A DNA stretch of 64,000 nucleotides from Melioribacter roseus (GCA_020723165.1 DYJK01000004.1:3270-67269), one strand, 5' to 3'. Numbered from the stretch's first letter, positions 1-64,000 are shown. Notes: generated from the letters alone by a model not told the origin. Translations and numbers: made by a program.

Positions 1-325
1 GCAATCTTGCTTCGATAGGAATAATTGATACTTCATATTCACCGGTACCTTTTTTCATAGTTGTGTAATTAAAATCATCGCCTGAAAGTTTACCATAACC
101 GGCACCTACTTCAGCATCAAAAAGATCGGAAAGCTGGAATCTTAAAAATCCGCGGAATAGTAAAGATGATAATGAATATCCGTTGTCATCTTCAAATTCT
201 GTAACTGGCATAACGCCATTAAGCTGGACTCCGCCCTTCAGTCCATAATCTTTAAATTGAGCATTAATATTGGTAGAGATAAATGTAAGTAATAATATTA
301 ATGCGGCCCTCGTAAATAAACGCAT
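1..325 (-). CDS. outer-membrane beta-barrel protein, N-terminal part (gene runs off left edge)
   Basis: Reverse-strand reading from ATG (325-323) gives MRLFTRAALILLLTFISTNINAQFKDYGLKGGVQLNGV... This is a signal peptide followed by beta-strand-like alternating sequence (FRGFLRFQLSDLFDAEVGAGYGKL). Absent from the ORF track because it is truncated by the window edge. Confidence 0.5.
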   Translation of the reverse strand, partial: MRLFTRAALILLLTFISTNINAQFKDYGLKGGVQLNGVMPVTEFEDDNGYSLSSLLFRGFLRFQLSDLFDAEVGAGYGKLSGDDFNYTTMKKGTGEYEVSIIPIEARL

Positions 326-438
326 ATTACTCCTTATTTTAATTAGTGAATTTTAATTTTTATCCCATAACTACTGCATACATGGTAAATCAATTTTTTT
401 ACAATATACAAACAGCACAAAATTTTTCAATCCCGAAT

Positions 439-711
439 TCAAAAACTTTTACGCCAGCTTCTCATTAAGAAACCGGTTATAATCAAAGCAATTCCAATTA
501 ATGCAACCTTAATGTAAGGATCGGAGTAATAATAATATCCCCCGATAGCTACCGGGACATTCTGCATCTCTAATGTATTAAAACCTTCTCCGCGTACTAC
601 TTCAACTTTATAATTGAAATGGAATAATGCATAAGCAAGTATTACGCTGCCTTGCACAAAACAAACTATATCAACAAGCGCAGAAACTAAAACTACCATA
701 ATTTTTTTCAT
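439..711 (-). CDS. small hypothetical membrane protein (90 aa)
   Basis: ORF with hydrophobic N- and C-terminal segments. An AAGGAA-like RBS lies upstream of the ATG. No recognisable family. Confidence 0.4.
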   Translation of the reverse strand: MKKIMVVLVSALVDIVCFVQGSVILAYALFHFNYKVEVVRGEGFNTLEMQNVPVAIGGYYYYSDPYIKVALIGIALIITGFLMRSWRKSF

Positions 712-731
712 AATAAGTTCCTTATGTGATT

Positions 732-836
732 AGTACCCCGGAGAGGAATCTCCCGAAGGGATGCCTTTGGCAGAACCTCCATCCCGACAAGTCGGGATTA
801 GGAAACCGCTACTCATTTTACCGAGATACTAGGAGT
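732..836 (-). pseudogene. degenerate tRNA-Arg-like paralogue carrying GC-rich hairpin insertions
   Basis: Shares GTACCCCGGAGAGGAATC (acceptor 3' strand plus T arm), GAACCTCC and TTAGGAAACCGCT (anticodon loop CCT and 5' anticodon stem) with the intact tRNA at 931-1003. A 22-nt insertion (two mini-hairpins TGCCAAAGGCA and TCCCTTCGGGA in tRNA sense) splits the T loop. The 3' anticodon-stem strand is replaced by hairpin ATCCCGACTTGTCGGGAT. The 5' acceptor strand no longer pairs. Confidence 0.6.
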
Positions 837-930
837 TAAATTTTCTTCTAGTAATTGATCTTGTATTAATTATTGTCACAAATAATTTTCTGGATTATTA
901 GTGTTGTAAATAATTCTCCATAATATCTTG

Positions 931-1003
931 TACCCCGGAGAGGAATCGAACCTCCGACAAACGGTTTAGGAAACCGCTGCTCTATCCACTGAGCTACCGG
1001 GGC
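931..1003 (-). tRNA. tRNA-Arg (anticodon CCT)
   Basis: Reverse complement GCCCCGG-TA-GCTC-AGTGGATA-GAGC-A-GCGGT-TTCCTAA-ACCGT-TTGTC-GGAGG-TTCGATT-CCTCT-CCGGGGT-A folds as a 73-nt cloverleaf. The anticodon loop TTCCTAA gives CCT. CCA is not encoded. Confidence 0.9.
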
Positions 1004-1096
1004 TAAACAAAATTATAATTTTGATTTCTAAATGTGATTGAAATATAAAAATTCAGATATGGCAATACAATAGATTTATGAAAAAGATAATAAAGC

Positions 1097-1453
1097 TTAT
1101 TTGGTTGTATATTTTATTATTTCAGCATGTTCTATTGTTATCAACCCACCACAGTTTGCTTCATTGAAAATTGATTCTACAACCGGAATAAAATTTTCAA
1201 TTTTTGCAATCTCATCTACAATTTCGATTATTAAAGGAAGATCTTCGGATAAGCGTAAAATCTTTGAAGTATGAATTCTGCTTTTACCTCCAAACCCCAT
1301 TATGCCTCTGAATACAGTTGCACCGGCTAATTCTTGTTCTCTAGCCTTCATAACGATCTTTTCATAAACATTAATCGAATGAATTTTATCCGATTCACCT
1401 AAAAAAATTCTTAACAGTTTTGCATCACCTTTAATTTCCATATCGATCTCCAA
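1097..1453 (-). CDS. DUF190-domain protein (crcB-associated)
   Basis: 118 aa. LLRIFLGESDK...YEKIVMKAREQELAGATVFRGIMGFG is typical of the DUF190 family that commonly accompanies crcB. It directly abuts the crcB stop. Confidence 0.75.
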   Translation of the reverse strand: MEIDMEIKGDAKLLRIFLGESDKIHSINVYEKIVMKAREQELAGATVFRGIMGFGGKSRIHTSKILRLSEDLPLIIEIVDEIAKIENFIPVVESIFNEANCGGLITIEHAEIIKYTTK

Positions 1454-1825
1454 TTATTTATGTGTAAATAACGAAGCAGCATAAACAGCACCCAAACAGA
1501 GAATAACATTCAACATTATATTTACGAATGCTAAAAGAAATTCCGAGTGCTTGATCAAATTTATAGTCTCAAAGGAAAATGTAGAGAAAGTAGTAAAACC
1601 GCCGCAGAATCCGATCGTAAGAAAAATTTTTGTTTGGTAACTGATCATTTGTCTGCTGTCAATTATAAAAATTATTATCCCTAAAAATAAACTGCCAACT
1701 ACATTAACTGTTAGTGTTCCGTATGGAAATGATGCCGGTAAATTTTTTTGAATAACTCCGGAGAGCCAATAGCGAAATGCACCCCCAATAGCTGCACCTA
1801 ATGAAACAATCAAATAATTTATCAT
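1454..1825 (-). CDS. crcB: fluoride ion channel CrcB/FluC
   Basis: 123 aa with 4 TM segments. Contains GGAFRYWLS...GTLTVNVVGSLFLG...GFCGGFTTFSTFSFE motifs. Preceded by a fluoride riboswitch. Confidence 0.9.
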   Translation of the reverse strand: MINYLIVSLGAAIGGAFRYWLSGVIQKNLPASFPYGTLTVNVVGSLFLGIIIFIIDSRQMISYQTKIFLTIGFCGGFTTFSTFSFETINLIKHSEFLLAFVNIMLNVILCLGAVYAASLFTHK

Positions 1826-1858
1826 GGAGAAACTATCCTTAATGAATTATTGGAGATA

Positions 1859-1906
1859 AGTAGGAGTTATCAGCCGGTAGGCGGTCATAGGTGAACTCCA
1901 TCACCA
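1859..1906 (-). promoter_or_regulatory. fluoride riboswitch (crcB RNA motif)
   Basis: The reverse complement reads GGTGATGGAGTTCACCTATGACCGCCTACCGGCTGATAACTCCTAC. This matches the conserved GGnGAUGGnGUUCnCC...CGC...GCUnAUnACUCCUAC core. It lies about 35 nt upstream of the crcB ATG. Confidence 0.85.
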
Positions 1907-2013
1907 AAACAAATTTAAAAAAATTTTAATAATTAAACCCATATGAATTCGTCCCATTTTAGTAAATTTGTAGAACAGAATATGACACAATAGATAAAAT
2001 AAAGGAGTATTAA

Positions 2014-3306
<1,293 letters not shown>

Positions 3307-3327
3307 TTAACGATAAACAATAATTGA

Positions 3328-3356
3328 AATGCCTCGCACTTAGCGGGGCATTTTTG
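3328..3356 (+). terminator. rho-independent terminator after eno
   Basis: AATGCCTCGCACTTAGCGGGGCATTTTT: a GC-rich stem followed by a T run. Confidence 0.7.
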
Positions 3357-3378
3357 TCTGAAACCGACTGAGGTTGTT

Positions 3379-4776
3379 ATGCACAATCAGAAAATTTCTC
3401 GTCCAACAATCAATTCTATTAGTAACGTAATTAAAAAAAACAAAATTGAGGTTATTGATTTAAAAGCAATTGATCTTTCCGGCCGGCTTCATCATATATC
3501 ATTACCGGTTAAAGATAACATCATGAAAAAATTAATAGAAGAGGGTGTTGGTTTTGATGGTTCGAGTTATGAATTTAGAAAAGTTGAAAACAGTGACATG
3601 ATCCTTATACCTGATCTTGAAACTGCTGTAATTGATCTTTTCCGTGATGCACCAACTCTTAGCTTTTATTCAAATATCAAATTAACTGATGGTAAGAAAT
3701 CAAAATTTTCTCAAGACGGAAGACATCTTGCAAGACAAGCGGAAGAACTTTTGAAGAAAACTACCGGTGCAGATAAAAGCTGGTGGGGTCCAGAATTTGA
3801 ATTTTATATTTTTTCTAATGTTGATTACGATACACGCACGGCAACATCTTACTACAAAGTGGAACATGCAGAAGAGTTTTATAAGAAAGCATATCATGCA
3901 GCAAATCCGTTTGATATTTATGATGATTTTAGAGATGAAGCAAGCAAACTTTTGGGAAAATTCGGTGTTAATGTAAAGTACCATCATCATGAAGTAGGCG
4001 AACGCGGACAACAAGAAATTGAAACATATTTCCACGATCTGCTAACAACCGCGGATAATATTATAACTGCTAAATATGTTTTGTTTAATTATGCACGTCA
4101 GAAAAATTTATTTATAACTTTTATGCCCAAACCAATGTACCAGCAAGCCGGGAACGGATTACATTTGCATCTCTATCTAACAAAAAAAGGGAAGAATGCC
4201 TTCTATAAAAAAGGTGCATACGGAAATATGAATGAGCTCGGTCTCTATTTTATAGGCGGTATGCTGAAACATGCACCGGCATTATCTGCATTTACAAATC
4301 CAAGTACAAATTCTTATAAAAGATTAGTACCGGGTTTTGAGGCGCCGGTCGCATTAACATATGGACAAGGGAACCGCGCTTCTGCTATCCGGATTCCAAA
4401 ATATGTTTCTAATCCGGAAGAAACACGTTTTGAATATCGTCCGCCGGATGCAACTATTAATCCGTATTTATGTTTATCAGCTATGCTTCTTGCCGGTATT
4501 GATGGTGTCGTAAATAAAATTGACCCGGTGAAAGAAGGATTTGGTCCGTATGATAAAAATTTTCTTGATGATGACGGGAAAGATAAAATACCAATGCTGC
4601 CCAGGAATTTAACTGAAGCACTTGATGCGCTTGAAGTTGATCACGAATTTCTGCGGCGAGGAAATATTTTTACGGACGAACTGCTTGATCAATGGGTTAG
4701 AATTAAAAATGAAGAAATACAATCTATTGGTACAATGCCGCATCCGTTCGAATACAAAATGTATTTTAGTTTGTAA
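3379..4776 (+). CDS. glnA: glutamine synthetase, type I-like
   Basis: 465 aa. Catalytic-domain motifs KPMYQQAGNGLHLHLYL, NPSTNSYKRLVPGFEAP and GQGNRASAIRIP. Confidence 0.85.
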   Translation: MHNQKISRPTINSISNVIKKNKIEVIDLKAIDLSGRLHHISLPVKDNIMKKLIEEGVGFDGSSYEFRKVENSDMILIPDLETAVIDLFRDAPTLSFYSNIKLTDGKKSKFSQDGRHLARQAEELLKKTTGADKSWWGPEFEFYIFSNVDYDTRTATSYYKVEHAEEFYKKAYHAANPFDIYDDFRDEASKLLGKFGVNVKYHHHEVGERGQQEIETYFHDLLTTADNIITAKYVLFNYARQKNLFITFMPKPMYQQAGNGLHLHLYLTKKGKNAFYKKGAYGNMNELGLYFIGGMLKHAPALSAFTNPSTNSYKRLVPGFEAPVALTYGQGNRASAIRIPKYVSNPEETRFEYRPPDATINPYLCLSAMLLAGIDGVVNKIDPVKEGFGPYDKNFLDDDGKDKIPMLPRNLTEALDALEVDHEFLRRGNIFTDELLDQWVRIKNEEIQSIGTMPHPFEYKMYFSL

Positions 4777-4806
4777 TTGTTAGTTGTAAATTGGGCTCGA
4801 ATTAAA

Positions 4807-4905
4807 TCGTAACTCGTAAATCAAAAATCGTAATTCATAAATTCGTACCTTGTATTTCGTACTTCGTAGTTGGTACTTGGTACCTCATAACTCGTATTTG
4901 ATTAT
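4807..4905 (+). repeat. tandem heptanucleotide array (14 units, consensus TCGTAnn)
   Basis: Units 4807-4841: tcgtaac tcgtaaa tcaaaaa tcgtaat tcataaa. After one extra t, units 4843-4905: tcgtacc ttgtatt tcgtact tcgtagt tggtact tggtacc tcataac tcgtatt tgattat. The array ends exactly at the ATG at 4906. Confidence 0.85.
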
Positions 4906-5796
4906 ATGCCTTACATCGGTGAAATAGCAGCATTAATTACAGCAATATTATGGTCGGGCACATCTATTGCATTTGCAGAAGCATCAATCCGTGTCGGTTC
5001 GATGTATGTTAATGTTACTAGGATGTTCTTTGCGATTATATATCTATCTATAACAATAGTTGCTATCGGTGCACCGGTTAATATTTCAGTTACACAGATT
5101 ATTAATCTTGTGATAAGCGGTTTTATTGGATTAGCGGTGGGGGATTCATTTTTATTTAAAGCTTATCGTTTAATTGGTGCAAGAATCAGTATGCTGGTAA
5201 TGTCAGTTGCGCCGGCGATCGCTGCACTACTTGCATATTTTTTTCTGAATGAAAGCATTTTGTTTCTAGGTGTTGTGGGAATGTTCGTTACTATACTGGG
5301 AATTGCTCTTGTTGTAATCCAAAGGAAAGAAGTTCCAACTTCAGAATACAAAATTGATTATACCGGTTTGTTTTATGCATTTATGGGTGCTGTTGGTCAG
5401 GGTGTAGGATTGATCTTTGCAAAACTTGCATTTAACGAAAGTAACATAAATCCATTTGTTGCTACATTAACACGTATTGTCTCAGCACTAATAATTATTT
5501 ACCCATTAGTAGCAATGACAAGACGTTTCAATAACCCGGTTCAAAAATTTAGAGAGAATAAAAAGGGATTGATCTTTACTATTGTCGGTTCAATCATTGG
5601 TCCTTTTCTTGGTATAACTTTCAGTTTGATTTCCATTAGCCACACAAAAATAGGTATTGCTTCAACGTTGATGGCAACAGTTCCCATAATTATGCTTCCA
5701 CTTGTACGGTTTTACTATAAAGAAAAACTGTCGTGGAAATCGATTGTTGGTGCCTTTATAGCTGTTGGCGGTATTGCAATGTTGTTCTTAAGATGA
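4906..5796 (+). CDS. EamA/DMT-family transporter
   Basis: 296 aa, about 10 TM segments in two similar halves. General drug/metabolite-transporter appearance. Confidence 0.7.
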   Translation: MPYIGEIAALITAILWSGTSIAFAEASIRVGSMYVNVTRMFFAIIYLSITIVAIGAPVNISVTQIINLVISGFIGLAVGDSFLFKAYRLIGARISMLVMSVAPAIAALLAYFFLNESILFLGVVGMFVTILGIALVVIQRKEVPTSEYKIDYTGLFYAFMGAVGQGVGLIFAKLAFNESNINPFVATLTRIVSALIIIYPLVAMTRRFNNPVQKFRENKKGLIFTIVGSIIGPFLGITFSLISISHTKIGIASTLMATVPIIMLPLVRFYYKEKLSWKSIVGAFIAVGGIAMLFLR

Positions 5797-5857
5797 TACA
5801 AAGTGACTGTAATTTGCTTGGCAATTAAATTAGGTTGAATGATAATTTAAGCTTTGG

Positions 5858-6358
5858 TCATATTAATGAATTATATGTTTCAAATGTGAATTTATCGAAG
5901 CAGCAGAAAATTACTTTTTCAATTATCTGTTCATTCAATAAAAAATCTTTTACGGTATTCATTGCAATTTTAGCTGCACGTTCAATCGGGAACGAATAAA
6001 CGCCGGTACTAATTGCCGGGAATGCAATTGTTTTTATTTTATTCTCAACTGCACGCCACAAAGAATTTTTGTAACAGTCCGCAAGCAGATTATCTTCATT
6101 GTGGTTTCCTCCGCGCCAAACCGGTCCAACCGTATGAATAACATACTTAGCCGGTAAGTTGTATCCTTTTGTAATTTTTGCTTCACCGGTTGGGCATCCG
6201 CCAAGAGTTCGGCATTCTTCCAAAAGTTTTGGTCCGGCAGCACGATGAACAGCTCCATCAACTCCTCCTCCGCCAAGTAAAGTAGTATTAGCTGCGTTCA
6301 CTATTGCATCAACTTTTAGTTTGGTAATGTCTGCTAATTGTGCTTCTAACCTTACCAT
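5858..6358 (-). CDS. macro-domain protein (O-acetyl-ADP-ribose deacetylase / ADP-ribose binding, YmdB-like)
   Basis: Contains [39 protein letters not shown] and [14 protein letters not shown]. Start taken at the internal Met (MVRLEAQ..., ATG 6358-6356) rather than the ORF-track start at 6400. Confidence 0.85.
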
Positions 6359-6420
6359 CAATCGTCTTTGATTTTTGTTATTTCTCTTGTAACAATACAA
6401 AATATAACACTAAAATTAAC

Positions 6421-6460
6421 TTGACATTAGAAGTAAGAAAAATTAAGTTGTACCAACAAC
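6421..6460 (+). promoter_or_regulatory. candidate promoter (TTGACA) with inverted repeat GTTGT-N4-ACAAC, possible GntR operator
   Basis: TTGACA at 6421-6426. GTTGTACCAACAAC at 6447-6460 contains GT...AC half-sites, as in GntR/HutC-type operators. It lies in the gap between the divergent macro gene and the locus that contains the GntR gene. Confidence 0.3.
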
Positions 6461-6508
6461 CCATCAACTTAAAGAAATATTGTTATTTAAATCAATTTTG
6501 GAGAAAAA

Positions 6509-7513
6509 ATGCATAAAGTAGGACTTAGCAGAATCATTAATTACCTACTCGTCTTTGTTTTTCTGACCTCATTATTATATGCTCAGACAGATCTAAAGAT
6601 AGTTTCATTAGCTCCGAATTGGACAAATGCAGTTGCAGCATTAGGAGCCGCTGACCAACTTTGTGGTGTTACGAGATATTGCATTTTCCCGGATTCCATA
6701 CCGCGATTAGTCAAAGAAGGAAAATTAGAAATTGTAGGCGGTTTTGCAGATGTGAATTACTCCCGTATAAATGAAATCAAACCAGATCTTATACTAACTT
6801 GTACCGGGGTTCAAGCAAAAATAAGAGATAGATTTTTGAAAGAAGGTTATAAAGTTCTCCATATGGAAGAAACTAGTCTTACTGAAGTATATTCAAAAAT
6901 AGTTGAGTTGGGGAAAGCAATAGGAAAGGAAGAATCTGCTGATAAACTAGTTGAAGAAATCAAATGTAATCTTACAGATATTGCTGAAAAGTATAAAGAT
7001 TATCCACGCATAAGTGTTTACTACGAGATTAACTATTATTACAAATGTGTGCCCGGGAAAGACTCATATATATCTGAACTTTTGAAGATGGTGGGTGGAG
7101 AACCTATCTTTTCGGAAAGACCCGGAATAGCTCCATCTGTAACATGGGATGAAATAGTAAAAGCAAATCCAGACGTAATTTTAATTCCAATTTGGGATAA
7201 TGCTGGCGGTCCCTACTTCGAAGAAGAAAAAGTTGGATGGGGTACTACCACACCATATGAAATTGCACATAGAGAAGGTGCTTCAACTATCAATGCAGTT
7301 AAAAATGGCAGAGTTAGGTATATCAATTCTGCAAAGACAAAACAAGCCGGTCCGCAGATTCCTACTGCGGCTGATCTTTTTGGAAAAACTATCCACGCTG
7401 ATGGTGATCTGGAAATGTTAAAAATAGAAAAAGTACCGGATAGAATGGATGATGTTACGTTTTCAAAAATAATTCTTTATTTCCCTATGTATGCGTCGGT
7501 GTACAATAATTAA
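6509..7513 (+). CDS. periplasmic substrate-binding protein, BtuF/FhuD-like (class III, Peripla_BP_2-like)
   Basis: 334 aa. Signal peptide, then LKIVSLAPNWTNAVAALGAADQLCGVT...KPDLILTC...NPDVILIP, the pattern of cobalamin/siderophore-type binding proteins. Confidence 0.7.
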   Translation: MHKVGLSRIINYLLVFVFLTSLLYAQTDLKIVSLAPNWTNAVAALGAADQLCGVTRYCIFPDSIPRLVKEGKLEIVGGFADVNYSRINEIKPDLILTCTGVQAKIRDRFLKEGYKVLHMEETSLTEVYSKIVELGKAIGKEESADKLVEEIKCNLTDIAEKYKDYPRISVYYEINYYYKCVPGKDSYISELLKMVGGEPIFSERPGIAPSVTWDEIVKANPDVILIPIWDNAGGPYFEEEKVGWGTTTPYEIAHREGASTINAVKNGRVRYINSAKTKQAGPQIPTAADLFGKTIHADGDLEMLKIEKVPDRMDDVTFSKIILYFPMYASVYNN

Positions 7514-7555
7514 ATCTGGTTAATTTAGTTCATTGTTGAAAGATCGAGGTAATCA

Positions 7556-8320
7556 ATGGAAATAGACAAAAAGAGTGCACTTCCACTTTATTATCAACTT
7601 AAAGAAATTCTTAAAGAAGAAATAGATATTGGTAAGTATAAACCAAATGAAAAAATTCCTTCTGAAAATGAATTGGCTGAACTTCTAAAGATCAGCCGTA
7701 ATACAGCTAAACAAGCAATTGCAGATTTAGTTTCGGAAGGGATGCTCTATCGTGTACAAGGTAGGGGAACATTTGTTGCAGAGAGAAAAATATTCAAAGG
7801 TCTCACTGATGCGTACAGTTTTTCCTCCGAATTCCAGTACAATGGTTCGGCAATAAAAACGAAGGTTATCATATCAGAAGAAATTTTTGAGTCGAAGGAA
7901 GCACTTGAATATCTAAAAATGAAAGAAAGTACCGAGTTATATCGTGTTCAAAGATTAAGATTAATGAACAATCTGCCGGTTGCTCTGCAAACCTCTTATA
8001 TCCCGAAATTTTTCTGCCCCGATTTACTTTCTCATGATCTTTCAAGCAATTCATTATTTGACATCTTGAAGGAACATTACCAGCTCAACTTCGGCTATTT
8101 TACAGAAAACCTAACATGTGTAAAAGCCGATCAATATGAAGCAGATTTATTGAAGGTTAAAAAAGGATCACCGCTATTTCTTTTAACAAGAAAAACATTT
8201 ACAAAAAATGATGAAATAATCGAAGTGGTTCGCTCATTTTTACCGGGAGATAGATGTGAATTTTCTTTCACCCATGGTGCGGATATGAGTATAGAATTAA
8301 ATCATATTGCTGTTGGTTGA
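7556..8320 (+). CDS. GntR-family transcriptional regulator, HutC subfamily (wHTH + UTRA-like)
   Basis: PLYYQLKEILKEEIDIGKYKPNEKIPSENELAELLKISRNTAKQAIADLVSEGMLYRVQGRGTFV, followed by a C-terminal domain of about 170 aa. Confidence 0.85.
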   Translation: MEIDKKSALPLYYQLKEILKEEIDIGKYKPNEKIPSENELAELLKISRNTAKQAIADLVSEGMLYRVQGRGTFVAERKIFKGLTDAYSFSSEFQYNGSAIKTKVIISEEIFESKEALEYLKMKESTELYRVQRLRLMNNLPVALQTSYIPKFFCPDLLSHDLSSNSLFDILKEHYQLNFGYFTENLTCVKADQYEADLLKVKKGSPLFLLTRKTFTKNDEIIEVVRSFLPGDRCEFSFTHGADMSIELNHIAVG

Positions 8321-8323
8321 AAA

Positions 8324-8851
8324 ATGTCGACTATACCGATACCAAAAGAAGAATTTGATATTCACGATCAAAAAATTTTTTGGTCATCTAGACGTATTGC
8401 ACGAATGGCAATTTTTATTGCGATGTGTGCTGTTGGGTCAATGATTAAAGTTCCAAGTCCAACCGGAACAGTAGCACTCGATGCAGCGTTTGCATTTTTC
8501 TCGGCAATTGCATTTGGTTGGCGCGAAGGTGCTATTGTAGCGGCTCTTGGTCATATGTTAACAGCACTAACTACCGGTTTTCCGCTCGGCTTGCCGATGC
8601 ATTTGTTTATATCAATTCAAATGGCAGCATGGGTTACTATTTTTGATCTAACAGCAAAGAAAATTCATTTATGGTTTGGTGCTGTTCTGGCCGTAATCTT
8701 GAATGGACCTATTTCTTCATTGCTGGTAATACCTATTGGTGGATTTGGACTGTTTGCTGCATTGATTCTTCCACTAACTGTTGGTGGTTTTATCAATGTT
8801 TTTATTGCGTGTACTGCATACCTGATTATTCAAAAGAGTAGAATGGTGTAA
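8324..8851 (+). CDS. ECF-transporter substrate-capture (S) component, specificity unknown
   Basis: 175 aa with about 6 TM segments. It sits directly upstream of EcfA/EcfT genes. Its stop overlaps the next start (TAATG). Confidence 0.65.
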   Translation: MSTIPIPKEEFDIHDQKIFWSSRRIARMAIFIAMCAVGSMIKVPSPTGTVALDAAFAFFSAIAFGWREGAIVAALGHMLTALTTGFPLGLPMHLFISIQMAAWVTIFDLTAKKIHLWFGAVLAVILNGPISSLLVIPIGGFGLFAALILPLTVGGFINVFIACTAYLIIQKSRMV

Positions 8852-9666
8852 TGATGAATTTGAATTTGTTATACCAGAGATATCGGGAATTAAAAGAATC
8901 CAATACGAATTTGTTTAATACCAGGCATGTCCGCGATCTTTTAATTTCTGAATTGACTGATGATCTATGGATAGTGGTTAGTTCGGATTCAGATGGTGGT
9001 ATCGGTCCTAAGAAACATGACACAGTTTTTTCTCCAGCTTACGATCTTGGTAGGCTTGGAACAAGAGTAGCATTGATGGAAATGATGGCGTCAGGTGCTT
9101 TACCAATCATGGTAGTTGATGTTCTTTCGGTTGAGATGGAACCGACCGGTAAAGAGATTATTGAAGGTGTTAAAGATGAAGCAGAAGAAGCCGGGATGAA
9201 TCGTGATATTGTTATTACCGGCAGTACCGAGGATAATGTTGAAACAGTACAAACCGGGATGGGTGTTGTTATTATAGGATTAGTTCATAAAAATGATTTT
9301 AGACCCGGTAAAAGTTTGAATGGGGATATTGTTGTTGCGATAGGAAAACCTAAATCTGCACCGGAGTATAAAATAATTTTTAATGATAATGAAATCACTA
9401 ATACAAAGACAATCATTGAATTAAATCGATGTAAATTTATACACGATATTCTTCCAGTTGGTTCAAAAGGTATCCAGCATGAATTTTATGAGTTGGGAAA
9501 GAGTGCCGGACTTCTTCCACATTATTATAGTGTTAATGATATAGATGTAACAAAATCCGGCGGACCTTCAACAAGCTGCCTTATTTCTCTGCCTAAGAAT
9601 GAATTACAAAATCTTCAAAACAAAATAGATAAACCAATGTGCGTTATTGGTGAACTAAGAGGATAA
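8851..9666 (+). CDS. PurM/ThiL/HypE-superfamily (AIR-synthase-related) protein, putative small-molecule kinase
   Basis: 271 aa. WIVVSSDSDGGIGPKKHD...AYDLGRLGTRVALMEMMASGALPIMVVDVLSV...ITGSTEDNV resembles the N-terminal ATP/metal-binding domain of the PurM superfamily. Assignment made by eye only. Confidence 0.5.
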   Translation: MMNLNLLYQRYRELKESNTNLFNTRHVRDLLISELTDDLWIVVSSDSDGGIGPKKHDTVFSPAYDLGRLGTRVALMEMMASGALPIMVVDVLSVEMEPTGKEIIEGVKDEAEEAGMNRDIVITGSTEDNVETVQTGMGVVIIGLVHKNDFRPGKSLNGDIVVAIGKPKSAPEYKIIFNDNEITNTKTIIELNRCKFIHDILPVGSKGIQHEFYELGKSAGLLPHYYSVNDIDVTKSGGPSTSCLISLPKNELQNLQNKIDKPMCVIGELRG

Positions 9667-9667
9667 C

Positions 9668-11422
9668 TTGAATATAGAGGAATTGGAAAGAGGATCGGTT
9701 GTGGTAGATTTGGAAAAGTATACTTACCCCGGGAGTCCCAGTGCAACTCTTAAGAAAATTAATTTTAAAATTAATAAAGGCGAATTTATTGGAGTAATGG
9801 GTAGAACCGGTTCAGGAAAAACTACAACATTAATGCTTCTCAACGGTTTGATACCTCATTTTTTTGAAGGCAATTTTGACGGCTCTGTAATTGTTAATAC
9901 AATGAACACGCAAAGATATAGAGTACAAACACTTGCCCGGTTTATTGGATTAGTTATGCAAGATCCTGAAACTCAGATTTTTGGGATAACTGTTGAAAAA
10001 GATACTTCCTTTGGTCCCTCCAACCTTAATTACAGAAAAGAAAAAATTGAAGAGCTTGTTACAAAATCACTTCCATTAGTTGGACTAAGCGGATTTGAAA
10101 AAAGAATAACAACGGAATTATCAGGCGGCGAAAAACAACGTTTAGCAATTGCCGGTGTCTTAGCAATGGAACCGGAAATAATTGTGCTTGATGAACCAAC
10201 TTCGGAATTGGACCCGAACGGACGCGCTGAAATTTACCGGGTTCTTTCAGAAATCCGCAGAAAAGAAAACGTTACTGTGATTATATCCGGCCATGATTCC
10301 GAGGAGATGCTTGATTTCGTTGATAAGATTATTGTCCTTGATGAAGGCGAGGTCGTTTGGCAAGGTATACCCCACGATCTATTTAAGAATGTGTCGCTTA
10401 CAGAAAAGTATGGAATTAGGCCAATCGAAACAGCTGAAATTTCAAATGCACTTTGTAAAGATTCTGTGTCAAAAGAGACCGAAATATTTTTGCATAGCGG
10501 GCAGCTCATCGAATATCTAAACAAACAATTAAAAAGTTGTTCAACCAAAAACGAAATACATAAAGAAACTTTTATTCCAAAACAGAAAAAGACTGTAATT
10601 GAAACAATTGATCTTTCATTCGGATATCGGAAAAATGAAGCCGCTCTTAATAAAATTAATCTTAGAATTGGCAAAGGTGAATTTGTTGCAGTAATCGGAA
10701 AGAATGGTGCCGGTAAAACCACATTTTCAAAACATCTTAATGGATTATTGAGACCAACATCGGGTCAGGTACTGATAAATGGAAGAAACATTCAATCAGT
10801 TAGTACTTCTGAATTAAGCCGTGAAGTGGGATATGTTTTTCAAAATCCCGATCACCAGATTTTTTCTGCAAGTGTGAGAGAAGAAGTTGAGTATGGATTG
10901 AAAAATTTAAATCTAACAAAAGTTGAGATTGAAGAAAGGGTAAATAAAGTATTAAAATTTGTTGGATTAATAGAATATCAAAATCGGCATCCGTTTACAT
11001 TAGGTAAAGGGGAACGTCAGAAATTAGCTTTTGCTTCTATCCTTGTAATGGAACCGGGGATTTTAGTAATAGATGAACCTACTACGGGTCAGGATTGGGA
11101 TGGAACAAAAAGAATGATGACTATGATGAAAGAGTTACACCAAAACGGACATACAATATTGACCATAACTCATAATTTGAGATTAGCCGCCGAGTATGCC
11201 GATAGAATAATTGTGTTTTCAAATGGAATGGTAGTATTGGATGGAACACCCCCGGAGGTTTTTTCACAAGAGCAAATTCTTGAATCGGCTTCTGTTTCGT
11301 CTCCCGAAAGTGTAAAAATTGGAAGATCTCTTTTCGAGTTAGGTTTTAGAAACGACCTTATTACCGTGAATCAAATTAAAGAACAACTGTTGGAAAATTT
11401 GAGTTTGATAAATGTTAATTGA
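9668..11422 (+). CDS. ECF-transporter ATPase, fused EcfA-EcfA' (two ABC domains)
   Basis: 584 aa. Two Walker A motifs (GRTGSGKTT, GKNGAGKTT), two signature motifs (LSGGEKQR, LGKGERQK) and two Walker B motifs (VLDEPTSELD, VIDEPTTGQD). TTG start one nt after the previous stop. Confidence 0.9.
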   Translation: MNIEELERGSVVVDLEKYTYPGSPSATLKKINFKINKGEFIGVMGRTGSGKTTTLMLLNGLIPHFFEGNFDGSVIVNTMNTQRYRVQTLARFIGLVMQDPETQIFGITVEKDTSFGPSNLNYRKEKIEELVTKSLPLVGLSGFEKRITTELSGGEKQRLAIAGVLAMEPEIIVLDEPTSELDPNGRAEIYRVLSEIRRKENVTVIISGHDSEEMLDFVDKIIVLDEGEVVWQGIPHDLFKNVSLTEKYGIRPIETAEISNALCKDSVSKETEIFLHSGQLIEYLNKQLKSCSTKNEIHKETFIPKQKKTVIETIDLSFGYRKNEAALNKINLRIGKGEFVAVIGKNGAGKTTFSKHLNGLLRPTSGQVLINGRNIQSVSTSELSREVGYVFQNPDHQIFSASVREEVEYGLKNLNLTKVEIEERVNKVLKFVGLIEYQNRHPFTLGKGERQKLAFASILVMEPGILVIDEPTTGQDWDGTKRMMTMMKELHQNGHTILTITHNLRLAAEYADRIIVFSNGMVVLDGTPPEVFSQEQILESASVSSPESVKIGRSLFELGFRNDLITVNQIKEQLLENLSLINVN

Positions 11423-12221
11423 TTACTATCCATCAAATAGTTTTATTCATTCTCTTGATGTACGCACAAAGTTACTTGGTTTTTTAATAATAACCGTTGC
11501 AGCATTTGTATTTTTGTCGCCGTTTATCAACTTACTGATTGCAGCAATTACATTTCTAATACTTCTCACAATAAAAACGCCTCTTCATAAAATAAAACAA
11601 GTTCTAAAACCACTTCTTCCAATTTTTTTAATAATGCTTTTAATAACTGGTTTTACTTACCCGGCTGAAAAATTTCAACTCGATCTAAACAAGCAGATAC
11701 TTTTTTATTTATTCCCGGATAAAACTTTACCGATCTCGGTTGGTGGTATCTTTTATGGGTTAACATTAACTCTTAGGATTTTAATAATGGTTCTTGCATC
11801 AACGGTTGTAACATTCAGTACACCGATAGAAGATATTATTCAACTGATGCAAAAAATGAAAATGCCTTATCAACTGGCTTTTGTAATTGCAACCGGGATA
11901 AGATTCGTCCCGACAATGCAGAAAAAATCGGAGATGATCCAGGAAGCACAAAAAGCACGGGGTACCGAATTTGGAAACAAAGGATTAATTGGAAATATCA
12001 AATCGTATATCCCGGTACTTATTCCAATGATTGTTGATTCAATCCGCATGTCCGAAAATCTTGCTATCTCAATGTTAAACCGTGGATTTGGCACATACAA
12101 ATCAGCTACTAATCTGCACGAAATAAAAATGATGAAAAAAGATTACGCAATATGTTTAGCCGAGTTGATAATTCTAATAGCAGCAATCTGGGCGAATACC
12201 GAAAATGTTGGAGTTCTGTAA
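11412..12221 (+). CDS. ECF-transporter transmembrane (T) component, EcfT/CbiQ family
   Basis: 269 aa polytopic membrane protein. Overlaps the ATPase gene by 11 nt. General CbiQ-like layout including a ...AQKARG... segment. Confidence 0.75.
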   Translation: MLIDYYPSNSFIHSLDVRTKLLGFLIITVAAFVFLSPFINLLIAAITFLILLTIKTPLHKIKQVLKPLLPIFLIMLLITGFTYPAEKFQLDLNKQILFYLFPDKTLPISVGGIFYGLTLTLRILIMVLASTVVTFSTPIEDIIQLMQKMKMPYQLAFVIATGIRFVPTMQKKSEMIQEAQKARGTEFGNKGLIGNIKSYIPVLIPMIVDSIRMSENLAISMLNRGFGTYKSATNLHEIKMMKKDYAICLAELIILIAAIWANTENVGVL

Positions 12222-13264
12222 TGATAAAAGAAAATTCAATTTCACTAAAATCAATAGGGTTAGAAAAAGAGATCATCTTTAAAAAGGCGTTTGGGTCGCT
12301 TCTCGGTGTTGCATACGGAGATGCAATGGGTATGCCGACATCTTTGATGGATCCGGTTACAATAAGAAAAATGTTCCCGGAACGAATCACAAGTCTTTTG
12401 CCGGCACCGGAAGGTCATATCATTCATAATAAAATGTTAGCCGGCGAGATTACGGATGATACTCAACAAACACTGCTTCTTGCAGATCTGTTTATTGAAG
12501 AAAAGAAATTTACACGGCACGGTGTTGCGAAAAAATTACTTGAATGGGCAAAAGGTTTAAACGCTTTTCAATCAATGATACTAGGACCAAGCTCACTTCG
12601 CGCTTTAAAGATGATTGATAACGGAATCCCGGTTGAAGAAACCGGCAGTATGGGAGACACAAACGGTGCTGCAATGAAAATCGCACCGGTAGGAATTGTT
12701 CATCCCGGCGATTACGATGCAGTAGTAAATGATGTTGCAGAAGTTTGCATTCCCACACACAATACGAATATGGCAATTTCCGGGGCGTCTGCTGTCGCAT
12801 GTGCAGTAGCATCGGGTATGGCAAACAGAAACATGGATGATTTGATAGAAGCATTTTATTATGGGGCCAAAGAAGGGATGAAATTCGGAAGGCAATGGTA
12901 CGGGGCATCAATATCAAAAAGAACTGAGTTGGCGCTTAAAATTATCCGCTCGGGAAAAAGTGAAGCAGAGATATGGCAAGATTTATATGATTATGTAGGC
13001 ACCGGCGTTGCTATATCGGAATCTGTGCCTACAGCACTTGCATTAGTAGTTTATTACAATGGTAATCCTCTCAAAACCGCTGAAGCTGCTGCTAACATTG
13101 GCGGCGATTGCGATACTGTTGGTGCAATTGCCGGCGGTATTGCCGGTGCATATTCAGGGTATGAAATATTTCCTTCAAATATTATCGAACAGTTATCACG
13201 AGTGAACAAAATTGATTTTGAAGGGTATGCGAAAAAAATTTCTGATTCCGTATTAACGACATAA
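12221..13264 (+). CDS. ADP-ribosylglycohydrolase-family (DraG/ARH-like) protein
   Basis: Contains GSLLGVAYGDAMGMPTS, ITDDTQQT and GGDCDTVGAIAGGIAGAY motifs. Start placed at ATG 12221, which overlaps the ecfT stop (TAATG). The ORF-track start at 12152 lies inside ecfT. Confidence 0.8.
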   Translation: MIKENSISLKSIGLEKEIIFKKAFGSLLGVAYGDAMGMPTSLMDPVTIRKMFPERITSLLPAPEGHIIHNKMLAGEITDDTQQTLLLADLFIEEKKFTRHGVAKKLLEWAKGLNAFQSMILGPSSLRALKMIDNGIPVEETGSMGDTNGAAMKIAPVGIVHPGDYDAVVNDVAEVCIPTHNTNMAISGASAVACAVASGMANRNMDDLIEAFYYGAKEGMKFGRQWYGASISKRTELALKIIRSGKSEAEIWQDLYDYVGTGVAISESVPTALALVVYYNGNPLKTAEAAANIGGDCDTVGAIAGGIAGAYSGYEIFPSNIIEQLSRVNKIDFEGYAKKISDSVLTT

Positions 13265-13340
13265 AAACAAATTCATGAAAGGAAAGAATTAAAATTTTTA
13301 GATAGAACATTTATTTATTAAAGATTACCTGGGTACGGGT

Positions 13341-14984
13341 ATGATCAAAATGATTTGTAGAATAGTTTTCGTGGCATCTGTTTTAATTCAATCAATCTTT
13401 TCCCAAACGTTAAGTGATTCAACTTCTCCCAAAATAAATATTCCCCCCAGCTCAAAACAAACATTATATGGACGTATTACAGATGTGCACGGTAAACCGG
13501 TTATTGCTCAAATACAAGCCTGGTATTACCCGTTAAAAGAAGTTGTATTTGCTTTTGGAAAAGATACAGTCAAAGGGAGAACCGATAATTTAATTTGTAT
13601 GGCATACTCTGAAAACAATGGATATTATGCAATCAAAGTACCGGTTGATACTATAACATTGATAATTACTAAAGGACCGGAATGGAGTATTGCCGAGGAG
13701 AGATTTGTAATAAGAAAAAATGAGTTTGAAGGGATTGAATATAATGTTACTCTGAAAAAATTATACGATTTAAGTAAGCAAGGTTGGTATTCGGGGGATG
13801 CACACCATCACAGTCTGCACAGCGATGGAAGACAAACTCCATCCCGGGTTGCACATGCAATGAAAGGTGTAGGATTATCATGGGGAATTTTATCCGATCA
13901 TAATTCCGTAGCTGGTAATAAAGAATGGATAGCTAATACTACTGAAAATTTTATTGCTATACCCGGATGTGAAATTACAACAGAGCCTTCAAGAAATTCA
14001 GAACTCAACGGATACGGTCATTTAAACCAAAGTTTCATTAATGAAATGAACACAACCTATCCCGATAATCCGAATATTTGGGCACGAGCTATATTCAGTA
14101 ATCATAAAGATGTTCAGACTGTAATCGATGGAACTCACGAACAAAAAGGATTCATTTCTATTAATCACCCGTATCAAAGCTGGGATTGGTCGGGCAGATA
14201 TAAATCCTGGGGTGAAGTAAAATATTTTGATGCAATCGAAGTGTGGAATGGTGATCCGCCTCATTCCTTATCAACAAATACATGGGCTAAAGAACCTTTT
14301 AATATTAACACGTGGGCTTTGCATTCGTGGTTCTCTTATTTGGATGAAGGAAATAAAATTTCGGGGATAGCCGGTTCTGATTGCCATGATATTTATGGTG
14401 CCGGGTCTTATCCTAAAGGAGAGTTTTACTGGACCACCACTACCGGTAATCCGCGAACCTATATCTATTGTAAGAAACTCTCAGAAAAAAATATTCAAGA
14501 TGCGCTTGAAGATGGAAAAATATTTCTTACATCAGGATTTGGTCCACTGTTATTGATTAGTTCGGAAGGCAAAACACCCGGTGAAATTATAAATGTGCCG
14601 GAAAATGGAGTTGTTGAAATTAAGATTGAAGTGTTGGCAAATAGACCTCTTAAGAAGATGCAAAATGGTGTAAGGGTAATTATTAATGGGGAAGCATTAT
14701 ACTGTTTCGATACGGATTCTGTATTCACTTTTGCGAGAGTGCAGCCGGTTAAAATTGAAAAAGATAGCTGGGTAATTGTAGAAGCATTTGGTCAATGGCC
14801 GATGTATGCTGTTACCAATCCAATTTATCTGGATTACCCTCCTTACGGAAATTTTCCAAGTAGGGAATGGAAAAATCCGGCTGGTTCGAGAGAATGGAAT
14901 ATATATTTAAGTCATCCTCAAATTACGATTCCTGATGGTGTATCAAATTGGAAGGAAAAAATAGATAAAACAAAAAATAAATAA
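13341..14984 (+). CDS. secreted PHP-domain metallophosphoesterase (CehA/McbA-like)
   Basis: 547 aa. Signal peptide, then a carboxypeptidase-regulatory-like beta domain (YGRITDVHGKPV). His-rich PHP motifs GDAHHHSLHSDG, LSDHN and GSDCHD. Confidence 0.65.
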   Translation: MIKMICRIVFVASVLIQSIFSQTLSDSTSPKINIPPSSKQTLYGRITDVHGKPVIAQIQAWYYPLKEVVFAFGKDTVKGRTDNLICMAYSENNGYYAIKVPVDTITLIITKGPEWSIAEERFVIRKNEFEGIEYNVTLKKLYDLSKQGWYSGDAHHHSLHSDGRQTPSRVAHAMKGVGLSWGILSDHNSVAGNKEWIANTTENFIAIPGCEITTEPSRNSELNGYGHLNQSFINEMNTTYPDNPNIWARAIFSNHKDVQTVIDGTHEQKGFISINHPYQSWDWSGRYKSWGEVKYFDAIEVWNGDPPHSLSTNTWAKEPFNINTWALHSWFSYLDEGNKISGIAGSDCHDIYGAGSYPKGEFYWTTTTGNPRTYIYCKKLSEKNIQDALEDGKIFLTSGFGPLLLISSEGKTPGEIINVPENGVVEIKIEVLANRPLKKMQNGVRVIINGEALYCFDTDSVFTFARVQPVKIEKDSWVIVEAFGQWPMYAVTNPIYLDYPPYGNFPSREWKNPAGSREWNIYLSHPQITIPDGVSNWKEKIDKTKNK

Positions 14985-15031
14985 TTGTGCTACGGATGCT
15001 GATTTATCCAATTAACAAAAGGAGGATGAAA

Positions 15032-16909
15032 ATGAAAAAGCTATTCAGCATTTTATCATTATTACTGATTCTTATTATTTCTACAAGTCTAACATTTGCC
15101 CAGGATGAGGGAAAAGAAAAAACTAATGAAAAAATAGTTTCTACCAAAGAATTATCCGACAAAACAAATGCAGAGGATATGGCAGAAGCTTTAAAAACTA
15201 TTCCTGGTGTTTACATCCGCTCCGGTCAAATTAATATTAGGGATGCAACTGCGAACAAAATTCTAATATTAATTGACGGGCAGAGAGTTAATAACGCACA
15301 AAGCGGAGGATACGATGTAACAACCATTCCAATCGATGCCGTTGAAAATGTTGAAGTGTTAAGAGGTGGTAACTCAGCCCGCTATGGTGCCGATGCTGTT
15401 GGAGGCGTTGTGAATTTCATTACTAAGAAAGCTAAAGAAGTTTCTAAAATGGATGTTGGATTAAGGGCAACTTATGGGTCTTTTAATTCCCAATATTACA
15501 GCGTTTACACCTCCAATACGGTAAGCGATTTCAACTATTACCTTTCTTACAAACGAAGACAGAGCGATGGTGATTTCAAGTACAAAGATTTTGATGGTGT
15601 AGACCAGACAAGAGAGAATAATCATTCTAAAGGGGATGATTTCCTTGTAAAATTGGGTTACAAACTTCAAGAAAATTCGAACCTTTCATTTACCGGTCAA
15701 TTAGGTCAATCCGAAAATGGTTCAGCCGGTAGTGTAAAAGGATTAAAGAATTATGCAAGTACAACACCAAACGCAATTCTGAAAACTAATAATTCGTTTT
15801 TTAATCTTAGCTACGGTATAAAAGAGATATACGGCAAAGCTGATTTAAATGCTAACAGTTACTATCAATTTTTCAGAACACGGTATAACGATCCTGATAC
15901 ATGGGGCGGACCTACCGCAAGTGATCATAAAGTAAATGCATATGGATTCGAGGTTACACAAAATAATCCTATGATGGATTTACTTACTTTGGTATATGGA
16001 TATGCATATCGCCATGATAACGCCAACAGCACATCGATTGGTGATAAGAATCGTAATACACATAGCGGACACCTTTCAGCAAATCTCGGTTTTAAGGATA
16101 TCGGTTTTTATTTGAACAATATTTCAATTATACCGGCTGTTCGTTATGATGCACCGTCAGATTTTGATAAAGTGTTAAGTCCAAAGATCAGTTTTATTTT
16201 TGCCAGCACAGATGCCTACGCTTTCAACATTAACGTACATTGGAGCAGATCATACAGAGCACCGACATTTAATGATTTATTCTGGCCTGAAGATTCTTAT
16301 ACAGTTGGTAACCCGGATCTGAAACCAGAGTATGGCAGAACTATTGAAGCCGGTTGTGGGGTGACATTACCTTCCATTAATGTAACGTTAAGGTTAAATT
16401 ATTTTAATAGTAAAATGACCGATCAGATTATTTGGGCTCCGAGGGCATCAGATTTTAAATGGACTCCCACAAATGTTGACAACTCACTAACTAGCGGACT
16501 TGAATCCTATGTTGGTATAAAATTCTTCGAGGATAAATTAAAGTTCGAGATTAACCATACCTATATGGATGCACGGGATAAAAGCGGTAAGACCAATGAT
16601 AATAAATTGCTCATCTATCGCCCGTATCACAAATTAGATTTTAACACCGCTGTTACAATAGACATTTTTGAAGTAAATGTTAACTATCAGTTTCTGAGTG
16701 ATCGTTACGTAGATGCAAAAAATTCTGCCGTTTTACCGGATGTCAGCAAGTGGGATCTTAATATTGGCACAAGTCCAAAATTATTTGATCTGAACTGGAC
16801 AGTCAGAATTGATGTAAATAATGTGTTTAATAAAAACTACCGGTTGAATGACGGTTATCCTTTGCCGGGAAGAGAAATACGCGGAACGATTGGGTTGAGT
16901 CTACTCTAA
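15032..16909 (+). CDS. TonB-dependent receptor (BtuB-sized)
   Basis: Signal peptide MKKLFSILSLLLILIISTSLTFAQ. Plug motifs IDGQRVNNAQSGGYD and VEVLRGGNSARYGADAVGGVVNFITK. C-terminal barrel with NNVFNKNYRL. Start chosen 6 nt after AGGAGG. Confidence 0.85.
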   Translation: MKKLFSILSLLLILIISTSLTFAQDEGKEKTNEKIVSTKELSDKTNAEDMAEALKTIPGVYIRSGQINIRDATANKILILIDGQRVNNAQSGGYDVTTIPIDAVENVEVLRGGNSARYGADAVGGVVNFITKKAKEVSKMDVGLRATYGSFNSQYYSVYTSNTVSDFNYYLSYKRRQSDGDFKYKDFDGVDQTRENNHSKGDDFLVKLGYKLQENSNLSFTGQLGQSENGSAGSVKGLKNYASTTPNAILKTNNSFFNLSYGIKEIYGKADLNANSYYQFFRTRYNDPDTWGGPTASDHKVNAYGFEVTQNNPMMDLLTLVYGYAYRHDNANSTSIGDKNRNTHSGHLSANLGFKDIGFYLNNISIIPAVRYDAPSDFDKVLSPKISFIFASTDAYAFNINVHWSRSYRAPTFNDLFWPEDSYTVGNPDLKPEYGRTIEAGCGVTLPSINVTLRLNYFNSKMTDQIIWAPRASDFKWTPTNVDNSLTSGLESYVGIKFFEDKLKFEINHTYMDARDKSGKTNDNKLLIYRPYHKLDFNTAVTIDIFEVNVNYQFLSDRYVDAKNSAVLPDVSKWDLNIGTSPKLFDLNWTVRIDVNNVFNKNYRLNDGYPLPGREIRGTIGLSLL

Positions 16910-16930
16910 TACTGGTGCATATACACAACT

Positions 16931-16988
16931 CCGGCTGGGGAATGCGCACATGTTTCTTCCTTAAAATTTCCGTGTGCGCATCCCCGGT
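16931..16988 (+). promoter_or_regulatory. long GC-rich stem-loop between the two TonB-dependent receptor genes
   Basis: CCGGCTGGGGAATGCGCACA pairs with TGTGCGCATCCCCGG around a loop of about 22 nt. No trailing T run. Confidence 0.5.
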
Positions 16989-17037
16989 ATTAGGTTAATT
17001 ACGTTTCATTTATCAAAAAGAAATTGAGGATGATGTA

Positions 17038-19257
17038 ATGATGACCGGATCAATAAAAATAATATTGTTATTTCTTTCCATCTTGTTAATCATACCGTTG
17101 AAAGCCCAGGACTTCGGTACAGTGAGCGGTAATGTGAAAGATGAGAAAACAAGAGAGGCGCTTATAGGTGTTAATGTCTATTTGAAAGGAACACATATAG
17201 GAAGTGCAACAGATGTAAATGGTAATTACTTTATAAAACAAGTGCCGGCTGGCAAATGGATTTTAGTTTGCAGCATGCTTAACTACATTAAGGTTGAAAA
17301 AGAAATTGAGGTAAACAATAATCAAAATCTTACTATTGATTTTAGTCTTATCAATGACGAGCTAACTTTTTCCGAAGTAGTAATAACTGCAACACGTAAT
17401 GCAGAACTTGTAACCAATGTACCGGTAGCCACGGAAATTCTAAACAGTAAAGAAATTATAAACTCTAACGCTAAAAACGTTGGAGAAATTTTAAAATCAA
17501 TCGGTTCATCATTAATAAAAAGTTATGGTGCCGTAGGATCGCTGGAATCTGTTTCGTTGAGAGGTTCTACAAGTGATCAAGTTCTCATTTTAGTTGATGG
17601 CCAAAGACTAAACAACGCACAGCAAGGTTCGGTTGATTTAAGTTCGATTTCACTTGATGCTGTTGAAAAGATCGAAGTTGTTAAAGGCGGTAACTCGGCT
17701 ATGTACGGCAGCGATGCAGTTGGTGGAGTAATTAATGTTATTACAAAATCAATGGCGCGGAAAGATAAATTGGATTATTCTGTGAATGCTTTGTATGGAT
17801 CTTACAATACTCAAACTTATGATATTTCAGTTGGTCAAGGGATAAAGAATTTTGATTACTTTGTTTCATATAACAAAACACTTACCGACGGTAATTTTGA
17901 ATTCATTAATAAATTAGGCGAAAAAACAGAATTGAAGAACGGTGATACAAAAGCCGATAACATTTTTGTAAAAGGAGGTTACTTATTCGAAAATCAATCC
18001 AGGTTATCAGCATTTTACAAGTATCGTAAATCCGATAATGGTTCACCCGGTTCTATCGATTATCCTAATTACTCAGCCCGAAATAAAGTTGATAATAATC
18101 ATCTAAGTCTTTCCTACGAAGGATTATCATTTGGACCTTTTGCATTTAATTTTAATACCTATTTTATGCAGCGTGAACACCATTATGTAAATCCTGAATC
18201 TTACTTGGGAGCCGAAGAAAGTATATATGATACAAAAGCAATAGGTGTAATGCTGCAAGCATTTACAGACTTGAATGAATACGGACTTCTTTCTTACGGT
18301 TATGAACTCCGTCAAGACAAACTTGAAAGTGATCATTTACTAGACGGGGTAAGTCAGCCATTTATTGGCGATCATCAGCGAAATGTAAACAGTTTTTATT
18401 TTCAGAATGATTGGAAATATGATATTGATCATGTGTGGAAATTTTCAATAGTGCCGGCGATAAGAGTAGATAAATACCCGGAGAAAGGAATCGGTACCCA
18501 GCTTTCACCAAAAGCCGGTTTTACATTTAGTCACGATGAAATATGGCGCGGCGCAATTAGGGGTAATGTTGGTAAAGTTTTTAGAGCACCAACTTACAGC
18601 GATTTGTATTGGCCTGAAGATACGTGGACAAAAGGAAATCCGGATTTAAAACCGGAGAAGGGAATTACCTATGATTTTGGTTTCATCGTTCAGTTTGCCG
18701 GACCCGGTAGCTGGAGTATTGAATCAACATATTTTGGCAGTAACCTTGAAGATTTAATACTTTGGGCATCTTCAGAATCAGGTAAATGGACACCGACAAA
18801 TGTATCAAAGGCAAAAATCAATGGAGTAGAATTAAAAGTTTCGTGGGAAGGATTCAACAAACTTCTTGAAATCCATTCATCATATACTTACATGAAAGCT
18901 AAGGATGATAGCGATAATCCAACCACATCCGGGAAAGATTTGATTTACAGACCGAAAGATAAATTTGATTTGATCTTGAATTTTAATTACTGGATTGCAT
19001 CATTAAATCTTAACTACAATTTTATCGGCAAAAGATTTCATGATTCAACAAATAAAATTGAATTAAGCAGTTACGAATTAGTTAATGTTAACCTTGGTGT
19101 ATCACCAAAGGTCGGCGATGTTAATCTTAATTTCCGTTTCGAAGTAAATAATTTATTCGACAAACAATTACAAATTATAAAAGGATCGCCGGTCCCGGGT
19201 AGAGAATTAAGATTTTCAATAGGTGTTAATGGATCAATAACGGGAATAGAGTTATAG
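17038..19257 (+). CDS. TonB-dependent receptor with N-terminal carboxypeptidase-regulatory-like domain
   Basis: 739 aa. GTVSGNVKDEKTREALIGVNVYLKGT...NGNYFIKQVPAGKW, then plug motifs VDGQRLNNAQQGSVD and IEVVKGGNSAMYGSDAVGGVINVITK, then a barrel. Confidence 0.85.
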   Translation: MMTGSIKIILLFLSILLIIPLKAQDFGTVSGNVKDEKTREALIGVNVYLKGTHIGSATDVNGNYFIKQVPAGKWILVCSMLNYIKVEKEIEVNNNQNLTIDFSLINDELTFSEVVITATRNAELVTNVPVATEILNSKEIINSNAKNVGEILKSIGSSLIKSYGAVGSLESVSLRGSTSDQVLILVDGQRLNNAQQGSVDLSSISLDAVEKIEVVKGGNSAMYGSDAVGGVINVITKSMARKDKLDYSVNALYGSYNTQTYDISVGQGIKNFDYFVSYNKTLTDGNFEFINKLGEKTELKNGDTKADNIFVKGGYLFENQSRLSAFYKYRKSDNGSPGSIDYPNYSARNKVDNNHLSLSYEGLSFGPFAFNFNTYFMQREHHYVNPESYLGAEESIYDTKAIGVMLQAFTDLNEYGLLSYGYELRQDKLESDHLLDGVSQPFIGDHQRNVNSFYFQNDWKYDIDHVWKFSIVPAIRVDKYPEKGIGTQLSPKAGFTFSHDEIWRGAIRGNVGKVFRAPTYSDLYWPEDTWTKGNPDLKPEKGITYDFGFIVQFAGPGSWSIESTYFGSNLEDLILWASSESGKWTPTNVSKAKINGVELKVSWEGFNKLLEIHSSYTYMKAKDDSDNPTTSGKDLIYRPKDKFDLILNFNYWIASLNLNYNFIGKRFHDSTNKIELSSYELVNVNLGVSPKVGDVNLNFRFEVNNLFDKQLQIIKGSPVPGRELRFSIGVNGSITGIEL

Positions 19258-19292
19258 TTTTATCTAAATGCGGATTTTATTGGAGACATAAT

Positions 19293-20498
19293 ATGAGTAA
19301 ACAATATTTTGTCAGGGATATTGGTTTGGCTTCGAAGGGGGAGATACAAATTAAATGGGTCTCTAAGTGGATGCCGGTATTGAATAATCTTTATAAAAAA
19401 TTCAACGCTACCGGTGCGTTTAAAAATAAGAAAGTTGCTCTTTGCATTCATCTTGAAGCTAAAACAGCTTATTTAGCTTTAACGATTAAAAAATTAGGTG
19501 CCGAAGTTTGGGTGACAAGCAGTAATCCTCTCTCCACAAAAGATGAGGTAGCAGCAGCACTTGCAAAAAGAGGTGTGCATGTTTATGCAAGACATGCGGC
19601 GCCACACGATGAATATCTATCGTACATTGATACAATTCTAAAAAATAAAATGGATGTAACTGTTGATGATGGCGGAGACATATGTGAATATTTACATAAA
19701 AATCAGAAGTACGGTGTTAATATCAAAGGTATATGCGAAGAAACGACAACCGGTGTGAATCGCTTAAAAGAACTTGAGAAAAAGGGTAAACTTATTTATC
19801 CGTCAATTGCAGTCAATGATGCAAAATCCAAACATCTTTTTGATAATCGTTATGGAACGGGCCAATCTACCTGGACTGCAATTACCCAGCTAACAAACAT
19901 GAATGTTGCCGGCAAGTGTGTTGTTGTGGTTGGTTATGGCTGGGTTGGCAGAGGTGTTGCTGCGCGTGCACAAGGATTGGGTGCAAATGTTATTGTGACT
20001 GAAATTGATCCGTGGAAAGCGCTTGAAGCAAGCATGGATGGTTTCAGAGTTATGCCCGCTATAGATGCAGCACCCAAAGGTGATTTTTTTATCACAACAA
20101 CGGGTCAAAGCAAAGTAATCAGAATTGAACATATGAAAAAAATGAAGAATGGTGCTTTCCTTTCTAATGCCGGGCATTTTGATTATGAAATTGATATTCC
20201 GGCACTCAAAAAGTCAGCTAAAAAATGCGAAGTTGTAAGGGATGAAATCGAAGAATATCTTTTGCCAAATGGGAAAATGATTTATATTCTTGCGCGTGGA
20301 GGAATAATAAATATTGCCGGCGGTTTAGGCCATCCGGCAGATATTATGGATATGTCTTTCTCGGTTCAATTAGGTTGTCTTCATCATTTTCTATCTTCAA
20401 AGAAGATGCTTCCTAAACTTTACAAAGTCCCGGAAGAAATTGATCGCCTGGTTACTGTAGAAAAACTAAGAGTTGAAGGTGTAACAATTGATAGATAA
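19293..20498 (+). CDS. ahcY: adenosylhomocysteinase, short (archaeal/Thermotoga-like) form
   Basis: 401 aa. Contains HLEAKTAYLALTIKKLGAEV, DDGGD, EETTTGV and an NAD-binding VVVVGYGWVGRGVAARAQGLGANVIVTEIDP segment. Confidence 0.85.
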   Translation: MSKQYFVRDIGLASKGEIQIKWVSKWMPVLNNLYKKFNATGAFKNKKVALCIHLEAKTAYLALTIKKLGAEVWVTSSNPLSTKDEVAAALAKRGVHVYARHAAPHDEYLSYIDTILKNKMDVTVDDGGDICEYLHKNQKYGVNIKGICEETTTGVNRLKELEKKGKLIYPSIAVNDAKSKHLFDNRYGTGQSTWTAITQLTNMNVAGKCVVVVGYGWVGRGVAARAQGLGANVIVTEIDPWKALEASMDGFRVMPAIDAAPKGDFFITTTGQSKVIRIEHMKKMKNGAFLSNAGHFDYEIDIPALKKSAKKCEVVRDEIEEYLLPNGKMIYILARGGIINIAGGLGHPADIMDMSFSVQLGCLHHFLSSKKMLPKLYKVPEEIDRLVTVEKLRVEGVTIDR

Positions 20499-20514
20499 TT
20501 AATAGAGGTCCCAG

Positions 20515-21825
20515 ATGGATATATCTAGAATAATAAACTTTTTTGGAATCCCGGTATTACTTTTATTTGCCTGGCTGTTATCATCCAATCGCAAGGTCGT
20601 TAACTGGCGCGTGATTATATGGGGACTAATTATAGAATTAGTTTTAGCATTGTTCATATTTGTAATTCCAATTGGTACTAAATTTTTTCTGATTGTTAAT
20701 GACGTTGTGAACAGTATTCTTGATAGTGCTACATACGGAACAGTGTTTGTGTTTGGACCCCTGGCTTTATCACCGGGTAAAACATTACCTACCGGCGAGA
20801 CTTCAATTGGTTTTATATTAGCGTTTCAGGCATTGGCTACAATTATATTTTTTGCGGTGCTGGTTGGTCTTTTATATTATTATGGAATTATGAGCAAGGT
20901 GATCCAATTCTTCTCGCTTGTTTTTACAAAGTTGATGAAGATAAGCGGCGCGGAATCACTCTGTGCATCTTCCAACATTTTTGTCGGCGTCGAATCAGGC
21001 CTGGTAGTTAAACCGTACCTAGGTAAAATGACAAAATCTGAGTTGAATACGATACTTACTGCCGGTATGGCAACAATTGCATCAAGTATGCTTGCAGTCT
21101 ACATATTAATTTTAAGAAATGAATTCCCAAATATTGCCGGGCATCTTGTTTCAGCAAGTCTTATGAATGCGCCGGCTGCTATAATCATTTCTAAAATTCT
21201 TTTACCGGAAGAAGAAACACCGGTTACTCTCGGTAAAAATGTTAAACCTTTATATGAAAAGGAGAGCAGTTTTTTTGAATCTATTATTAATAATGCAAAT
21301 TCAGGCGTTAAGTTGATCGTTGGAATCAGTGCATTATTGCTGGCAGTATTGGGATTGATGTCCTTGCTCGATAAAATTTTAGTATTTCTTGGAGGAGAGA
21401 TTAACAATTTGTTCTCGTTAAATATTGATTGGACACTGAAAGGTTTGTTAGGCTATTTATTTTACCCGGTAACTTTCATAATAGGAATCCCGGCGAGTGA
21501 TGTTGCTTCTATTTCCAAAATTATCGGTGAAAGGTTGGTGCTTACCGAAATCCCGGCATTTAAAGATTTATCTGTTCTTATGGCAAGCGGAAGTTTATCT
21601 TCAATGCGGAGTGCTGTTATGACAACTTACGCATTAACCGGATTTGCGCACGTTGCTTCGATTGCAATTTTTGTTGGTGGTTTTACAGCATTAGCTCCGG
21701 AAAGAATTAAAGATTTTGCCAAATTGGGATTCCGTGCTTTAATAGGTGCAACACTTGCTAATCTGGTTACATCTACAATTGCCGGCTTATTCTATACTAA
21801 TGGAACAATATTGTTGGGCAATTAA
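20515..21825 (+). CDS. concentrative nucleoside transporter, NupC/CNT family
   Basis: 436 aa polytopic protein. N-terminal FGIPVLLLFAWLLSSNRKVVNWRVIIWGL and overall CNT-like layout. Confidence 0.75.
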   Translation: MDISRIINFFGIPVLLLFAWLLSSNRKVVNWRVIIWGLIIELVLALFIFVIPIGTKFFLIVNDVVNSILDSATYGTVFVFGPLALSPGKTLPTGETSIGFILAFQALATIIFFAVLVGLLYYYGIMSKVIQFFSLVFTKLMKISGAESLCASSNIFVGVESGLVVKPYLGKMTKSELNTILTAGMATIASSMLAVYILILRNEFPNIAGHLVSASLMNAPAAIIISKILLPEEETPVTLGKNVKPLYEKESSFFESIINNANSGVKLIVGISALLLAVLGLMSLLDKILVFLGGEINNLFSLNIDWTLKGLLGYLFYPVTFIIGIPASDVASISKIIGERLVLTEIPAFKDLSVLMASGSLSSMRSAVMTTYALTGFAHVASIAIFVGGFTALAPERIKDFAKLGFRALIGATLANLVTSTIAGLFYTNGTILLGN

Positions 21826-22857
21826 ATGCTTGCTTATCAAGATATACCGCATATTATAAAAAAAATGCCCAAAGTAGAAATCCATCTTCACTTAGAAGGT
21901 GCTTTCACATTTGATTTTCTTTTTGACCTGGTAAATAAATACGGCGGCGATCCTGAAATAAAAAATATAGACGATTTGCGTAAAAAGTTTGTGTTTTCTG
22001 ATTTCTCTCATTTTATAAATACGTGGTTTTGGAAAAATAAATTTTACCGTAAACCGGAAGATTTTGAAAATTCTACATATCAAACGTTAAAAAATTTGTC
22101 TCTGCAAAATGTTATTTACGCCGAAGTTTTTTTTTCGCCGTGGGATTTTGCGCCGAATAATTTAAGGATGGAAGAAATTGCTGAAGCTACGATATCCGGG
22201 ATCCGAAAAGCTGAAAACGATTTCCCGATTAAATGCGGATTGATAGCTGATATTGTTCGTGACCATGGTGCTGAAGGAGCGATAGAAAGATTACAACACA
22301 CAACTCCCTTCCTCGGAAGAGGAATAATAGGTATAGGATTGGGGGGGAATGAAAAAGATTTTCCTCCAATCTTTTTTAAAGATGTTTTTCATGAAGCAAA
22401 AAGAATAGGATTTAGAACTACTATCCATGCCGGCGAGGCATCCGGACCAGAATCAATTTGGTCGGCAATAAATGATCTTGAAGCGGAAAGGATTGGACAT
22501 GGTGTCAGGGCAGTTGAAGATCCGAAGCTCGTTGATTATCTATATTCAAAGCAAATTCCTCTCGAAGTTTGTATTACAAGTAATTTGAAGACTAGAGTAT
22601 TTCAGTCGCTTCATGAACACCCATTTGATGATTTTTATAAAAAGGGATTGATGGTAACCGTCAATTCCGATGATCCACCGATGTTCGGTTCGGACATTAC
22701 CGATGAATTTTTTCTTCTCTATGATAAGTTAAAATATAACTACGACGATTTAAAACAAATTACACTTAATGCTCTAAATTCCAGTTTCCTAGGTGAGAGT
22801 GAGAAGAAAAAATATCATGATATAATTACAAAGTACTGGGCTGCTATCAAACAATAA
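21826..22857 (+). CDS. add: adenosine deaminase-family amidohydrolase
   Basis: 343 aa. Metal-ligand motifs PKVEIHLHLEGA, TIHAGE, RIGHG and NSDDP. Starts immediately after the nupC stop. Confidence 0.85.
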   Translation: MLAYQDIPHIIKKMPKVEIHLHLEGAFTFDFLFDLVNKYGGDPEIKNIDDLRKKFVFSDFSHFINTWFWKNKFYRKPEDFENSTYQTLKNLSLQNVIYAEVFFSPWDFAPNNLRMEEIAEATISGIRKAENDFPIKCGLIADIVRDHGAEGAIERLQHTTPFLGRGIIGIGLGGNEKDFPPIFFKDVFHEAKRIGFRTTIHAGEASGPESIWSAINDLEAERIGHGVRAVEDPKLVDYLYSKQIPLEVCITSNLKTRVFQSLHEHPFDDFYKKGLMVTVNSDDPPMFGSDITDEFFLLYDKLKYNYDDLKQITLNALNSSFLGESEKKKYHDIITKYWAAIKQ

Positions 22858-22908
22858 ACCTTTTTGGAAATACTATGTTCAATTTCGATCATCCTTCTTA
22901 AGGTATTT

Positions 22909-23703
22909 CTACTTTTTGTTGGACTTGACCCCGAATAGAAATTTCAATGGTATGTGAATTCTTTCAGCCCAATCAATTTCAGAATGACTTCCGCCTTTTT
23001 CAAAATGACATTGTAAAATTTTCCCGAATCCTTTTTCTTTTAGCAATCTGCACATCAGTTTATTGTCTTTAATTAATTTTCTTTCATTGGTGCCACAGTC
23101 GATATAAATTTTTTGTGATGACGCAAAGCCGGGCGGTTTATCAAATATTTTAAAAATCTTTTTATCATCTACCCAGAATGAGTTTGAAAGACAAGCAACT
23201 TTACCAAAAACATCCGGGTAAAACCATGCTAGCTGAAAGGAATTCAATCCGCCCATGGAAGAACCCATAACTGCTGTATTTCTTGCATCGCTTTTTGTAC
23301 GGTAATGACTATCAATATGTTTTTTTAGTTCTTTTATTACAAAATCAGCATACAGCTTTCCCTTTTCCGTAAAGTAGTTGTATTCATCCAATCGATCGCG
23401 ATGATTGTAAATTCCTACAACAATAATTTCTTCAATCTCATTCTTGTCTATAAGTTTTGTCAATGTTTCATCAACACGCCAATCGTATCCAATATAAGCT
23501 GTATGCGGACTAAAAAGGTTCTGTCCATCGTGCATATATAAAACCGGGTACTTCTTATTTGATGTTAGATAAGAAGGAGGCAGCCAAATAATTATGTCCC
23601 TTTCATTTTTTAGATTATAACTATAGAACTCATGCAAAAATTCTACATGCCCAATAATTTCATCTTGTCCAAATTTATTTTGATTTTCCCTGAACAATTT
23701 CAT
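22909..23703 (-). CDS. alpha/beta-hydrolase 'putative esterase' family protein
   Basis: 264 aa. YPVLYMHDGQNLF and the nucleophile elbow GSSMGG. Confidence 0.7.
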   Translation of the reverse strand: MKLFRENQNKFGQDEIIGHVEFLHEFYSYNLKNERDIIIWLPPSYLTSNKKYPVLYMHDGQNLFSPHTAYIGYDWRVDETLTKLIDKNEIEEIIVVGIYNHRDRLDEYNYFTEKGKLYADFVIKELKKHIDSHYRTKSDARNTAVMGSSMGGLNSFQLAWFYPDVFGKVACLSNSFWVDDKKIFKIFDKPPGFASSQKIYIDCGTNERKLIKDNKLMCRLLKEKGFGKILQCHFEKGGSHSEIDWAERIHIPLKFLFGVKSNKK

Positions 23704-24054
23704 CTCGTTTTCTGATGGCTATCATATTACCAATATAATATTTTTGATTGATTTATTATCGATTGAATAACTGGAAAATAAATTGTACGGATTACAATTT
23801 TAGTCTGGCAAGTTTATTTCTTGGATTTCCTTTTATGGGTAATAAATAATACTGCTTTGAAATAAAAATAGTTCAACTAAACCGATTGTCCCGATAAAAA
23901 TAATTTTATTCTCGCCAAAAAAAATGTCTTGGTTTATTCTTCATTCTCACTATGATACTTTTTCCAATATTAAATAGTGTGAAATGGTTTCAAAAAATTG
24001 TTTTCGTCCGGCACTATAATTGGAATATTTTTACAAACTATACTGATTATAACA

Positions 24055-24447
24055 ATGCAGCTTATAGATATAATATTTAATGTGCTCATATTCGGTGGTG
24101 CATTATTAGTGATTGTTGTATTTATTTCGTATATCGTTTCAAAATCAAGGGACGAAGAGCAATCATATAAATCTGTATTACCGCCAAAACCAATTGTAGT
24201 CCGTAATCAAATTGAACAACCGATTTTAAGAAACCAAAATCTTAATGTTGTGCAGCTTTATAATACTCCTAAGGAATTAAAAGTTGTACGTAAACCTACA
24301 GTTGCTAAAAGAGAGCCGCCTGAAAATCTTTATGAACACGAAAGACTTCCGAAAAGAAAAACCGGTGATAACGGGAAGAGATACACTATTGTAAATGAAG
24401 AGATGCAGAAATCACACAAACCACGTGTTATAAACTTTTATTTGTAG
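24055..24447 (+). CDS. hypothetical small membrane-anchored protein
   Basis: The ORF (track start is TTG at 23998) has a more plausible internal ATG at 24055. One TM segment, then a charged tail. No recognisable family. Confidence 0.35.
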   Translation: MQLIDIIFNVLIFGGALLVIVVFISYIVSKSRDEEQSYKSVLPPKPIVVRNQIEQPILRNQNLNVVQLYNTPKELKVVRKPTVAKREPPENLYEHERLPKRKTGDNGKRYTIVNEEMQKSHKPRVINFYL

Positions 24448-24451
24448 CGAT

Positions 24452-24593
24452 AAAAAGAGGTTGTCTCAAAAGTAATTATTCAAATAAAAAATCTGTGTGA
24501 ATCTGTTTTAATCAGAGCTTGCCCGCCGTTTGTTGGCGGGTTATCCGTGTGCTATTCTTTAAAAAATTTTACTTTTGAGACAATCTCTTTTTT
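24452..24593. terminator. large composite inverted repeat between convergent genes (probable bidirectional terminator)
   Basis: 24-nt arms AAAAAGAGGTTGTCTCAAAAGTAA (24452-24475) and TTACTTTTGAGACAATCTCTTTTT (24569-24592), with one mismatch. They enclose an inner hairpin GCCCGCC-GTTTGTT-GGCGGGT. Confidence 0.55.
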
Positions 24594-24662
24594 TATAAAT
24601 CCATATCTATTATCCGGTATCCACTTGTCTCGTCTTCGATTGATCGAACCGTGGTACCCGGC

Positions 24663-26363
24663 TTACGCTTTCATTCTCTCGCCCTTTTCTTCTTTTATAA
24701 AGATCCAGCCGACAATTTTTCCTATATCGATTGTTTCAAAATTATTCCAATATTTTTTGTTTCTGACGTACATCGAACTTGTGTCGGCATCCGGGATAGA
24801 ATCAGCATCGGTTAAAATAGTTTGCAGTCTCTCTTGCCACATTTTCATGTTCTCTTCACGTAGATCAACCCATCCATCGTGTGCCCATAGCTTGATCGCT
24901 TTCTCGTTTATCTCCAATTCATTATCACCACGGAATGGGGGAATTTTAATATCTTTTCCTCGCAACAAAGATTTGCCATCTGGTAAAAGAATTGGAATAC
25001 TGATCGAGACAATTTCGTTTCTGAGTTTGGGATTACTTTTTAATGTTTCAAAACATTTTTCTGACAATGATTTTGGTGATTGCTTTAATATCTCTTTAAT
25101 TGATGGGAAATTAATTTTCAGTAAATTAATTTCATGCAACAGTTTCGAAAGTCTCGGTGGTCCAAGCAACTCGAATGCAACGCTATTAACGTTATGAAGT
25201 TTTTCAAGTTCGGCAAGTTTATCAACAGCTGCGTGCTGCATGAACCCGGCTCTGTACGATGGCTCTAATGTAGCATGATCAAGAGCATTGATAATATCAT
25301 GACCGGTATTGCCGCCTTTGATTTCCCGGATTGCATCGATAGCTATTTCTTCCGGGGTTACATATTCCATTTGTCCTTGTGTGGTTATCGCTTCAAATTC
25401 TCCACGCGAAAAAGTCCCATTCTCACCGGTATCAATAAATACGGATTTTAAAGATTCACCGGTGGACTTATATTGTTTATCAGCTTTTAATTTGAATTTG
25501 CCGGTCAGTGGCGTTGCTTCTTCTAGTTGAACATTAAATACTTCAATCGGCTTGCCTTGTTTTTTAATTTCACCAAATTCTATTCTCTTCCACGCAATTG
25601 CAGCGGTAGGTTTGATTTCTTTTGTGATAGGACCATCGGGTGTTCTCCCCATTAAAAATAGAAGTAGGGTATGTGCACCGGCAACAGATGATTTACTAAG
25701 TAATACACGTGATGGTTTTTCTTCGCTGTGCGTGTAAGGAATATTTAATCCCATTCCACCGGTGCCGCTCGTTCCGATCTTAACATAAATTTTTGTGTTC
25801 GTATGATTCATTGAATTGAACAAAATCTGAACATGCCTGATTAATTGCGGAATATACATTGTGCAGAGTAACTTCTCGGTTTCTGCGGCAATATCTTGCG
25901 CACTTGCTTTCGTCTCGATCGTTTTTTTAATACGGTGGTATGTTGAATAAACATCTTGATATGCAATCCCGGTTGCAGTATTAATGCAGTCAACAATTAT
26001 TTCAGGTTTGAATTCAGATAATAATTTGTATATAGATGAATTGCGAAGAACCTCGTCTGTTAACTCTTCCATCGTATCTTTAACAAGCACTTTTCTTTTT
26101 TCAGGATCTTCTAAAAGTTCATAACGATTCATATCCTTAAAATCGTAACGCACAAAAATATTTCCCCACCACGGAACAAAATAATCATCCGGCAAACCGG
26201 GGAATTCTTTTTTTAAGCGGCTAATTTCTTCTTCTGCTTCTTCCTTTTTTAATGAAGTTACAATTACTCTCTTTGGTTTTTCCGGCATTAATTTTCTTAT
26301 TACTGCATTGCCAACTAAACCCCAGCCGCCTAAAACTAAAACTGTTTTGTTTTGAATATCCAT
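24663..26363 (-). CDS. uncharacterised 566-aa protein with N-terminal NAD(P)-binding Rossmann fold
   Basis: KTVLVLGGWGLVGNAVIRKL (GxGxxG), then VDCINTATGIAYQD. The remaining roughly 400 aa have no motif I recognise. Confidence 0.6.
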   Translation of the reverse strand: MDIQNKTVLVLGGWGLVGNAVIRKLMPEKPKRVIVTSLKKEEAEEEISRLKKEFPGLPDDYFVPWWGNIFVRYDFKDMNRYELLEDPEKRKVLVKDTMEELTDEVLRNSSIYKLLSEFKPEIIVDCINTATGIAYQDVYSTYHRIKKTIETKASAQDIAAETEKLLCTMYIPQLIRHVQILFNSMNHTNTKIYVKIGTSGTGGMGLNIPYTHSEEKPSRVLLSKSSVAGAHTLLLFLMGRTPDGPITKEIKPTAAIAWKRIEFGEIKKQGKPIEVFNVQLEEATPLTGKFKLKADKQYKSTGESLKSVFIDTGENGTFSRGEFEAITTQGQMEYVTPEEIAIDAIREIKGGNTGHDIINALDHATLEPSYRAGFMQHAAVDKLAELEKLHNVNSVAFELLGPPRLSKLLHEINLLKINFPSIKEILKQSPKSLSEKCFETLKSNPKLRNEIVSISIPILLPDGKSLLRGKDIKIPPFRGDNELEINEKAIKLWAHDGWVDLREENMKMWQERLQTILTDADSIPDADTSSMYVRNKKYWNNFETIDIGKIVGWIFIKEEKGERMKA

Positions 26364-26586
26364 AATTCCTCATCTATCATAATTGGATAAATTTGTATTT
26401 GAAAATTACGTCTTGCTATTTACCTCTGCAAGGAAATAAGGAATCGATATTTTACGTTATTGATACCGGGTCTTTTTTCAATTCTTAATGCCGGAATTAC
26501 TTTTTATTTTGCACTTCGATTAATTGATTAAACAAAGAGGCTTTCTTAACTTTGGAACAGTTATTAAAAGAAAATTGTAGGTTTAA

Positions 26587-27060
26587 ATGCGTATTTGCGA
26601 TCTATTATCAAAAGAAAAAATTATTCCTTCCATGCAAGGAAAAAATAAAATCGATGTGATTAATGAGATGATTGATTTGTTTAAGTATGACGACAAAGTT
26701 ATCAATGTTGAAATATTACGAGAAGCAGTTCACGATAGAGAAAAAATTATGTCAACCGGGGTTGGAAAGGGGTTTGCAATTCCCCACGCAAAGACAAATA
26801 CTGTAAACGAAATAATAGCCGCATTCGGTAAATTAGATGTGCCGATTGATTTCCAGGCTCTTGATGGTCAGCCGGTTAACTTAGTATTTTTGCTGGTAGG
26901 TAAAGAAAATTTGGTTGGTCCCCATATTAAACTTCTAAGTAGAATATCCCGTATGATGAATAAAGAAGAATTCCGGGAAAGTCTTCTAAATGCAAAAACT
27001 TCTGAAGAAATTTATAATCTTTTCGAAATCGAAGAGAAACAATACTTCGAAATTACATAA
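26587..27060 (+). CDS. ptsN: PTS EIIA-Ntr-like regulatory protein
   Basis: 157 aa. STGVGKGFAIPHAKT, with the phosphorylatable His in its usual context. Confidence 0.75.
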   Translation: MRICDLLSKEKIIPSMQGKNKIDVINEMIDLFKYDDKVINVEILREAVHDREKIMSTGVGKGFAIPHAKTNTVNEIIAAFGKLDVPIDFQALDGQPVNLVFLLVGKENLVGPHIKLLSRISRMMNKEEFRESLLNAKTSEEIYNLFEIEEKQYFEIT

Positions 27061-27075
27061 CACCGGAAGCTACGA

Positions 27076-28338
27076 ATGATCAAAGCTATTACCGGCACAA
27101 AAGATATTTTACCAATCGATATACCTAAGTGGAGATATTTGGAGAATACCGTTATCTCTACAATGACGCGTTTCAATTACAAAGAGATCCGCACACCGGT
27201 ATTTGAAGAGACATCACTTTTTGCTCGCGGTATTGGCGAAGCAACTGATATAGTAAGTAAAGAGATGTACACGTTTATAGATAGAAGCGGAACAAGTGTT
27301 ACGCTTAAACCTGAGATGACTGCCGGTGTTGTACGCGCATTTATTGAGCATTCATTAGATAAAAAACAGAGCTTGAATAAACTCTTTTACATTTCTCCTA
27401 TGTTTAGGCAAGAAAGACCTCAAGCCGGGCGTTACAGACAATTCCATCAGTTTGGTGCCGAAGCACTTGGCAGCAATGATCCGATTCTTGACGCTGAAAT
27501 AATTATTATAGCTTATGATATTTTTAAACAGCTTGGGTTGAAAAATCTTTCGGTTAAAATTAATTCACTTGGTGTTCCCGAATCGAGGGAGAAGTACAAA
27601 AATATTTTGCGCGAATATTTGGATAAATATTTCAATGATCTAACAGCCGAAAGCAGAAAAAGATTTGATACAAATATTCTACGCATCTTCGATAGCAAAG
27701 AGGGACAAGACCAAAAGATTATGGAAAACGCCCCGCTGCTTATTGAGCATCTCGATACCGAAAGTCTAGAACACTTTGAAAAGGTAAAACAAGCTTTGCT
27801 CTCTGCACATGTTCCTTTTGAAATAGATCCCAAATTAGTGCGCGGATTGGATTACTATACTCATACTACTTTCGAAATTGTAAGCGGAAGCGTTGGCTCG
27901 CAAAGTGCATTATGTGGCGGCGGAAGATATAATTTACTTGTAAAGGAACTCGGCGGCGGAGATGTGCCGGGTGTTGGTTTTGCTTCCGGTATTGAAAGGG
28001 TTCTATTAGCATGTGAAAATGAAAAATCTTTTTCACTTAGTGAAGAAAAAATCGATCTCTATATTGTTACTCTAGATAAGGAATTAAATGGCTTTTCATA
28101 TACCACCGCTATTGAATTAAGAAGGCATGGAATTACGGTTGAACTTGACTATTTATCGCGTAGTGTTAAAGCTCAAATGAGGGAAGCCAACAAACTGAAT
28201 GCAAGATTCGTGTTAATGGTTGGTGGTGAGGAATTCAAGCAAAATCAAATTTTACTGAAAAACATGGCTAATGGTGAACAAATTAATTTTGAAAAATCTG
28301 ATATGAACAAAATAATTTCTTTACTAAAGGAGAATTAA
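27076..28338 (+). CDS. hisS: histidine--tRNA ligase
   Basis: 420 aa. Class II motifs: YISPMFRQERPQAGRYRQFHQFG, GGGRYNLL and GFASGIERV. Confidence 0.95.
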   Translation: MIKAITGTKDILPIDIPKWRYLENTVISTMTRFNYKEIRTPVFEETSLFARGIGEATDIVSKEMYTFIDRSGTSVTLKPEMTAGVVRAFIEHSLDKKQSLNKLFYISPMFRQERPQAGRYRQFHQFGAEALGSNDPILDAEIIIIAYDIFKQLGLKNLSVKINSLGVPESREKYKNILREYLDKYFNDLTAESRKRFDTNILRIFDSKEGQDQKIMENAPLLIEHLDTESLEHFEKVKQALLSAHVPFEIDPKLVRGLDYYTHTTFEIVSGSVGSQSALCGGGRYNLLVKELGGGDVPGVGFASGIERVLLACENEKSFSLSEEKIDLYIVTLDKELNGFSYTTAIELRRHGITVELDYLSRSVKAQMREANKLNARFVLMVGGEEFKQNQILLKNMANGEQINFEKSDMNKIISLLKEN

Positions 28339-28857
28339 TTGTCTCTCCGCAAACCGACTGACATTCCTAAGATACCCAAAACAAGAAAGAAGAATGCACA
28401 TACAGCTTTAATAACGATCCCTTCTAAAAAACCTGATAAACTTGAATATGTTTGTAAAACATTTTTTAAGTACGACGAAAAAATAAAAAAGCAGTTTTAT
28501 GCTTTTGTTCTTGAAACTGTAGTAGAGTTCACGAGTTTTTCATATGAAATTGCTGTTGAAATAATACGCGAAAAAAATGTTATTAATTTTATTCTTATGG
28601 GTTTAAAAGCAAAAATGGATGCTGTACCAAATATCCAGCCGGCTAACAAAGAATTGTTATTCGAAGATTTGATCGGGGATTACACCGTTAATGTTGTTAA
28701 ACAAGATGGTGCAATTAATTCCGCTGATTTTAATTTCAATATATTTAAAAAACAAATTGATTTAAAAAAAGAATACAAACCGAAGAAAAAAAATAACCGG
28801 CTCTTCTGTAAGTTCGAAGTTGCTAAAGACCAATTTTCATTTCCGGTATTAAGTTAG
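28339..28857 (+). CDS. hypothetical protein (172 aa, Lys-rich)
   Basis: The ORF starts (TTG) directly after the hisS stop. No recognisable domain. Confidence 0.4.
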   Translation: MSLRKPTDIPKIPKTRKKNAHTALITIPSKKPDKLEYVCKTFFKYDEKIKKQFYAFVLETVVEFTSFSYEIAVEIIREKNVINFILMGLKAKMDAVPNIQPANKELLFEDLIGDYTVNVVKQDGAINSADFNFNIFKKQIDLKKEYKPKKKNNRLFCKFEVAKDQFSFPVLS

Positions 28858-28886
28858 TATATAACTTTAATTTTTTTGTGAGATAG

Positions 28887-29618
28887 ATGCATAAAATTTA
28901 TGGACGTAAACCCGTACTGGAAGCAATCAATTCCGGGGTGGAATTAGAAGTAATCTATATTGCATTTGGTCAACACGGAGAAATTATCAATAATATTTTT
29001 AATGCCGCTAAAAAACACAAAATTAAAATCTCGCAATTATCACATTCCAAATTTGAACAGCTTGCCGAAGATAAGAACACACAAGGCGTAATTGCTGTTA
29101 AGAGTTCTCAAGAATATTATTCCGTTGATGAAATAATCGATTCATCAAAACAATCAAAATATCCGTTGCTGTTGCTACTTGATTCCATACAAGATCCGCA
29201 TAACCTTGGCGCAATTTTACGTACAGTAGAATGTGCCGGTGCTGATGGTGTGTTTATCACAACAAATAACAGCGCATCCATTACAGACGTTGTCGAAAAG
29301 ATTTCTGCCGGGGCAGTTTCGCATCTTAAAATTTGTAAAGTGAACAATCTAAATCATGTTATCGAGCAACTCAAAAAAAACGGATTTTGGATTATAGGTA
29401 CCCACCTTAGCGGAGAGAAAAATTATTCCGATTTAGATTATAAAATGCCCACCGCACTTGTAATGGGAAATGAGGAAAAAGGGATTCGTAAACTTGTTGC
29501 TGATAATTGCGATTTCCTTGTGAAGATTCCAATGAAAGGGAAGATTGATTCGTTAAACGTATCGGTTACAACCGGTATTTTACTTTTTGAAATCCTACGA
29601 CAACGAAGCCACAATTAA
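28887..29618 (+). CDS. rlmB: 23S rRNA 2'-O-ribose methyltransferase, SpoU/TrmH family (RlmB-like)
   Basis: 243 aa. DSIQDPHNLGAILRTVECAGADGVF, MGNEEKGI and SLNVSVTTGILLFE. Confidence 0.85.
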   Translation: MHKIYGRKPVLEAINSGVELEVIYIAFGQHGEIINNIFNAAKKHKIKISQLSHSKFEQLAEDKNTQGVIAVKSSQEYYSVDEIIDSSKQSKYPLLLLLDSIQDPHNLGAILRTVECAGADGVFITTNNSASITDVVEKISAGAVSHLKICKVNNLNHVIEQLKKNGFWIIGTHLSGEKNYSDLDYKMPTALVMGNEEKGIRKLVADNCDFLVKIPMKGKIDSLNVSVTTGILLFEILRQRSHN

Positions 29619-29736
29619 TTCCAGCCGTAATAATTTTTGGAACGATTTACTTCAAAAAAAGGTTTACAATTATAATCTTGACATTTTTTTCCAGATTGAA
29701 TAGGTTTAACTATAAAAATCTGAAAAAAAGGCAAAA

Positions 29737-31215
29737 ATGAATGAATTAGAAGAAAATACGGCGCAAGAACTATCCGATGATATGAAAATACTTGATGAAC
29801 ATATCGATTCCGAATATAAATGGGGATTTGTTACTGATATTGAATCTGAGTCGGCTCCTAAGGGATTGAGTGAAGAGATAGTACGTTTCATCTCTGCAAA
29901 AAAGCATGAACCGGTGTGGATGACAGATTGGCGTCTGAAAGCATTCCGTCATTGGAAGAAAATGGAAGAACCTCATTGGTCCAATGTTCACTATCCACCG
30001 ATCGATTACCAGGATATAAGTTATTACTCCGCTCCAAAGAGTAAACCGCAGTTAAACAGTTTAGATGAAGTTGATCCTGAATTATTAAAGACATTTGAAA
30101 AATTGGGAATACCACTCGAAGAACAAAAAATACTTTCAGGTGTTGCTGTTGATGCGGTTTTCGATTCGGTTTCTGTTGCTACGACATTCAAAGAAACATT
30201 AAAAGAAAAAGGAATAATTTTTTGTTCGATCTCGGAAGCAATACAAGAGCATCCCGAAATTGTAAAGAAATATCTAGGTTCAGTTGTTCCTTACACAGAT
30301 AATTATTATGCAGCACTCAACTCTGCTGTTTTTAGTGATGGGTCATTTGTGTTCATACCCAAAGGTGTTAGGTGTCCGATGGAGTTGTCAACTTATTTCA
30401 GGATTAATGCACAAGAGACCGGGCAATTTGAACGCACACTTATTATTGCTGAAGAAAGTGCATATGTAAGCTATCTTGAAGGATGCACAGCCCCGATACG
30501 TGATAACAATCAGTTGCATGCTGCTGTTGTAGAACTTGTTGTACTTGATGATGCAGAAATAAAATACTCAACAGTTCAGAATTGGTATCCGGGTGATAAA
30601 GAAGGTAGGGGAGGTATTTATAATTTTGTAACCAAACGTGGAGCTTGTAGAGGAAAAAATTCTAAAATTTCCTGGACCCAAGTTGAAACCGGTTCAGCCA
30701 TAACATGGAAATACCCAAGCTGCATTCTGCAAGGTGATAATTCTATAGGCGAATTTTATTCCGTTGCGGTTACAAATAATTATCAGCAAGCCGATACCGG
30801 CACCAAAATGATTCATATTGGAAAAAATACAAGAAGCACAGTTATATCAAAAGGTATTTCTGCCGGAAATAGTAACAATTCATATAGAGGATTAGTTAGA
30901 GTAGGAAAAAATGCAATTGGTGCCCGCAATTTTACTCAATGCGATTCAATGTTGATGAGTGATAAATGCGGTGCTAATACATTTCCTTACATAGAAGTAG
31001 AAAATGACTCGGCTAAAGTTGAACACGAAGCAACAACATCAAAAGTTGGGGAAGATCAAATATTTTATTTAAACCAGAGAGGCATTTCAACAGAAGATGC
31101 TGTTAACATGATAGTTAACGGGTTCTGCAAAGAAGTTTTTAACGAACTGCCGATGGAATTTGCAGTGGAAGCACAAAAGCTGCTTGCGATTAGTCTTGAG
31201 GGTTCGGTTGGGTAG
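29737..31215 (+). CDS. sufB: Fe-S cluster assembly protein SufB
   Basis: 492 aa. [26 protein letters not shown] and [19 protein letters not shown]. Confidence 0.95.
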
Positions 31216-31221
31216 TTAGTT

Positions 31222-31262
31222 AATTCTGACGACCCCGATTTATCGGGGGAGGAAGAATCTCA
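31222..31262 (-). repeat. GC-hairpin intergenic element, family B (reverse orientation)
   Basis: The reverse complement reads GATTCTTCCTC-CCCCGATAAATCGGGG-TCGTCAGAATTA. It has the same GATTCTTC...hairpin...TCAGAAT shell as 31331-31367. Confidence 0.65.
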
Positions 31263-31330
31263 AAACTGATGAAACAAAAAAATAATTAAAGGAGTTACCA
31301 ACGAAGAAAAATCGATGACGTGAAGTCATG

Positions 31331-31367
31331 GAGATTCTTCGTCCCGACAAGTCGGGACTCAGAATTA
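31331..31367 (+). repeat. GC-hairpin intergenic element, family B
   Basis: GAGATTCTTC-GTCCCGACAAGTCGGGAC-TCAGAATTA. The hairpin core TCCCGACAAGTCGGGA recurs at 782-799 inside the tRNA-like pseudogene. Confidence 0.7.
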
Positions 31368-31381
31368 AAAAGAGGATGGAA

Positions 31382-32146
31382 ATGTTAACAATCAAAAATT
31401 TACATGCTAACGTTGAAGGGAAAGAAATTCTTAAAGGAATTGATCTCGAAATAAATACCGGTGAGGTTCACGCTATCATGGGTCCTAACGGATCGGGAAA
31501 AAGTACACTAGCAAATGTTCTTGCCGGCAATGGAGGTTATGAAGTAACAGCCGGAGAAATTCGGTTCGAGGGTAAAAATTTACTTGAGCTAGATCCTGAA
31601 GATAGAGCAAGGGAAGGAATGTTCCTTGCTTTCCAATATCCGGTAGAAATTCCGGGTGTGAGTAATGCTACATTTTTAAAAACAGCAATAAACGAAGTAA
31701 GAAAGTATCACGGTAAACCCGAGCTGACTCCGAAAGAATTTTTAGACCTGATGAGAGATAAATCCAAGATACTTGGCATGGATGAGAATTTGATAAGTCG
31801 GTCTGTCAACGTTGGTTTTTCAGGAGGCGAAAAAAAACGGAATGAAATATTTCAATTATTGATGATGAATCCAAAACTCGCACTTCTTGATGAAACCGAT
31901 TCCGGACTTGATATCGATGCACTTAAAATTGTATCGAACGGAGTAAACATCTTTAAAAATAAAAATAACGCAGTGCTCGTGGTAACACATTATCAACGGT
32001 TGCTTAATTATATCGTACCTGATTTTGTACACGTTCTCTATAAAGGTAAGATTATAAAAACCGGTACAAAAGAATTGGCACTCGAACTTGAAGACAAAGG
32101 TTACGATTGGATAAAACCGGATTTAATTGAAGCTGAAACTGCATGA
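31382..32146 (+). CDS. sufC: Fe-S cluster assembly ATPase SufC
   Basis: [22 protein letters not shown]...GPNGSGKST...[11 protein letters not shown]...[10 protein letters not shown]. Start placed at the ATG 6 nt after AAGAGG. The 18 extra N-terminal codons in the ORF track are read through the repeat element. Confidence 0.9.
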
Positions 32147-32159
32147 TGAAGGAAATGAA

Positions 32160-33518
32160 ATGAACAAAATACCTGAATTTGAAAGTACAAAAGAGTGGTA
32201 CATTTCTAATTTCAAAAGTTTTGAAGAACAACTCAACGGCCAGTCAAAAACTTTTTTGCATGATATCCGCAGAGATGCCTTGGTAAAATTTGCCGAGTTA
32301 AATTTTCCAACGTTACGTGAGGAAGAATGGAAATACACGAGTGTATCGCCAATCCTAAAGAATAATTTTCATCCGGTAATCGATCTAGCACAAATTACTT
32401 TTTCAAAAGAGGATTTGAAAAAATTTCTTTTTCCCGGTTTTGATTTTTATTTAATGACGTTTGTTAATGGAATTTTTAATTCGGAATTAAGCGATATATC
32501 CGGGCTGCCTAACAATGTTGTTCTTGGAAGTTTGAAAGAGTTATCTAAAAGTAATCCCGGACTAATCAAAGAGCATCTTAACGCATATACAAAGATTGAT
32601 AACTCATTCAACGCACTTAATTTTATTTATTCAACCGATGGTGCAGTTGTGATTATTCCGGATAAAGTGGTTTTGGAAAAACCGGTACAGATTATTTATA
32701 TCAACGGTACTGATGGCAGTAATATTTTGTCAACTCCGCATAACCTGATTATAGCCGGAAAGAATTCTCAAGTATCGGTAATTAATAATTATTCGGGGCT
32801 AGGAGAAAATTTATATTTTACTAATGCAATAACAGAAATTCACACTGATGAGAATTCAATTGTAGATTATTATAAAGTTCAAAACGAGAACGATAATTCT
32901 TATCATATTGAAAAATTACAAGCTCATCAGAAGAAGAACAGCATTTTCAATCATTACAATTTTAACTTTGGTGGCGGGATAGTTCGAAATGACATTAATT
33001 CGATTTTGGATGATGAAAATATCGAAACGCATTATTACGGTTTATACTTAGCAAAAGGGAAACAGCATATTGATAATCATACTTTTGTAGATCATGCTAA
33101 ACCGAATTGTGTCAGCAACGAAATTTATAAAGGCATACTCGATGATGATTCCCGCGGAGTATTCAACGGTAAAATAATTGTTAGAAAGGATGCGCAAAAA
33201 ACAAATGCGTATCAGCAGAATAAAACTATCCTTCTTTCAAAAAGTGCGCGCATAGATACAAAACCGCAATTGGAAATTTTTGCAGATGATGTCCGCTGTA
33301 CTCACGGTGCGACTGTTGGGCATCTTGATGATACAGCTAATTTTTATATCCGTACACGTGGAATACCGGATGAACTCGCTAAATCAATTTTGATACGTGC
33401 TTTTGCTAATGATATTGTTGAAACTGTAAAGATTGAGCAAATGCGCGAACAACTTAATCACATGATATTTGAACATTTGCAGAGAGTAGAAATAATTGAT
33501 TCTGAGAAATCCCGATAA
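32160..33518 (+). CDS. sufD: Fe-S cluster assembly protein SufD
   Basis: About 452 aa counted from MNKIPEF. C-terminal SufBD-domain motifs (TKPQLEIFADDVRCTHGATVG). The last 6 codons and the stop lie inside repeat 33497-33538. Confidence 0.85.
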   Translation: MNKIPEFESTKEWYISNFKSFEEQLNGQSKTFLHDIRRDALVKFAELNFPTLREEEWKYTSVSPILKNNFHPVIDLAQITFSKEDLKKFLFPGFDFYLMTFVNGIFNSELSDISGLPNNVVLGSLKELSKSNPGLIKEHLNAYTKIDNSFNALNFIYSTDGAVVIIPDKVVLEKPVQIIYINGTDGSNILSTPHNLIIAGKNSQVSVINNYSGLGENLYFTNAITEIHTDENSIVDYYKVQNENDNSYHIEKLQAHQKKNSIFNHYNFNFGGGIVRNDINSILDDENIETHYYGLYLAKGKQHIDNHTFVDHAKPNCVSNEIYKGILDDDSRGVFNGKIIVRKDAQKTNAYQQNKTILLSKSARIDTKPQLEIFADDVRCTHGATVGHLDDTANFYIRTRGIPDELAKSILIRAFANDIVETVKIEQMREQLNHMIFEHLQRVEIIDSEKSR

Positions 33519-33538
33519 AATCGGGATGACGAAGAATT
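33497..33538 (-). repeat. GC-hairpin intergenic element, family B (reverse orientation), overlapping the sufD 3' end
   Basis: TGATTCTGAGAAATCCCGATAAAATCGGGATGACGAAGAATT. The reverse complement has the GAATTCTTCGTC-ATCCCGATTTTATCGGGAT-TTCTCAGAATC shell. Confidence 0.6.
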
Positions 33539-33554
33539 AAAAAATAGGTGTAAA

Positions 33555-34805
33555 ATGATAAACACAATCCCGGAAGTAAAAAGAAAATTTGATGTTGAAG
33601 TGGTTCGTAATGATTTCCCGATTTTAAAGAGGCAGATAAACGGGAAGCAGCTCGTTTATTTAGACAATGCAGCCACAACACAGAAACCGCAGACGGTGAT
33701 TGATGCGTTAACACATTATTACACTTATGATAATGCCAACATTCACCGAGGTCTATACTTTTTAAGTGAGTTTGCAACCGAACAATATGAAAATGCGCGT
33801 TTGAAAGTAAAAGAATTTATCAACGCACTCAGTGCTTCCGAAATAATTTTTGTAAAAGGTGCGACCGAAGCAATAAACCTTGTTGCTACTTCACTTTGCC
33901 GAAATAATTTTTTCAACGAGGGGGATGAGATAATTGTTTCCAACATGGAACACCATGCTAATATTGTTCCCTGGCAATTAATGAGTGATAGAAAAAATGT
34001 TAAGTTAAAAGTGATTCCAATTAATGATAACGGTGAACTCAATATCGATGCATTCATTTCATTGATAAGTGAAAAAACCAAAATTGTTTCTGTAGTTCAT
34101 ATTTCTAATGCGCTCGGAACAGTTAATCCCATAAAAAAAATTATTGAGATAGCACATTCGTATAACATACCGGTTTTGATTGACGGTGCACAAGCAATAC
34201 CTCATGTTAAGGTTGATGTTCAGGAACTGGACGCCGACTTTTATGTTTTTTCCGGGCACAAAGTTTTTGGTCCAACTGGAATAGGTGTACTGTACGGCAA
34301 AACAGAATATCTTGAAATGATGCCGCCATACCAGGGTGGTGGTGATATGATCAGAACCGTCACGTTTGAAAAAACCACTTTTGACGATATCCCCAAAAAA
34401 TTTGAAGCCGGTACACCTAACATAGCCGGTGGAATAGGGCTTGGTGCATCGATCGATTATTTGAATCAATTTGACCGCGATGAATTAAAAAAGTATGAAG
34501 ACAATTTGCTTAAATATGCTACAGAACAATTGTCTGCCGTGGATGGATTGAGAATAATAGGTACCGCAAAAGAAAAATCTTCGGTAATATCATTTATCAT
34601 TGAAGGAATCCATCCTTATGATATTGGAACAATAATCGATACCGATGGAATTGCAATTCGCACCGGTCATCATTGCGCACAACCTGTTATGAGGAGATTT
34701 AATGTGCCGGCTACGGCCCGTGCATCTTTATGTTTTTATAATACGAAAGAAGAAATTGATAAACTTGTTGTTGGATTAAACAAAGTAAAAAAAATGTTTG
34801 CATGA
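33555..34805 (+). CDS. sufS: cysteine desulfurase SufS (class II aminotransferase V)
   Basis: 416 aa. [28 protein letters not shown] (PLP Lys) and RTGHHCAQP (active-site Cys). Confidence 0.92.
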
Positions 34806-34814
34806 CTACTTCAT

Positions 34815-34889
34815 ATCCCCCCTCCGTCACTCTGAGCGACTCGACTGAGTTCGTCGAAGAGAAGGAGGAAGATTATGGGTGTGGTTGAG
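34815..34889 (+). repeat. GC-rich palindromic intergenic element, family A copy 1
   Basis: About 75 nt. The 39-nt core CTCTGAGCGACTCGACTGAGTTCGTCGAAGAGAAGGAGG (34830-34868) is identical to 39269-39307. The flanks are about 85-90% alike. Confidence 0.85.
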
Positions 34890-34897
34890 GAAAATAA

Positions 34898-35212
34898 ATG
34901 ATTGACAAAGGAAAATTAGAACAAGAAATAATTCAGGTTCTCAAAACTTGTTTCGATCCCGAAATTCCAGTGGATATTTGGGAGCTCGGATTGATTTATG
35001 AAATTAGAATTGACGATGAAGGGAATTCTTATGTTAAAATGACCTTAACTTCTCCGCACTGCCCGGTTGCCGGAAGTTTGCCGCCGGAAGTGAAAGAAAA
35101 AGTTAAAAGTGTTAAAGGTGTTAAAGATGTTTATCTCGATCTTGTTTGGGAACCACCGTGGAGTATGGATAAGATGACCGAGGTTGCAAAACTGGAACTT
35201 GGTTTCCTTTAG
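34898..35212 (+). CDS. DUF59 / SufT-like Fe-S assembly protein
   Basis: 104 aa. FDPEIPVDIWELGLIY...MTLTSPHCPV. Confidence 0.8.
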   Translation: MIDKGKLEQEIIQVLKTCFDPEIPVDIWELGLIYEIRIDDEGNSYVKMTLTSPHCPVAGSLPPEVKEKVKSVKGVKDVYLDLVWEPPWSMDKMTEVAKLELGFL

Positions 35213-35225
35213 AAAAACAAGTTCC

Positions 35226-35297
35226 ATTCAGAGTCCCGATGCTGAGCGGCTCGGCTGAGCTCGCCGAGGCTTTGTCGAAGCATGGGATGAAGAATCA
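35226..35297. repeat. degenerate composite of family A/B hairpin elements
   Basis: ATTCAGAGTCCCGATG-CTGAGCGGCTCGGCTGAGCTCGCCGAGG-...CATGGGATGAAGAATC. The core resembles the family A core with transitions, and the shell resembles family B in reverse orientation. Confidence 0.5.
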
Positions 35298-35382
35298 CAA
35301 ACTAATTTTAGTGTCATATAAAATAATTTAAAACATAAAAATCATTCAAAAAGAAGTGAAGTATTAGGCAAACCCTTGATCG

Positions 35383-35415
35383 GAGATTCTTCAGTCGCTC
35401 CACTCCTTCAGAATG
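35383..35415 (+). repeat. family B-like element (shell conserved, different core)
   Basis: GAGATTCTTC-AGTCGCTCCACTCCT-TCAGAATG. Confidence 0.5.
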
Positions 35416-35435
35416 AAAAATGAAAGGAAAAAATC

Positions 35436-35972
35436 ATGTTCACTATAAATCAAAGAGCACCTATTTACGATCCCGAAGCTGTTCAACCGATGAGGGATGA
35501 ATTAGTCTTTGTTGGTTTTGAGGAATTGTTAACCCCTCAATCCATTGAAGATGTTCTATCACAAAACAATGATGGAACAGTTTTGGTGATGATAAATTCA
35601 GTTTGCGGATGTGCAGCCGGAAGCGCAAGACCGGGTGTAACATTGGCACTTCAACATAATGTCATTCCCGATAAACTTGTAACAGTGTTTGCCGGACAAG
35701 ACCGCGACGCTGTTGATCATCTGCGGAATAAATATTTAGCTAACGTTCCTCCTTCTTCACCATTTATAGCGCTATTTGAAAATGGTAAAGCGATCTATTT
35801 AATGCCACGTCACAAGATCGAAGGAAGATATGCTGAGGAAATTGCAGATGAATTAAAAGATGTTTTTAATCAATATTGTAAAAAAGTTGGTCCATCTGTA
35901 TCTCCTGAAAAATATGCCGAACTTGTTCATGCTAAAATGTGCGGTTCGAAAATACCGTTAAATAATAATTGA
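35436..35972 (+). CDS. bacilliredoxin BrxA/BrxB (YphP/YqiW, DUF1094) family, with C-terminal extension
   Basis: VLVMINSVCGCAAGSARPG...VTVFAGQDRDAV...PSSPFIALFENGKAIYLMPRHKIEG closely parallels B. subtilis YphP, including the CGC redox motif. At 178 aa it is about 30 aa longer than typical family members. Confidence 0.85.
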   Translation: MFTINQRAPIYDPEAVQPMRDELVFVGFEELLTPQSIEDVLSQNNDGTVLVMINSVCGCAAGSARPGVTLALQHNVIPDKLVTVFAGQDRDAVDHLRNKYLANVPPSSPFIALFENGKAIYLMPRHKIEGRYAEEIADELKDVFNQYCKKVGPSVSPEKYAELVHAKMCGSKIPLNNN

Positions 35973-35973
35973 A

Positions 35974-36037
35974 CCCCTCCTAAATCCTCCCCATACTCGC
36001 CTCGCTACGCAAGGCGGAGCGGGTTAGGGGAGGACTT
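35974..36037. repeat. GC-rich palindromic intergenic element
   Basis: CCTCCCC-ATA-CTCGCC-TCGCTACGCAA-GGCGGAG-CGGGTTA-GGGGAGG: nested inverted repeats between the brx-like and rrf2 genes. Confidence 0.6.
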
Positions 36038-36056
36038 AAAGAGAAGAGTAAGTAAT

Positions 36057-36527
36057 ATGAAATTTAGTGCACAAGAAGAATATGGTTTGCGATGTTTAAT
36101 CCGGATAGGAAAATTTTACCGCGTTGGTAAATCATTAACTATACCCGAGATTAGCAGAGCAGAGGGATTAACGGAACACAACACCGGTAAGATACTGCGT
36201 GTTCTTAGACTCGGTGGATTTTTAACTGCTGGCAGAGGTCAGCTTGGCGGATACACTTTATCGCGTCCGCCGGAAGAAATAAGTATTGGTGATATACTAA
36301 CTGTTCTTGGCGGAAAATTATATGATGATACATTTTGCCAGATGCATTCTGGCACAACCGACTTTTGCACAAATACTATTGACTGTTCTGTTAGATCCTT
36401 ATGGCGTGTAATCCAGGAGTCAGTTGATTCTGTAATAAGCAGCATGACGTTAAACGATCTCTTAGGTTCGGAGAAATATCTGTTTGAAATCGTAAGCAGC
36501 CACACTTCTAAAATAGCATCCAATTAA
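36057..36527 (+). CDS. Rrf2-family transcriptional regulator (IscR/SufR-like role possible)
   Basis: 156 aa. MKFSAQEEYGLRCLIRIG...TIPEISRAEGLTEHNTGKILRVLRLGGFL. Three clustered Cys (FCQMHSGTTDFCTNTIDCS). Confidence 0.8.
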   Translation: MKFSAQEEYGLRCLIRIGKFYRVGKSLTIPEISRAEGLTEHNTGKILRVLRLGGFLTAGRGQLGGYTLSRPPEEISIGDILTVLGGKLYDDTFCQMHSGTTDFCTNTIDCSVRSLWRVIQESVDSVISSMTLNDLLGSEKYLFEIVSSHTSKIASN

Positions 36528-36627
36528 CATTTTCATATTCAGTGATTATACTCATATTATTTTTTTTTACCTTTGATATGGGAAAATCAAATCGTTATTT
36601 TATCAACGGATAAACGGGAAGAACATA

Positions 36628-36954
36628 ATGAACAAACCCCAATATTTTTTCCTTATCGCTTTACTCTTCGTTTTTTATATAACGGCGTGTTGTAATTGCG
36701 GAAAAACTACAGATGAAAACACGGTGAGAGGTGTAATCATTATTGTGGACCACGATCCTTTTTCCAAAGTTGCTGTGATGATGGAAAATGAAAAAACTTA
36801 TATCCTGGAGTGTGATAAAAAGACCGAAAAGGAATTAAGAGATAACCAAGGCAAACATTACATTATTAAATTTAGCGAAAGCAAAGTTGAAGAAGGTGTA
36901 CCCATATTAGTTGTTGAAAATATTGAACAGTATAACTATTTCGAATCAAAATAA
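36628..36954 (+). CDS. small hypothetical lipoprotein/secreted protein
   Basis: 108 aa. Hydrophobic leader ending ...FYITACCNCG. Confidence 0.45.
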   Translation: MNKPQYFFLIALLFVFYITACCNCGKTTDENTVRGVIIIVDHDPFSKVAVMMENEKTYILECDKKTEKELRDNQGKHYIIKFSESKVEEGVPILVVENIEQYNYFESK

Positions 36955-36964
36955 AGAGTTCAAA

Positions 36965-39241
36965 ATGAAAATTAAAACCGTCATAATTTTGAATTTATTA
37001 TTACTAATAAATTTTTCTGTTGCTCAAAATAAAATTAACTTAGCAAAAGTTACTGAAGGTGTTCAACTGCAAAAGGAATCATATCCAATTCATGCACGTC
37101 CTTACCTTGATAAGTTTTATAAAGATACCGGGTATGACATCAGTAAAGAGGAATTGCTAGGTAACCGCCTTTTAAAAGCTGCATGGAATTTTCAAGTGGG
37201 AACGGCGGTTAACTGGAAAGCAATAAATTTTCAATCGAGTTCGTATTATGATGTACCTTCAACTTGCAGAAGTGTCGGGACTAACTGTTACATATTTGTT
37301 GAGAATACAATCTGGGGCGTGAGCGTTAATCAAAATGGCGTTGATAAAGTTGCCGAGGCATTCGATTCTAAAACACCGGCAAATGCGAGTAAAGGAATTT
37401 ATCAAACCAATGTAGAAACATTCGGTAATCCACCGAATGTAGATGGCGATTCAAAAATAATAATTCTGGTTCTTGATATTAAAGATGATTATGCCGGGCC
37501 GGGAAGCGGCTATGTTGCCGGTTATTTTAGTTCTACTGATCAAACACAAAGTTCTAACAGCAACAAAGCGGAGATTTATTATTTAGATGGTGTTCAAAGC
37601 AATTTAACAACTACCGGCGGTTTGGAAACTGCTATGGCTACTACCGCACATGAATTCCAGCACATGATTCATTTTAATTATATAGTAAATGATGAAACAT
37701 TTTATGATGAATGCTGGTCGGTCTCTGCTGAATTTGTTAATGGTTATGAATTATACGCTCCAAGTCTTTATGCTGGCGAGCCAAATCAATGGCTGTACAG
37801 ATGGCGTGATAATCTTGATGAAGGTTTGAATGATTATTCGAGAGCTGCGAGGTTTGGTTTGTATATTTATGAACAATTTGGTGCTCAAATTTTCAAAAAG
37901 TATTTAGACTTGAAGATAAAAGGAGGGAACGGATTAAATACCTCTCTTACTGCACTTGGATTTACCAGGCAGCTGGCAGATATTTTACCTGACTGGTTTA
38001 TAGCAAATTATCTAGACGATAAATCTATCGATCCTAAATGGGGTTATGATTATCCCGATCTACCTCTAATGGATTTCAGAGAACATGTTAATCCAAACGT
38101 TACGATGAGCGATCAAATTCATAACATGGGAGTTCAATATATTACTTATACCGGCGGAGAAAATTTAAATATTAATTTTAGCAACAGCAGTATTCCCACT
38201 AATCTAAAAAGTAATTTCAAAGTGAAAGCAATAAAATATGGTGTTGGTGCCGAAGTGGAAAGTGTAACTGTCAATTCAGATTACAGTCTTCCCACATTTG
38301 GAACTGATATTGGTGAAGTAACATTTTTAGTTTACATGGATAATATAAGTACAATAACAGGCGGCGGACCGTTTAATTACTCCTACACATCTTCAGGTAC
38401 GTTTGAAAGCCAGGTTGTATCTTTAATTTACGACGATGCTGATACAGAAGCAGCATTAGGTGCTTTTGTATTGACTCCGGGTGATTCAATTGCCGTATTC
38501 TTTGATGGTGTACTAGGAACCACGCTTGATTCTCTCATCGTTGGATTGCGTAATGATAAACAAATAACCGGCAAAGTTTATAGAACTAAAACAACTGTAA
38601 TAGGACCCGGCCTGGCAATATCGCTGCCATTTACTTTAACTGGCAATTCATCTCCAGTGACACCATTTCCAGTGCCGTGGCCAAACATGGTTAAAATGGA
38701 TTTAACAAGTCAGGATATTGATGCAAGCTCTGATTTTTGCGTTGTATTTCCTTACCAGGGTACTAATGGTAATAATATAGTAGTTACGGAAAGAACGCCG
38801 TCAGAATATTATCATAGTTTAACTTATTTAAATGAACCTACAAATGGAACTCCCGGTTGGTATTATTTGGCTGTGTCTGATAATAGTGTTGGTATTTACG
38901 TTATTCGTGCTTACGTTAGTTATGATGGGACCGATGTTGACGAACCAATAGAAATATTACCTTCAAATTTCAGTCTAGAACAAAACTATCCAAATCCATT
39001 TAACCCGGAAACAGTTATAAGATTCAGTTTACCGACGCCGTCTAATGTCCAAATAAAAATTTATGATGTGCTAGGTAAGGAAATTAGAACATTGATAGAT
39101 GAAGAAAGATCATCAGGAAAACATAATATATATTGGAACGCAACAGATAATTTTGGAAGACGAGTTTCGAGTGGTGTTTACTTCTATACAATTGCCGCAG
39201 ATAATTTTATACAAACTAAGAAAATGGTTTTGATGAAATAA
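36965..39241 (+). CDS. secreted zinc-metallopeptidase-like protein with T9SS C-terminal sorting domain
   Basis: Signal peptide MKIKTVIILNLLLLINFSVAQ (start moved to ATG 36965). HExxH motif in TTAHEFQHMIHF. C-terminal LEQNYPNPFNPETVIRFSL...GVYFYTIAADNFIQTKKMVLMK. Confidence 0.7.
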   Translation: MKIKTVIILNLLLLINFSVAQNKINLAKVTEGVQLQKESYPIHARPYLDKFYKDTGYDISKEELLGNRLLKAAWNFQVGTAVNWKAINFQSSSYYDVPSTCRSVGTNCYIFVENTIWGVSVNQNGVDKVAEAFDSKTPANASKGIYQTNVETFGNPPNVDGDSKIIILVLDIKDDYAGPGSGYVAGYFSSTDQTQSSNSNKAEIYYLDGVQSNLTTTGGLETAMATTAHEFQHMIHFNYIVNDETFYDECWSVSAEFVNGYELYAPSLYAGEPNQWLYRWRDNLDEGLNDYSRAARFGLYIYEQFGAQIFKKYLDLKIKGGNGLNTSLTALGFTRQLADILPDWFIANYLDDKSIDPKWGYDYPDLPLMDFREHVNPNVTMSDQIHNMGVQYITYTGGENLNINFSNSSIPTNLKSNFKVKAIKYGVGAEVESVTVNSDYSLPTFGTDIGEVTFLVYMDNISTITGGGPFNYSYTSSGTFESQVVSLIYDDADTEAALGAFVLTPGDSIAVFFDGVLGTTLDSLIVGLRNDKQITGKVYRTKTTVIGPGLAISLPFTLTGNSSPVTPFPVPWPNMVKMDLTSQDIDASSDFCVVFPYQGTNGNNIVVTERTPSEYYHSLTYLNEPTNGTPGWYYLAVSDNSVGIYVIRAYVSYDGTDVDEPIEILPSNFSLEQNYPNPFNPETVIRFSLPTPSNVQIKIYDVLGKEIRTLIDEERSSGKHNIYWNATDNFGRRVSSGVYFYTIAADNFIQTKKMVLMK

Positions 39242-39253
39242 CCTCCCCCTTTG

Positions 39254-39328
39254 ATTCCCCCTCCGTCTCTCTGAGCGACTCGACTGAGTTCGTCGAAGAG
39301 AAGGAGGGGGATATGGGGGTGGTTTGAG
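39254..39328 (+). repeat. GC-rich palindromic intergenic element, family A copy 2
   Basis: Its 39-nt core (39269-39307) is identical to 34830-34868. Same orientation. Confidence 0.85.
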
Positions 39329-39331
39329 TTA

Positions 39332-40378
39332 TTATTTTACCGCAACACTTTCCTTTAGAAATAATTTTTGTAATTCTCTTTTCTTTTTATTCTTCCAAAC
39401 ACCTTTGTGATAAGCATAACCGGCAATAAGAGGCATTGCTATAGTAGCTTCGGAGTAAACCATTTGCTCAAATGTAGTCTCGACTTTACCCCACGAACTT
39501 GCCTCTTTAAGTGTAGAACTTGAAAGAGCGCCATCGCGTACATCAGCAACAGTAATTTGAACAGCATATTTATGCATAGGTGCATCTTCTTGCAATATGT
39601 CGGCCGCAACAACAATATCTTGTGTAAAGTTTTTTGGAACGCCGCCGCCAATCATAAAGATTCCGGTCTCTTTACTGTTCAATTTTATTTGTGTTAATTC
39701 ATAAAAGTCTTTGCCTGAATCAAACGAAACATGTTTTTCAGGATTATTATGTTGATGCATAACAATTCCAAAGCCGGCAGAACAATCCGAAAATGCCGGT
39801 ACGAAAATCGGCACATTGTTTTTGTATGCGGCATAGATTACAGAATCATCAACTTTAGGTCCGCCGTTTTCATCAAGATATTTTCCAAAGTTCCATAAAA
39901 GTTCACGTGACGAATATGGGCGAGGTTCGAGCGAGTTGAATATTTTTTCAGTTGTTTCATCGCAAATGCGGAGTTCGTCTTCGTCAATAAATGTATCGTA
40001 AATACGATCGATGTGGAGTTCGCGCATTTCGTTATCGTCAACGAATGGTGAACCAATGTAATGTTTGAATCCGAGCGCTTCAAAAAAATCCTGGTCAACC
40101 ATTATTGCCCCGGTAGATACAATTGCATCAACCATATTATTGGAAACGAGATCGTACACGACTCGTTTTAAACCGGCGCTGAACAAACTACCGGCGAGTG
40201 TGAGAATAACTGTACAGTTCGGATCGCCAACCATCTTCTCAAATATTTTTGCGGCTCTGTTAAGGTCGCGTGCGCTGAATGCCATTTGTTCCATCGAATC
40301 AACAAGTTTTATAACGTTGTGTTCTTTGATGTCTATATGTTTTATTACTTCTTTTAAATAATCTTTCTTTGTTGCCAT
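39332..40378 (-). CDS. deoxyhypusine synthase-family protein (bacterial DHS-like)
   Basis: 348 aa. TLAGSLFSAGLK, VDAIVSTGA, and GGGVPKNF near the C-terminal third. Confidence 0.8.
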   Translation of the reverse strand: MATKKDYLKEVIKHIDIKEHNVIKLVDSMEQMAFSARDLNRAAKIFEKMVGDPNCTVILTLAGSLFSAGLKRVVYDLVSNNMVDAIVSTGAIMVDQDFFEALGFKHYIGSPFVDDNEMRELHIDRIYDTFIDEDELRICDETTEKIFNSLEPRPYSSRELLWNFGKYLDENGGPKVDDSVIYAAYKNNVPIFVPAFSDCSAGFGIVMHQHNNPEKHVSFDSGKDFYELTQIKLNSKETGIFMIGGGVPKNFTQDIVVAADILQEDAPMHKYAVQITVADVRDGALSSSTLKEASSWGKVETTFEQMVYSEATIAMPLIAGYAYHKGVWKNKKKRELQKLFLKESVAVK

Positions 40379-40433
40379 TTCATTCCCTTCTTAGTTTAAA
40401 ATTTTGTGTGCAAATATAAAAAAAAGAGCGCAT

Positions 40434-40530
40434 AGTGGTGAGTGTAGAACGTTAAACAAAAAAGATAATCTGAATTCTGAACTCATCACCCGTTTTCGCC
40501 GGGCAAACTCTGCACTCTACACTCGTCACT
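40434..40530. repeat. inverted repeat between the DHS-like and epimerase genes
   Basis: AGTGGTGAGTGTAGA (40434-40448) pairs with the reverse complement of TCTACACTCGTCACT (40516-40530), 13 of 15 positions. Separated by about 65 nt. Confidence 0.45.
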
Positions 40531-40550
40531 CTTCACTAATTATTCTGTGT

Positions 40551-41588
40551 TCAAAATAAGTATTTCGCCAATTTTAGAATTCCTTGTTTCCATGGAACGC
40601 GGTGACTAATTCCGGATAGATCTTTAAACGAATCAAGATTTTCGAGATACCATTTGTAATTTCTAATCAATGCATCTTTGTTGGAATACTTCGGCTTGAA
40701 TCCTAAAATCTTTTCTGCCTTTTCAATAGAAACAAAAGAATCCTTTGAAGCAGTTTCATAAACCCATTTGTAAAGTGGAGAAAGTTTGAGCGCTTCTAAA
40801 AATTTTAAAGTCCAGATAATAGGCTTTTCAGGAAGTCCGATAATTTTTTTATTAAAGCCGGCATAATCTAAAACCGCTTGATAATCTTCTCTCATTGTAG
40901 TAAACTTTTTAGCACCGATGTTGAAAATATCGTTCACCTTTTCTGTTGGTAGTGACATAGTTAGATAGATTGCATCGCATAAATCCTCAACATCTAAAAG
41001 CTGGTAATGGTTGTTGCCTTTACCTATCATTGGAAAATTTTTACCATCCTTTGCCCAATCATAAAAAAGAGCAAACACACCAAGCCGTTCCGGACCAATA
41101 AAAGACTTGGGGCGAATTATCGGTACACACATTCCTTTCTTTTGGTATTCAAGGCAAACCTTTTCAGCTTCTATTTTAGCTTTGCCGTATGGACCAACAC
41201 CATCGAGTTTATCACTTTCGTAAAGCGGATGGTGATCAGGTATTCCATAAACAGCAGTAGATGAGATATGGATGAATCGTTCTACCTTGTTTTTAAAAGC
41301 CGCATCTATAAGATTTCGTGTCCCTTCAATGTCCGTAGAAAAAATTTCTTCGGGAGTATAAAGCGGAAGTGCAGCCGCGCAGTGTACAACAACATCAATA
41401 TCTCTCATTGCATTATCGATTAAATTCTTATCCCTTATGTCGCCTTTAATGTGAGTAATAAGTTGATTTACATCGGGATAATCGAAATCATTTAGATCCA
41501 GTGAAATGATGTCATAATTTTTGTTTAATAAATACCTAATGAGGTTGATTCCTAGGAATCCTGAACCGCCGGTAATTAAAGCTTTCAT
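40551..41588 (-). CDS. NAD-dependent epimerase/dehydratase (extended SDR)
   Basis: 345 aa. MKALITGGSGFLGINLIRYLL and YGKAK (the YxxxK catalytic motif). Confidence 0.85.
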   Translation of the reverse strand: MKALITGGSGFLGINLIRYLLNKNYDIISLDLNDFDYPDVNQLITHIKGDIRDKNLIDNAMRDIDVVVHCAAALPLYTPEEIFSTDIEGTRNLIDAAFKNKVERFIHISSTAVYGIPDHHPLYESDKLDGVGPYGKAKIEAEKVCLEYQKKGMCVPIIRPKSFIGPERLGVFALFYDWAKDGKNFPMIGKGNNHYQLLDVEDLCDAIYLTMSLPTEKVNDIFNIGAKKFTTMREDYQAVLDYAGFNKKIIGLPEKPIIWTLKFLEALKLSPLYKWVYETASKDSFVSIEKAEKILGFKPKYSNKDALIRNYKWYLENLDSFKDLSGISHRVPWKQGILKLAKYLF

Positions 41589-41677
41589 AATAAATATTAG
41601 TGAGTGTTAGAAAATATAAGAATCAAGCAAAAAAACAGATTTATTGTGTACAAGTTATTAAAATTTCAGCACATTTC

Positions 41678-41706
41678 TTGACATTCTAACCATATGCCAA
41701 TATATT
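41678..41706 (+). promoter_or_regulatory. sigma70-type promoter for rplM-rpsI
   Basis: TTGACA (41678-41683), 17 nt spacer, TATATT (41701-41706). Lies about 43 nt upstream of the rplM start. Confidence 0.6.
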
Positions 41707-41748
41707 TGAAACCTTTGAAAAATAGAATTACGCAGTTTGGAGGAATAA

Positions 41749-42189
41749 TTGAAACAAGAGAGAATAACCCGGTTCATTAAAGCGGAAGATGCTAATCAAA
41801 AATGGTATGTTGTTGATGCCAGAGATCAGGTTTTAGGACGCTTAGCTGCAAAAGTAGCGCATGTAATTCGTGGAAAACATAAAGCTTTCTTTACGCCTAA
41901 TATGGATACGGGTGATTTTGTTGTTGTGATAAATGCTGAAAAAGTAAAAATGACCGGCAAGAGAGAATCACAGAAAACTTATTTTACTCACTCTATGTAT
42001 CCGGGTGGAGCTAAAACAAGATCCTATACAGAAATGATGGCAAAGAAACCTGAGTTTGCTGTTGAAACCGCTGTTAGAGGTATGCTGCCCAAGACAAAAC
42101 TAGGGAAAAAATTAATTAAGAAGTTAAAAGTTTATGCCGGTGAATCACATCCGCATAGTGCACAAAAACCTGAAGTTTTAAGTTTATAA
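41749..42189 (+). CDS. rplM: 50S ribosomal protein L13
   Basis: 146 aa. KWYVVDARDQVLGRLAAKVAHVIRGKHK. TTG start after GGAGGA. Confidence 0.95.
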   Translation: MKQERITRFIKAEDANQKWYVVDARDQVLGRLAAKVAHVIRGKHKAFFTPNMDTGDFVVVINAEKVKMTGKRESQKTYFTHSMYPGGAKTRSYTEMMAKKPEFAVETAVRGMLPKTKLGKKLIKKLKVYAGESHPHSAQKPEVLSL

Positions 42190-42198
42190 CGGAGTTAT

Positions 42199-42588
42199 TT
42201 GATGGTAGACAAATTATTTGTCGGAAGAAGAAAAAATGCAGTAGCCAGAGTTTATTTAAGAACCGGTTCCGGTAAAGTTACTGTAAATGAGAAAGAAATC
42301 GAGAAGCATTTTCAGCTTAAAGAACACAGAGATAATATTCTTTTACCGTTTGTAGCTACAGAAACATTGGGCAAATATGATGTTTTTGCAAATGTAAATG
42401 GCGGCGGTATAACCGGTCAATCTGACGCTGTACGCCTTGGTATTGCAAGAGCATTAGAAGATATAAATCCTGAATTCCGTTCATCATTAAAATCAGAAGG
42501 ACTTCTTAAAAGAGATCCCAGGATGGTTGAACGTAAAAAATACGGACAGAAGAAAGCAAGAAAGAGATTCCAATTCTCTAAGAGATAA
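42199..42588 (+). CDS. rpsI: 30S ribosomal protein S9
   Basis: 129 aa. [10 protein letters not shown]...[19 protein letters not shown]...[24 protein letters not shown]. The true start may be the ATG at 42202. Confidence 0.95.
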
Positions 42589-42614
42589 AAATCAGTTAAT
42601 TAATTTAATAATCA

Positions 42615-42678
42615 TACTCTCGGATTTGCCACCGTGTCTCACCCAAAAAAGAGATGAACGGCAAAGAAGATGAGGGTA
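42615..42678 (+). promoter_or_regulatory. structured 5' leader upstream of rpsB (candidate S2 autoregulatory element)
   Basis: Three nested helices: TACTCTC/GAGGGTA, TTTGCC/GGCAAA and TCTC/GAGA. The structure ends 20 nt before the rpsB ATG. Confidence 0.35.
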
Positions 42679-42697
42679 GAAGAAAAACGGAGAAAAC

Positions 42698-43618
42698 ATG
42701 TCTAAAGTACAACTCACAGAACTTATCGAAGCCGGTGCACACTTCGGGCACTTAACACGCAGATGGAATCCTAAAATGAAGCCATATATCTTTATGGAAA
42801 AAAACGGGATTCACATCATCGACCTTAAAAAAACACAAGAAGCTATTGATAATGCTGCCCAGGCAATGACCGAAGTAGTTTCCCAAGGTAAAAGGATTTT
42901 ATTTGTTGGTACAAAGAAACAAGCAAAAGGTACAATTGCTTCAGAAGCAAGAAGATCTGAAAGCAACTGGGTTAGCGAAAGATGGCTGGGCGGAATGCTC
43001 ACAAACTTTTCAACTATACGCAAAAGTATTAAAAGATTGCAGAATATTGAGAAGATGGAAAGCGACGGTACGTTTGAGAAGATAACAAAAAAGGAAAGAT
43101 TAGTTCTAACACGTGAGAAAGATAAGCTAAGAAAAGTATTGGATGGTGTTGAAACAATGTCGAAACTTCCCGGTGCACTTTTTGTTGTAGATATTAAAAA
43201 AGAAGCGATTGCAATTAATGAAGCACTCAGATTGAATGTGCCGATATTTGCAATTGTTGATACAAATTGTGACCCCGATAAGATAGATTATATTATTCCG
43301 GCAAATGATGATGCATCGCGTGCTGTTGAGGTAATCACAAAAGTTATTGCCGATGCAATAGTTGAAGGAAACATAAAATCGAAAGAATTGCGTGCACACG
43401 AAGCCGCTGAAAAAGAAAAAGATAAAAAGATTGGTGAAGAGGAATCCCGTGAACCTGAAAAGAAAGAATCTAAAGGGAAGGTTCGTAGGGTTAGATTTGA
43501 AGGTAAAGATGAAAAACGGGGAGATAGAAGACCAAGAAATGAAAAATTTGAACGCAAAGAAAGAACCGATCGTAAAGAAAATGAGAAACCTTCAACAGAA
43601 GGAAGTAAAACAGAATAA
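42698..43618 (+). CDS. rpsB: 30S ribosomal protein S2, with long charged C-terminal tail
   Basis: 306 aa. [15 protein letters not shown]...VDTNCDP. The last roughly 70 aa are K/E/R-rich low complexity. Confidence 0.95.
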
Positions 43619-43652
43619 ATAATAGAATTGAAATAAAAAGAGGAAATTAATC

Positions 43653-44522
43653 ATGTCAGTAAGTGCCAATGCAGTAAAGGAGCTGAGAGATAAAACCGGT
43701 GCCGGTATGATGGATTGTAAGAAAGCACTCAATGAAGCTAATGGTGATTTTGAGAAAGCTATCGAAATACTAAGAAAGAAAGGTGCTTCCGTTGCTGCAA
43801 AAAGAGCAGAAAGAAGTGCTAACGAAGGTATTGTTTTAACTAAAATTTTTAATAACGGAAAATCTGCTGCAATTGTTGAAGTTAATTGTGAAACCGATTT
43901 TGTTGCCAAGAGTGATGACTTTGTTAACTTTGTTAATTTTGTTATTGATATTATCGTTAACGAAAAACCGTCTGATCTTGAATCATTAAAGAAACTATCA
44001 CTGAACGGTAAAGTTTTGGCTGATGAATTAAATGCATTGATTGGTAAAATTGGGGAGAAAATTGAAGTATCGAGGTTTACAATAGAGAATTCCGAAACCG
44101 GTGAAGTAGTTGATTATGTACATCATGGTTCTAAACTGGGAGTTCTCATCAAAGCTGATAATGTTCCGGCTGAAAAAGCAGATATACTTAAACCGGTATT
44201 AAAAGACATTGCAATGCAAGTAGCCGCTATGAGACCATTAACAATCTATCGTGATGAAGTTGATAAAACAGTAGTAGAAAAAGAAATAGAAATTTATAAA
44301 GAACTTGCACGCAAAGAAGGCAAACCCGAACAAATTCTTGAAAAAATTGCTGTTGGCAAATTGAATAAGTTTTATGAAGAGAACTGTTTGTATGAACAAG
44401 CTTACATTAAAGACAACACTAAAAAGGTAAGCGATCTTCTCACAGAATTCAACAAAGCTAATTCTTCGCAAACAAAGCTTATTCTATTCCGAAGATTTCA
44501 TATAAGCGATGAAAAAAAGTAA
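43653..44522 (+). CDS. tsf: translation elongation factor Ts
   Basis: 289 aa. VKELRDKTGAGMMDCKKALNEANGDFEKAIEILRKKG. Confidence 0.95.
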   Translation: MSVSANAVKELRDKTGAGMMDCKKALNEANGDFEKAIEILRKKGASVAAKRAERSANEGIVLTKIFNNGKSAAIVEVNCETDFVAKSDDFVNFVNFVIDIIVNEKPSDLESLKKLSLNGKVLADELNALIGKIGEKIEVSRFTIENSETGEVVDYVHHGSKLGVLIKADNVPAEKADILKPVLKDIAMQVAAMRPLTIYRDEVDKTVVEKEIEIYKELARKEGKPEQILEKIAVGKLNKFYEENCLYEQAYIKDNTKKVSDLLTEFNKANSSQTKLILFRRFHISDEKK

Positions 44523-44529
44523 AATGAAA

Positions 44530-44564
44530 AAAGGTCTTATTTCACAATAAGACCTTTTTTTTTA
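44530..44564 (+). terminator. rho-independent terminator after tsf
   Basis: AAAGGTCTTATTTCACAATAAGACCTTTTTTTTT. Confidence 0.8.
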
Positions 44565-44579
44565 TATTGGAATTATAGT

Positions 44580-45305
44580 ATGGCTCAAAATCTCAAATAC
44601 AAAAGAATTTTATTAAAGCTCAGCGGCGAATCTTTAATGGGCAGCAAATCTTTTGGCATTGATCAAAATGTCCTTGAATATTTTGCCCAGGAAATTAAAT
44701 CAATACATAGCTTAGGTGTGCGAATAGGAATTGTAATTGGCGGTGGAAATATTTATCGCGGTTTAAGTGCAAATGAGCAAGGTATTGATAGAGTTACCGG
44801 TGATCAGATGGGCATGCTGGCTACAATAATTAATTCACTTGCTTTGCAAAACACTCTTGAAAAGCATGGGATCTTTACACGGTTAATGTCTGCAATCAAA
44901 ATGGAAGAGATTGCCGAACCTTACATAAGGCGGAGAGCACTTAGACACTTAGAAAAAGAACGTATCGTTATCTTTGGCGCCGGTACCGGTCACCCGTATT
45001 TCAGCACGGATACTGCGGCTTCATTACGTGCTGTTGAAATTGGGGCGGACGCTATTTTCAAAGGAACACGTGTTGATGGTGTTTTTGATTCTGATCCCGA
45101 GAAAAATCCGAATGCAAATCTTTTTGATGAAATTTCATATATGGATGTTCTGAAAAAAAATCTTAGAGTAATGGATATGACTGCTATCAGTTTATGCCAG
45201 GAAAACAACTTACCGATCGTAGTCTTTAATATGGATATTCCCGGTAATCTTTTTAAAGTTGTTACCGGTGAAAACGTTGGTACTGCTGTTGGTAATTTTA
45301 GATAG
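44580..45305 (+). CDS. pyrH: UMP kinase
   Basis: 241 aa. [13 protein letters not shown]...GGGNIYRG...[16 protein letters not shown]. Confidence 0.95.
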
Positions 45306-45338
45306 TAAAATCAAGTCGAAATAAAAATCGAGGCAGCT

Positions 45339-45899
45339 ATGATGAATCATCCCTTATTAAAAGATGCCAGGCAGAGAATGGATAAGAGTGTAGAAGCTTT
45401 TAGAAATGAAATTGCAAAAATTAGAACCGGTAAAGCCACAACTGCTTTGTTAGATGGAATCAAAGTTGATTATTACGGTACATTGACACCGTTAAACCAG
45501 GTTGGTAATGTTTCTGTGATGGATGTTCATACAATCTCAATTACACCCTGGGATAAGAGTATGGTGCTGGTTATTGATAAAGCAATTTTAGCTTCCGATC
45601 TTGGTTTAAATCCTATTAGCGATGGTACAAATCTTAAAATTCCTATTCCGGCGTTAACTGAAGAACGAAGAAGAGAGTTGGTCAAGATTGTTAAAAAGTT
45701 TGGAGAAGATGCTAAGGTAGCTTTGCGGAATGTACGCCGCGATACTAATGATCATCTTAAAAAGGTTGAAAAGAATAAGGAATTAACTGAAGATCAATTG
45801 AAAGAAGCGGAAAAAGAAACACAAAAACTTACCGATGAACATATTGCAAAGATTGAAGATATAATAAAGCATAAAGAAAAAGAGATAATGGAAGTATAG
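45339..45899 (+). CDS. frr: ribosome recycling factor
   Basis: 186 aa. IRTGKATTALLDGIKVDYYG...LTEERRRELVK...VRRDTND. Confidence 0.95.
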   Translation: MMNHPLLKDARQRMDKSVEAFRNEIAKIRTGKATTALLDGIKVDYYGTLTPLNQVGNVSVMDVHTISITPWDKSMVLVIDKAILASDLGLNPISDGTNLKIPIPALTEERRRELVKIVKKFGEDAKVALRNVRRDTNDHLKKVEKNKELTEDQLKEAEKETQKLTDEHIAKIEDIIKHKEKEIMEV

Positions 45900-45957
45900 G
45901 GAAACCAGAATACAGAAGAGAGTCCGAAGGACTCCTATGAAGAATTTTGTTGTAAAG

Positions 45958-45986
45958 AAACTCCGGTAATTGCCGGAGTTTTTTTA
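45958..45986 (+). terminator. rho-independent terminator after frr
   Basis: AAACTCCGGTAATTGCCGGAGTTTTTTTA. Confidence 0.85.
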
Positions 45987-46270
45987 TAGCTTGATTAATA
46001 CATCTACAATTTTTTGCTCTTTGCAATCTAAATTTCTTAAAAAGACCACTTGACTTATATTCCCATTCTAGGTAGCTTAAAGCCAGTAAAGAAAACATTA
46101 ACTAATAAGATACTAATCAAAAAAAATTATCTTTCCGTGCAAATTTCTTCTTACCGTTAAATCATTTTTAAGTGTTTAGTTTTTGTATTAGTATCACTTG
46201 AATATTGAAAGACATATCAATTACTGAAAGTTTAGTTTATAAGAAAATTTTTTAGTGAAATTAAGTAATC

Positions 46271-47023
46271 ATGAATACTGAAAATGTAAATAAAATTTTA
46301 ACGGCAATTATAGTTGATGATGAACTACACGGGAGAGAAAATCTTAAGAATATTATCGAAAATTATTGTCCTGAAATAAAAATTCTAGGATTAGCTGACT
46401 CGGTAATTAAAGCAAAAGAGCAAGTACTTATTCATCAGCCGGATGTTGTTTTTCTTGATATTAATATGCCCGTACTTAACGGCTTTGATTTTCTTGAAGA
46501 ATTTGATGATAGAAAATTTATGGTTGTTTTTGTAAGCGCTCATGAAGAATATGGAATAAATGCTGTGAAAGCCGGTGCTACGGATTATATCCTTAAGCCG
46601 GTAAATATAAAGGAACTAAAACTAACTGTTAAAAAACTTTTATTGGTAATTGGTAAGACAAAACAAGTTGATAAAATTTATGATACTGATAAATTAATTC
46701 TGCCTACATCTCACGGATTTGACGTACTTCCTTTTGACAATATAATCCGGTTCGAAGCGGAAGGATGTTATACAAAAGTGATAATTAAAGAGGGGAAGAA
46801 TAAAATTGTTTCCCGCACCTTAAAAGATTTTGAAGATACACTGCCAAAAGAAAAATTTTTTAGAATTCATAAATCACACATGGTTAATCTAAAATATATT
46901 AAAGATTACACAAGAATCAGCGGAAACTTTATTACAATGATAGACGGAAGCAGAATTGAAATCTCACGGCGGAAAGCGCCCGAATTTGTTCAAAAAATTA
47001 AGACAGCTCTGAAGACTGTCTAA
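46271..47023 (+). CDS. LytTR-family response regulator (REC + LytTR DNA-binding domain)
   Basis: 250 aa. AIIVDDE...DVVFLDINMP...GATDYILKP, then a LytTR-like C-terminus (FFRIHKSHMVNLKYI...ISRRK). Confidence 0.9.
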   Translation: MNTENVNKILTAIIVDDELHGRENLKNIIENYCPEIKILGLADSVIKAKEQVLIHQPDVVFLDINMPVLNGFDFLEEFDDRKFMVVFVSAHEEYGINAVKAGATDYILKPVNIKELKLTVKKLLLVIGKTKQVDKIYDTDKLILPTSHGFDVLPFDNIIRFEAEGCYTKVIIKEGKNKIVSRTLKDFEDTLPKEKFFRIHKSHMVNLKYIKDYTRISGNFITMIDGSRIEISRRKAPEFVQKIKTALKTV

Positions 47024-47025
47024 CT

Positions 47026-50010
47026 ATGTTAAAAAAGATTTTAACACTCGCTTTAATCAGCCTTCTTCAGACTACCTCTTTTTATTCGCAGACACCTTCA
47101 TATTATCATTACACTTCATCGGATGGACTTGCATCTTCAACAGTATTTGACATCATTCAGGATAAGGAAGGATTTATCTGGTTCGGCACATTAAACGGTC
47201 TTAGCAAATTCGACGGAAAACATTTCACTACTTATACTACAAACGACGGTTTAAATTCAAATGTGATTACATGTTTGTTAGAAGGCGAGAAGGGGGAAAT
47301 CTATCTGGGGAATTATGAAAAAGGATTAAACGTAATTAAAAACAAAATCATCAAAAACTATCGCAGTAGTGTAGATGGTAAAAATTTTTTGACAACCTAC
47401 ATGGTAAAGCATAATGGAAAAATATATTCTTATGCAAGGGCGGCGGTAATTGTTGTTACAAATGAAAATGCAGAGACCGATTCATCCGAGTATAATATTA
47501 ATCCGTCCCCAATAGTTCTGTTTAGAATGGTAAAATTATCAGACGATAATTTAGTTGTTCTGTCTTCAAAAGGATTATACAGATTTAAGGATAGACAATT
47601 ATTGAAAATCGACATTAAAGGATTGCCGGACGAAGATTTTTATTGCCTCGCAAAACGAAGCGACGGCACTATTTTTATCGGTGCAAGAGGATCGCTATAC
47701 CAGGTGAAGAATAATGCCGTTGTTAAAAAATTCAGTTTAGACAACTATAAAAATCAACTGTTCTTCGAAATAATTTGCGATAGAAAAGATAATATTTGGT
47801 TTTCTGTTTTGGGTAAAGGTTTTTTTATGATTCCAAACGGCTCGAATGAAATTATAAATCTCGGAATCAAGATGGGGCTCGAAGATACGCAGATAGACCG
47901 CTTCTTCGAAGATAGCGAAGGCAACATGTGGATATGTACTTTCGGCAAAGGCGTCTATTGCTTAAACAATCTTTATCTACGTAATTACACTGATAAAAAT
48001 GGGCTTTCCAACAACAATATTATCTGTATTGAAAAAGAAAAATCGGGCAAAATCTTAATTGGAACAATCAACGGCATTAGCATTTTTGAAAACGGCGTCA
48101 TTGATAGATTAAAAGACAGTTCAGGAAAAATCTTGTCCGGTTACATAAACAGTATTAAAAGTTTTGGCGATTTAGTTTATGTATGCTGGGCGCCTGAAAG
48201 AGCTGAATCAAATGTTGTTTCTTACAAGGGATTGATGTTCCGCTTAACATATAGTTCTTCATTTGGTAAAACAAAGAATAATTTTTATGCGTTTGGAGGT
48301 GTTGGAAATAATCTGAGAATTTTAAAAGAATATAAATCCGACCTAAAAAGAATCACCCAGTTTTCGGTCTGGGGAGACGGTTTCTTTCAGAATCGTTTAA
48401 ATGCAATTATGGGAGATTCAAAAAATAATATTTGGATTGGTTCAAGCGCCGGTTTATGCAGATTATCCGACATAAGCGGTGAATCTGCAACTCTAAAGTT
48501 TAAGAAAACTTTCTTCGATAACGACCCGGTGCTGAGTTCAAAAATTAATTCAATCTATTGCGATAAAAAAAACCGGGTATGGTTCACGGGAGTAAAAGGA
48601 ATAGCAAACTACAATCTCAACAACGATTCCGTTTACAGCTATTCAAGCATAATGGGGCACGAACTATCTACTCCAACTTCAGTAACCATGGATTCTAAAA
48701 GCAGAATATGGATTGGAACAATGAAAGGACTTTTTTTGCTCGAAGAGAATTCCATAAAATTTCTCGACAGTCAAGCCGGTCTTCCTTCCGATGAAGTACT
48801 ATCGCTTCTATTCGACGAAGAAAAAAATATTTTATATGTTGGTACCAGCAACGGTTTATCATTGCTTGACGTGAATGCATTCGACAATTATGTTCGTCCA
48901 CCACTCGATGTAAAGATCAACAACGTTCAGGCGGGTGATTCGGCTTTTACAAACTATAACAACTTAGTATTCGAACCGGATCAAAATAACGTTTACATAA
49001 ATTTTCGTGTGATAAACTACTCGTCACCCGGGTCGGTAAAGTATAAGTACAAATTAAACGATGATGAATGGACGGAAACAGATTATGATTTTCTTAATCT
49101 TATTTCTCTGCAGAATGGAACATATAATCTTCAGATTATTGCTAAAGCACAAAATACGGAATGGAGTAAACCGTTTTTTCTTTCCTTCCGAATTTTACCG
49201 CGATTCAGTGAAACAATTTGGTTTTACTTCGGGGTAATTTCGATATTTGTTTTTGTTGCTCTTTACATTGTAACGTCTCGGTTGAGAATGCGCAACAGAA
49301 AGATTACGAAGGAACTCGAACTAACGGAAAGGATCAACGATCTGAAGCATCAGGCATTATCTGCAATGATGAATCCGCATTTCATTTTTAACTCACTTAA
49401 CTCGGTTCAATATCTCATCAACAGCCAAAGGAATGAAGAAGCAAATGATTATATAGCTATGATGGCTAAACTGATCAGAAAAAATCTTGATACGGCTGGA
49501 AGCGGATTTATTCTTTTATCGGAAGAAATTAACCGGCTTAAGCTTTATCTGAATCTTGAGAAGTTGAGATTCCAGGAAAGTTTTTCTTATGAAATTAATT
49601 TCGGCACAGACGTTAATATCGATTCTATTATGATACCGAATATGATCATCCAGCCGTTTGTTGAAAATTCTCTTTGGCACGGGATTATCAATTCCGGCAG
49701 CAAAGGGCTTCTTACAATCTCATTCACTTTTGAAGATGTTGATATTGATTCGGTCATTTGTAGATCGTTAATTATTAGAGTTACCGATAATGGCATTGGA
49801 ATTAAAGAAGCAAAGAAGAATCAAAAAGAAGATCACATTTCAAAAGGGATACAGATAATCGAAGAGCGACTCAGATTACTTAGTTCAAAAATGGAACTGC
49901 CGAAACCAATTATGTTTGAAGACCTGAGCAGCCGAAGCCACAACTCTCATGGAACAGAAGTAATCGTTTCCCTTCCCCCACCGCTTTATAAAATCATATC
50001 TGACAATTAA
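47026..50010 (+). CDS. sensor histidine kinase with periplasmic beta-propeller/Y_Y_Y sensor and LytS/YehU-type kinase core
   Basis: 994 aa. Signal peptide, then repeated 'two-component regulator propeller'-like units ([31 protein letters not shown]...). One TM segment, then [14 protein letters not shown] (His_kinase) and an HATPase region. Confidence 0.85.
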   Translation: [994 protein letters not shown]

Positions 50011-50126
50011 TTTCCCGGTGCAGCACCGTGGAAATCCTCTGTGATTCTCCGTGAAAGAAGTATCTCATTTTTTTATTACATAGAGTTCCACAAGGATGAC
50101 CCGGGCATCCACCCAAATTAACTCCG

Positions 50127-50193
50127 CCGTTAACTTGAGAAAAGGTACCGTTCGCTTAATAAAAAATACCGCATCCTTGTTTGCCGTTGTTGC
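50127..50193 (+). promoter_or_regulatory. candidate LytTR operator: direct repeats CCGTTnnCTT spaced 21 nt, plus a third CCGTT copy
   Basis: CCGTTAACTT (50127-50136) and CCGTTCGCTT (50148-50157) are 21 nt apart start to start. CCGTTGTTGC follows at 50184-50193. The site lies downstream of the LytTR TCS and upstream of the 50240/50506 genes. Confidence 0.4.
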
Positions 50194-50239
50194 AGCAGAG
50201 AGTAGTATTTAGATTCGAACAAAATTCAGGCGGATCAAA

Positions 50240-50488
50240 TTGAAAATTCTAAAAATGCTGTTGGAATTATTTACAAAAAAACGATCGAAAACCGTTCCAC
50301 TTTTGATTATAAAGAAGGAACCGGATGATTATAATGTGAAAGAATACAATTCAATCGAAGAAGCAATCGTCGATCTGGAAAAGGATCCGAATGTTCCAGC
50401 CGATAAAATTGAGAAGTTAAGATCATTACTAAAGAATCTGAAAAACAAAACATCCATAAAGATTAAGGGTGGGGAAATAGTTTTATAA
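50240..50488 (+). CDS. hypothetical small protein (82 aa)
   Basis: ORF with a TTG start (alternative ATG at 50255) and no clear RBS. Charged and Lys-rich. Coding status uncertain. Confidence 0.3.
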   Translation: MKILKMLLELFTKKRSKTVPLLIIKKEPDDYNVKEYNSIEEAIVDLEKDPNVPADKIEKLRSLLKNLKNKTSIKIKGGEIVL

Positions 50489-50505
50489 AATCAAGAGAGG
50501 CTACA

Positions 50506-53500
50506 ATGAAAAGGTTATATAAAATGTTTGTGATTCTCTCCGTCTTCTTCTCAACCACAAACTTATTCTCACAAACGGCTTCGGTTACATGGCCGTTAAC
50601 AAGTGACCAAAATCCTAATACACCGGTAGGAAATATTCAAGCATTGCCCCAGTCGATTGGAACTCCAACTTCACCTTATAAATTGGAAATGTATCCTCAA
50701 GAACCATATTCCAATTCCAACCGTGGCCAACAACTCTGGACTGGTAATCAGGGGACTGGATGGATATCAGGACTGCCGGATTACACAAGATATATTCAAT
50801 TTGATGCAAACCCAACTTCAGGAAATAGTTTTACTGTTCAAAATATTTCTTTTGATTATAGTGATTATCCAACTCCAACAAATTTTGATTTTCATATATT
50901 GAATAGCGAAGTCTGGTATTCCACAGATAATTGGAATAATGGAATTCAACTGAATGCAAATCCGTTAGATTATTTATCATCTGCAATCCAGACATTTTCG
51001 GCAAATGTTAATGTGCTGGTTCAAAACGGACAAACTTTTTCTCTTCGAATATATCCCTATGCTCCAAATGGAGCTATTGCGATGACGCCATCTTTTGCGA
51101 CCCATAGAAATGTGATTTTTGAAGGAACAACATCACCGGTAGAACTAAACAATGGTTCAATCTGCGGAATGAAATTTAATGACTTGAATGGAAATGGTGA
51201 GAAAGAAGGTGGTGAACCGGGATTATCCGGTTGGGAAATTCAATTGACTAATGAAACTGTCGTTCCACCCATTACTATTACAGCTACAACAGATGAAAAT
51301 GGCGAATTCTGTTTCAACGACTTAGCCGCCGGAACATATACAATCTCTGAAACTCAACAAGAAGATTGGCAGCAAACTTATCCGACAAATCCAACAACGC
51401 ACACAGTAATACTTGCAGCCGGGCAAAATGTTTTGGATGTAGATTTTGGTAATATGCAATTACTCGGTTCAATCTGCGGAATGAAATTTAACGACTTGAA
51501 TGGAAATGGACAGAATGATAATGAACCCGGGCTTTCAGGATGGACAATAATGTTATCAATGGGTGCAGTTCAGATGACTGCAACAACCGGCACAGACGGA
51601 GGTTATTGCTTTAATGATTTACTAGCCGGCACATATACAATTTCTGAAACTCAACAAGAAGGTTGGCAGCAGACATATCCGGCTTCTCCGGGTACTCATA
51701 CTATTTCATTATCACCCGGAGTCAACCTGATTGGCATAGATTTAGGAAACAAAGAAATTCTAAATCCGGATTGTATCGATTTTGAAAACAACTCAATGAA
51801 TGACTGGCAAGCAAATAATATTTTAACATCTTTTCAGCAAGACGGAAACAATCATTTTATTCAAACAACCGATCAAGCCGGTGTATCTACATTTTATACT
51901 ACGAGTAAACCTTATAACGGCAATTGGACAAGTCTATTTTCAAACGGATGCGGCTCACTCTGTTTTGATGTAACTTTTATTTACGGAGGGGATGTTTATA
52001 ATGGTCAAACTCCGCCGCAAACACTAACTCCTTACATTGCAATTGAAGGGAATGGATTTAAAGCATCATTTGTTGTTAACCAATCAATCTCTGTCGGGGA
52101 TGGATGGCATACATTCTGCGCACCTTTGAGTTTTCTTAATTCAGATGGAACTCTTCCATCTAACTCCGATGGTTATTGGATTATGACAGTTGGAACAGCT
52201 AATGATTGGAATACACTATTAACCAATGTAACTAAAGTAAGATTACTTGCAGATCCTACAAGTTTTCAAGGTGAAAAAATTGGATATGATAATATTTGTC
52301 TAAATAATACCGGTGATTGTAATCCTCCGGTAACACTTGGTTCAATATGCGGGATAAAAATTCTTGATAAAGATGAGGATGGAGAAAAAGATTCGAATGA
52401 AGATGGAATTCCAAACTGGACTATTTATTTATCAAACGGAACTTCAACAATCAGCACAACAACAGACGCAAACGGTAATTATTGTTTTGATGATTTACCG
52501 GCTGGTACTTATTCAGTATCGGAAGAACAACGTACTGGTTGGAAACAAATATTTCCACCCGATCCGGGAATTCATACAATTACTTTATCTGCCGGCGAGG
52601 AATTAACAAATATCAATTTTTCTAATGTTGAAGATATAACTATACAACTTGGCTATATATGCGGAATAAAATTTAATGATATAAATGGAGATGGCAATCA
52701 AGACCTACCGGATGAAGTAGGATTGCCAAACTGGACATTCAACCTAACCGGCGCAGCTAATTTAACTGCAACAACCGATATTAGAGGTAATTTCTGTTTC
52801 GAAAATCTTAGACCGGGCGATTATATAATAACAGAAGTTATTCAGGACGGATGGGAAGTAACTACTCCAAATACTTCCGGCACATATTCCTTAACACTAT
52901 TACCCGGACAAAATATTACAGATATAAAATTTGGTAACAAAGAAAAATTAGGTTCTATCTGCGGTATGAAGTATAACGATTTGAACGGCGATGGAGATTG
53001 GGATTCAGGCGAACCTGGTTTATCTGGCTGGCAAATATCTCTTTCATTATGGGGTTATACTTCCAGCGGTCATGCTTCTGGACCAACCTTAAATGAAATT
53101 GCTATTGATACAACAGACGAAAACGGAAACTATTGTTTTACCAATGTAAGACAAGGGAATTATTTGATTGGTGAATACCATAAATCTGGCTGGACACAAA
53201 CTGAGCCAGCAACTTTTGCATATTCAGTAACACTCACTCCGGGACAAATAATAGTAGAACTTAATTTTGGTAATAAAGAAGATACAACGGTACAGCTTGG
53301 TTCAATCTGTGGAATAAAATTCAACGACAAAGACGGCGATGGTGAACAAGACCCTGAAGAGTTAGGAATTCCTGATTGGCAGATTAATTTAGGCGGAATG
53401 AGGGATTTATCTGTCTATACAGATAAAGAAGGTAAATTCTGTTTTGATAACCTTCCTCCGGGCGAATACAAAGTTGGTGAAGAATTTCGTTCGGGTTGGA

Positions 53501-56500
53501 GGCAAACTTTACCGTCAACTAATTTTTATATAATTCAACTTGCATCGGGAGAAAATATTACTGATTTAATATTTGGTAATACAGAAGATGATAGTGTGCA
53601 GCTCGGCTCTATTTGCGGAACTAAATTCAATGATAAAAATCGTGATGGAAGAAAAGTGAGTGGCGAACCGGGAATAGCTGTATGGACTATATATCTCGAA
53701 GGTCCGATGAATTTAACTGCGGTTACGGATGGTAATGGTAATTTCTGTTTTTACGGATTGATTCCCGGAACGTACACAGTTAGAGAAGAAAATAAAACCG
53801 GGTGGAGACAAACGAAACCTTCTTCAATAACTTATACTCTGGAAGTTGGTAACGGTGATAATTTTACCGGAATTGATTTCGGAAATACAGAAGACCCGAC
53901 AGTTATACTAGGTACAATCTGCGGAATAAAATTTAATGATATAAACGGTAATGGAAGTCAGGATGGTGGAGAACCCGGAATTGCAAACTGGACTATCGAA
54001 TTGACCGGCGCTATAACAATGACAACTACAACTGATGCAAGAGGTGAGTTTTGCTTTACTAATTTGATTCTTGGGAACTATATTGTATCAGAGAGAAATA
54101 GAGACGGGTGGACTCAAACTGCACCTACCGGCGGAACATACTCAATAGAATTGACCGCTGATCATAATCCGGATGATATTATTTTTGGTAATAGAGAAGA
54201 TACAACAGTTGTGCTCGGTTCAATCTGCGGAATGAAATTTTTTGATAAAGATGGAGATGGTAGAAAAGGTCTTACTGAACCCGGAATAGCTGACTGGCAA
54301 ATTAACATTAGCGGACCGGTTGATAGAAGTGTTACAACTGATAAAAATGGTGAATTTTGTTTTGATGATTTACCTCCGGGAACATATATCATTAAAGAAG
54401 AACCAAAAACAGATTGGGTACAAACTTATCCAACGTCTCCGGATTCTTATACAGTTACACTTGCATCCGGAGAGAATCTTATCGGCTATTATTTTGGAAA
54501 TAAGTATGAACCAAAACCGGGTTGTGTTGATCCGCCATCGGGAATGAAAGCATGGTGGAGTTTTGATTATATACCAAATAATTCTACTCCGGATTTAGCC
54601 GGATATAATAACGCTGGTACGAAGATGAATGGTCCTACTGCGGTTGCCGGTAAAGTTTTGGGTGCGTTACAGTTTGATGGAGTTGATGATTATGTGGAAG
54701 TTGAAGATCATTTCGAATTGAACTTTGGCACCGGTGATTTTTCATTTGATGCGTGGATAAAAACTAGTGACATTGATTGGTTCTCAATGGTACTGGATAA
54801 GGCCAGCAGTTATGTAAATCCAATAGGTTATGCTATTTTTCTTCATGAAGGAAATCTTGGTTTATCTCTTTATGACGGATTGGAATCCTCTTATATTTCA
54901 CCAGTTTTCATTTCAGATGGGATCTGGCATCATATTACAGTAACAGTCTCAAGAACTAACAAGAATGGAATTATTTTTTATCTTGATGGAGTACCAACAA
55001 CATTTGGTGATCCAACTTTACGTCCCGGCTCGCTTGATAATATTAATGATCTACGAATTGGTCGCCAGTCTACTATCAATGAAAAATACTTTAAAGGAAT
55101 ACTTGATGAAATAGAATTGTTCAATCGTGTAATTACACCAGCAGAAATAGTCTCTATATATAATGCCGGGAGTTCCGGAAAATGCAAACCAACTGATGGA
55201 CTTACAACTGCGAGTGGGCATGTTTTCCATGATATAAATGGTAATGGCATTGAAGATGCGGGAGACAAGCCATTACCAAACTGGACAGTCTTAATCAACG
55301 GACCAACAATTGCCCAAACAGAAACCGATGACGATGGCAATTTTGTATTTACCGGCTGCAAACCAGGAGATTACACTTTATCAGGTGCGGTTCCAAATGA
55401 GTGGGGTTGTACTTTTCCTTTTGGCGGTAGATACCAATTTAAATTAGAAGAAGGACAAAGTTTAGCTGCTCATAATTTTGGTTATGCAAATGATCCATGT
55501 ACTGATGGACAAAAATCCTGGTATCCGCTTGGGAGCGGTGTTAATGGAGCCGTATTAGCTTTAGCAGTTTTGGGAAACGACCTTTATGTAGGCGGAGTTT
55601 TTACTAATGCCGGGGGTGTGAACGTAAGAAGTATTGCTAAATGGAATGGTTCAAGCTGGTCTGATGTTGGAGGAGGTGTTATTGGTCAAGTAATGTCGTT
55701 TGCTGTTATAGGGAACGACCTTTATGTTGGTGGAGTATTCAGTGCTGCCGGAAATATTAGCGCAAATAATATTGCGAAGTGGGACGGATTAAATTGGTCT
55801 TCGCTTGGCGATGGAACTAATGGTGTAGTACAAGCACTCGCTGCAAACGGTACAACTTTATTTGCCGGAGGTGAATTTACAACTGCCGGAAATGTGAATG
55901 CGGCACATGTTGCTAAATGGAACGGAAGCAGTTGGTCGGCACTTGGAACTGGGACCAATAATTTCGTTTATGCACTTACAGCATCCGGTAATGATCTTTA
56001 TGTTGGCGGAAAATTTACAATGGCGGGAAATGTAAATGCAGCACGAGTTGCTAAATGGAACGTCATTAATTCGAGTTGGTCATCCATTGGTACTGGATTA
56101 AATAATACTGTATCAGCATTGGCAATAATGAATGGCGAAATTTATGCTGGTGGTTCTTTTAACAATCCCGTAGGATTTAATGCCTTAAATCGAGTTTCAA
56201 AGTGGGATGGTACAAATTGGATTACATTGGGAAATGGTGTTAGTGGGAGTGGAACTGTCTATAGTAGTGCCATAGCATTTAATGGTACGGATATGTTTGT
56301 CGGAGGTTTATTTACAACTGCTGGAACAGTATCAGCAAATCATATTGCTAAATGGGACGGTAACTGGATGGCTCTTGGCAATGGAGTAGGTGGTTTTTTA
56401 AATTCAACTGTTATATTAGCTCTTGCAACAAATGGGACTAATCTTTATGCTGGTGGTTCGTTTACAACAGCCGGAAGAATAGCGGCAAATAATATTGCAA

Positions 56501-56826
56501 GATATTCATGCAGCAGCACAACTACTTCAGTTGATGATGATCATTCAACAAATATTCTACCTCAGGATTTCAAGTTAGAGCAGAACTATCCAAATCCGTT
56601 TAATCCATCTTCAACCATCCGATACCATATTCCAAAAGCGAGTTATGTTAAAATTACTGTATATGATATACTCGGAAGAGAAATTAAAGTGTTGGTGAAC
56701 GAAATGAAAAATCCCGGTCAGCATGAAGTAGTTTTTAATTCAAAGGGACTTGCAAGCGGAGTGTATATTTACACAATCATAACGAGTGATTATACTCTTA
56801 GCAAGAAAATGATTTTGCTGAAATAA
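50506..56826 (+). CDS. giant (2106 aa) secreted multi-repeat adhesin-like protein with T9SS C-terminal sorting domain
   Basis: Signal peptide, then 10 SdrD-B/Cna-B-like repeats (GSICGMKFNDLNGNG..EPGLSGW.I.L...TTD.NG.YCF..L..G.Y.I.E....GW.QT.P). Also a ConA/LamG-like domain (FDGVDDYVEV...DFSFDAWIK...DEIELFNR) and 7 propeller-like repeats (AKW.GS.WS.LG.G.N..V.AL...GNDLYVGG.FT.AG). The C-terminus is LEQNYPNPFNPSSTIRY...GVYIYTIITSDYTLSKKMILLK. Confidence 0.85.
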   Translation: MKRLYKMFVILSVFFSTTNLFSQTASVTWPLTSDQNPNTPVGNIQALPQSIGTPTSPYKLEMYPQEPYSNSNRGQQLWTGNQGTGWISGLPDYTRYIQFDANPTSGNSFTVQNISFDYSDYPTPTNFDFHILNSEVWYSTDNWNNGIQLNANPLDYLSSAIQTFSANVNVLVQNGQTFSLRIYPYAPNGAIAMTPSFATHRNVIFEGTTSPVELNNGSICGMKFNDLNGNGEKEGGEPGLSGWEIQLTNETVVPPITITATTDENGEFCFNDLAAGTYTISETQQEDWQQTYPTNPTTHTVILAAGQNVLDVDFGNMQLLGSICGMKFNDLNGNGQNDNEPGLSGWTIMLSMGAVQMTATTGTDGGYCFNDLLAGTYTISETQQEGWQQTYPASPGTHTISLSPGVNLIGIDLGNKEILNPDCIDFENNSMNDWQANNILTSFQQDGNNHFIQTTDQAGVSTFYTTSKPYNGNWTSLFSNGCGSLCFDVTFIYGGDVYNGQTPPQTLTPYIAIEGNGFKASFVVNQSISVGDGWHTFCAPLSFLNSDGTLPSNSDGYWIMTVGTANDWNTLLTNVTKVRLLADPTSFQGEKIGYDNICLNNTGDCNPPVTLGSICGIKILDKDEDGEKDSNEDGIPNWTIYLSNGTSTISTTTDANGNYCFDDLPAGTYSVSEEQRTGWKQIFPPDPGIHTITLSAGEELTNINFSNVEDITIQLGYICGIKFNDINGDGNQDLPDEVGLPNWTFNLTGAANLTATTDIRGNFCFENLRPGDYIITEVIQDGWEVTTPNTSGTYSLTLLPGQNITDIKFGNKEKLGSICGMKYNDLNGDGDWDSGEPGLSGWQISLSLWGYTSSGHASGPTLNEIAIDTTDENGNYCFTNVRQGNYLIGEYHKSGWTQTEPATFAYSVTLTPGQIIVELNFGNKEDTTVQLGSICGIKFNDKDGDGEQDPEELGIPDWQINLGGMRDLSVYTDKEGKFCFDNLPPGEYKVGEEFRSGWRQTLPSTNFYIIQLASGENITDLIFGNTEDDSVQLGSICGTKFNDKNRDGRKVSGEPGIAVWTIYLEGPMNLTAVTDGNGNFCFYGLIPGTYTVREENKTGWRQTKPSSITYTLEVGNGDNFTGIDFGNTEDPTVILGTICGIKFNDINGNGSQDGGEPGIANWTIELTGAITMTTTTDARGEFCFTNLILGNYIVSERNRDGWTQTAPTGGTYSIELTADHNPDDIIFGNREDTTVVLGSICGMKFFDKDGDGRKGLTEPGIADWQINISGPVDRSVTTDKNGEFCFDDLPPGTYIIKEEPKTDWVQTYPTSPDSYTVTLASGENLIGYYFGNKYEPKPGCVDPPSGMKAWWSFDYIPNNSTPDLAGYNNAGTKMNGPTAVAGKVLGALQFDGVDDYVEVEDHFELNFGTGDFSFDAWIKTSDIDWFSMVLDKASSYVNPIGYAIFLHEGNLGLSLYDGLESSYISPVFISDGIWHHITVTVSRTNKNGIIFYLDGVPTTFGDPTLRPGSLDNINDLRIGRQSTINEKYFKGILDEIELFNRVITPAEIVSIYNAGSSGKCKPTDGLTTASGHVFHDINGNGIEDAGDKPLPNWTVLINGPTIAQTETDDDGNFVFTGCKPGDYTLSGAVPNEWGCTFPFGGRYQFKLEEGQSLAAHNFGYANDPCTDGQKSWYPLGSGVNGAVLALAVLGNDLYVGGVFTNAGGVNVRSIAKWNGSSWSDVGGGVIGQVMSFAVIGNDLYVGGVFSAAGNISANNIAKWDGLNWSSLGDGTNGVVQALAANGTTLFAGGEFTTAGNVNAAHVAKWNGSSWSALGTGTNNFVYALTASGNDLYVGGKFTMAGNVNAARVAKWNVINSSWSSIGTGLNNTVSALAIMNGEIYAGGSFNNPVGFNALNRVSKWDGTNWITLGNGVSGSGTVYSSAIAFNGTDMFVGGLFTTAGTVSANHIAKWDGNWMALGNGVGGFLNSTVILALATNGTNLYAGGSFTTAGRIAANNIARYSCSSTTTSVDDDHSTNILPQDFKLEQNYPNPFNPSSTIRYHIPKASYVKITVYDILGREIKVLVNEMKNPGQHEVVFNSKGLASGVYIYTIITSDYTLSKKMILLK
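51154..54520 (+). repeat. tandem 300-348 nt coding repeats inside the giant gene
   Basis: Repeat starts (GGT/GGC TCA/TAT ATC TGC GG...) fall at 51154, 51466, 52339, 52651, 52951, 53299, 53605, 53911 and 54217. Copies 1 and 2 share long identical runs, e.g. GGTTCAATCTGCGGAATGAAATTTAA. Confidence 0.85.
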
Positions 56827-56851
56827 CAATTCAGAAATATTTTTATTAAGA

Positions 56852-56879
56852 AGCCGGGGTGAATAGCTCCGGCTTTTTT
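56852..56879 (+). terminator. rho-independent terminator after the giant gene
   Basis: AGCCGGGGTGAATAGCTCCGGCTTTTTT. Confidence 0.8.
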
Positions 56880-57006
56880 ATATGATTGGCTATGCTTTAT
56901 ATCGACAACTTTATACTGCTTTTTAGTTTGAGGGATAATCCATATTTTTCGGTGAGATAACATCATCTTATTATTCGCATTAAAAATAAAATAAGGAATT
57001 TTTAAA

Positions 57007-59259
57007 ATGGCATTTAATCGAGAAGAGGCATTAAAGTATCATAGTGAAGGTAGAAAAGGAAAAATTGAAGTAGTTCCTACCAAGCCATGTTATACTGCAC
57101 GCGAATTATCACTTGCCTACACACCGGGCGTTGCTGAGCCGTGTAGAGATATTGAGAAGAACGATGACGATGTCTATAAGTATACCGCTAAAGGAAATTT
57201 AGTTGCCGTTGTTTCTAATGGAACCGCTGTTTTAGGTCTTGGCGATATTGGTCCGCATGCCGGTAAACCGGTTATGGAAGGTAAGGGTGTTCTATTTAAA
57301 AGATTTGCTGACATCGATGTATTCGACATTGAACTTAAAACACATGATGCAAAAGAAGTTATTCGTGCTGTTCAACTTCTTGAACCGACTTTTGGTGGAA
57401 TTAATCTAGAAGATATTAAAGCACCGGAATGTTTTGAGATTGAAGAAGAGTTAATCAAGACTATGAATATCCCGGTATTTCATGACGATCAACATGGCAC
57501 GGCAATTATTTCTTGTGCTGCATTAATTAACGCAGTTGAAATTGCCGGTAAAAAATTGGGTCAGGTAAAAATAGTTGTTTCCGGTGCCGGTGCTGCGGCT
57601 ATATCTTGCTGTAAATTATATGTAGCTGCCGGCGCAAAAGTTGAAAATATTTCTATGTTTGATACCAAAGGTCATATCAATAAAAAGAGAACAGACCTAA
57701 ATAAGTATAAAGCATTATTTGCACAAGATGTTGAATACAAAGATTTGGCCGATGGCATGAAAGGTGCCGATGTATTTGTCGGGTTATCAAAAGGAAATGT
57801 TGTATCTAAAGAAATGGTTAAAAGCATGGCAAAGCATCCAGTAGTCTTTGCAATGGCAAATCCTGATCCTGAAATATCATACGAAGATGGAGTAGATGCA
57901 CGTAAAGATATTATTATGGCAACCGGAAGAAGTGATTACCCGAATCAAGTAAACAATGTGCTTGGCTTTCCTTTTATTTTCCGTGGTGCTTTGGATGTAC
58001 GCGCGAAGAAAATTAATGAAGAAATGAAAATGGCTGCTACGCGTGCACTTGCACAGTTAGCAAGGGAAAAAGTACCCGAAGCTGTAATCAATGCTTATGG
58101 CGGAAAAGAATTTTCGTTTGGTCAGGAATATATTATACCAAAACCATTCGATCCGCGTGTACTTTGGTATGTTGCACCGGCTGTTGCTAAAGCTGCAATG
58201 GATACCGGAGTTGCAAAACAGCCAATCGAAAACTGGACTGCTTACAAAGAACAACTTCAAGAACGTCTCGGATTCTCAACTGAAATTGTTCGTGTTATGG
58301 TTCATAAAGCACAGAAGAGCCCCAAAAAAGTTGTTTACCCGGAAGGTGAAGAAGAAAAAATAATCCGTGCCGCTAATACGGCGTATGATGAAAATATTGC
58401 CTCACCGATACTTCTTGGTAATGAAAAAGTTATTTCAACCAGGATACAAGATTTAGGATACGATCCATCGAAATTTGAAATAGTTGATCCTGAGAATTCT
58501 CATAAAGCCGGTCTGTATGCCGATGAGTTCTATAAACTGCGGCAAAGAAAAGGGATTACACCCCGCGAAGCTAAATTATTAATGAGACAGCCGAATTACT
58601 TTGGTTCGATGATGCTTCAGGTAGGAGATGCCGATGCATTAATTGGCGGACTTACTTATCATTATCCCCAGACAATAAAACCGGCTCTGCAATGTATTGG
58701 TGTAAAAGAAGGTTTGAAAGTTGTATCGGGAATGTACGTTGTTATTATTAAGAGGAAAGTATTTTTCTTTGCAGATGCAACTGTTAATGTTGACCCCACA
58801 TCAGAACAGCTTGCGGAAATAGCCATAAGCACTGCCGATGCGGTTAAGAAATTTGATATTGTACCAAAGATAGCAATGCTTTCTTTCAGCAATTTTGGGT
58901 CTGCCGAGTATCCCCAATCGATTAAAGTAGCTAACGCTGTAAAAATTGTTAAAGAGAAAAGACCGGATTTGATGATCGATGGTGAAATGCAAGCCGATAC
59001 TGCTGTAGTACCTGAAAGATTGGAACATGAATTCCCATTCTCTACATTGAAAGGAAATGCGAATGTTCTCATATTCCCGAATCTCGATGCCGGAAATATT
59101 GCTTACAAACTCTTCCAGAGACTAACAGACGCAACTGTGATAGGACCAATCTTAATGGGAATGAAAAAACCGGTACATGTTATTCAGCGCGGTGATACCG
59201 TCAGTGATATTGTTAACATGACCGCGGTTGCTGTTGTTGAAGCGGAAAGTATTAAGTAA
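57007..59259 (+). CDS. maeB: NADP-dependent malic enzyme (malic enzyme + PTA-like domain), MaeB type
   Basis: 750 aa. [39 protein letters not shown], and a C-terminal domain of about 330 aa resembling phosphate acetyltransferase. Confidence 0.92.
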
Positions 59260-59288
59260 ACAGCACTTGTAATATTTAATTATTTAAT

Positions 59289-59314
59289 AAGCGCCCATTT
59301 GGGCGCTTTTTTTT
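59289..59314 (+). terminator. rho-independent terminator after maeB
   Basis: AAGCGCCCATTTGGGCGCTTTTTTTT. Confidence 0.85.
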
Positions 59315-59363
59315 ATATTATCTACATATTTTTTATAAAAACAGAGAACCGGCGTAATTATTA

Positions 59364-59990
59364 ATGCTGCGGAATGTATTATATATAAGCGCAAGTATCG
59401 TAATCTTTTTTGTCGGTTTGATTGTATATGGTATTATTTTAAATCTTAGGGAACAATCCTTAGAAGAAGCATTAAAAGAAAAAGGAATAAGCCGTATTGA
59501 AAATGTGAAGCTCGTTATCAGCAGAAAAAATTATCACCTTGAACTCTATTCTAATAAATTACTTGTAAAATCTTATAAAGCAGTTTTTGGAAAAAATAAC
59601 AGTACAATTAAGATATCTAAAAATGATTTGGTAACCCCGATGGGTGATTATAAAATTTGTGCGATTGATACTAATTCAAAATTTCATAAGTACTTACATT
59701 TAAATTATCCGAATGATAAAGATGCAGCCGAAGCTTTGAAACAAGGTTATATAAATAATGATGAATTTGATGCGGTTAATCTTGCATATAAGAAAAATGA
59801 ATGTCCGCCGGATGAAACGTCGCTCGGCTCAAATATTGGGATTCATGGAATAGGTGAGTATGATCTTATATTCAGAAATCTTCCGTTTATTTTCAACTGG
59901 ACGGATGGATCTATTGCCGTGAGCAACAAAAGTATTGACGAACTATTTTCGGTTGTTAAAGTTGGAACGCCGGTAAAAATCACATATTGA
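59364..59990 (+). CDS. L,D-transpeptidase (YkuD/YafK-like) family protein with Ser at the expected catalytic Cys position
   Basis: 208 aa. N-terminal TM segment, then FGKNNSTIKISKNDLVTPMGDYKI...LNYPNDKD...GIHGIG...NWTDGSIAVSNKSIDELF...GTPVKI. Family members normally read ...WT.GCIA(V/L).N... Confidence 0.6.
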   Translation: MLRNVLYISASIVIFFVGLIVYGIILNLREQSLEEALKEKGISRIENVKLVISRKNYHLELYSNKLLVKSYKAVFGKNNSTIKISKNDLVTPMGDYKICAIDTNSKFHKYLHLNYPNDKDAAEALKQGYINNDEFDAVNLAYKKNECPPDETSLGSNIGIHGIGEYDLIFRNLPFIFNWTDGSIAVSNKSIDELFSVVKVGTPVKITY

Positions 59991-60002
59991 CGATATTAAA
60001 AA

Positions 60003-62126
60003 TTGAAACTTAAAACCTTCTACATACTATTTATAGTCTTCACTTCTTATATTTTTTCACAAAATAATAAAGGTTATGAACTGAAGAGTATAGAATTTGT
60101 AGGTAACAATTCGATTTCATCTACCGAATTGGAATCTGTAATTATTTCAAAGGAATCACCGGGCTGGTTTTCGCAGTTTATAAATAAATTCACACCATTT
60201 GGAGAACCGCTTATTCTTTTTGATTCACTGAATATACCCCCGGATCTTGCCGCTATAAAAAATCTCTATAATTCTAAAGGATTTTTTAAGGTAAAAGTTA
60301 ATTATAATTATTCTTTAAGTGAAGATGAAGCCGGGCTAGTTTATGTTATCAACGAATCCGATCCGGCATATTTTGAATCGATTGAAATTAACGGATTGAA
60401 TAATATACCGGGAGAATATTTAGAAAATATCACCGATTATGTTAAGACCGATACAACTACTATTTATTCAAATAATATTCTTGAGAACAAAAAGAATTAT
60501 ACAATTACATTTTTACGTGATCATGGATTTATGCTTGCAGCGTATGATAAACCGAATGTCTACGTTGATACTATACGGAATAAGGTAAAAGTTCAAATTA
60601 ATTTTGATACCGGGAAAAGATACACTATTGGAGATATTTTCACATTTAGAACCGGAGAAGGGATGTATCTCGTTGATGACCAGCTGCTCAAAGATATTGT
60701 TGGAATTAAACCGGGTGATACCTATAGTTATTTTGATATTCAACGCGGACAAGTAAGACTTTACCGGACTGAACTATTTAATTCTGCCGTGATCAACAGC
60801 GTTATTTCCGATACAAGCGGAAGCACAGTGCCGTTGAGTATCAGTACTGATGTCGGCAGACTGCACGAACTTTCACCAGAAATTATTGCTAACAACGAAG
60901 ACAACACTTTTAATCTCGGTCTTGGTTTAAGTTTTGTAAAAAAGAATTTTTTTGGCGAAGCAAGAAAATTTACCGCCGGAATTTCAGCGGCAGCACAGAA
61001 TATTTCCGAGTTTATCAAAAATCCTTCTTTTAATGATTCGACTGTTTTCGGTTACACTGATGCGCGCGTTTCAATTGAACAGCCGTATCTGCTCGATAAA
61101 CCGATTAACACAGTGCTCGAAGCATATTACACTCTGCAGAAAAGAAAAGAAGGTTACGATTCACGTCTTTATGGTTCAAAAATAAGTTTTGATTTCGAAC
61201 TGCCACAGTTTACTTACTTTAATTCCTTCAACGCGTATTTTAATATTGAGCGAGCCGAGTACACTTACAAGCGACCTTATTTGATAAGTCTTCTCAGCAG
61301 TAATGTTAGAAACTTCTCGGCTGATCCTATTTCGAAAGATGATGCAGATTCGATCGCCGCGAAATATATCGATAGTTTATTTACAGGCGAGCCGGTTTCA
61401 AAGAGTACGAACGAGTTGATCGGGTTTTCGCTCGGTTCGAACAATACAAATGATTTACTCTTTCCAACATCGGGTTACAACTTATCGCTCGTAATTGAAA
61501 ATGCAAATTCCATTTCGTATTTAATCGGTAAAATTTTTAACTTGGGATTTACACGACCGCTTTACCTGAAAGTGATTGCAACTTCATCGTTTTATCTCCC
61601 GGTTTACTCGTCAAATGTTAATTCACTTGGAGTGAAATTTAAAGTTGGAAACATTTTTAATTACAGCGGCGATAAAGCACAAATTTCTTTGAATCAAAGA
61701 TTATATGCCGGAGGCAGTAACTCCGTTAGAGGATGGGGCACAAGAGAATTAACTCCGCAAGAAGAAATTTTTGATATCAAAAATGTTTCGCAAGAAGACC
61801 TCGAGGCAATTTTGTTGAAAGGTGCGGCAACCGGCGGATTCTTTTTATTTGAAGGTTCTATTGAAACACGAAACAGACTTTTTGGAAAATTCGGCACCGC
61901 TCTTTTTTTAGATTACGGTAATACATGGAATGATTTTAATGAATTCCGGCTTGATCAAATAGCTGTTGCCGGGGGTTTTGGACTAAGATATTATTCAGAT
62001 TTTGCCCCATTTCGTATCGATTTTGGTCTAAAACTGATCGATCCGAAAGACAGAAGAAACATTACAGATAAAGTTTTTTGGAAAGATGTTCTTCAATTTC
62101 ATATCGGGATCGGTGAAGCATTTTAG
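60003..62126 (+). CDS. Omp85-family outer-membrane protein (POTRA + bacterial surface antigen barrel; TamA/BamA-like)
   Basis: 707 aa. Signal peptide, then a POTRA-like N-terminus (YELKSIEFVGNNSISSTELES). The C-terminal barrel has RLYAGGSNSVRGW and ends ...FHIGIGEAF. Confidence 0.75.
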   Translation: MKLKTFYILFIVFTSYIFSQNNKGYELKSIEFVGNNSISSTELESVIISKESPGWFSQFINKFTPFGEPLILFDSLNIPPDLAAIKNLYNSKGFFKVKVNYNYSLSEDEAGLVYVINESDPAYFESIEINGLNNIPGEYLENITDYVKTDTTTIYSNNILENKKNYTITFLRDHGFMLAAYDKPNVYVDTIRNKVKVQINFDTGKRYTIGDIFTFRTGEGMYLVDDQLLKDIVGIKPGDTYSYFDIQRGQVRLYRTELFNSAVINSVISDTSGSTVPLSISTDVGRLHELSPEIIANNEDNTFNLGLGLSFVKKNFFGEARKFTAGISAAAQNISEFIKNPSFNDSTVFGYTDARVSIEQPYLLDKPINTVLEAYYTLQKRKEGYDSRLYGSKISFDFELPQFTYFNSFNAYFNIERAEYTYKRPYLISLLSSNVRNFSADPISKDDADSIAAKYIDSLFTGEPVSKSTNELIGFSLGSNNTNDLLFPTSGYNLSLVIENANSISYLIGKIFNLGFTRPLYLKVIATSSFYLPVYSSNVNSLGVKFKVGNIFNYSGDKAQISLNQRLYAGGSNSVRGWGTRELTPQEEIFDIKNVSQEDLEAILLKGAATGGFFLFEGSIETRNRLFGKFGTALFLDYGNTWNDFNEFRLDQIAVAGGFGLRYYSDFAPFRIDFGLKLIDPKDRRNITDKVFWKDVLQFHIGIGEAF

Positions 62127-62231
62127 TACCGATATTTCTTATTGGATTTGTACTTAACATAAGTGTATTATCCCCTTTGTTTAACACGCCATTTTTGAGT
62201 AAATTTGTTGTCACTTTTTCCGAGGATAGTA

Positions 62232-63107
62232 ATGATTTCCAGTATGACCGGTTACGGCAAAGGACTAATACAAAATGGGGAGTTGGTTGTAGAAGCTGAA
62301 ATAAAAAGTTTGAACAGCCGATACCTCGATTTGTCGTTACGTCTGCCTAAGTCTTTATCAGCCAAAGAATTAGAGGTAAGAGAAAAAGTAAGAAGCAGAA
62401 TAAAACGCGGTAAAATTTATCTTTCTGTTACTGTACGGAAGGGTGATTTTGAAGACCGGTTTAATGAGATTGATCCTAATTATGTAAAATATGCCTTAAA
62501 GTTGCTGAAGGATATTAAAAAGGCAGCCGGAATTAAGGATAAAATTAAAATTAGCGATCTCCTTAATTTCCAAAATATGTTTTTTAAAGAGGATGAAGAA
62601 AAAGCTTCGGAAGAAATGCCTTTTATTGAGCAAGCGATTGATAAAGCAATTGATAATATGAATAAAATGCGTGAGGCTGAAGGAAGTGAACTGGAAAAAG
62701 ATATCCGCAAAAGGATTCAAATTATTTATGATATTGTTGACGAAATTGAAAAAAAGAAAGAACAAGGTATTAATGAATATTTTGTAAAATTTAAAGATAA
62801 AGCCAGGCAGCTTGTTGGTGATTTAGTTGATAATGAAAACCGCTTGTTAACAGAATTAGCTTTACTTTCGGAAAGATATGATGTAACAGAAGAATGTGTA
62901 CGGCTAAAAAGTCATCTAAAAATATTTTTGGATACTTTGGATCAAACAGACGATGCCGGTAGAAGACTGAATTTTATTTTGCAAGAGATGAACCGTGAAG
63001 CTAATACAATTAACAGTAAGTCGGTATCATCGGATATTTCCCATTCGGGAATTTATATAAAGGAAGAGATTGAAAAAATCCGCGAACAAATTCAAAACAT
63101 CGAGTGA
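62232..63107 (+). CDS. yicC: YicC-family stress-induced protein
   Basis: MISSMTGYGKG...KSLNSRYLDLSLRLP...LQEMNREANTINSK. Start moved to the ATG at 62232, after GAGGA. Confidence 0.85.
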   Translation: MISSMTGYGKGLIQNGELVVEAEIKSLNSRYLDLSLRLPKSLSAKELEVREKVRSRIKRGKIYLSVTVRKGDFEDRFNEIDPNYVKYALKLLKDIKKAAGIKDKIKISDLLNFQNMFFKEDEEKASEEMPFIEQAIDKAIDNMNKMREAEGSELEKDIRKRIQIIYDIVDEIEKKKEQGINEYFVKFKDKARQLVGDLVDNENRLLTELALLSERYDVTEECVRLKSHLKIFLDTLDQTDDAGRRLNFILQEMNREANTINSKSVSSDISHSGIYIKEEIEKIREQIQNIE

Positions 63108-63110
63108 AAA

Positions 63111-63686
63111 TTGGCAAGTAAATCAAAATTGTTTGTATTCTCTGCGCCAAGCGGATCAGGTAAAACAACTATCGTTCGCGATATTTTAAAGTGTTTCCCG
63201 GATTTTAAATTTTCTGTCTCCGCTACAACAAGGAAGAAAAGAAATTCTGAAATTGATGGTATCGATTATCATTTTATTAGTGAAGAAGATTTTAAAAGAA
63301 AAATTGATAGTAATGAATTTGTTGAGTGGGAAAAATTCTACGACTACTATTATGGTACTTTGAAATCGGTTATTGATAATAATAATCGGAATGGCTTCAA
63401 TACTGTCTTTGAAGTGGATGTTAAAGGTGCATTAAGCATAAAAAGAGCTTATCCAAATTCCGTTTTGATTTTTATTGCGCCGCCTAGCATAGAGGAATTA
63501 AAGAAACGACTATTAAATCGAAATACTGAAACAGACGTTGATTTTAAAAAGAGAATTGAAAGAGCTGAGATGGAATTGAGTTTTAAAGATAAATTTGATT
63601 ATGTTGTTTCTAATATTGACCTTGATTATGCGAAAAAAGAAGTAAAAAAAATTATTGAAAATGAATTAACTAAGGAGGACAAATGA
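63111..63686 (+). CDS. gmk: guanylate kinase
   Basis: 191 aa. FSAPSGSGKTT, SATTRKKR..E..G.DYHF. Confidence 0.92.
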   Translation: MASKSKLFVFSAPSGSGKTTIVRDILKCFPDFKFSVSATTRKKRNSEIDGIDYHFISEEDFKRKIDSNEFVEWEKFYDYYYGTLKSVIDNNNRNGFNTVFEVDVKGALSIKRAYPNSVLIFIAPPSIEELKKRLLNRNTETDVDFKKRIERAEMELSFKDKFDYVVSNIDLDYAKKEVKKIIENELTKEDK

Positions 63687-63979
63687 TAAAACCATTGAAT
63701 TTAAATACGATAAAAGAGAAAATACCGAATCTCTATGAGGCCGTTATCGTTGCTTCAAGACGTGCACGTAAAATCAATGACGATAACAAAACCGAATTCA
63801 ATGCAGTTCTTGGAACTATCAGCTCTGGTCATGATGATGATTTTGAAGATAGAGAAAACCCGGAACAATTGAAGCTTTCGCTTGAATTTGAGAAGCGTGA
63901 AAAGCCGCATATCCAGAGTATTAAAGAACTTCTTCAAAACAGTATAGAATTTCGTTATAAATCCGAAAAGGATAAGTAA
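63683..63979 (+). CDS. rpoZ: DNA-directed RNA polymerase omega subunit
   Basis: 98 aa. NLYEAVIVASRRARKIN. Overlaps the gmk stop by 4 nt. Canonical gmk-rpoZ order. Confidence 0.8.
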   Translation: MIKPLNLNTIKEKIPNLYEAVIVASRRARKINDDNKTEFNAVLGTISSGHDDDFEDRENPEQLKLSLEFEKREKPHIQSIKELLQNSIEFRYKSEKDK

Positions 63980-64000
63980 ACTTTCCGGTTACTGAAATTA

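Follow-up and report, generated by a model that had tools for sequence, protein, structure and literature searches.

Parts of the locus analysed here have described counterparts, namely the alpha-ribazole transporter and kinase, CblT and CblS, and the yegW/yegTUV genes of E. coli, in which a GntR-type regulator accompanies a transporter, a kinase and YegU, a protein of the ADP-ribosylglycohydrolase (ARH) family whose neighbours are a nucleoside-type transporter and a sugar kinase. In cobamides, an alpha-glycosidic bond links the lower ligand with its ribose. Enzymes of the ARH family target the alpha-anomeric ribosyl linkages that ADP-ribosyltransferase-type reactions create, and alpha-ribazole phosphate arises from a phosphoribosyl transfer of just this kind. 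CobT has been described with ADP-ribosyltransferase activity (PMC5718407).

Within the window, i.e. the whole 64-kb stretch of DNA analysed, 13 co-directional genes run on the + strand from 6509 to 22857, separated by a divergent intergenic region of 108 nt from a macro-domain ORF (5858-6400, - strand); all other window genes discussed below lie on the + strand. Recomputed ORF coordinates agree exactly with those of an earlier, sequence-only reading, as does its description of the junctions as overlaps or gaps of at most 76 nt apart from one hairpin-containing gap of 128 nt (in gene order +42, +3, -1, +1, -11, -70, +76, +2, +128, +35, +16 and 0 nt). The 70-nt overlap between the EcfT and ARH genes reduces to 1 nt if the latter, whose longest ORF opens at 12152, starts at the ATG at 12221, as is likely. 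The 128-nt spacer, which lies between two receptor genes, folds with -38.4 kcal/mol (z = -3.3; 0 of 200 shuffles as good) and contains a strong intercistronic stem-loop (16934-16988, + strand) without a clear T tract. The same junction in L005-L019 also holds a stem-loop of different sequence, the hairpin thus being kept by position. Profile searches upheld nearly all of the family assignments made earlier, namely Peripla_BP_2, GntR with UTRA, an ECF S component, an AIRS N-domain, a fused double ECF-type ABC ATPase, CbiQ/EcfT, ADP_ribosyl_GH, two Plug/TonB receptors, AdoHcyase, NupC, A_deaminase and Macro.

The core of the locus includes an ECF importer and two enzymes. Judging from sequence comparison, the S component (8324-8851; PF12822 46 bits, PF07155 43.7 bits) and the PurM-superfamily ATP-utilising enzyme that follows it (8851-9666), a proposed riboside 5'-kinase, are homologs of CblT and CblS. 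Among the relatives of the PurM-like enzyme are a protein named alpha-ribazole kinase (40% identity, E 2e-56), as NCBI and UniRef call the cob-type branch, and a cobUSC-linked protein (37% identity, all motifs conserved); the S component shares 43% identity over 80 aa with the one following cobU-cobS-cobC in L092. Members of the PurM-like family are found within cobU-cobS-cobC-S-kinase operons, and one, located inside a cbi operon, is fused to a precorrin-2-dehydrogenase-type domain. Our comparison set comprised about 170 related loci, including 84 of ARH type and 80 of cob type (short-type). The S component directly precedes the kinase in 54 of the 80 cob-type loci, the same S-then-kinase junction as in the window. 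Adjacent genes encode CobS (28 loci), CobU (26) and CobC (21). With 604 clusters among 1.84e9 representatives, the family is a small one. The PurM-superfamily fold of the window enzyme, which has an AIRS N-domain match of 34 bits, is borne out by an AF2 model (pLDDT 91.6) with Foldseek matches to SelD, ThiL, PurL, HypE and PurM at 1e-12 to 1e-14, and the known members of this superfamily all use ATP. Among the three substrates on which the sequence-only reading had speculated, it is the alpha-ribazole or corrinoid lower-ligand option that gains specific support from this homology. The window kinase nevertheless belongs to a clade separate from the cob branch, with 77 ARH-linked and no cob-linked members, and CobU, CobS, CobC, CbiG and CbiA were found in 0 of the 84 ARH-type loci; the substrate of the ARH-linked clade may have changed since its split from CblS. 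The remainder of the core comprises a fused EcfA-EcfA' ATPase (9668-11422; two ABC_tran domains, TIGR04521 491 bits and TIGR04520 481 bits, both above cutoffs), EcfT (11412-12221; CbiQ, 112 bits) and a YegU-type ARH-family enzyme (12221-13264; ADP_ribosyl_GH 213 bits), a proposed (phospho)ribosyl glycohydrolase whose closest solved structure is MJ1187.

Neighbourhood comparison indicates that the 13 genes are one conserved cross-phylum unit and not a chance neighbourhood of this genome, as had been anticipated. The gene set co-occurs in at least four phylum-level lineages (Ignavibacteriota, Marinimicrobia/Fidelibacterota, Calditrichia, one Planctomycetia MAG and others), and the arrangement recurs, more than by chance, in dozens of loci of other phyla. 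The PurM-like/ARH pair is near-universal, its two genes being direct neighbours in 71 of 84 loci, and is usually accompanied by the GntR gene, homologs of which occur in 60 of 84. The ECF module, receptors, BtuF-like protein, phosphoesterase, adenosylhomocysteinase-family (SAHH) gene, NupC and adenosine deaminase (Ada) co-travel with this pair, in shuffled orders in L023, L027, L032, L087 and L088. With many loci breaking off at contig ends, receptor 1 was counted in 33 loci, receptor 2 in 27, the BtuF-like gene in at least 24, SAHH in at least 21, NupC in 9 and Ada in 8. The divergent macro-domain gene, previously noted for sharing the promoter region, recurs in a single one of the 84 loci and, on this comparison, is outside the conserved unit.

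At the distal end of the run lie the three tail genes. The first encodes a short-form enzyme of the adenosylhomocysteinase family (19293-20498; NF004005 551 bits), as previously proposed, but its assignment as an SAH hydrolase is called into question by the motif H52-L-E-A-K56, in which HxExK replaces HxTxE/Q. HxExK is the fingerprint of hydrolases preferring S-inosylhomocysteine (SIHH), and is common to 18 of 18 locus-linked homologs and to 119 of the 120 closest database homologs. This gene follows that of receptor 2 in at least 21 loci. It is followed by a NupC/CNT-family nucleoside transporter (20515-21825; Nucleos_tra2_N, Gate and Nucleos_tra2_C) and an adenosine-deaminase-family enzyme (21826-22857; A_deaminase 274 bits; TIGR01430 293 bits, cutoff 217). 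In a KSB1 contig an SAHH-Ada pair occurs without the rest of the locus, and the tail genes may therefore make up a semi-independent module.

The second gene of the run (7556-8320) encodes a GntR/HutC-subfamily regulator with a winged HTH (GntR, 66.6 bits) and a UTRA effector domain (116 bits). The divergent intergenic region holds, 49 nt before the first gene, an operator-like palindrome, GTTGTACCAACAAC (6447-6460), of pattern GTTGT-N4-ACAAC, which we presume to be the binding site of this regulator. It is the sole exact match in the window. Related loci totalling 1.21 Mb contain the palindrome 21 times in exact form; 20 of these copies, in three phyla, stand at an operon head, with one operator found per locus. 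This single head operator, the positionally conserved hairpin between the receptor genes, the solitary SAHH-Ada pair and the Bacillota loci, in which GntR-S-kinase-AA'-T-ARH stands alone as a minimal cassette with variable flanks, could all be taken to mean that core (GntR, ECF, kinase, ARH), receptor block and SAHH-NupC-Ada tail are independent neighbours with promoters of their own. We consider this quite improbable given the co-occurrence across lineages with differing gene orders, the tiny junctions of the tail (35, 16 and 0 nt), the fact that the closest SAHH homologs come almost exclusively from cluster-carrying lineages, and sigma-70-like promoter matches that are no commoner than chance.

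The outer layers of the locus resemble components of B12 uptake. The first gene encodes a secreted class-III (BtuF-like) periplasmic binding protein (6509-7513; Peripla_BP_2 102 bits; signal peptide), closest among solved structures to 4m7o and E. coli BtuF (~5e-13) and more distantly related to a BtuF from a cob operon (25% identity, E 1e-17). The two TonB-dependent receptors are paralogs (36% identity): receptor 1 (14987-16909; Plug and barrel) is a small BtuB-like barrel with B12-type receptors as its top NCBIfam matches, and receptor 2 (17038-19257), which has an N-terminal CarboxypepD_reg domain, finds its best solved relatives in E. coli BtuB (3e-29) and, over the full length, Bacteroides BtuB1 (2.5e-24). 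Sister loci add a propeller lipoprotein weakly matching BtuG-type proteins and DUF5074. Against a B12-type reading, the equivalog models score far under their cutoffs, for both receptors as for the binding protein (BtuF, 65.7 bits, cutoff 234), and the BtuF-like protein has no BtuC-type permease as partner. Ahead of the receptor genes lies that of a secreted metallohydrolase (13341-14984; signal peptide), a proposed periplasmic phosphoesterase. Its earlier assignment to the PHP family stands only in the form of a PHP-like HHH..HSDG motif, since the protein has no Pfam PHP match, nor any other Pfam match, and belongs to the CehA/McbA type (NF038032 188 bits, cutoff 80). This type is present in 10 Ignavibacteria-type loci; in other phyla the operon carries a secreted calcineurin-type (Metallophos) phosphoesterase instead, suggesting that the periplasmic role has been kept through non-orthologous displacement. 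Signal peptides and families are thus consistent with the layered capture and dismantling proposed earlier, with outer-membrane receptors, periplasmic binding protein and phosphoesterase, inner-membrane importers, and cytoplasmic ATP-dependent enzyme and glycohydrolase.

The BtuB-, BtuF- and BtuG-like components could also serve non-canonical uptake of intact B12-type cofactors for use as such, through receptors, BtuF-like protein and ECF importer. ECF transporters for cobalamin exist, kinase and ARH would be accessory, and the SIHH/Ada tail would reflect a link between the methyl cycle and B12-dependent methionine synthase, whose substrate homocysteine is a product of SIHH-type enzymes. This appears very unlikely. 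The S component is CblT-like, with no similarity to solved CbrT that could be detected, and ECF-less Marinimicrobia-type loci have NupC as sole inner-membrane transporter, with neither ECF nor BtuCD. A conserved secreted phosphoesterase and a kinase-ARH pair would be needless for import of an intact cofactor. Moreover, a search for riboswitches, of the cobalamin class or any other, gave no hit, whether in the locus itself, in 17 related loci of ARH type or in 5 of cob type.

This result, together with the absence of cob genes from the ARH-type loci searched, also tempers the lower-ligand option, and is in line with a rather unlikely, though by no means negligible, interpretation as a general locus of riboside or nucleoside catabolism, the counterpart of Bacteroidetes PULs for ribose utilisation (rus), in which ARH genes have been reported, and of E. 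coli yegTUV. Receptors and phosphoesterase would harvest nucleotides or oligonucleotides, NupC and ECF would bring in beta-nucleosides, either ordinary ones or modified ones derived from RNA, the PurM-like enzyme would be a nucleoside kinase diverged from CblS, ARH would cleave a nucleoside monophosphate refractory to standard hydrolases, and Ada would feed purine catabolism. In Zhaonella and Rubrobacter the kinase-ARH pair indeed has IU-nucleoside hydrolases, a PfkB kinase and a Bmp ABC importer as neighbours; in Acidobacteria it is flanked by a ureide-permease-like transporter and IU-nucleoside hydrolases, three in number. Such surroundings fit general riboside catabolism. NupC and Ada are part of the operon, ARH is related to YegU, and the usual targets of HutC-type repressors are catabolic operons and not vitamin salvage, which counts against the latter here. 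Nevertheless, the homology of kinase and S component to the alpha-ribazole pair is clear, ECF importers are high-affinity micronutrient systems, and receptors, binding protein and propeller resemble parts of B12 uptake, not SusC/SusD. Neither ribokinase nor SusD was seen in profile searches of the window, and beta-N-glycosidic nucleotides are not known as substrates of ARH enzymes.

A system scavenging NAD/ADP-ribose-type dinucleotides is improbable. Such compounds, too big for porins, would enter via the receptors and be split by the phosphoesterase into adenosine, taken by NupC and Ada, and a second riboside, which, or else an ADP-ribosyl conjugate, ECF, kinase and ARH would process. The ARH family itself, the neighbouring macro-domain O-acetyl-ADP-ribose deacetylase, the secreted phosphoesterase of two alternative families, NupC and Ada would suit this scheme, as would the reported effector, ADP-glucose, of the related E. 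coli regulator YegW/GgaR (25% identical to the window regulator). The rarity of the macro gene speaks against it, as do the homologies of kinase and S component, which point to alpha-ribazole and not to nicotinamide riboside; no Nudix, NadR or PnuC was seen in profile searches of the window ORFs, nor an NAD riboswitch, and the SIHH-type enzyme would be left unexplained.

The best explanation, with a probability of roughly 45%, is that the locus is one HutC/GntR-repressed operon scavenging a cofactor-size ribosylated phosphoester, the top candidate being a cobamide (B12-type corrinoid) or a fragment of its nucleotide loop. We infer the following steps. The two paralogous BtuB-like receptors would carry the compound into the periplasm, where the BtuF-like protein would hold it, with a BtuG-like beta-propeller lipoprotein as an additional component in other phyla. 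The secreted metallophosphoesterase (CehA/PHP here, calcineurin type elsewhere) would strip the phosphate ester(s) and free a riboside, to be taken up by the ECF importer with its CblT-homolog S component, or by NupC in lineages without the ECF module. The CblS-like enzyme would phosphorylate the riboside with ATP, and the YegU-type ARH would hydrolyse the glycosidic bond to give free base and ribose-5-phosphate. SIHH-type hydrolase, NupC and Ada-family enzyme would handle adenosyl or inosyl nucleosides from parallel release or the methyl cycle. The regulator would bind the palindrome at 6447-6460, and either the riboside or its phosphate would presumably release it. The lack of a cobalamin riboswitch and the nucleoside-catabolic neighbours in some relatives keep a cobamide-type substrate at the rank of candidate. 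Cleavage of alpha-ribazole phosphate would, moreover, destroy a direct cobamide precursor, which counts against this scheme and makes its physiological purpose, be it lower-ligand recycling or remodelling or nutrition, ambiguous.

The sequence-only reading is thus supported in part: conserved unit and layering stand, while the macro gene falls outside the system and full novelty of the gene set is not upheld. It knew of no pathway described for such a set of genes, yet the S component-kinase pair corresponds to described alpha-ribazole salvage. The window ARH is 35% identical to E. coli YegU over the full length (E 1e-64), and yegW/yegTUV shares with the locus the combination of GntR regulator, transporter, ARH and kinase. 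Novelty is partial, the whole gene set as a pathway being seemingly undescribed.

Thirteen co-directional genes on the forward strand (6509–22857) and a divergent ORF (5858–6400) were recovered with exactly the boundaries claimed by the sequence-only reading, and the junctions measure, in gene order, +42, +3, -1, +1, -11, -70, +76, +2, +128, +35, +16 and 0 nt. Starting the ADP-ribosylglycohydrolase (ARH) gene at the internal ATG at 12221 removes the 70-nt overlap and leaves a -1/-4 overlap, as in its relatives. Profile searches upheld almost all family assignments proposed for this operon, which in order encodes a BtuF-like binding protein, a GntR regulator, an ECF S component, a PurM-like kinase, a fused EcfAA' ATPase, EcfT, an ARH-family enzyme, a secreted phosphoesterase, two TonB-dependent receptors (TBDR1, 14987–16909; TBDR2, 17038–19257), an S-adenosylhomocysteine hydrolase-family protein, NupC and adenosine deaminase (Ada); the PHP assignment of the phosphoesterase and the label "short-form SAH hydrolase" had to be corrected. 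With S, A, A' and T components encoded together (8324–12221), the importer is a Group I (dedicated) ECF transporter, and Bacillota and Calditrichia keep this gene order; no support was obtained for equating it with the "HtsT" system of the ECF census. The large hairpin described for the 128-nt gap also stood, as a stem-loop at 16934–16988 in a spacer that folds at -38.4 kcal/mol (z = -3.3, with 0 of 200 shuffles folding equally well). A stem-loop of varying sequence occupies this junction between the receptor genes in nearly all Ignavibacteria-type loci (L005–L019), and may serve as an intercistronic mRNA stabiliser or as a leaky terminator setting the ratio of TBDR1 to TBDR2. Some versions are followed by a T-rich run. 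The two ORFs directly downstream of the operon, 23998–24447 (+, 149 aa) and 24663–26363 (-, 566 aa), belong to no Pfam family; in NCBIfam the former has no match and the latter a marginal oxidoreductase match. Elsewhere the window holds a very long ORF of 2106 aa (50506–56826, +).

The proposal that these genes form a unit was examined in 84 related loci anchored on the PurM-like protein, 80 from reference genomes and 4 from contig look-ups, whose ORFs were called by a simple script and assigned to the window genes by BLASTP with coverage thresholds. Among these loci, many of which are cut by contig ends, the ARH gene was present in 71, GntR in 60, EcfAA' in 43, the S component in 42, EcfT in 36, TBDR1 in 33, TBDR2 in 27, the BtuF-like gene in 24, the S-adenosylhomocysteine hydrolase-family gene in 14 (at least 21 when seven N-terminal fragments at locus ends are included), the phosphoesterase of the window's type in 10, NupC in 9 and Ada in 8. 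Four architectures with differing gene orders were apparent. The order of the window recurs in Ignavibacteria, Melioribacteraceae and Calditrichia. An ECF-less version in Marinimicrobia, Fidelibacterota and others runs from a secreted Metallophos protein through GntR, kinase, ARH, TBDR1, TBDR2 and a beta-propeller lipoprotein to the hydrolase, NupC and Ada. Bacillota carry a bare cassette of GntR, S component, kinase, AA', T and ARH with variable flanks, and Acidobacteria a large receptor, a TPR protein, kinase, ARH, an FG-GAP protein and three divergent IU-nucleoside hydrolases. Order varies further, as in Ada-BtuF-like-kinase-ARH (L023 and L027) and ARH-Metallophos-Ada-BtuF-like-hydrolase-TBDR (L032), and the string from the receptors to Ada recurs in a Planctomycetia MAG and one other lineage. 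A rival explanation holds that these are independent modules that merely lie side by side. Retention of the gene set despite the rearrangements argues for a functional link and upholds the proposed conserved unit. Some kinase genes occur without ARH (in Salipaludibacillus, Brevibacillus laterosporus and Paenibacillus), in uninformative contexts that offer only a methyltransferase, a P450 or a PASTA protein as neighbours. Genes for SAM-dependent methyltransferases lie beside or near the kinase gene in two loci, one from B. laterosporus lacking ARH (L081:9205-9942) and one from a Thermoanaerobaculia MAG (L061:7574-8536).

The divergent macro-domain gene (5858–6400, -), which had been counted with the system, was found in only 1 of the 84 loci, that of the nearest relative (L005), and is a recent neighbour and no member of the system. 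With the equivalog model for O-acetyl-ADP-ribose deacetylase its product scores 232 bits, above the cutoff of 200. The gene and the operon have a 108-nt intergenic region in common, and hence possibly the operator as well.

The PurM-like protein gave only marginal SelD matches in sequence searches of the PDB and NCBIfam. Its AlphaFold2 model (pLDDT 91.6) is matched about equally well in Foldseek by SelD, ThiL, PurL, HypE and PurM (TM 0.6–0.69, identity 12–19%), fold matches that identify it as an ATP-using enzyme of the PurM superfamily, in a branch for which no structure has been solved. An exhaustive profile search found only 604 clusters among 1.84 billion representatives, which makes this a small family with sharp limits. 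Two apparent fusions in the list of family members led to cobamide contexts. In one of them (P0282, L089:4080-5507) a PF13241 NAD_binding_7 domain, which we take to be of the precorrin-2 dehydrogenase type, is joined to a kinase of this family within an operon of CbiG, CbiA/CobQ-type and NicO genes, an unusual case of one polypeptide that unites an early corrin-ring enzyme with one for salvage of the lower ligand; another family member adjoins a tetrapyrrole methylase. The locus of a short-type member, a kinase relative linked to cobamide genes, reads MarR, CobU, CobS, CobC-type phosphatase, ECF S component, kinase. Scanning metagenomes for this type yielded 80 loci; 28 of them have CobS as a neighbour, 26 CobU and 21 CobC, with CbiG and CbiA upstream in several. 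Members of this cob-linked branch bear the name "alpha-ribazole kinase" in NCBI and UniRef, names that are annotations; cluster names of ten short-type members gave nothing useful. We identify the family as that of CblS, the alpha-ribazole kinase, from gene context and these public names, the consulted papers giving no family for CblS. Passages of PMC6167548, PMC5064896 and PMC6461909 cite the alpha-ribazole transporter/kinase pair (CblT/CblS) as described for Listeria and other Firmicutes.

Both branches conserve the motifs DSxGGIG, GSTExN, DILPVGSxG and KSxGPST. The window kinase aligns over its full length with an annotated alpha-ribazole kinase of Gottschalkia (P0413; 40% identity, E 2e-56) and is 37% identical to a cobUSC-linked member with every motif kept, while the window S component shares 43% identity over 80 aa with that of a cobUSC locus. 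The S component gene directly precedes the kinase gene in the window (8324–8851 and 8851–9666), a junction also found in 54 of the 80 cob-type loci. Neither the window nor any of the 84 ARH-type loci has a cob gene of the CobU, CobS, CobC, CbiG or CbiA type, and cob genes are likewise absent from the eight ARH-type loci within the short-type scan. All 77 ARH-linked kinases form one clade without a cob-linked member in a midpoint-rooted neighbour-joining distance tree, from which 45 sequences had been dropped by a motif filter. These homologies, with the separate clade, make the window genes a sister lineage of the transporter/kinase pair for alpha-ribazole.

The product of 7556–8320 combines an N-terminal GntR winged helix with a C-terminal UTRA domain, the arrangement of the HutC subfamily, and none of the named HutC-type equivalogs in NCBIfam (HutC, PhnF, TreR and others) was reached at its cutoff. 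The palindrome GTTGT-N4-ACAAC at 6447–6460, 49 nt upstream of the first gene, is the sole exact match in the window. It occurs 21 times in 1.21 Mb of related loci, 20 times at an operon head, where the gene that follows is the BtuF-like one in Ignavibacteria-type loci and Metallophos in Marinimicrobia and Calditrichia. Such a pattern is what one would expect of an orthologous HutC-type repressor with its putative operator, and it would put the first gene of each architecture under this control. As there is one site per locus only, it is the tiny gaps between genes that argue for co-transcription of the distal ones. A promoter and terminator scan was uninformative, with sigma-70-like matches at or below shuffle expectation. 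At Rfam gathering thresholds no riboswitch was found near the operons in the window, 17 ARH-type loci or 5 cob-type loci; the Rfam matches in the window, a fluoride riboswitch (1854–1914, -; 49.7 bits) and a tRNA (931–1003, -), are both located upstream of the locus and have no connection with it. Some kinase-family members bear an N-terminal ribbon-helix-helix (CopG) or DUF6290 domain (P0306, L090:1746-2687; P0281; and the extension of P0110, L001:10001-10912), which hints at fusions of kinase and repressor that might take the place of GntR.

On the capture side, TBDR2 comes closest among solved structures to E. coli BtuB and, along the full length, to Bacteroides BtuB1. BtuF is among the solved relatives of the binding protein, which is 25% identical to a BtuF encoded beside cblTS. 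Uptake of intact cobamides is thus a rival explanation to be weighed. Neither receptor qualifies as BtuB proper (TIGR01779, 148 and 220 bits, cutoff 600; no cobalamin riboswitch ahead), nor the binding protein as BtuF proper (NF002894, 65.7 bits, cutoff 234; no BtuCD permease), and a BtuC-like gene was found neither in the window nor in 82 of the 84 related loci. Because the equivalog cutoffs are missed and the BtuC permease is absent, we treat these proteins as B12-uptake-like only, not as BtuB or BtuF. The locus was also considered as one of the rus type and rejected: the SusC/RagA model gives TBDR2 106 bits (cutoff 368), and there is no SusD or PfkB among the 13 genes. A beta-propeller lipoprotein of about 340 aa, absent from the window, follows TBDR2 in Marinimicrobia-type, Planctomycetia and other loci (L062:7477-8496 and 13 others, L087:3374-4393, L088:7510-8535); it resembles YVTN surface-layer proteins and weakly matches both DUF5074 and the BtuG-type "YncE family" proteins that have been crystallised with BtuB. 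In such propeller-type loci a 306-aa multi-pass membrane protein without a Pfam match often follows Ada (L023:12351-13271, L087:9120-10040).

The secreted phosphoesterase, which had been called a PHP enzyme, has a signal peptide and a PHP-like HHH..HSDG motif, but it lacks a Pfam PHP match and instead matches the CehA/McbA metallohydrolase domain (NCBIfam, 188 bits, cutoff 80), with a weak match to a PHP-type nucleoside bisphosphate phosphatase. In other phyla it is replaced by a secreted calcineurin-type phosphoesterase (L049:7871-9226, L032:14416-16245 and 20 other loci), usually the first gene of the operon and in L032 fused to CBM9. The role of a secreted phosphoesterase thus appears to have been kept by non-orthologous displacement between the CehA/PHP and calcineurin types.

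The ARH-family enzyme (ADP_ribosyl_GH in Pfam, 213 bits) shares 35% identity with E. coli YegU along the entire sequence (E 1e-64), the metal-binding motifs GDAMG, TDDT and GGDCDT being visible in the alignment, and is much nearer to YegU than to DraG (1.5e-12) or ARH3 (about 1e-7). Scavenging of NAD or ADP-ribose, another rival explanation, would suit a member of this family and the deacetylase-type macro protein encoded next to the operon; on the other side stand the exclusion of the macro gene from the system and the homology of kinase and S component, which leads to alpha-ribazole and not to nicotinamide riboside. As a protein-ADP-ribosyl hydrolase the enzyme was rejected at equivalog level, with 69 bits for DraG (cutoff 337) and 59.5 bits for Tri1 (cutoff 490).

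At the end of the operon, the label of short-form SAH hydrolase was right as to the AdoHcyase family (NF004005, 551 bits, cutoff 275; TIGR00936, 489.9 bits, cutoff 497.6) but not as to the likely substrate. The nucleobase fingerprint is H-L-E-A-K (residues 52–56), and enzymes with HxExK favour S-inosylhomocysteine while those with HxTxE/Q favour SAH (Koeppl et al. 2024, PMC10978960). HxExK is present in 18 of 18 locus-linked homologs with the region intact and in 119 of the 120 closest database homologs. The tail is thus probably a deaminating adenosyl-to-inosyl module, whose link to the remaining genes is supported by co-occurrence. Since this S-inosylhomocysteine hydrolase (SIHH)-type enzyme and an Ada-family deaminase stand as a pair without other cluster genes on a KSB1 contig (L086:10001-12512), they make up an independent module, possibly a bacterial counterpart of archaeal SAH deamination.

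The favoured reading, whose catalytic steps are all inferred and to which we give a little less than even odds, is that a ribosylated compound is taken up and broken down in steps. In its boldest version, to which we give roughly three chances in ten, the operon would be the first pathway dedicated to taking alpha-N-linked ribosides apart. The receptor pair would take up a cofactor-sized ribosylated phosphoester, such as a cobamide or a nucleotide-loop fragment, to be bound in the periplasm by the BtuF-like protein, where the secreted phosphoesterase would free the riboside. The riboside (alpha-ribazole or an alpha-purinyl riboside) would be imported by the CblT-like ECF system, or by NupC where the ECF module is absent, phosphorylated by the CblS-like enzyme and split by the YegU-type ARH into the free lower-ligand base and ribose-5-phosphate. 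Enzymes of the ARH family have as substrates alpha-anomeric ribosyl bonds that stem from ADP-ribosyltransferase-type chemistry. The alpha-riboside reading is favoured because the sole known substrate of the kinase family is an alpha-riboside, because ARH enzymes act on alpha-anomeric bonds, and because alpha-ribazole phosphate arises by a transfer of the ADP-ribosyltransferase type; CobT has been described with ADP-ribosyltransferase activity (PMC5718407). Against it stand the lack of a cobalamin riboswitch and of cob genes, the HutC-type control, and the consideration that cleavage of alpha-ribazole phosphate destroys a ready cobamide precursor. Ordinary nucleoside-catabolic neighbours in Zhaonella, Acidobacteria and Rubrobacter also speak against it and would suit a further rival, a general riboside catabolism in the style of the rus loci or yegTUV, to which the known substrate of the kinase family is opposed. 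The ARH-linked kinase clade may have shifted to another riboside.

The claim that no described pathway has this gene set held for the whole combination, which we did not find in the literature, and less so for its parts, which are of known kinds, alpha-ribazole salvage, B12-style capture and yegTUV being the nearest described. Searches of the literature returned no description of a CblS-like kinase and ARH with a dedicated ECF transporter, HutC operator, receptor pair and periplasmic phosphoesterase, nothing pairing an ECF transporter with an ADP-ribosylglycohydrolase or AIR synthase, and, for alpha-ribazole with ADP-ribosyl enzymes, no paper connecting ARH enzymes and alpha-ribosides. To our knowledge CblT/CblS is the sole alpha-ribazole salvage route, and we know of no route, from the literature searched or otherwise, that breaks alpha-ribosides. 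Cobamide lower ligands and alpha-ribazole pass between microbes and influence which organisms can use which form of B12. The operon unites a sister clade of CblS with a family of hydrolases known to undo alpha-ribosyl transfers, supplements them with a periplasmic phosphoesterase and with capture at the outer membrane in the style of B12 uptake, and is carried by abundant, little-studied phyla such as Marinimicrobia and Ignavibacteriota. If the alpha-riboside reading is true, a small-molecule function could be assigned to the YegU branch of the ARH family, a large one that takes in E. coli yegTUV, and Ignavibacteriota, Marinimicrobia, Calditrichia and Bacillota would gain a new route for recycling or remodelling cobamide lower ligands. 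Even with another substrate, this is a compact cassette of regulator, importer, kinase and hydrolase with a defined putative operator, and it offers a direct experimental handle on E. coli yegU/yegV. In addition, the SIHH-type hydrolase, hitherto studied in Archaea and Thermotoga, proves widespread beside an Ada-family deaminase in the sampled FCB-group lineages and related phyla.

Several known systems resemble parts of the operon. CblT/CblS of Listeria innocua, Geobacillus and other Firmicutes comprises the same two families, likewise with the S component ahead of the kinase and an overlap where the genes meet. Unlike that pair, the window kinase belongs to a separate clade never found with cobU, cobS or cobC and is accompanied by its own EcfAA'T, a HutC-type regulator and an adjacent ARH, to which Gram-negative ARH-type loci add receptors, a binding protein and a secreted phosphoesterase; its product, we propose, would be degraded and not passed to CobS. 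BtuB-BtuG-BtuF(CD) uptake in E. coli and Bacteroides shares small BtuB-like receptors, a class-III binding protein and, in sister loci, a propeller lipoprotein, whereas the window is without BtuCD and a cobalamin riboswitch, scores far under the equivalog cutoffs, and carries two receptor paralogs in tandem together with a secreted phosphoesterase. The rus loci of Bacteroidetes are likewise TonB-dependent-receptor loci and free ribose from ribosylated nutrients, some variants with ARH-family genes and nucleoside hydrolases, but they are built on SusC/SusD, ribokinases and RusR/LacI regulators, where the window has BtuB-like receptors, a CblS-like kinase, an ECF importer and a HutC regulator, without SusD or ribokinase.

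The yegTUV/YegW(GgaR) system also combines a GntR/HutC repressor, a nucleoside-type transporter, an ARH-family enzyme and a kinase. Its kinase is PfkB and not PurM-like, its transporter of the MFS/NHS type in place of ECF and NupC, and it is without the receptors, binding protein, phosphoesterase and SAHH/Ada of the window, whose regulator is only 25% identical to YegW/GgaR; the reported effector of GgaR is ADP-glucose. The remodelling enzymes CbiZ and CbiR are cytoplasmic and of other families, in contrast to the candidate loop cutter here, a secreted PHP-like or calcineurin-type phosphoesterase, after which the released riboside would, in our proposal, be processed further. CbiR strips the lower-ligand nucleotide off imported cobamides. 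The same is described for CbiZ (PMC6461909). The archaeal/Thermotoga route of DadD and S-inosylhomocysteine hydrolase likewise sets a short-form HxExK hydrolase beside a deaminase of adenosyl compounds, with the difference that the partner in the window is of the Ada family (PF00962) and not a DadD-type amidohydrolase, that a NupC gene lies between hydrolase and deaminase, and that the pair sits in an uptake operon. In its logic the proposal comes close to pseudouridine catabolism by the YeiC kinase and the YeiN glycosidase, where an unusual riboside is phosphorylated at the 5' position and its glycosidic bond then cleaved to give ribose-5-phosphate; there the protein families are unrelated to those of the window, and the bond cut by YeiN is C-glycosidic.

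Follow-up and report, generated by a model that had tools for sequence, protein, structure and literature searches.

Enzymes of the ARH family are best known for acting on ADP-ribosyl substrates, not on simple phosphoribosides, and ARH1, ARH3, and DraG act on alpha-anomeric ribosyl bonds. In the pathways of pseudouridine (YeiC/YeiN) and of the queuosine-5'-phosphate glycosylase Qng1, a kinase phosphorylates a non-canonical nucleoside and a nucleotide glycosidase splits the monophosphate into ribose-5-phosphate and a base. CblS has been described as an alpha-ribazole kinase (PMC6461909), and an operon on pMF1298-5 has been named CblT, CblS, CobS, and CobC (PMC6722938). Release of alpha-ribazole by a phosphodiesterase has a precedent in CbiR (PMC7733943). 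In Escherichia coli, a HutC/GntR repressor has been documented for yegW-yegTUV, with ADP-glucose as the only YegW effector given in that study (PMC10819704). Aminoimidazole-riboside (AIRs) kinase activity has been cited for Salmonella STM4066, whose operon also holds a putative ARH, STM4067; the YegU/STM4067 hydrolases affect gut persistence of Salmonella (PMC3161100).

A stretch of 64,000 nucleotides from Melioribacter roseus (GCA_020723165.1 DYJK01000004.1:3270-67269; the window) contains genes for an importer of the vitamin type and for relatives of CblS and YegU, which together probably take up, phosphorylate, and split an unusual riboside. They are part of a 13-gene operon behind a conserved palindrome (Table 1), with limits (6509-22857) that were set by gene spacing alone, because sigma-70 and terminator scans were uninformative for the operon ends. 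The operon is real, widely conserved, and uncharacterised. The original prediction had described an ECF importer with a PurM-like kinase gene and an ARH gene coupled into it. Its five open reading frame limits match the read-out exactly. Its bounds were too small, as the unit also includes a BtuF-like protein, a PHP hydrolase, two TonB receptors, an S-adenosylhomocysteine (SAH) hydrolase, a concentrative nucleoside transporter (CNT), and an adenosine deaminase.

Table 1. Features of the operon, in positions of the window.
Feature	Coordinates	Strand	Basis or remark
Candidate operator palindrome GTTGTACCAACAAC	6447..6460	.	49 nt 5' of first gene; function inferred
Periplasmic binding protein, BtuF/TroA-like, signal peptide, without partner permease	6509..7513	+	Peripla_BP_2
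GntR/HutC-family regulator, wHTH and UTRA effector domain	7556..8320	+	Pfam
ECF S component, CblT-like	8324..8851	+	Pfam ECF_trnsprt, CblT homology
PurM-superfamily CblS-like putative riboside kinase, 271 aa	8851..9666	+	fold, homology
Fused EcfA-EcfA' ATPase, 584 aa	9668..11422	+	2x ABC_tran
EcfT transmembrane component	11412..12221	+	Pfam CbiQ
ARH-family glycohydrolase, YegU subfamily, ATG at 12221	12221..13264	+	Pfam, YegU homology
Secreted PHP-type (CehA/McbA) metallohydrolase, putative periplasmic phosphoesterase	13341..14984	+	NF038032, signal peptide
TonB-dependent receptor 1	14987..16909	+	plug and barrel domains
TonB-dependent receptor 2, CarboxypepD_reg N-domain	17038..19257	+	BtuB-type best match
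S-adenosylhomocysteine hydrolase	19293..20498	+	NCBIfam NF004005
NupC-type concentrative nucleoside transporter (CNT)	20515..21825	+	as annotated
Adenosine deaminase	21826..22857	+	TIGR01430

The proposed gene junctions were read directly in the window. The stop of the S component overlaps the start of the PurM-like gene (TAATG at 8849-8853), and the PurM-like stop is one nucleotide from the EcfAA' start (TAA-c-TTG at 9664-9670), a TTG with AAGAGGA in front. EcfAA' and EcfT overlap by 11 nt (11412-11422). The EcfT stop overlaps the ARH start (TAATG at 12219-12223), with GGAG in front. A further junction, absent from the original prediction, has the GntR stop 3 nt before the S start (8320/8324). 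Relatives were drawn from 80 genomes of eight or more phyla. Many of them, but not all, have tight junctions: with estimated start codons, median gaps were 0-14 nt, and a gap of 5 nt or less occurred in about half of the loci. To derive stoichiometric co-expression from the overlaps is to over-read them, as half of the relatives are without them.

The PurM-like gene is followed by an ARH gene in 67 of the 70 informative loci, and a HutC/GntR regulator lies 5' of the kinase in 59/72. The co-localisation that had been anticipated for the four gene types was found in the same order in 32 independent genome loci. With this recurrence and that of the PurM-like/ARH pair, the genes have not come to lie together by chance. 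The pair spans Ignavibacteriota, Marinimicrobia, Calditrichota, Bacillota, Acidobacteriota, Rubrobacter, and others. Only about 55% of the related loci have ECF genes, and loci without them have TonB receptors, a CNT, or a Bmp/PnrA nucleoside ABC system instead. The conserved core is therefore the regulator, the CblS-like kinase, and the YegU-like hydrolase. The importer is interchangeable and is not, as had been thought, the setting to which the enzymes were added. Bacillota versions consist of the regulator, ECF, kinase, and ARH only; in Acidobacteriota and Rubrobacter, IU-nucleoside hydrolases adjoin the module.

The domain calls made earlier for the S, AIRS, ABC_tran, CbiQ, and ADP_ribosyl_GH proteins all agree with the Pfam matches. 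The S component matches ECF_trnsprt (PF12822) with 46 bits. Its likeness to CblT holds at the level of homology, with 32% identity (E 4e-18) to the S component encoded before CblS on L. plantarum pMF1298-5, and CblT queries match the S genes of 42 sequences from the related loci and the window. EcfAA' carries two PF00005 stretches in one protein (NCBIfam ECF_ATPase_1, 481 bits; ECF_ATPase_2, 491 bits) and EcfT matches CbiQ (PF02361) with 112 bits. With S, T, and two ATPase domains adjacent on one strand, these genes form a dedicated (group I) ECF transporter. The EcfT translation has the X-R-X motifs ARG (...QKARGTEF...) and NRG (...MLNRGFG...), which by analogy may be the coupling helices.

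The PurM-superfamily fold predicted for the 271-aa protein was borne out by its two-domain AF2 model (pLDDT 95, pTM 0.92). Foldseek gave a probability of 1.00 against SelD, PurL, ThiL, HypE, and PurM, with TMq of 0.57-0.69; the match to SelD 3u0o had E 1e-14 and TMq 0.69. Pfam detected the AIRS N-domain (34 bits vs a cut-off of 24) and did not detect the AIRS C-domain. The protein is homologous over its full length to the CblS-position genes of cob operons. The pMF1298-5 gene, flanked by the S component and cobS, shares 32% identity with it (E 6e-36). In Listeria monocytogenes, the gene flanked by pduV and cobU, which we take to be lin1110/CblS, shares 30% (E 2e-32). The motifs DSxxGIGxK, GSTEDN, and LPVGSKG are common to them. 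The earlier placement of CblS in the AIR-synthase-related superfamily is thereby upheld through transitivity, since the PurM-fold protein of the window is homologous to the CblS-position genes. There are 40 invariant columns across 52 aligned homologues, and 1.84 billion proteins include only 466 representatives of the family at E<=1e-3. In a neighbour-joining tree, a distance tree without support values, three cob-context CblS sequences lie outside the clade formed by all 78 module proteins and the window protein. They are 25-37% identical to this clade, within which identity is 34-97%. On these comparisons, the window kinase falls in a sister clade outside bona fide CblS.

The ARH protein matches ADP_ribosyl_GH (PF03747) with 213 bits vs a cut-off of 26.2, over profile positions 1-286 of 287. 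It is 35% identical to E. coli YegU over the full length (323 aa; E 9e-65), as would be expected of an orthologue. YegU matches 68 sequences among the related loci and the window with identities of up to 43%, the value reached by the ARH of the Bacillus module. The di-metal ligands in the TDDT and GGDxDT motifs, on which the original assignment depended, are intact: T78, D79, D80, T81, D296, and D298 are invariant and T299 is found in 63/64 aligned homologues. N148-G-A-x-M and H180 are also invariant, T179 is present in 63/64, and position 153 is R or K in 63/64. The acidic position after the N-terminal GDAxG motif is Ser41 in the window. Of the 64 module ARHs, 51 have Ser at this position, 9 have Glu, 3 have Ala, and 1 has Gln, while pairwise alignments place Glu there in DraG, MJ1187, and YegU, and it is the catalytic Glu of ARH3 as well.

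The regulator (GntR, 66.6 bits; UTRA, 116 bits) is 25% identical to E. coli YegW/GgaR. The palindrome GTTGTACCAACAAC has its sole exact copy of the window upstream of the operon. In 19 related loci, a single exact copy lies just 5' of the leading gene of the operon, and about 8 further loci have a one-mismatch copy there. The palindrome precedes the binding-protein gene in Ignavibacteriota and Calditrichota and a metallophosphoesterase gene in Marinimicrobia. It is a candidate operator of the HutC/GntR regulator. The binding protein is kept in 23 loci (Peripla_BP_2, 102 bits). Its score with the NCBIfam model of BtuF is 65.7 bits, well short of the cut-off of 234 bits, and its best PDB relatives are 4m7o and BtuF (E about 1e-13). 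The PHP metallohydrolase (NF038032, 188 bits; signal peptide visible in the translation) is found in 10 loci, and a secreted calcineurin-like phosphoesterase replaces it in 20 others (18 Marinimicrobia-type and 2 Calditrichaceae). As annotated, a putative extracytoplasmic phosphoesterase is conserved in role, not in family. The best NCBIfam matches of both TonB receptors are BtuB-type (148 bits, far below the cut-off, for receptor 1; 220 bits, also below it, for receptor 2), and the two occur together in 30 loci. Linkage of the SAH hydrolase (NF004005, 551 bits vs a cut-off of 275) to the module survives rearrangements in Ignavibacteriota and Marinimicrobia. The adenosine deaminase matches TIGR01430 with 293 bits vs a cut-off of 217. 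In the nearest relatives, a macro-domain gene adjoins the module; it is kept only in the related loci L001 and L002.

These features lead us to lean, by a small margin of confidence, towards substrate-inducible scavenging of a riboside by a core in which an ATP-dependent kinase of the CblS family (PurM fold) and a YegU-family ARH are joined by a HutC/GntR repressor. Most likely, import comes first, 5'-phosphorylation next, and ARH cleavage to ribose-5-phosphate and an aglycone last. Gene order, folds, homologies, catalytic-motif conservation, co-localisation, and the conserved palindrome are observed; the order of these reactions, the 5'-OH as the site of phosphorylation, the identity of the riboside, and the roles of the palindrome and the envelope proteins are inferred, as follows. 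In this Ignavibacteriota (Melioribacteraceae-like) genome, the two TonB receptors would capture the substrate, or a phosphoester precursor of it, at the outer membrane. The secreted PHP phosphoesterase could trim it in the periplasm, where the BtuF-like protein would hold it, and the dedicated CblT-like ECF transporter would import it. The NupC-type CNT could bring in an ordinary nucleoside part. The kinase would then phosphorylate the riboside at the ribose 5'-OH and the ARH would hydrolyse the C1' ribosyl bond, releasing ribose-5-phosphate and the free aglycone. The phosphorylated intermediate would probably relieve repression by the HutC protein bound at GTTGTACCAACAAC. The riboside is probably a non-canonical one. 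An alpha linkage is plausible, and alpha-ribosides are good candidates for the substrate. The original reading of alpha-riboside import, phosphorylation, and cleavage by putative activities is coherent. All of its elements that could be checked held up, and the interpretation as a whole is partly supported.

Riboside scavenging draws support from the PurM fold, the homology to CblS and CblT, the ARH metal ligands, the kinase-ARH pairing, and the interchangeable importers, and also from the logic of yegTUV/STM4065-67, the conserved phosphoesterase role, and the palindrome before the first gene. Against it stand the ADP-ribosyl substrates known for the ARH family and the Ser at the catalytic Glu position in 51/64 proteins. 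The reactions could also run in the reverse order, and a simple riboside model does not explain the link to SAH hydrolase and adenosine deaminase.

Other explanations were weighed, two of which involve cobamides. If the module were an orthologous CblT-CblS system for alpha-ribazole salvage, alpha-ribazole-5'-phosphate would pass to CobS for cobamide assembly and the ARH would be a passenger. The S component and kinase are homologous to CblT and CblS, and BtuB and BtuF are the best named relatives of the TonB receptors and binding protein, with scores far below the cut-offs. However, queries with CobU, CobS, CobC, and CobA had no match in the 80 loci or the window. The riboswitch scan, which finds the cobalamin riboswitch of the Listeria cob locus, found none in the window or in the 22 relatives scanned. 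Upstream of the module there was no riboswitch at gathering thresholds, nor at E<=1 over 6250-8400, in line with the earlier failure to recognise one there. The link to cobamide nucleotide-loop assembly expected of CblS (cobU/cobS/cobC, B12 riboswitch) was thus not found in these searches. Moreover, the cob-context CblS sequences lie outside the module clade, a HutC-type repressor regulates the module, and hydrolysis of alpha-ribazole phosphate would defeat salvage. The ARH is linked in 96% of loci and is therefore not a passenger. Salvage of this kind is very unlikely. The recycling of alpha-ribosides derived from cobamides is also unlikely, but has a better chance. A periplasmic phosphoesterase would cut the nucleotide loop of a captured cobamide, in the manner of CbiR, and the freed lower-ligand alpha-riboside (alpha-ribazole or the adeninyl alpha-riboside of pseudocobalamin) would be imported, phosphorylated, and split into a base and ribose-5-phosphate. 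It fits the resemblance to CblT and CblS, the sub-threshold BtuB-like, BtuF-like, and beta-propeller components, and the action of ARH enzymes on alpha-anomeric ribosyl bonds. TonB receptors and ECF transporters are high-affinity uptake types suited to trace compounds, and the adenosine-handling genes might relate to adeninyl ligands. However, every B12-type similarity is below its family threshold, and there is no BtuCD in the operon, no cob gene nearby, and no B12 riboswitch. The reduced Bacillota versions also speak against it, and the SAH hydrolase is left unexplained.

The remaining explanations turn on ADP-ribose. In the scavenging of conjugates derived from NAD or ADP-ribose, the periplasmic phosphoesterase would split the pyrophosphate and phosphates to give adenosine, for the CNT and deamination, and a ribosyl-X. 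The latter would be imported and re-phosphorylated to a 5-phosphoribosyl-X that is recognised by the ARH site and hydrolysed. This would explain why an adenosine deaminase, a CNT, and a conserved extracytoplasmic phosphoesterase are present, and why a kinase is needed before an ARH with intact phosphate-binding motifs; the neighbouring macro-domain gene of the nearest relatives would also agree with it. Yet the kinase and S component have their relatives in the alpha-ribazole system and not among NR or NAD salvage proteins, the macro gene is confined to two loci, no NAD-type regulator is present, and such conjugates are scarce in the environment. It appears decidedly improbable, less so than CblT-CblS salvage. 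It is exceedingly unlikely that the ARH is a DraG-like regulatory, not metabolic, enzyme that removes ADP-ribose from a protein such as the transporter ATPase. It is a PF03747 protein with weak NCBIfam matches to DraG (69.6 bits vs a cut-off of 337) and Tri1 (58.9 bits vs 490), both below the equivalog level. Its similarity to the DraG/ARH1/ARH3 group is distant (E 1e-12 to 1e-7) and it is much closer to YegU. No ADP-ribosyltransferase partner was found in any locus, and the ARH persists in loci without an ECF transporter.

The pairing links two uncharacterised families, a sister clade of the B12-pathway kinase CblS and the YegU/STM4067 ARH hydrolases, in a conserved two-enzyme module with carriers ranging from marine Marinimicrobia to soil Bacilli. 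That non-homologous kinases and importers occur with one and the same hydrolase gives a testable hypothesis: riboside to riboside-5'-phosphate to base and ribose-5-phosphate. The hypothesis comes with a few candidate substrates and with cultured carriers, Brevibacillus fluminis and Bacillus litorisediminis among them, and the predicted operator GTTGTACCAACAAC is a direct handle for identifying the inducer. It is a doubtful proposition, with some chance of being right, that the kinase and ARH together make up the first pathway dedicated to alpha-linked ribosides shed by cobamides, with vitamin-grade uptake and release of base and ribose-5-phosphate. If the alpha-riboside pathway is true, it would give a function to the long-unexplained E. 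coli YegU/Salmonella STM4067 family, and a BtuF-like periplasmic binding protein would work with an ECF or CNT importer in diderms. If the substrate is a cobamide-derived alpha-riboside, a missing step would be added to lower-ligand cycling in microbial communities.

Among known systems, the YeiC/YeiN and Qng1 pathways are alike in the proposed logic; their enzyme families are unrelated and no homology is claimed. DraG, ARH1, and ARH3 have the Pfam family and the di-metal site in common with the window ARH, whose context is metabolic, not regulatory. The CblT-CblS pairs of Listeria innocua, Geobacillus kaustophilus, and L. plantarum pMF1298-5 also have an S component directly followed by a PurM-fold protein of ~250-270 aa, and both proteins are homologous to those of the window (32% and 30-32%) with active-site motifs in common. 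However, CblTS occur in cob operons beside cobU, cobS, and cobC, without an ARH and with no dedicated EcfAA'T adjacent, whereas the window clade is phylogenetically separate, has a HutC repressor in place of the B12 regulon, and is almost always paired with an ARH. For Salmonella STM4065-4067, the likeness is limited to the cited operon with the STM4066 kinase and the putative ARH STM4067. E. coli yegW(ggaR)-yegTUV has, like the module, a HutC/GntR repressor, a nucleoside-type importer, an ARH-family hydrolase, and a kinase. Its hydrolase is orthologue-like, and keeps Glu where most module ARHs have Ser. Its kinase is PfkB-type and its transporter MFS/NHS, in contrast to the PurM-type kinase and the ECF importer of the window, and tblastn queries with YegV and YegT had no match in the window or the 80 loci. 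In the module, the PurM-fold kinase takes the place of YegV, and ECF, CNT, or Bmp-ABC importers take that of YegT. Judged by homology, the module and yegTUV/STM4065-67 represent a non-orthologous displacement of the kinase beside the same hydrolase.

The module in the window was found to be arranged as in the original prediction. A six-frame ORF list and direct reading of the junctions confirmed the order of the S component, the PurM-like putative kinase, EcfAA', EcfT and the ADP-ribosylglycohydrolase (ARH) gene, as well as each overlap between them. Tight translational coupling had also been proposed. The junctions in the window are tight, but among related loci such junctions are frequent rather than universal. 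Pfam and NCBIfam searches identified ECF_trnsprt, CbiQ, and two ABC_tran domains with ECF_ATPase equivalog scores of about 490 bits. The kinase matched the Pfam AIRS N-domain at 34 bits (cut-off, 24), and the ARH matched ADP_ribosyl_GH at 213 bits. NCBIfam gave no S-component model, and neither the kinase nor the ARH had a match there above cut-off. The closest database proteins belong to Melioribacteraceae and other Ignavibacteriota MAGs.

Features of the window and of related loci, with their coordinates and junctions
Feature	Coordinates (strand)	Remarks
DUF190 gene	1097-1453 (-)	
CrcB fluoride channel gene	1454-1825 (-)	
Fluoride riboswitch	1854-1914 (-)	RF01734, 49.7 bits
Macro-domain gene	5858-6400 (-)	O-acetyl-ADP-ribose deacetylase equivalog, 232 bits
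Palindrome GTTGTACCAACAAC	6447-6460	49 nt upstream of first operon gene
Operon of 13 co-directional genes	6509-22857	contains the module
BtuF/TroA-like periplasmic binding protein	6509-7513	kept in 23 related loci
GntR-family gene	7556-8320	ends 3 nt ahead of S component
S component	8324-8851	stop overlaps start of 271-aa ORF, TAATG 8849-8853
PurM-like putative kinase, 271 aa	8851-9666	next gene starts at TTG 9668, after AAGAGGA Shine-Dalgarno-like stretch
EcfAA', double ABC ATPase, 584 aa	9668-11422	11-nt overlap with EcfT at 11412-11422
EcfT	11412-12221	
ARH	12221-13264	start overlaps EcfT stop, TAATG 12219-12223; preceded by GGAG
Secreted PHP/CehA-type metallohydrolase		operon gene
Two TonB receptors		operon genes; best matches BtuB, sub-threshold
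SAH hydrolase (bona fide), NupC-type CNT, adenosine deaminase		operon genes
suf Fe-S cluster operon	29737-34805	
776-aa protein	36911-39241	
2106-aa repeat protein	50506-56826	ten SdrD_B domains, CarboxypepD_reg, Laminin_G_3
Malic enzyme-phosphotransacetylase-domain fusion	57007-59259	MaeB type
BamA	60003-62126	
Two further ARH-family genes, Bacillus litorisediminis	L053:16820-20107 (-)	703 aa and 391 aa
Beta-propeller lipoprotein (example)	L049:9887-10906	
Standalone kinase homologues	L061:10001-10738, L068:9923-10753, L077:9914-10753	Salipaludibacillus and Brevibacillus laterosporus

Elsewhere in the window, the riboswitch lies directly upstream of the CrcB and DUF190 genes, and this unit is ordinary fluoride resistance. 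The MaeB-type fusion, the suf operon and BamA are ordinary housekeeping genes. The 2106-aa and 776-aa proteins each carry a type IX secretion C-terminal sorting domain.

The conservation of the module was explored by scanning one genome per species. This gave 134 relatives, of which 80 loci carrying the PurM-like gene were retained, and the window proteins were mapped onto these. Of 70 informative loci, 67 have an ARH gene no more than 4.5 kb downstream of the kinase, and 59 of 72 have a HutC/GntR regulator upstream of the kinase. The corresponding figures are 40 of 73 for the S component and 39 of 68 for the ECF ATPase. All four gene types co-localise, as had been expected, in 32 of the 80 loci. 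Among these are Ignavibacteriota, Calditrichota, many of the Bacillota, and cultured species of Bacillus and Brevibacillus. In Marinimicrobia-type loci the ARH directly follows the kinase. The remainder of that operon encodes a secreted calcineurin-like phosphoesterase, a regulator, two TonB receptors, a beta-propeller lipoprotein, a binding protein, SAH hydrolase, CNT, and adenosine deaminase. In Rubrobacter, genes for an IU-nucleoside hydrolase and for a Bmp/PnrA nucleoside ABC transporter come after the kinase-ARH pair, and Acidobacteriota loci have several IU-nucleoside hydrolases. From these counts and the varied importers, the invariant core is the regulator, the kinase and the ARH, and the importer is interchangeable. 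The genomic context of this core is the uptake and breakdown of nucleosides.

The YncE-like lipoprotein was found in 13 Marinimicrobia-type loci (L030, L038, L039, L043, L049, L050, L055, L058, L067, L071, L076, and others), with the second TonB receptor on one side and the binding protein or SAH hydrolase on the other. Its DUF5074 match is marginal and below cut-off. The window has no such gene.

A PDB sequence search returned nothing useful for the kinase, the S component or the PHP protein. The predicted PurM-superfamily structure of the 271-aa protein was confirmed with an AlphaFold2 model built from 52 homologues (mean pLDDT 95, pTM 0.92). Foldseek against the PDB matched it to selenophosphate synthetase (3u0o; E 1e-14, TMq 0.69), PurL, ThiL, HypE, and PurM, each with probability 1.00. 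The family is small, with 466 representatives at E<=1e-3 among 1.84 billion, and an alignment of 52 members has 40 invariant columns.

The S component and kinase had been likened to CblT/CblS, the transporter and kinase pair for alpha-ribazole, and homology was indeed found. A tblastn search of the kinase against annotated plasmid records gave its best match on Lactobacillus plantarum pMF1298-5, in a gene flanked by an ECF S component and by cobS and a histidine phosphatase. This operon has been described as CblT, CblS, CobS, and CobC (PMC6722938). Other matches are a Listeria monocytogenes gene flanked by pduV and cobU-cobS-cobC, and a Cytobacillus gene downstream of cbiZ-cobU-cobS-cobA plus an S component. 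The kinase is 30-32% identical to the CblS-position genes over nearly full length (E 2e-32 and 6e-36), and shares with them the motifs DSxxGIGxK, GSTEDN, and LPVGSKG. The S component is 32% identical to CblT of pMF1298-5. Through this homology, the suggestion that CblS is a PurM-fold protein proved correct. The pair in the window is nevertheless not an ordinary CblTS system, because three things separate them. In a distance tree, three cob-context CblS sequences fall outside the clade of the window protein and 78 relatives. Homologues of cobU, cobS, cobC, and cobA number zero in the window and the 80 related loci. Control by a cobalamin riboswitch was rejected, as none was matched in the window, in agreement with the original prediction, or in 22 related loci; the identical scan picks one up in a Listeria cob locus.

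Three members of the kinase clade from Bacillaceae and Brevibacillus (L061, L068, and L077) stand alone, lacking the S component, ECF genes, and ARH, next to a Toprim-domain gene or a methyltransferase. They were considered as true CblS and rejected, since cob genes and B12 riboswitches are both absent from their loci. Fusions were sought as Rosetta-stone evidence, and no kinase-ARH fusion was found among the kinase-family proteins. The search did identify CblS-like fusions (P0152, P0165, P0250, P0222, and P0145). Three have an N-terminal CopG-type ribbon-helix-helix domain and are possible riboside-sensing regulators. One has a precorrin-2 dehydrogenase-type NAD_binding_7 domain, and another is merged with an ABC ATPase.

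The ARH belongs to the YegU subfamily. It is 35% identical to Escherichia coli YegU over its full length (E 9e-65), and the ARH of the Bacillus module reaches 43%. Its closest solved structure is the uncharacterised MJ1187 (E 3e-27), with DraG and ARH3 distant, and its scores against the NCBIfam DraG and Tri1 equivalog models are far under cut-off. The di-metal ligands (TDDT 78-81, D296, D298, and T299) are kept after alignment; like the NGAxM(R/K) and TH motifs, they are invariant or present in at least 63 of the 64 aligned sequences. At the position of the Glu after GDAxGxP in DraG, MJ1187, and YegU, 51 of the 64 have Ser. Bacillus litorisediminis has three ARH paralogues within a 7-kb stretch, as two more genes of the family occur 2.5 kb downstream of its module.

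In the 13-gene operon, the gaps ahead of the ARH are 42 nt (binding protein to GntR) and 3 nt, and then overlaps or one base. Those after it are 76, 2, 128, 35, 16, and 0 nt. Promoter and terminator scans gave matches at or under shuffled expectation and were set aside. In three phyla, 19 related loci have an exact single copy of GTTGT-N4-ACAAC just ahead of their first operon gene, and about 8 further loci have it there with one mismatch. We take GTTGTACCAACAAC to be a candidate HutC operator, which would place the binding protein or phosphoesterase in the HutC regulon. No FecCD-type permease or ATPase accompanies the BtuF-like protein in its operon; this diderm host has the ECF importer and CNT instead. 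The macro-domain gene is divergent from the operon. It probably does not belong to the module, since only L001 and L002, the two nearest relatives, keep it at this position.

Import, phosphorylation, and then ARH cleavage of a riboside is the reading with the best support. The riboside would be imported into the cell and phosphorylated by the CblS-like kinase. The ARH would then hydrolyse the ribosyl bond to give ribose-5-phosphate and the aglycone, with the phosphorylated intermediate as the likely inducer. An extracytoplasmic phosphoesterase is conserved even though its family differs between phyla. This suggests that the captured compound is a phosphoester, trimmed outside the cell and re-phosphorylated once it has entered. 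TonB receptors and ECF are high-affinity uptake systems, which suggests a scarce compound and not a bulk carbon source. Alpha-ribazole is the substrate of the sole characterised relative of the kinase, and alpha-anomeric ribosyl bonds are those cleaved by known ARH enzymes. For these two reasons, an alpha-riboside would be an attractive substrate. The two most concrete candidates are cobamide-derived alpha-ribosides and ribosyl remnants derived from NAD or ADP-ribose. Neither accounts for every gene, the retention of SAH hydrolase above all.

A search of the available literature found no published link of ARH enzymes with ECF transporters or alpha-ribazole metabolism. Riboside pathways of a transporter, a kinase, and a glycosidase are already known, as is the CblTS pair, and the system in the window is a variant of these. 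Through the module, the YegU family acquires a defined partner and genomic context. The E. coli genes yegW-yegTUV, which still had no known function in 2024-2025 (PMC10819704; bioRxiv 10.1101/2024.07.01.601547), code for a HutC-family repressor, an NHS nucleoside permease, YegU itself, and a kinase of the PfkB type. In Salmonella STM4065-67, a kinase with aminoimidazole-riboside kinase activity lies beside the putative ARH STM4067 (PMC3161100). Thus, a YegU-type hydrolase is repeatedly teamed with a kinase in the window module, E. coli, and Salmonella, although the kinase family differs, and in E. coli the team also includes a nucleoside importer and a HutC repressor. This recurrent teaming, despite the differing kinase families, is the strongest argument that the kinase and ARH may act in sequence on one riboside.
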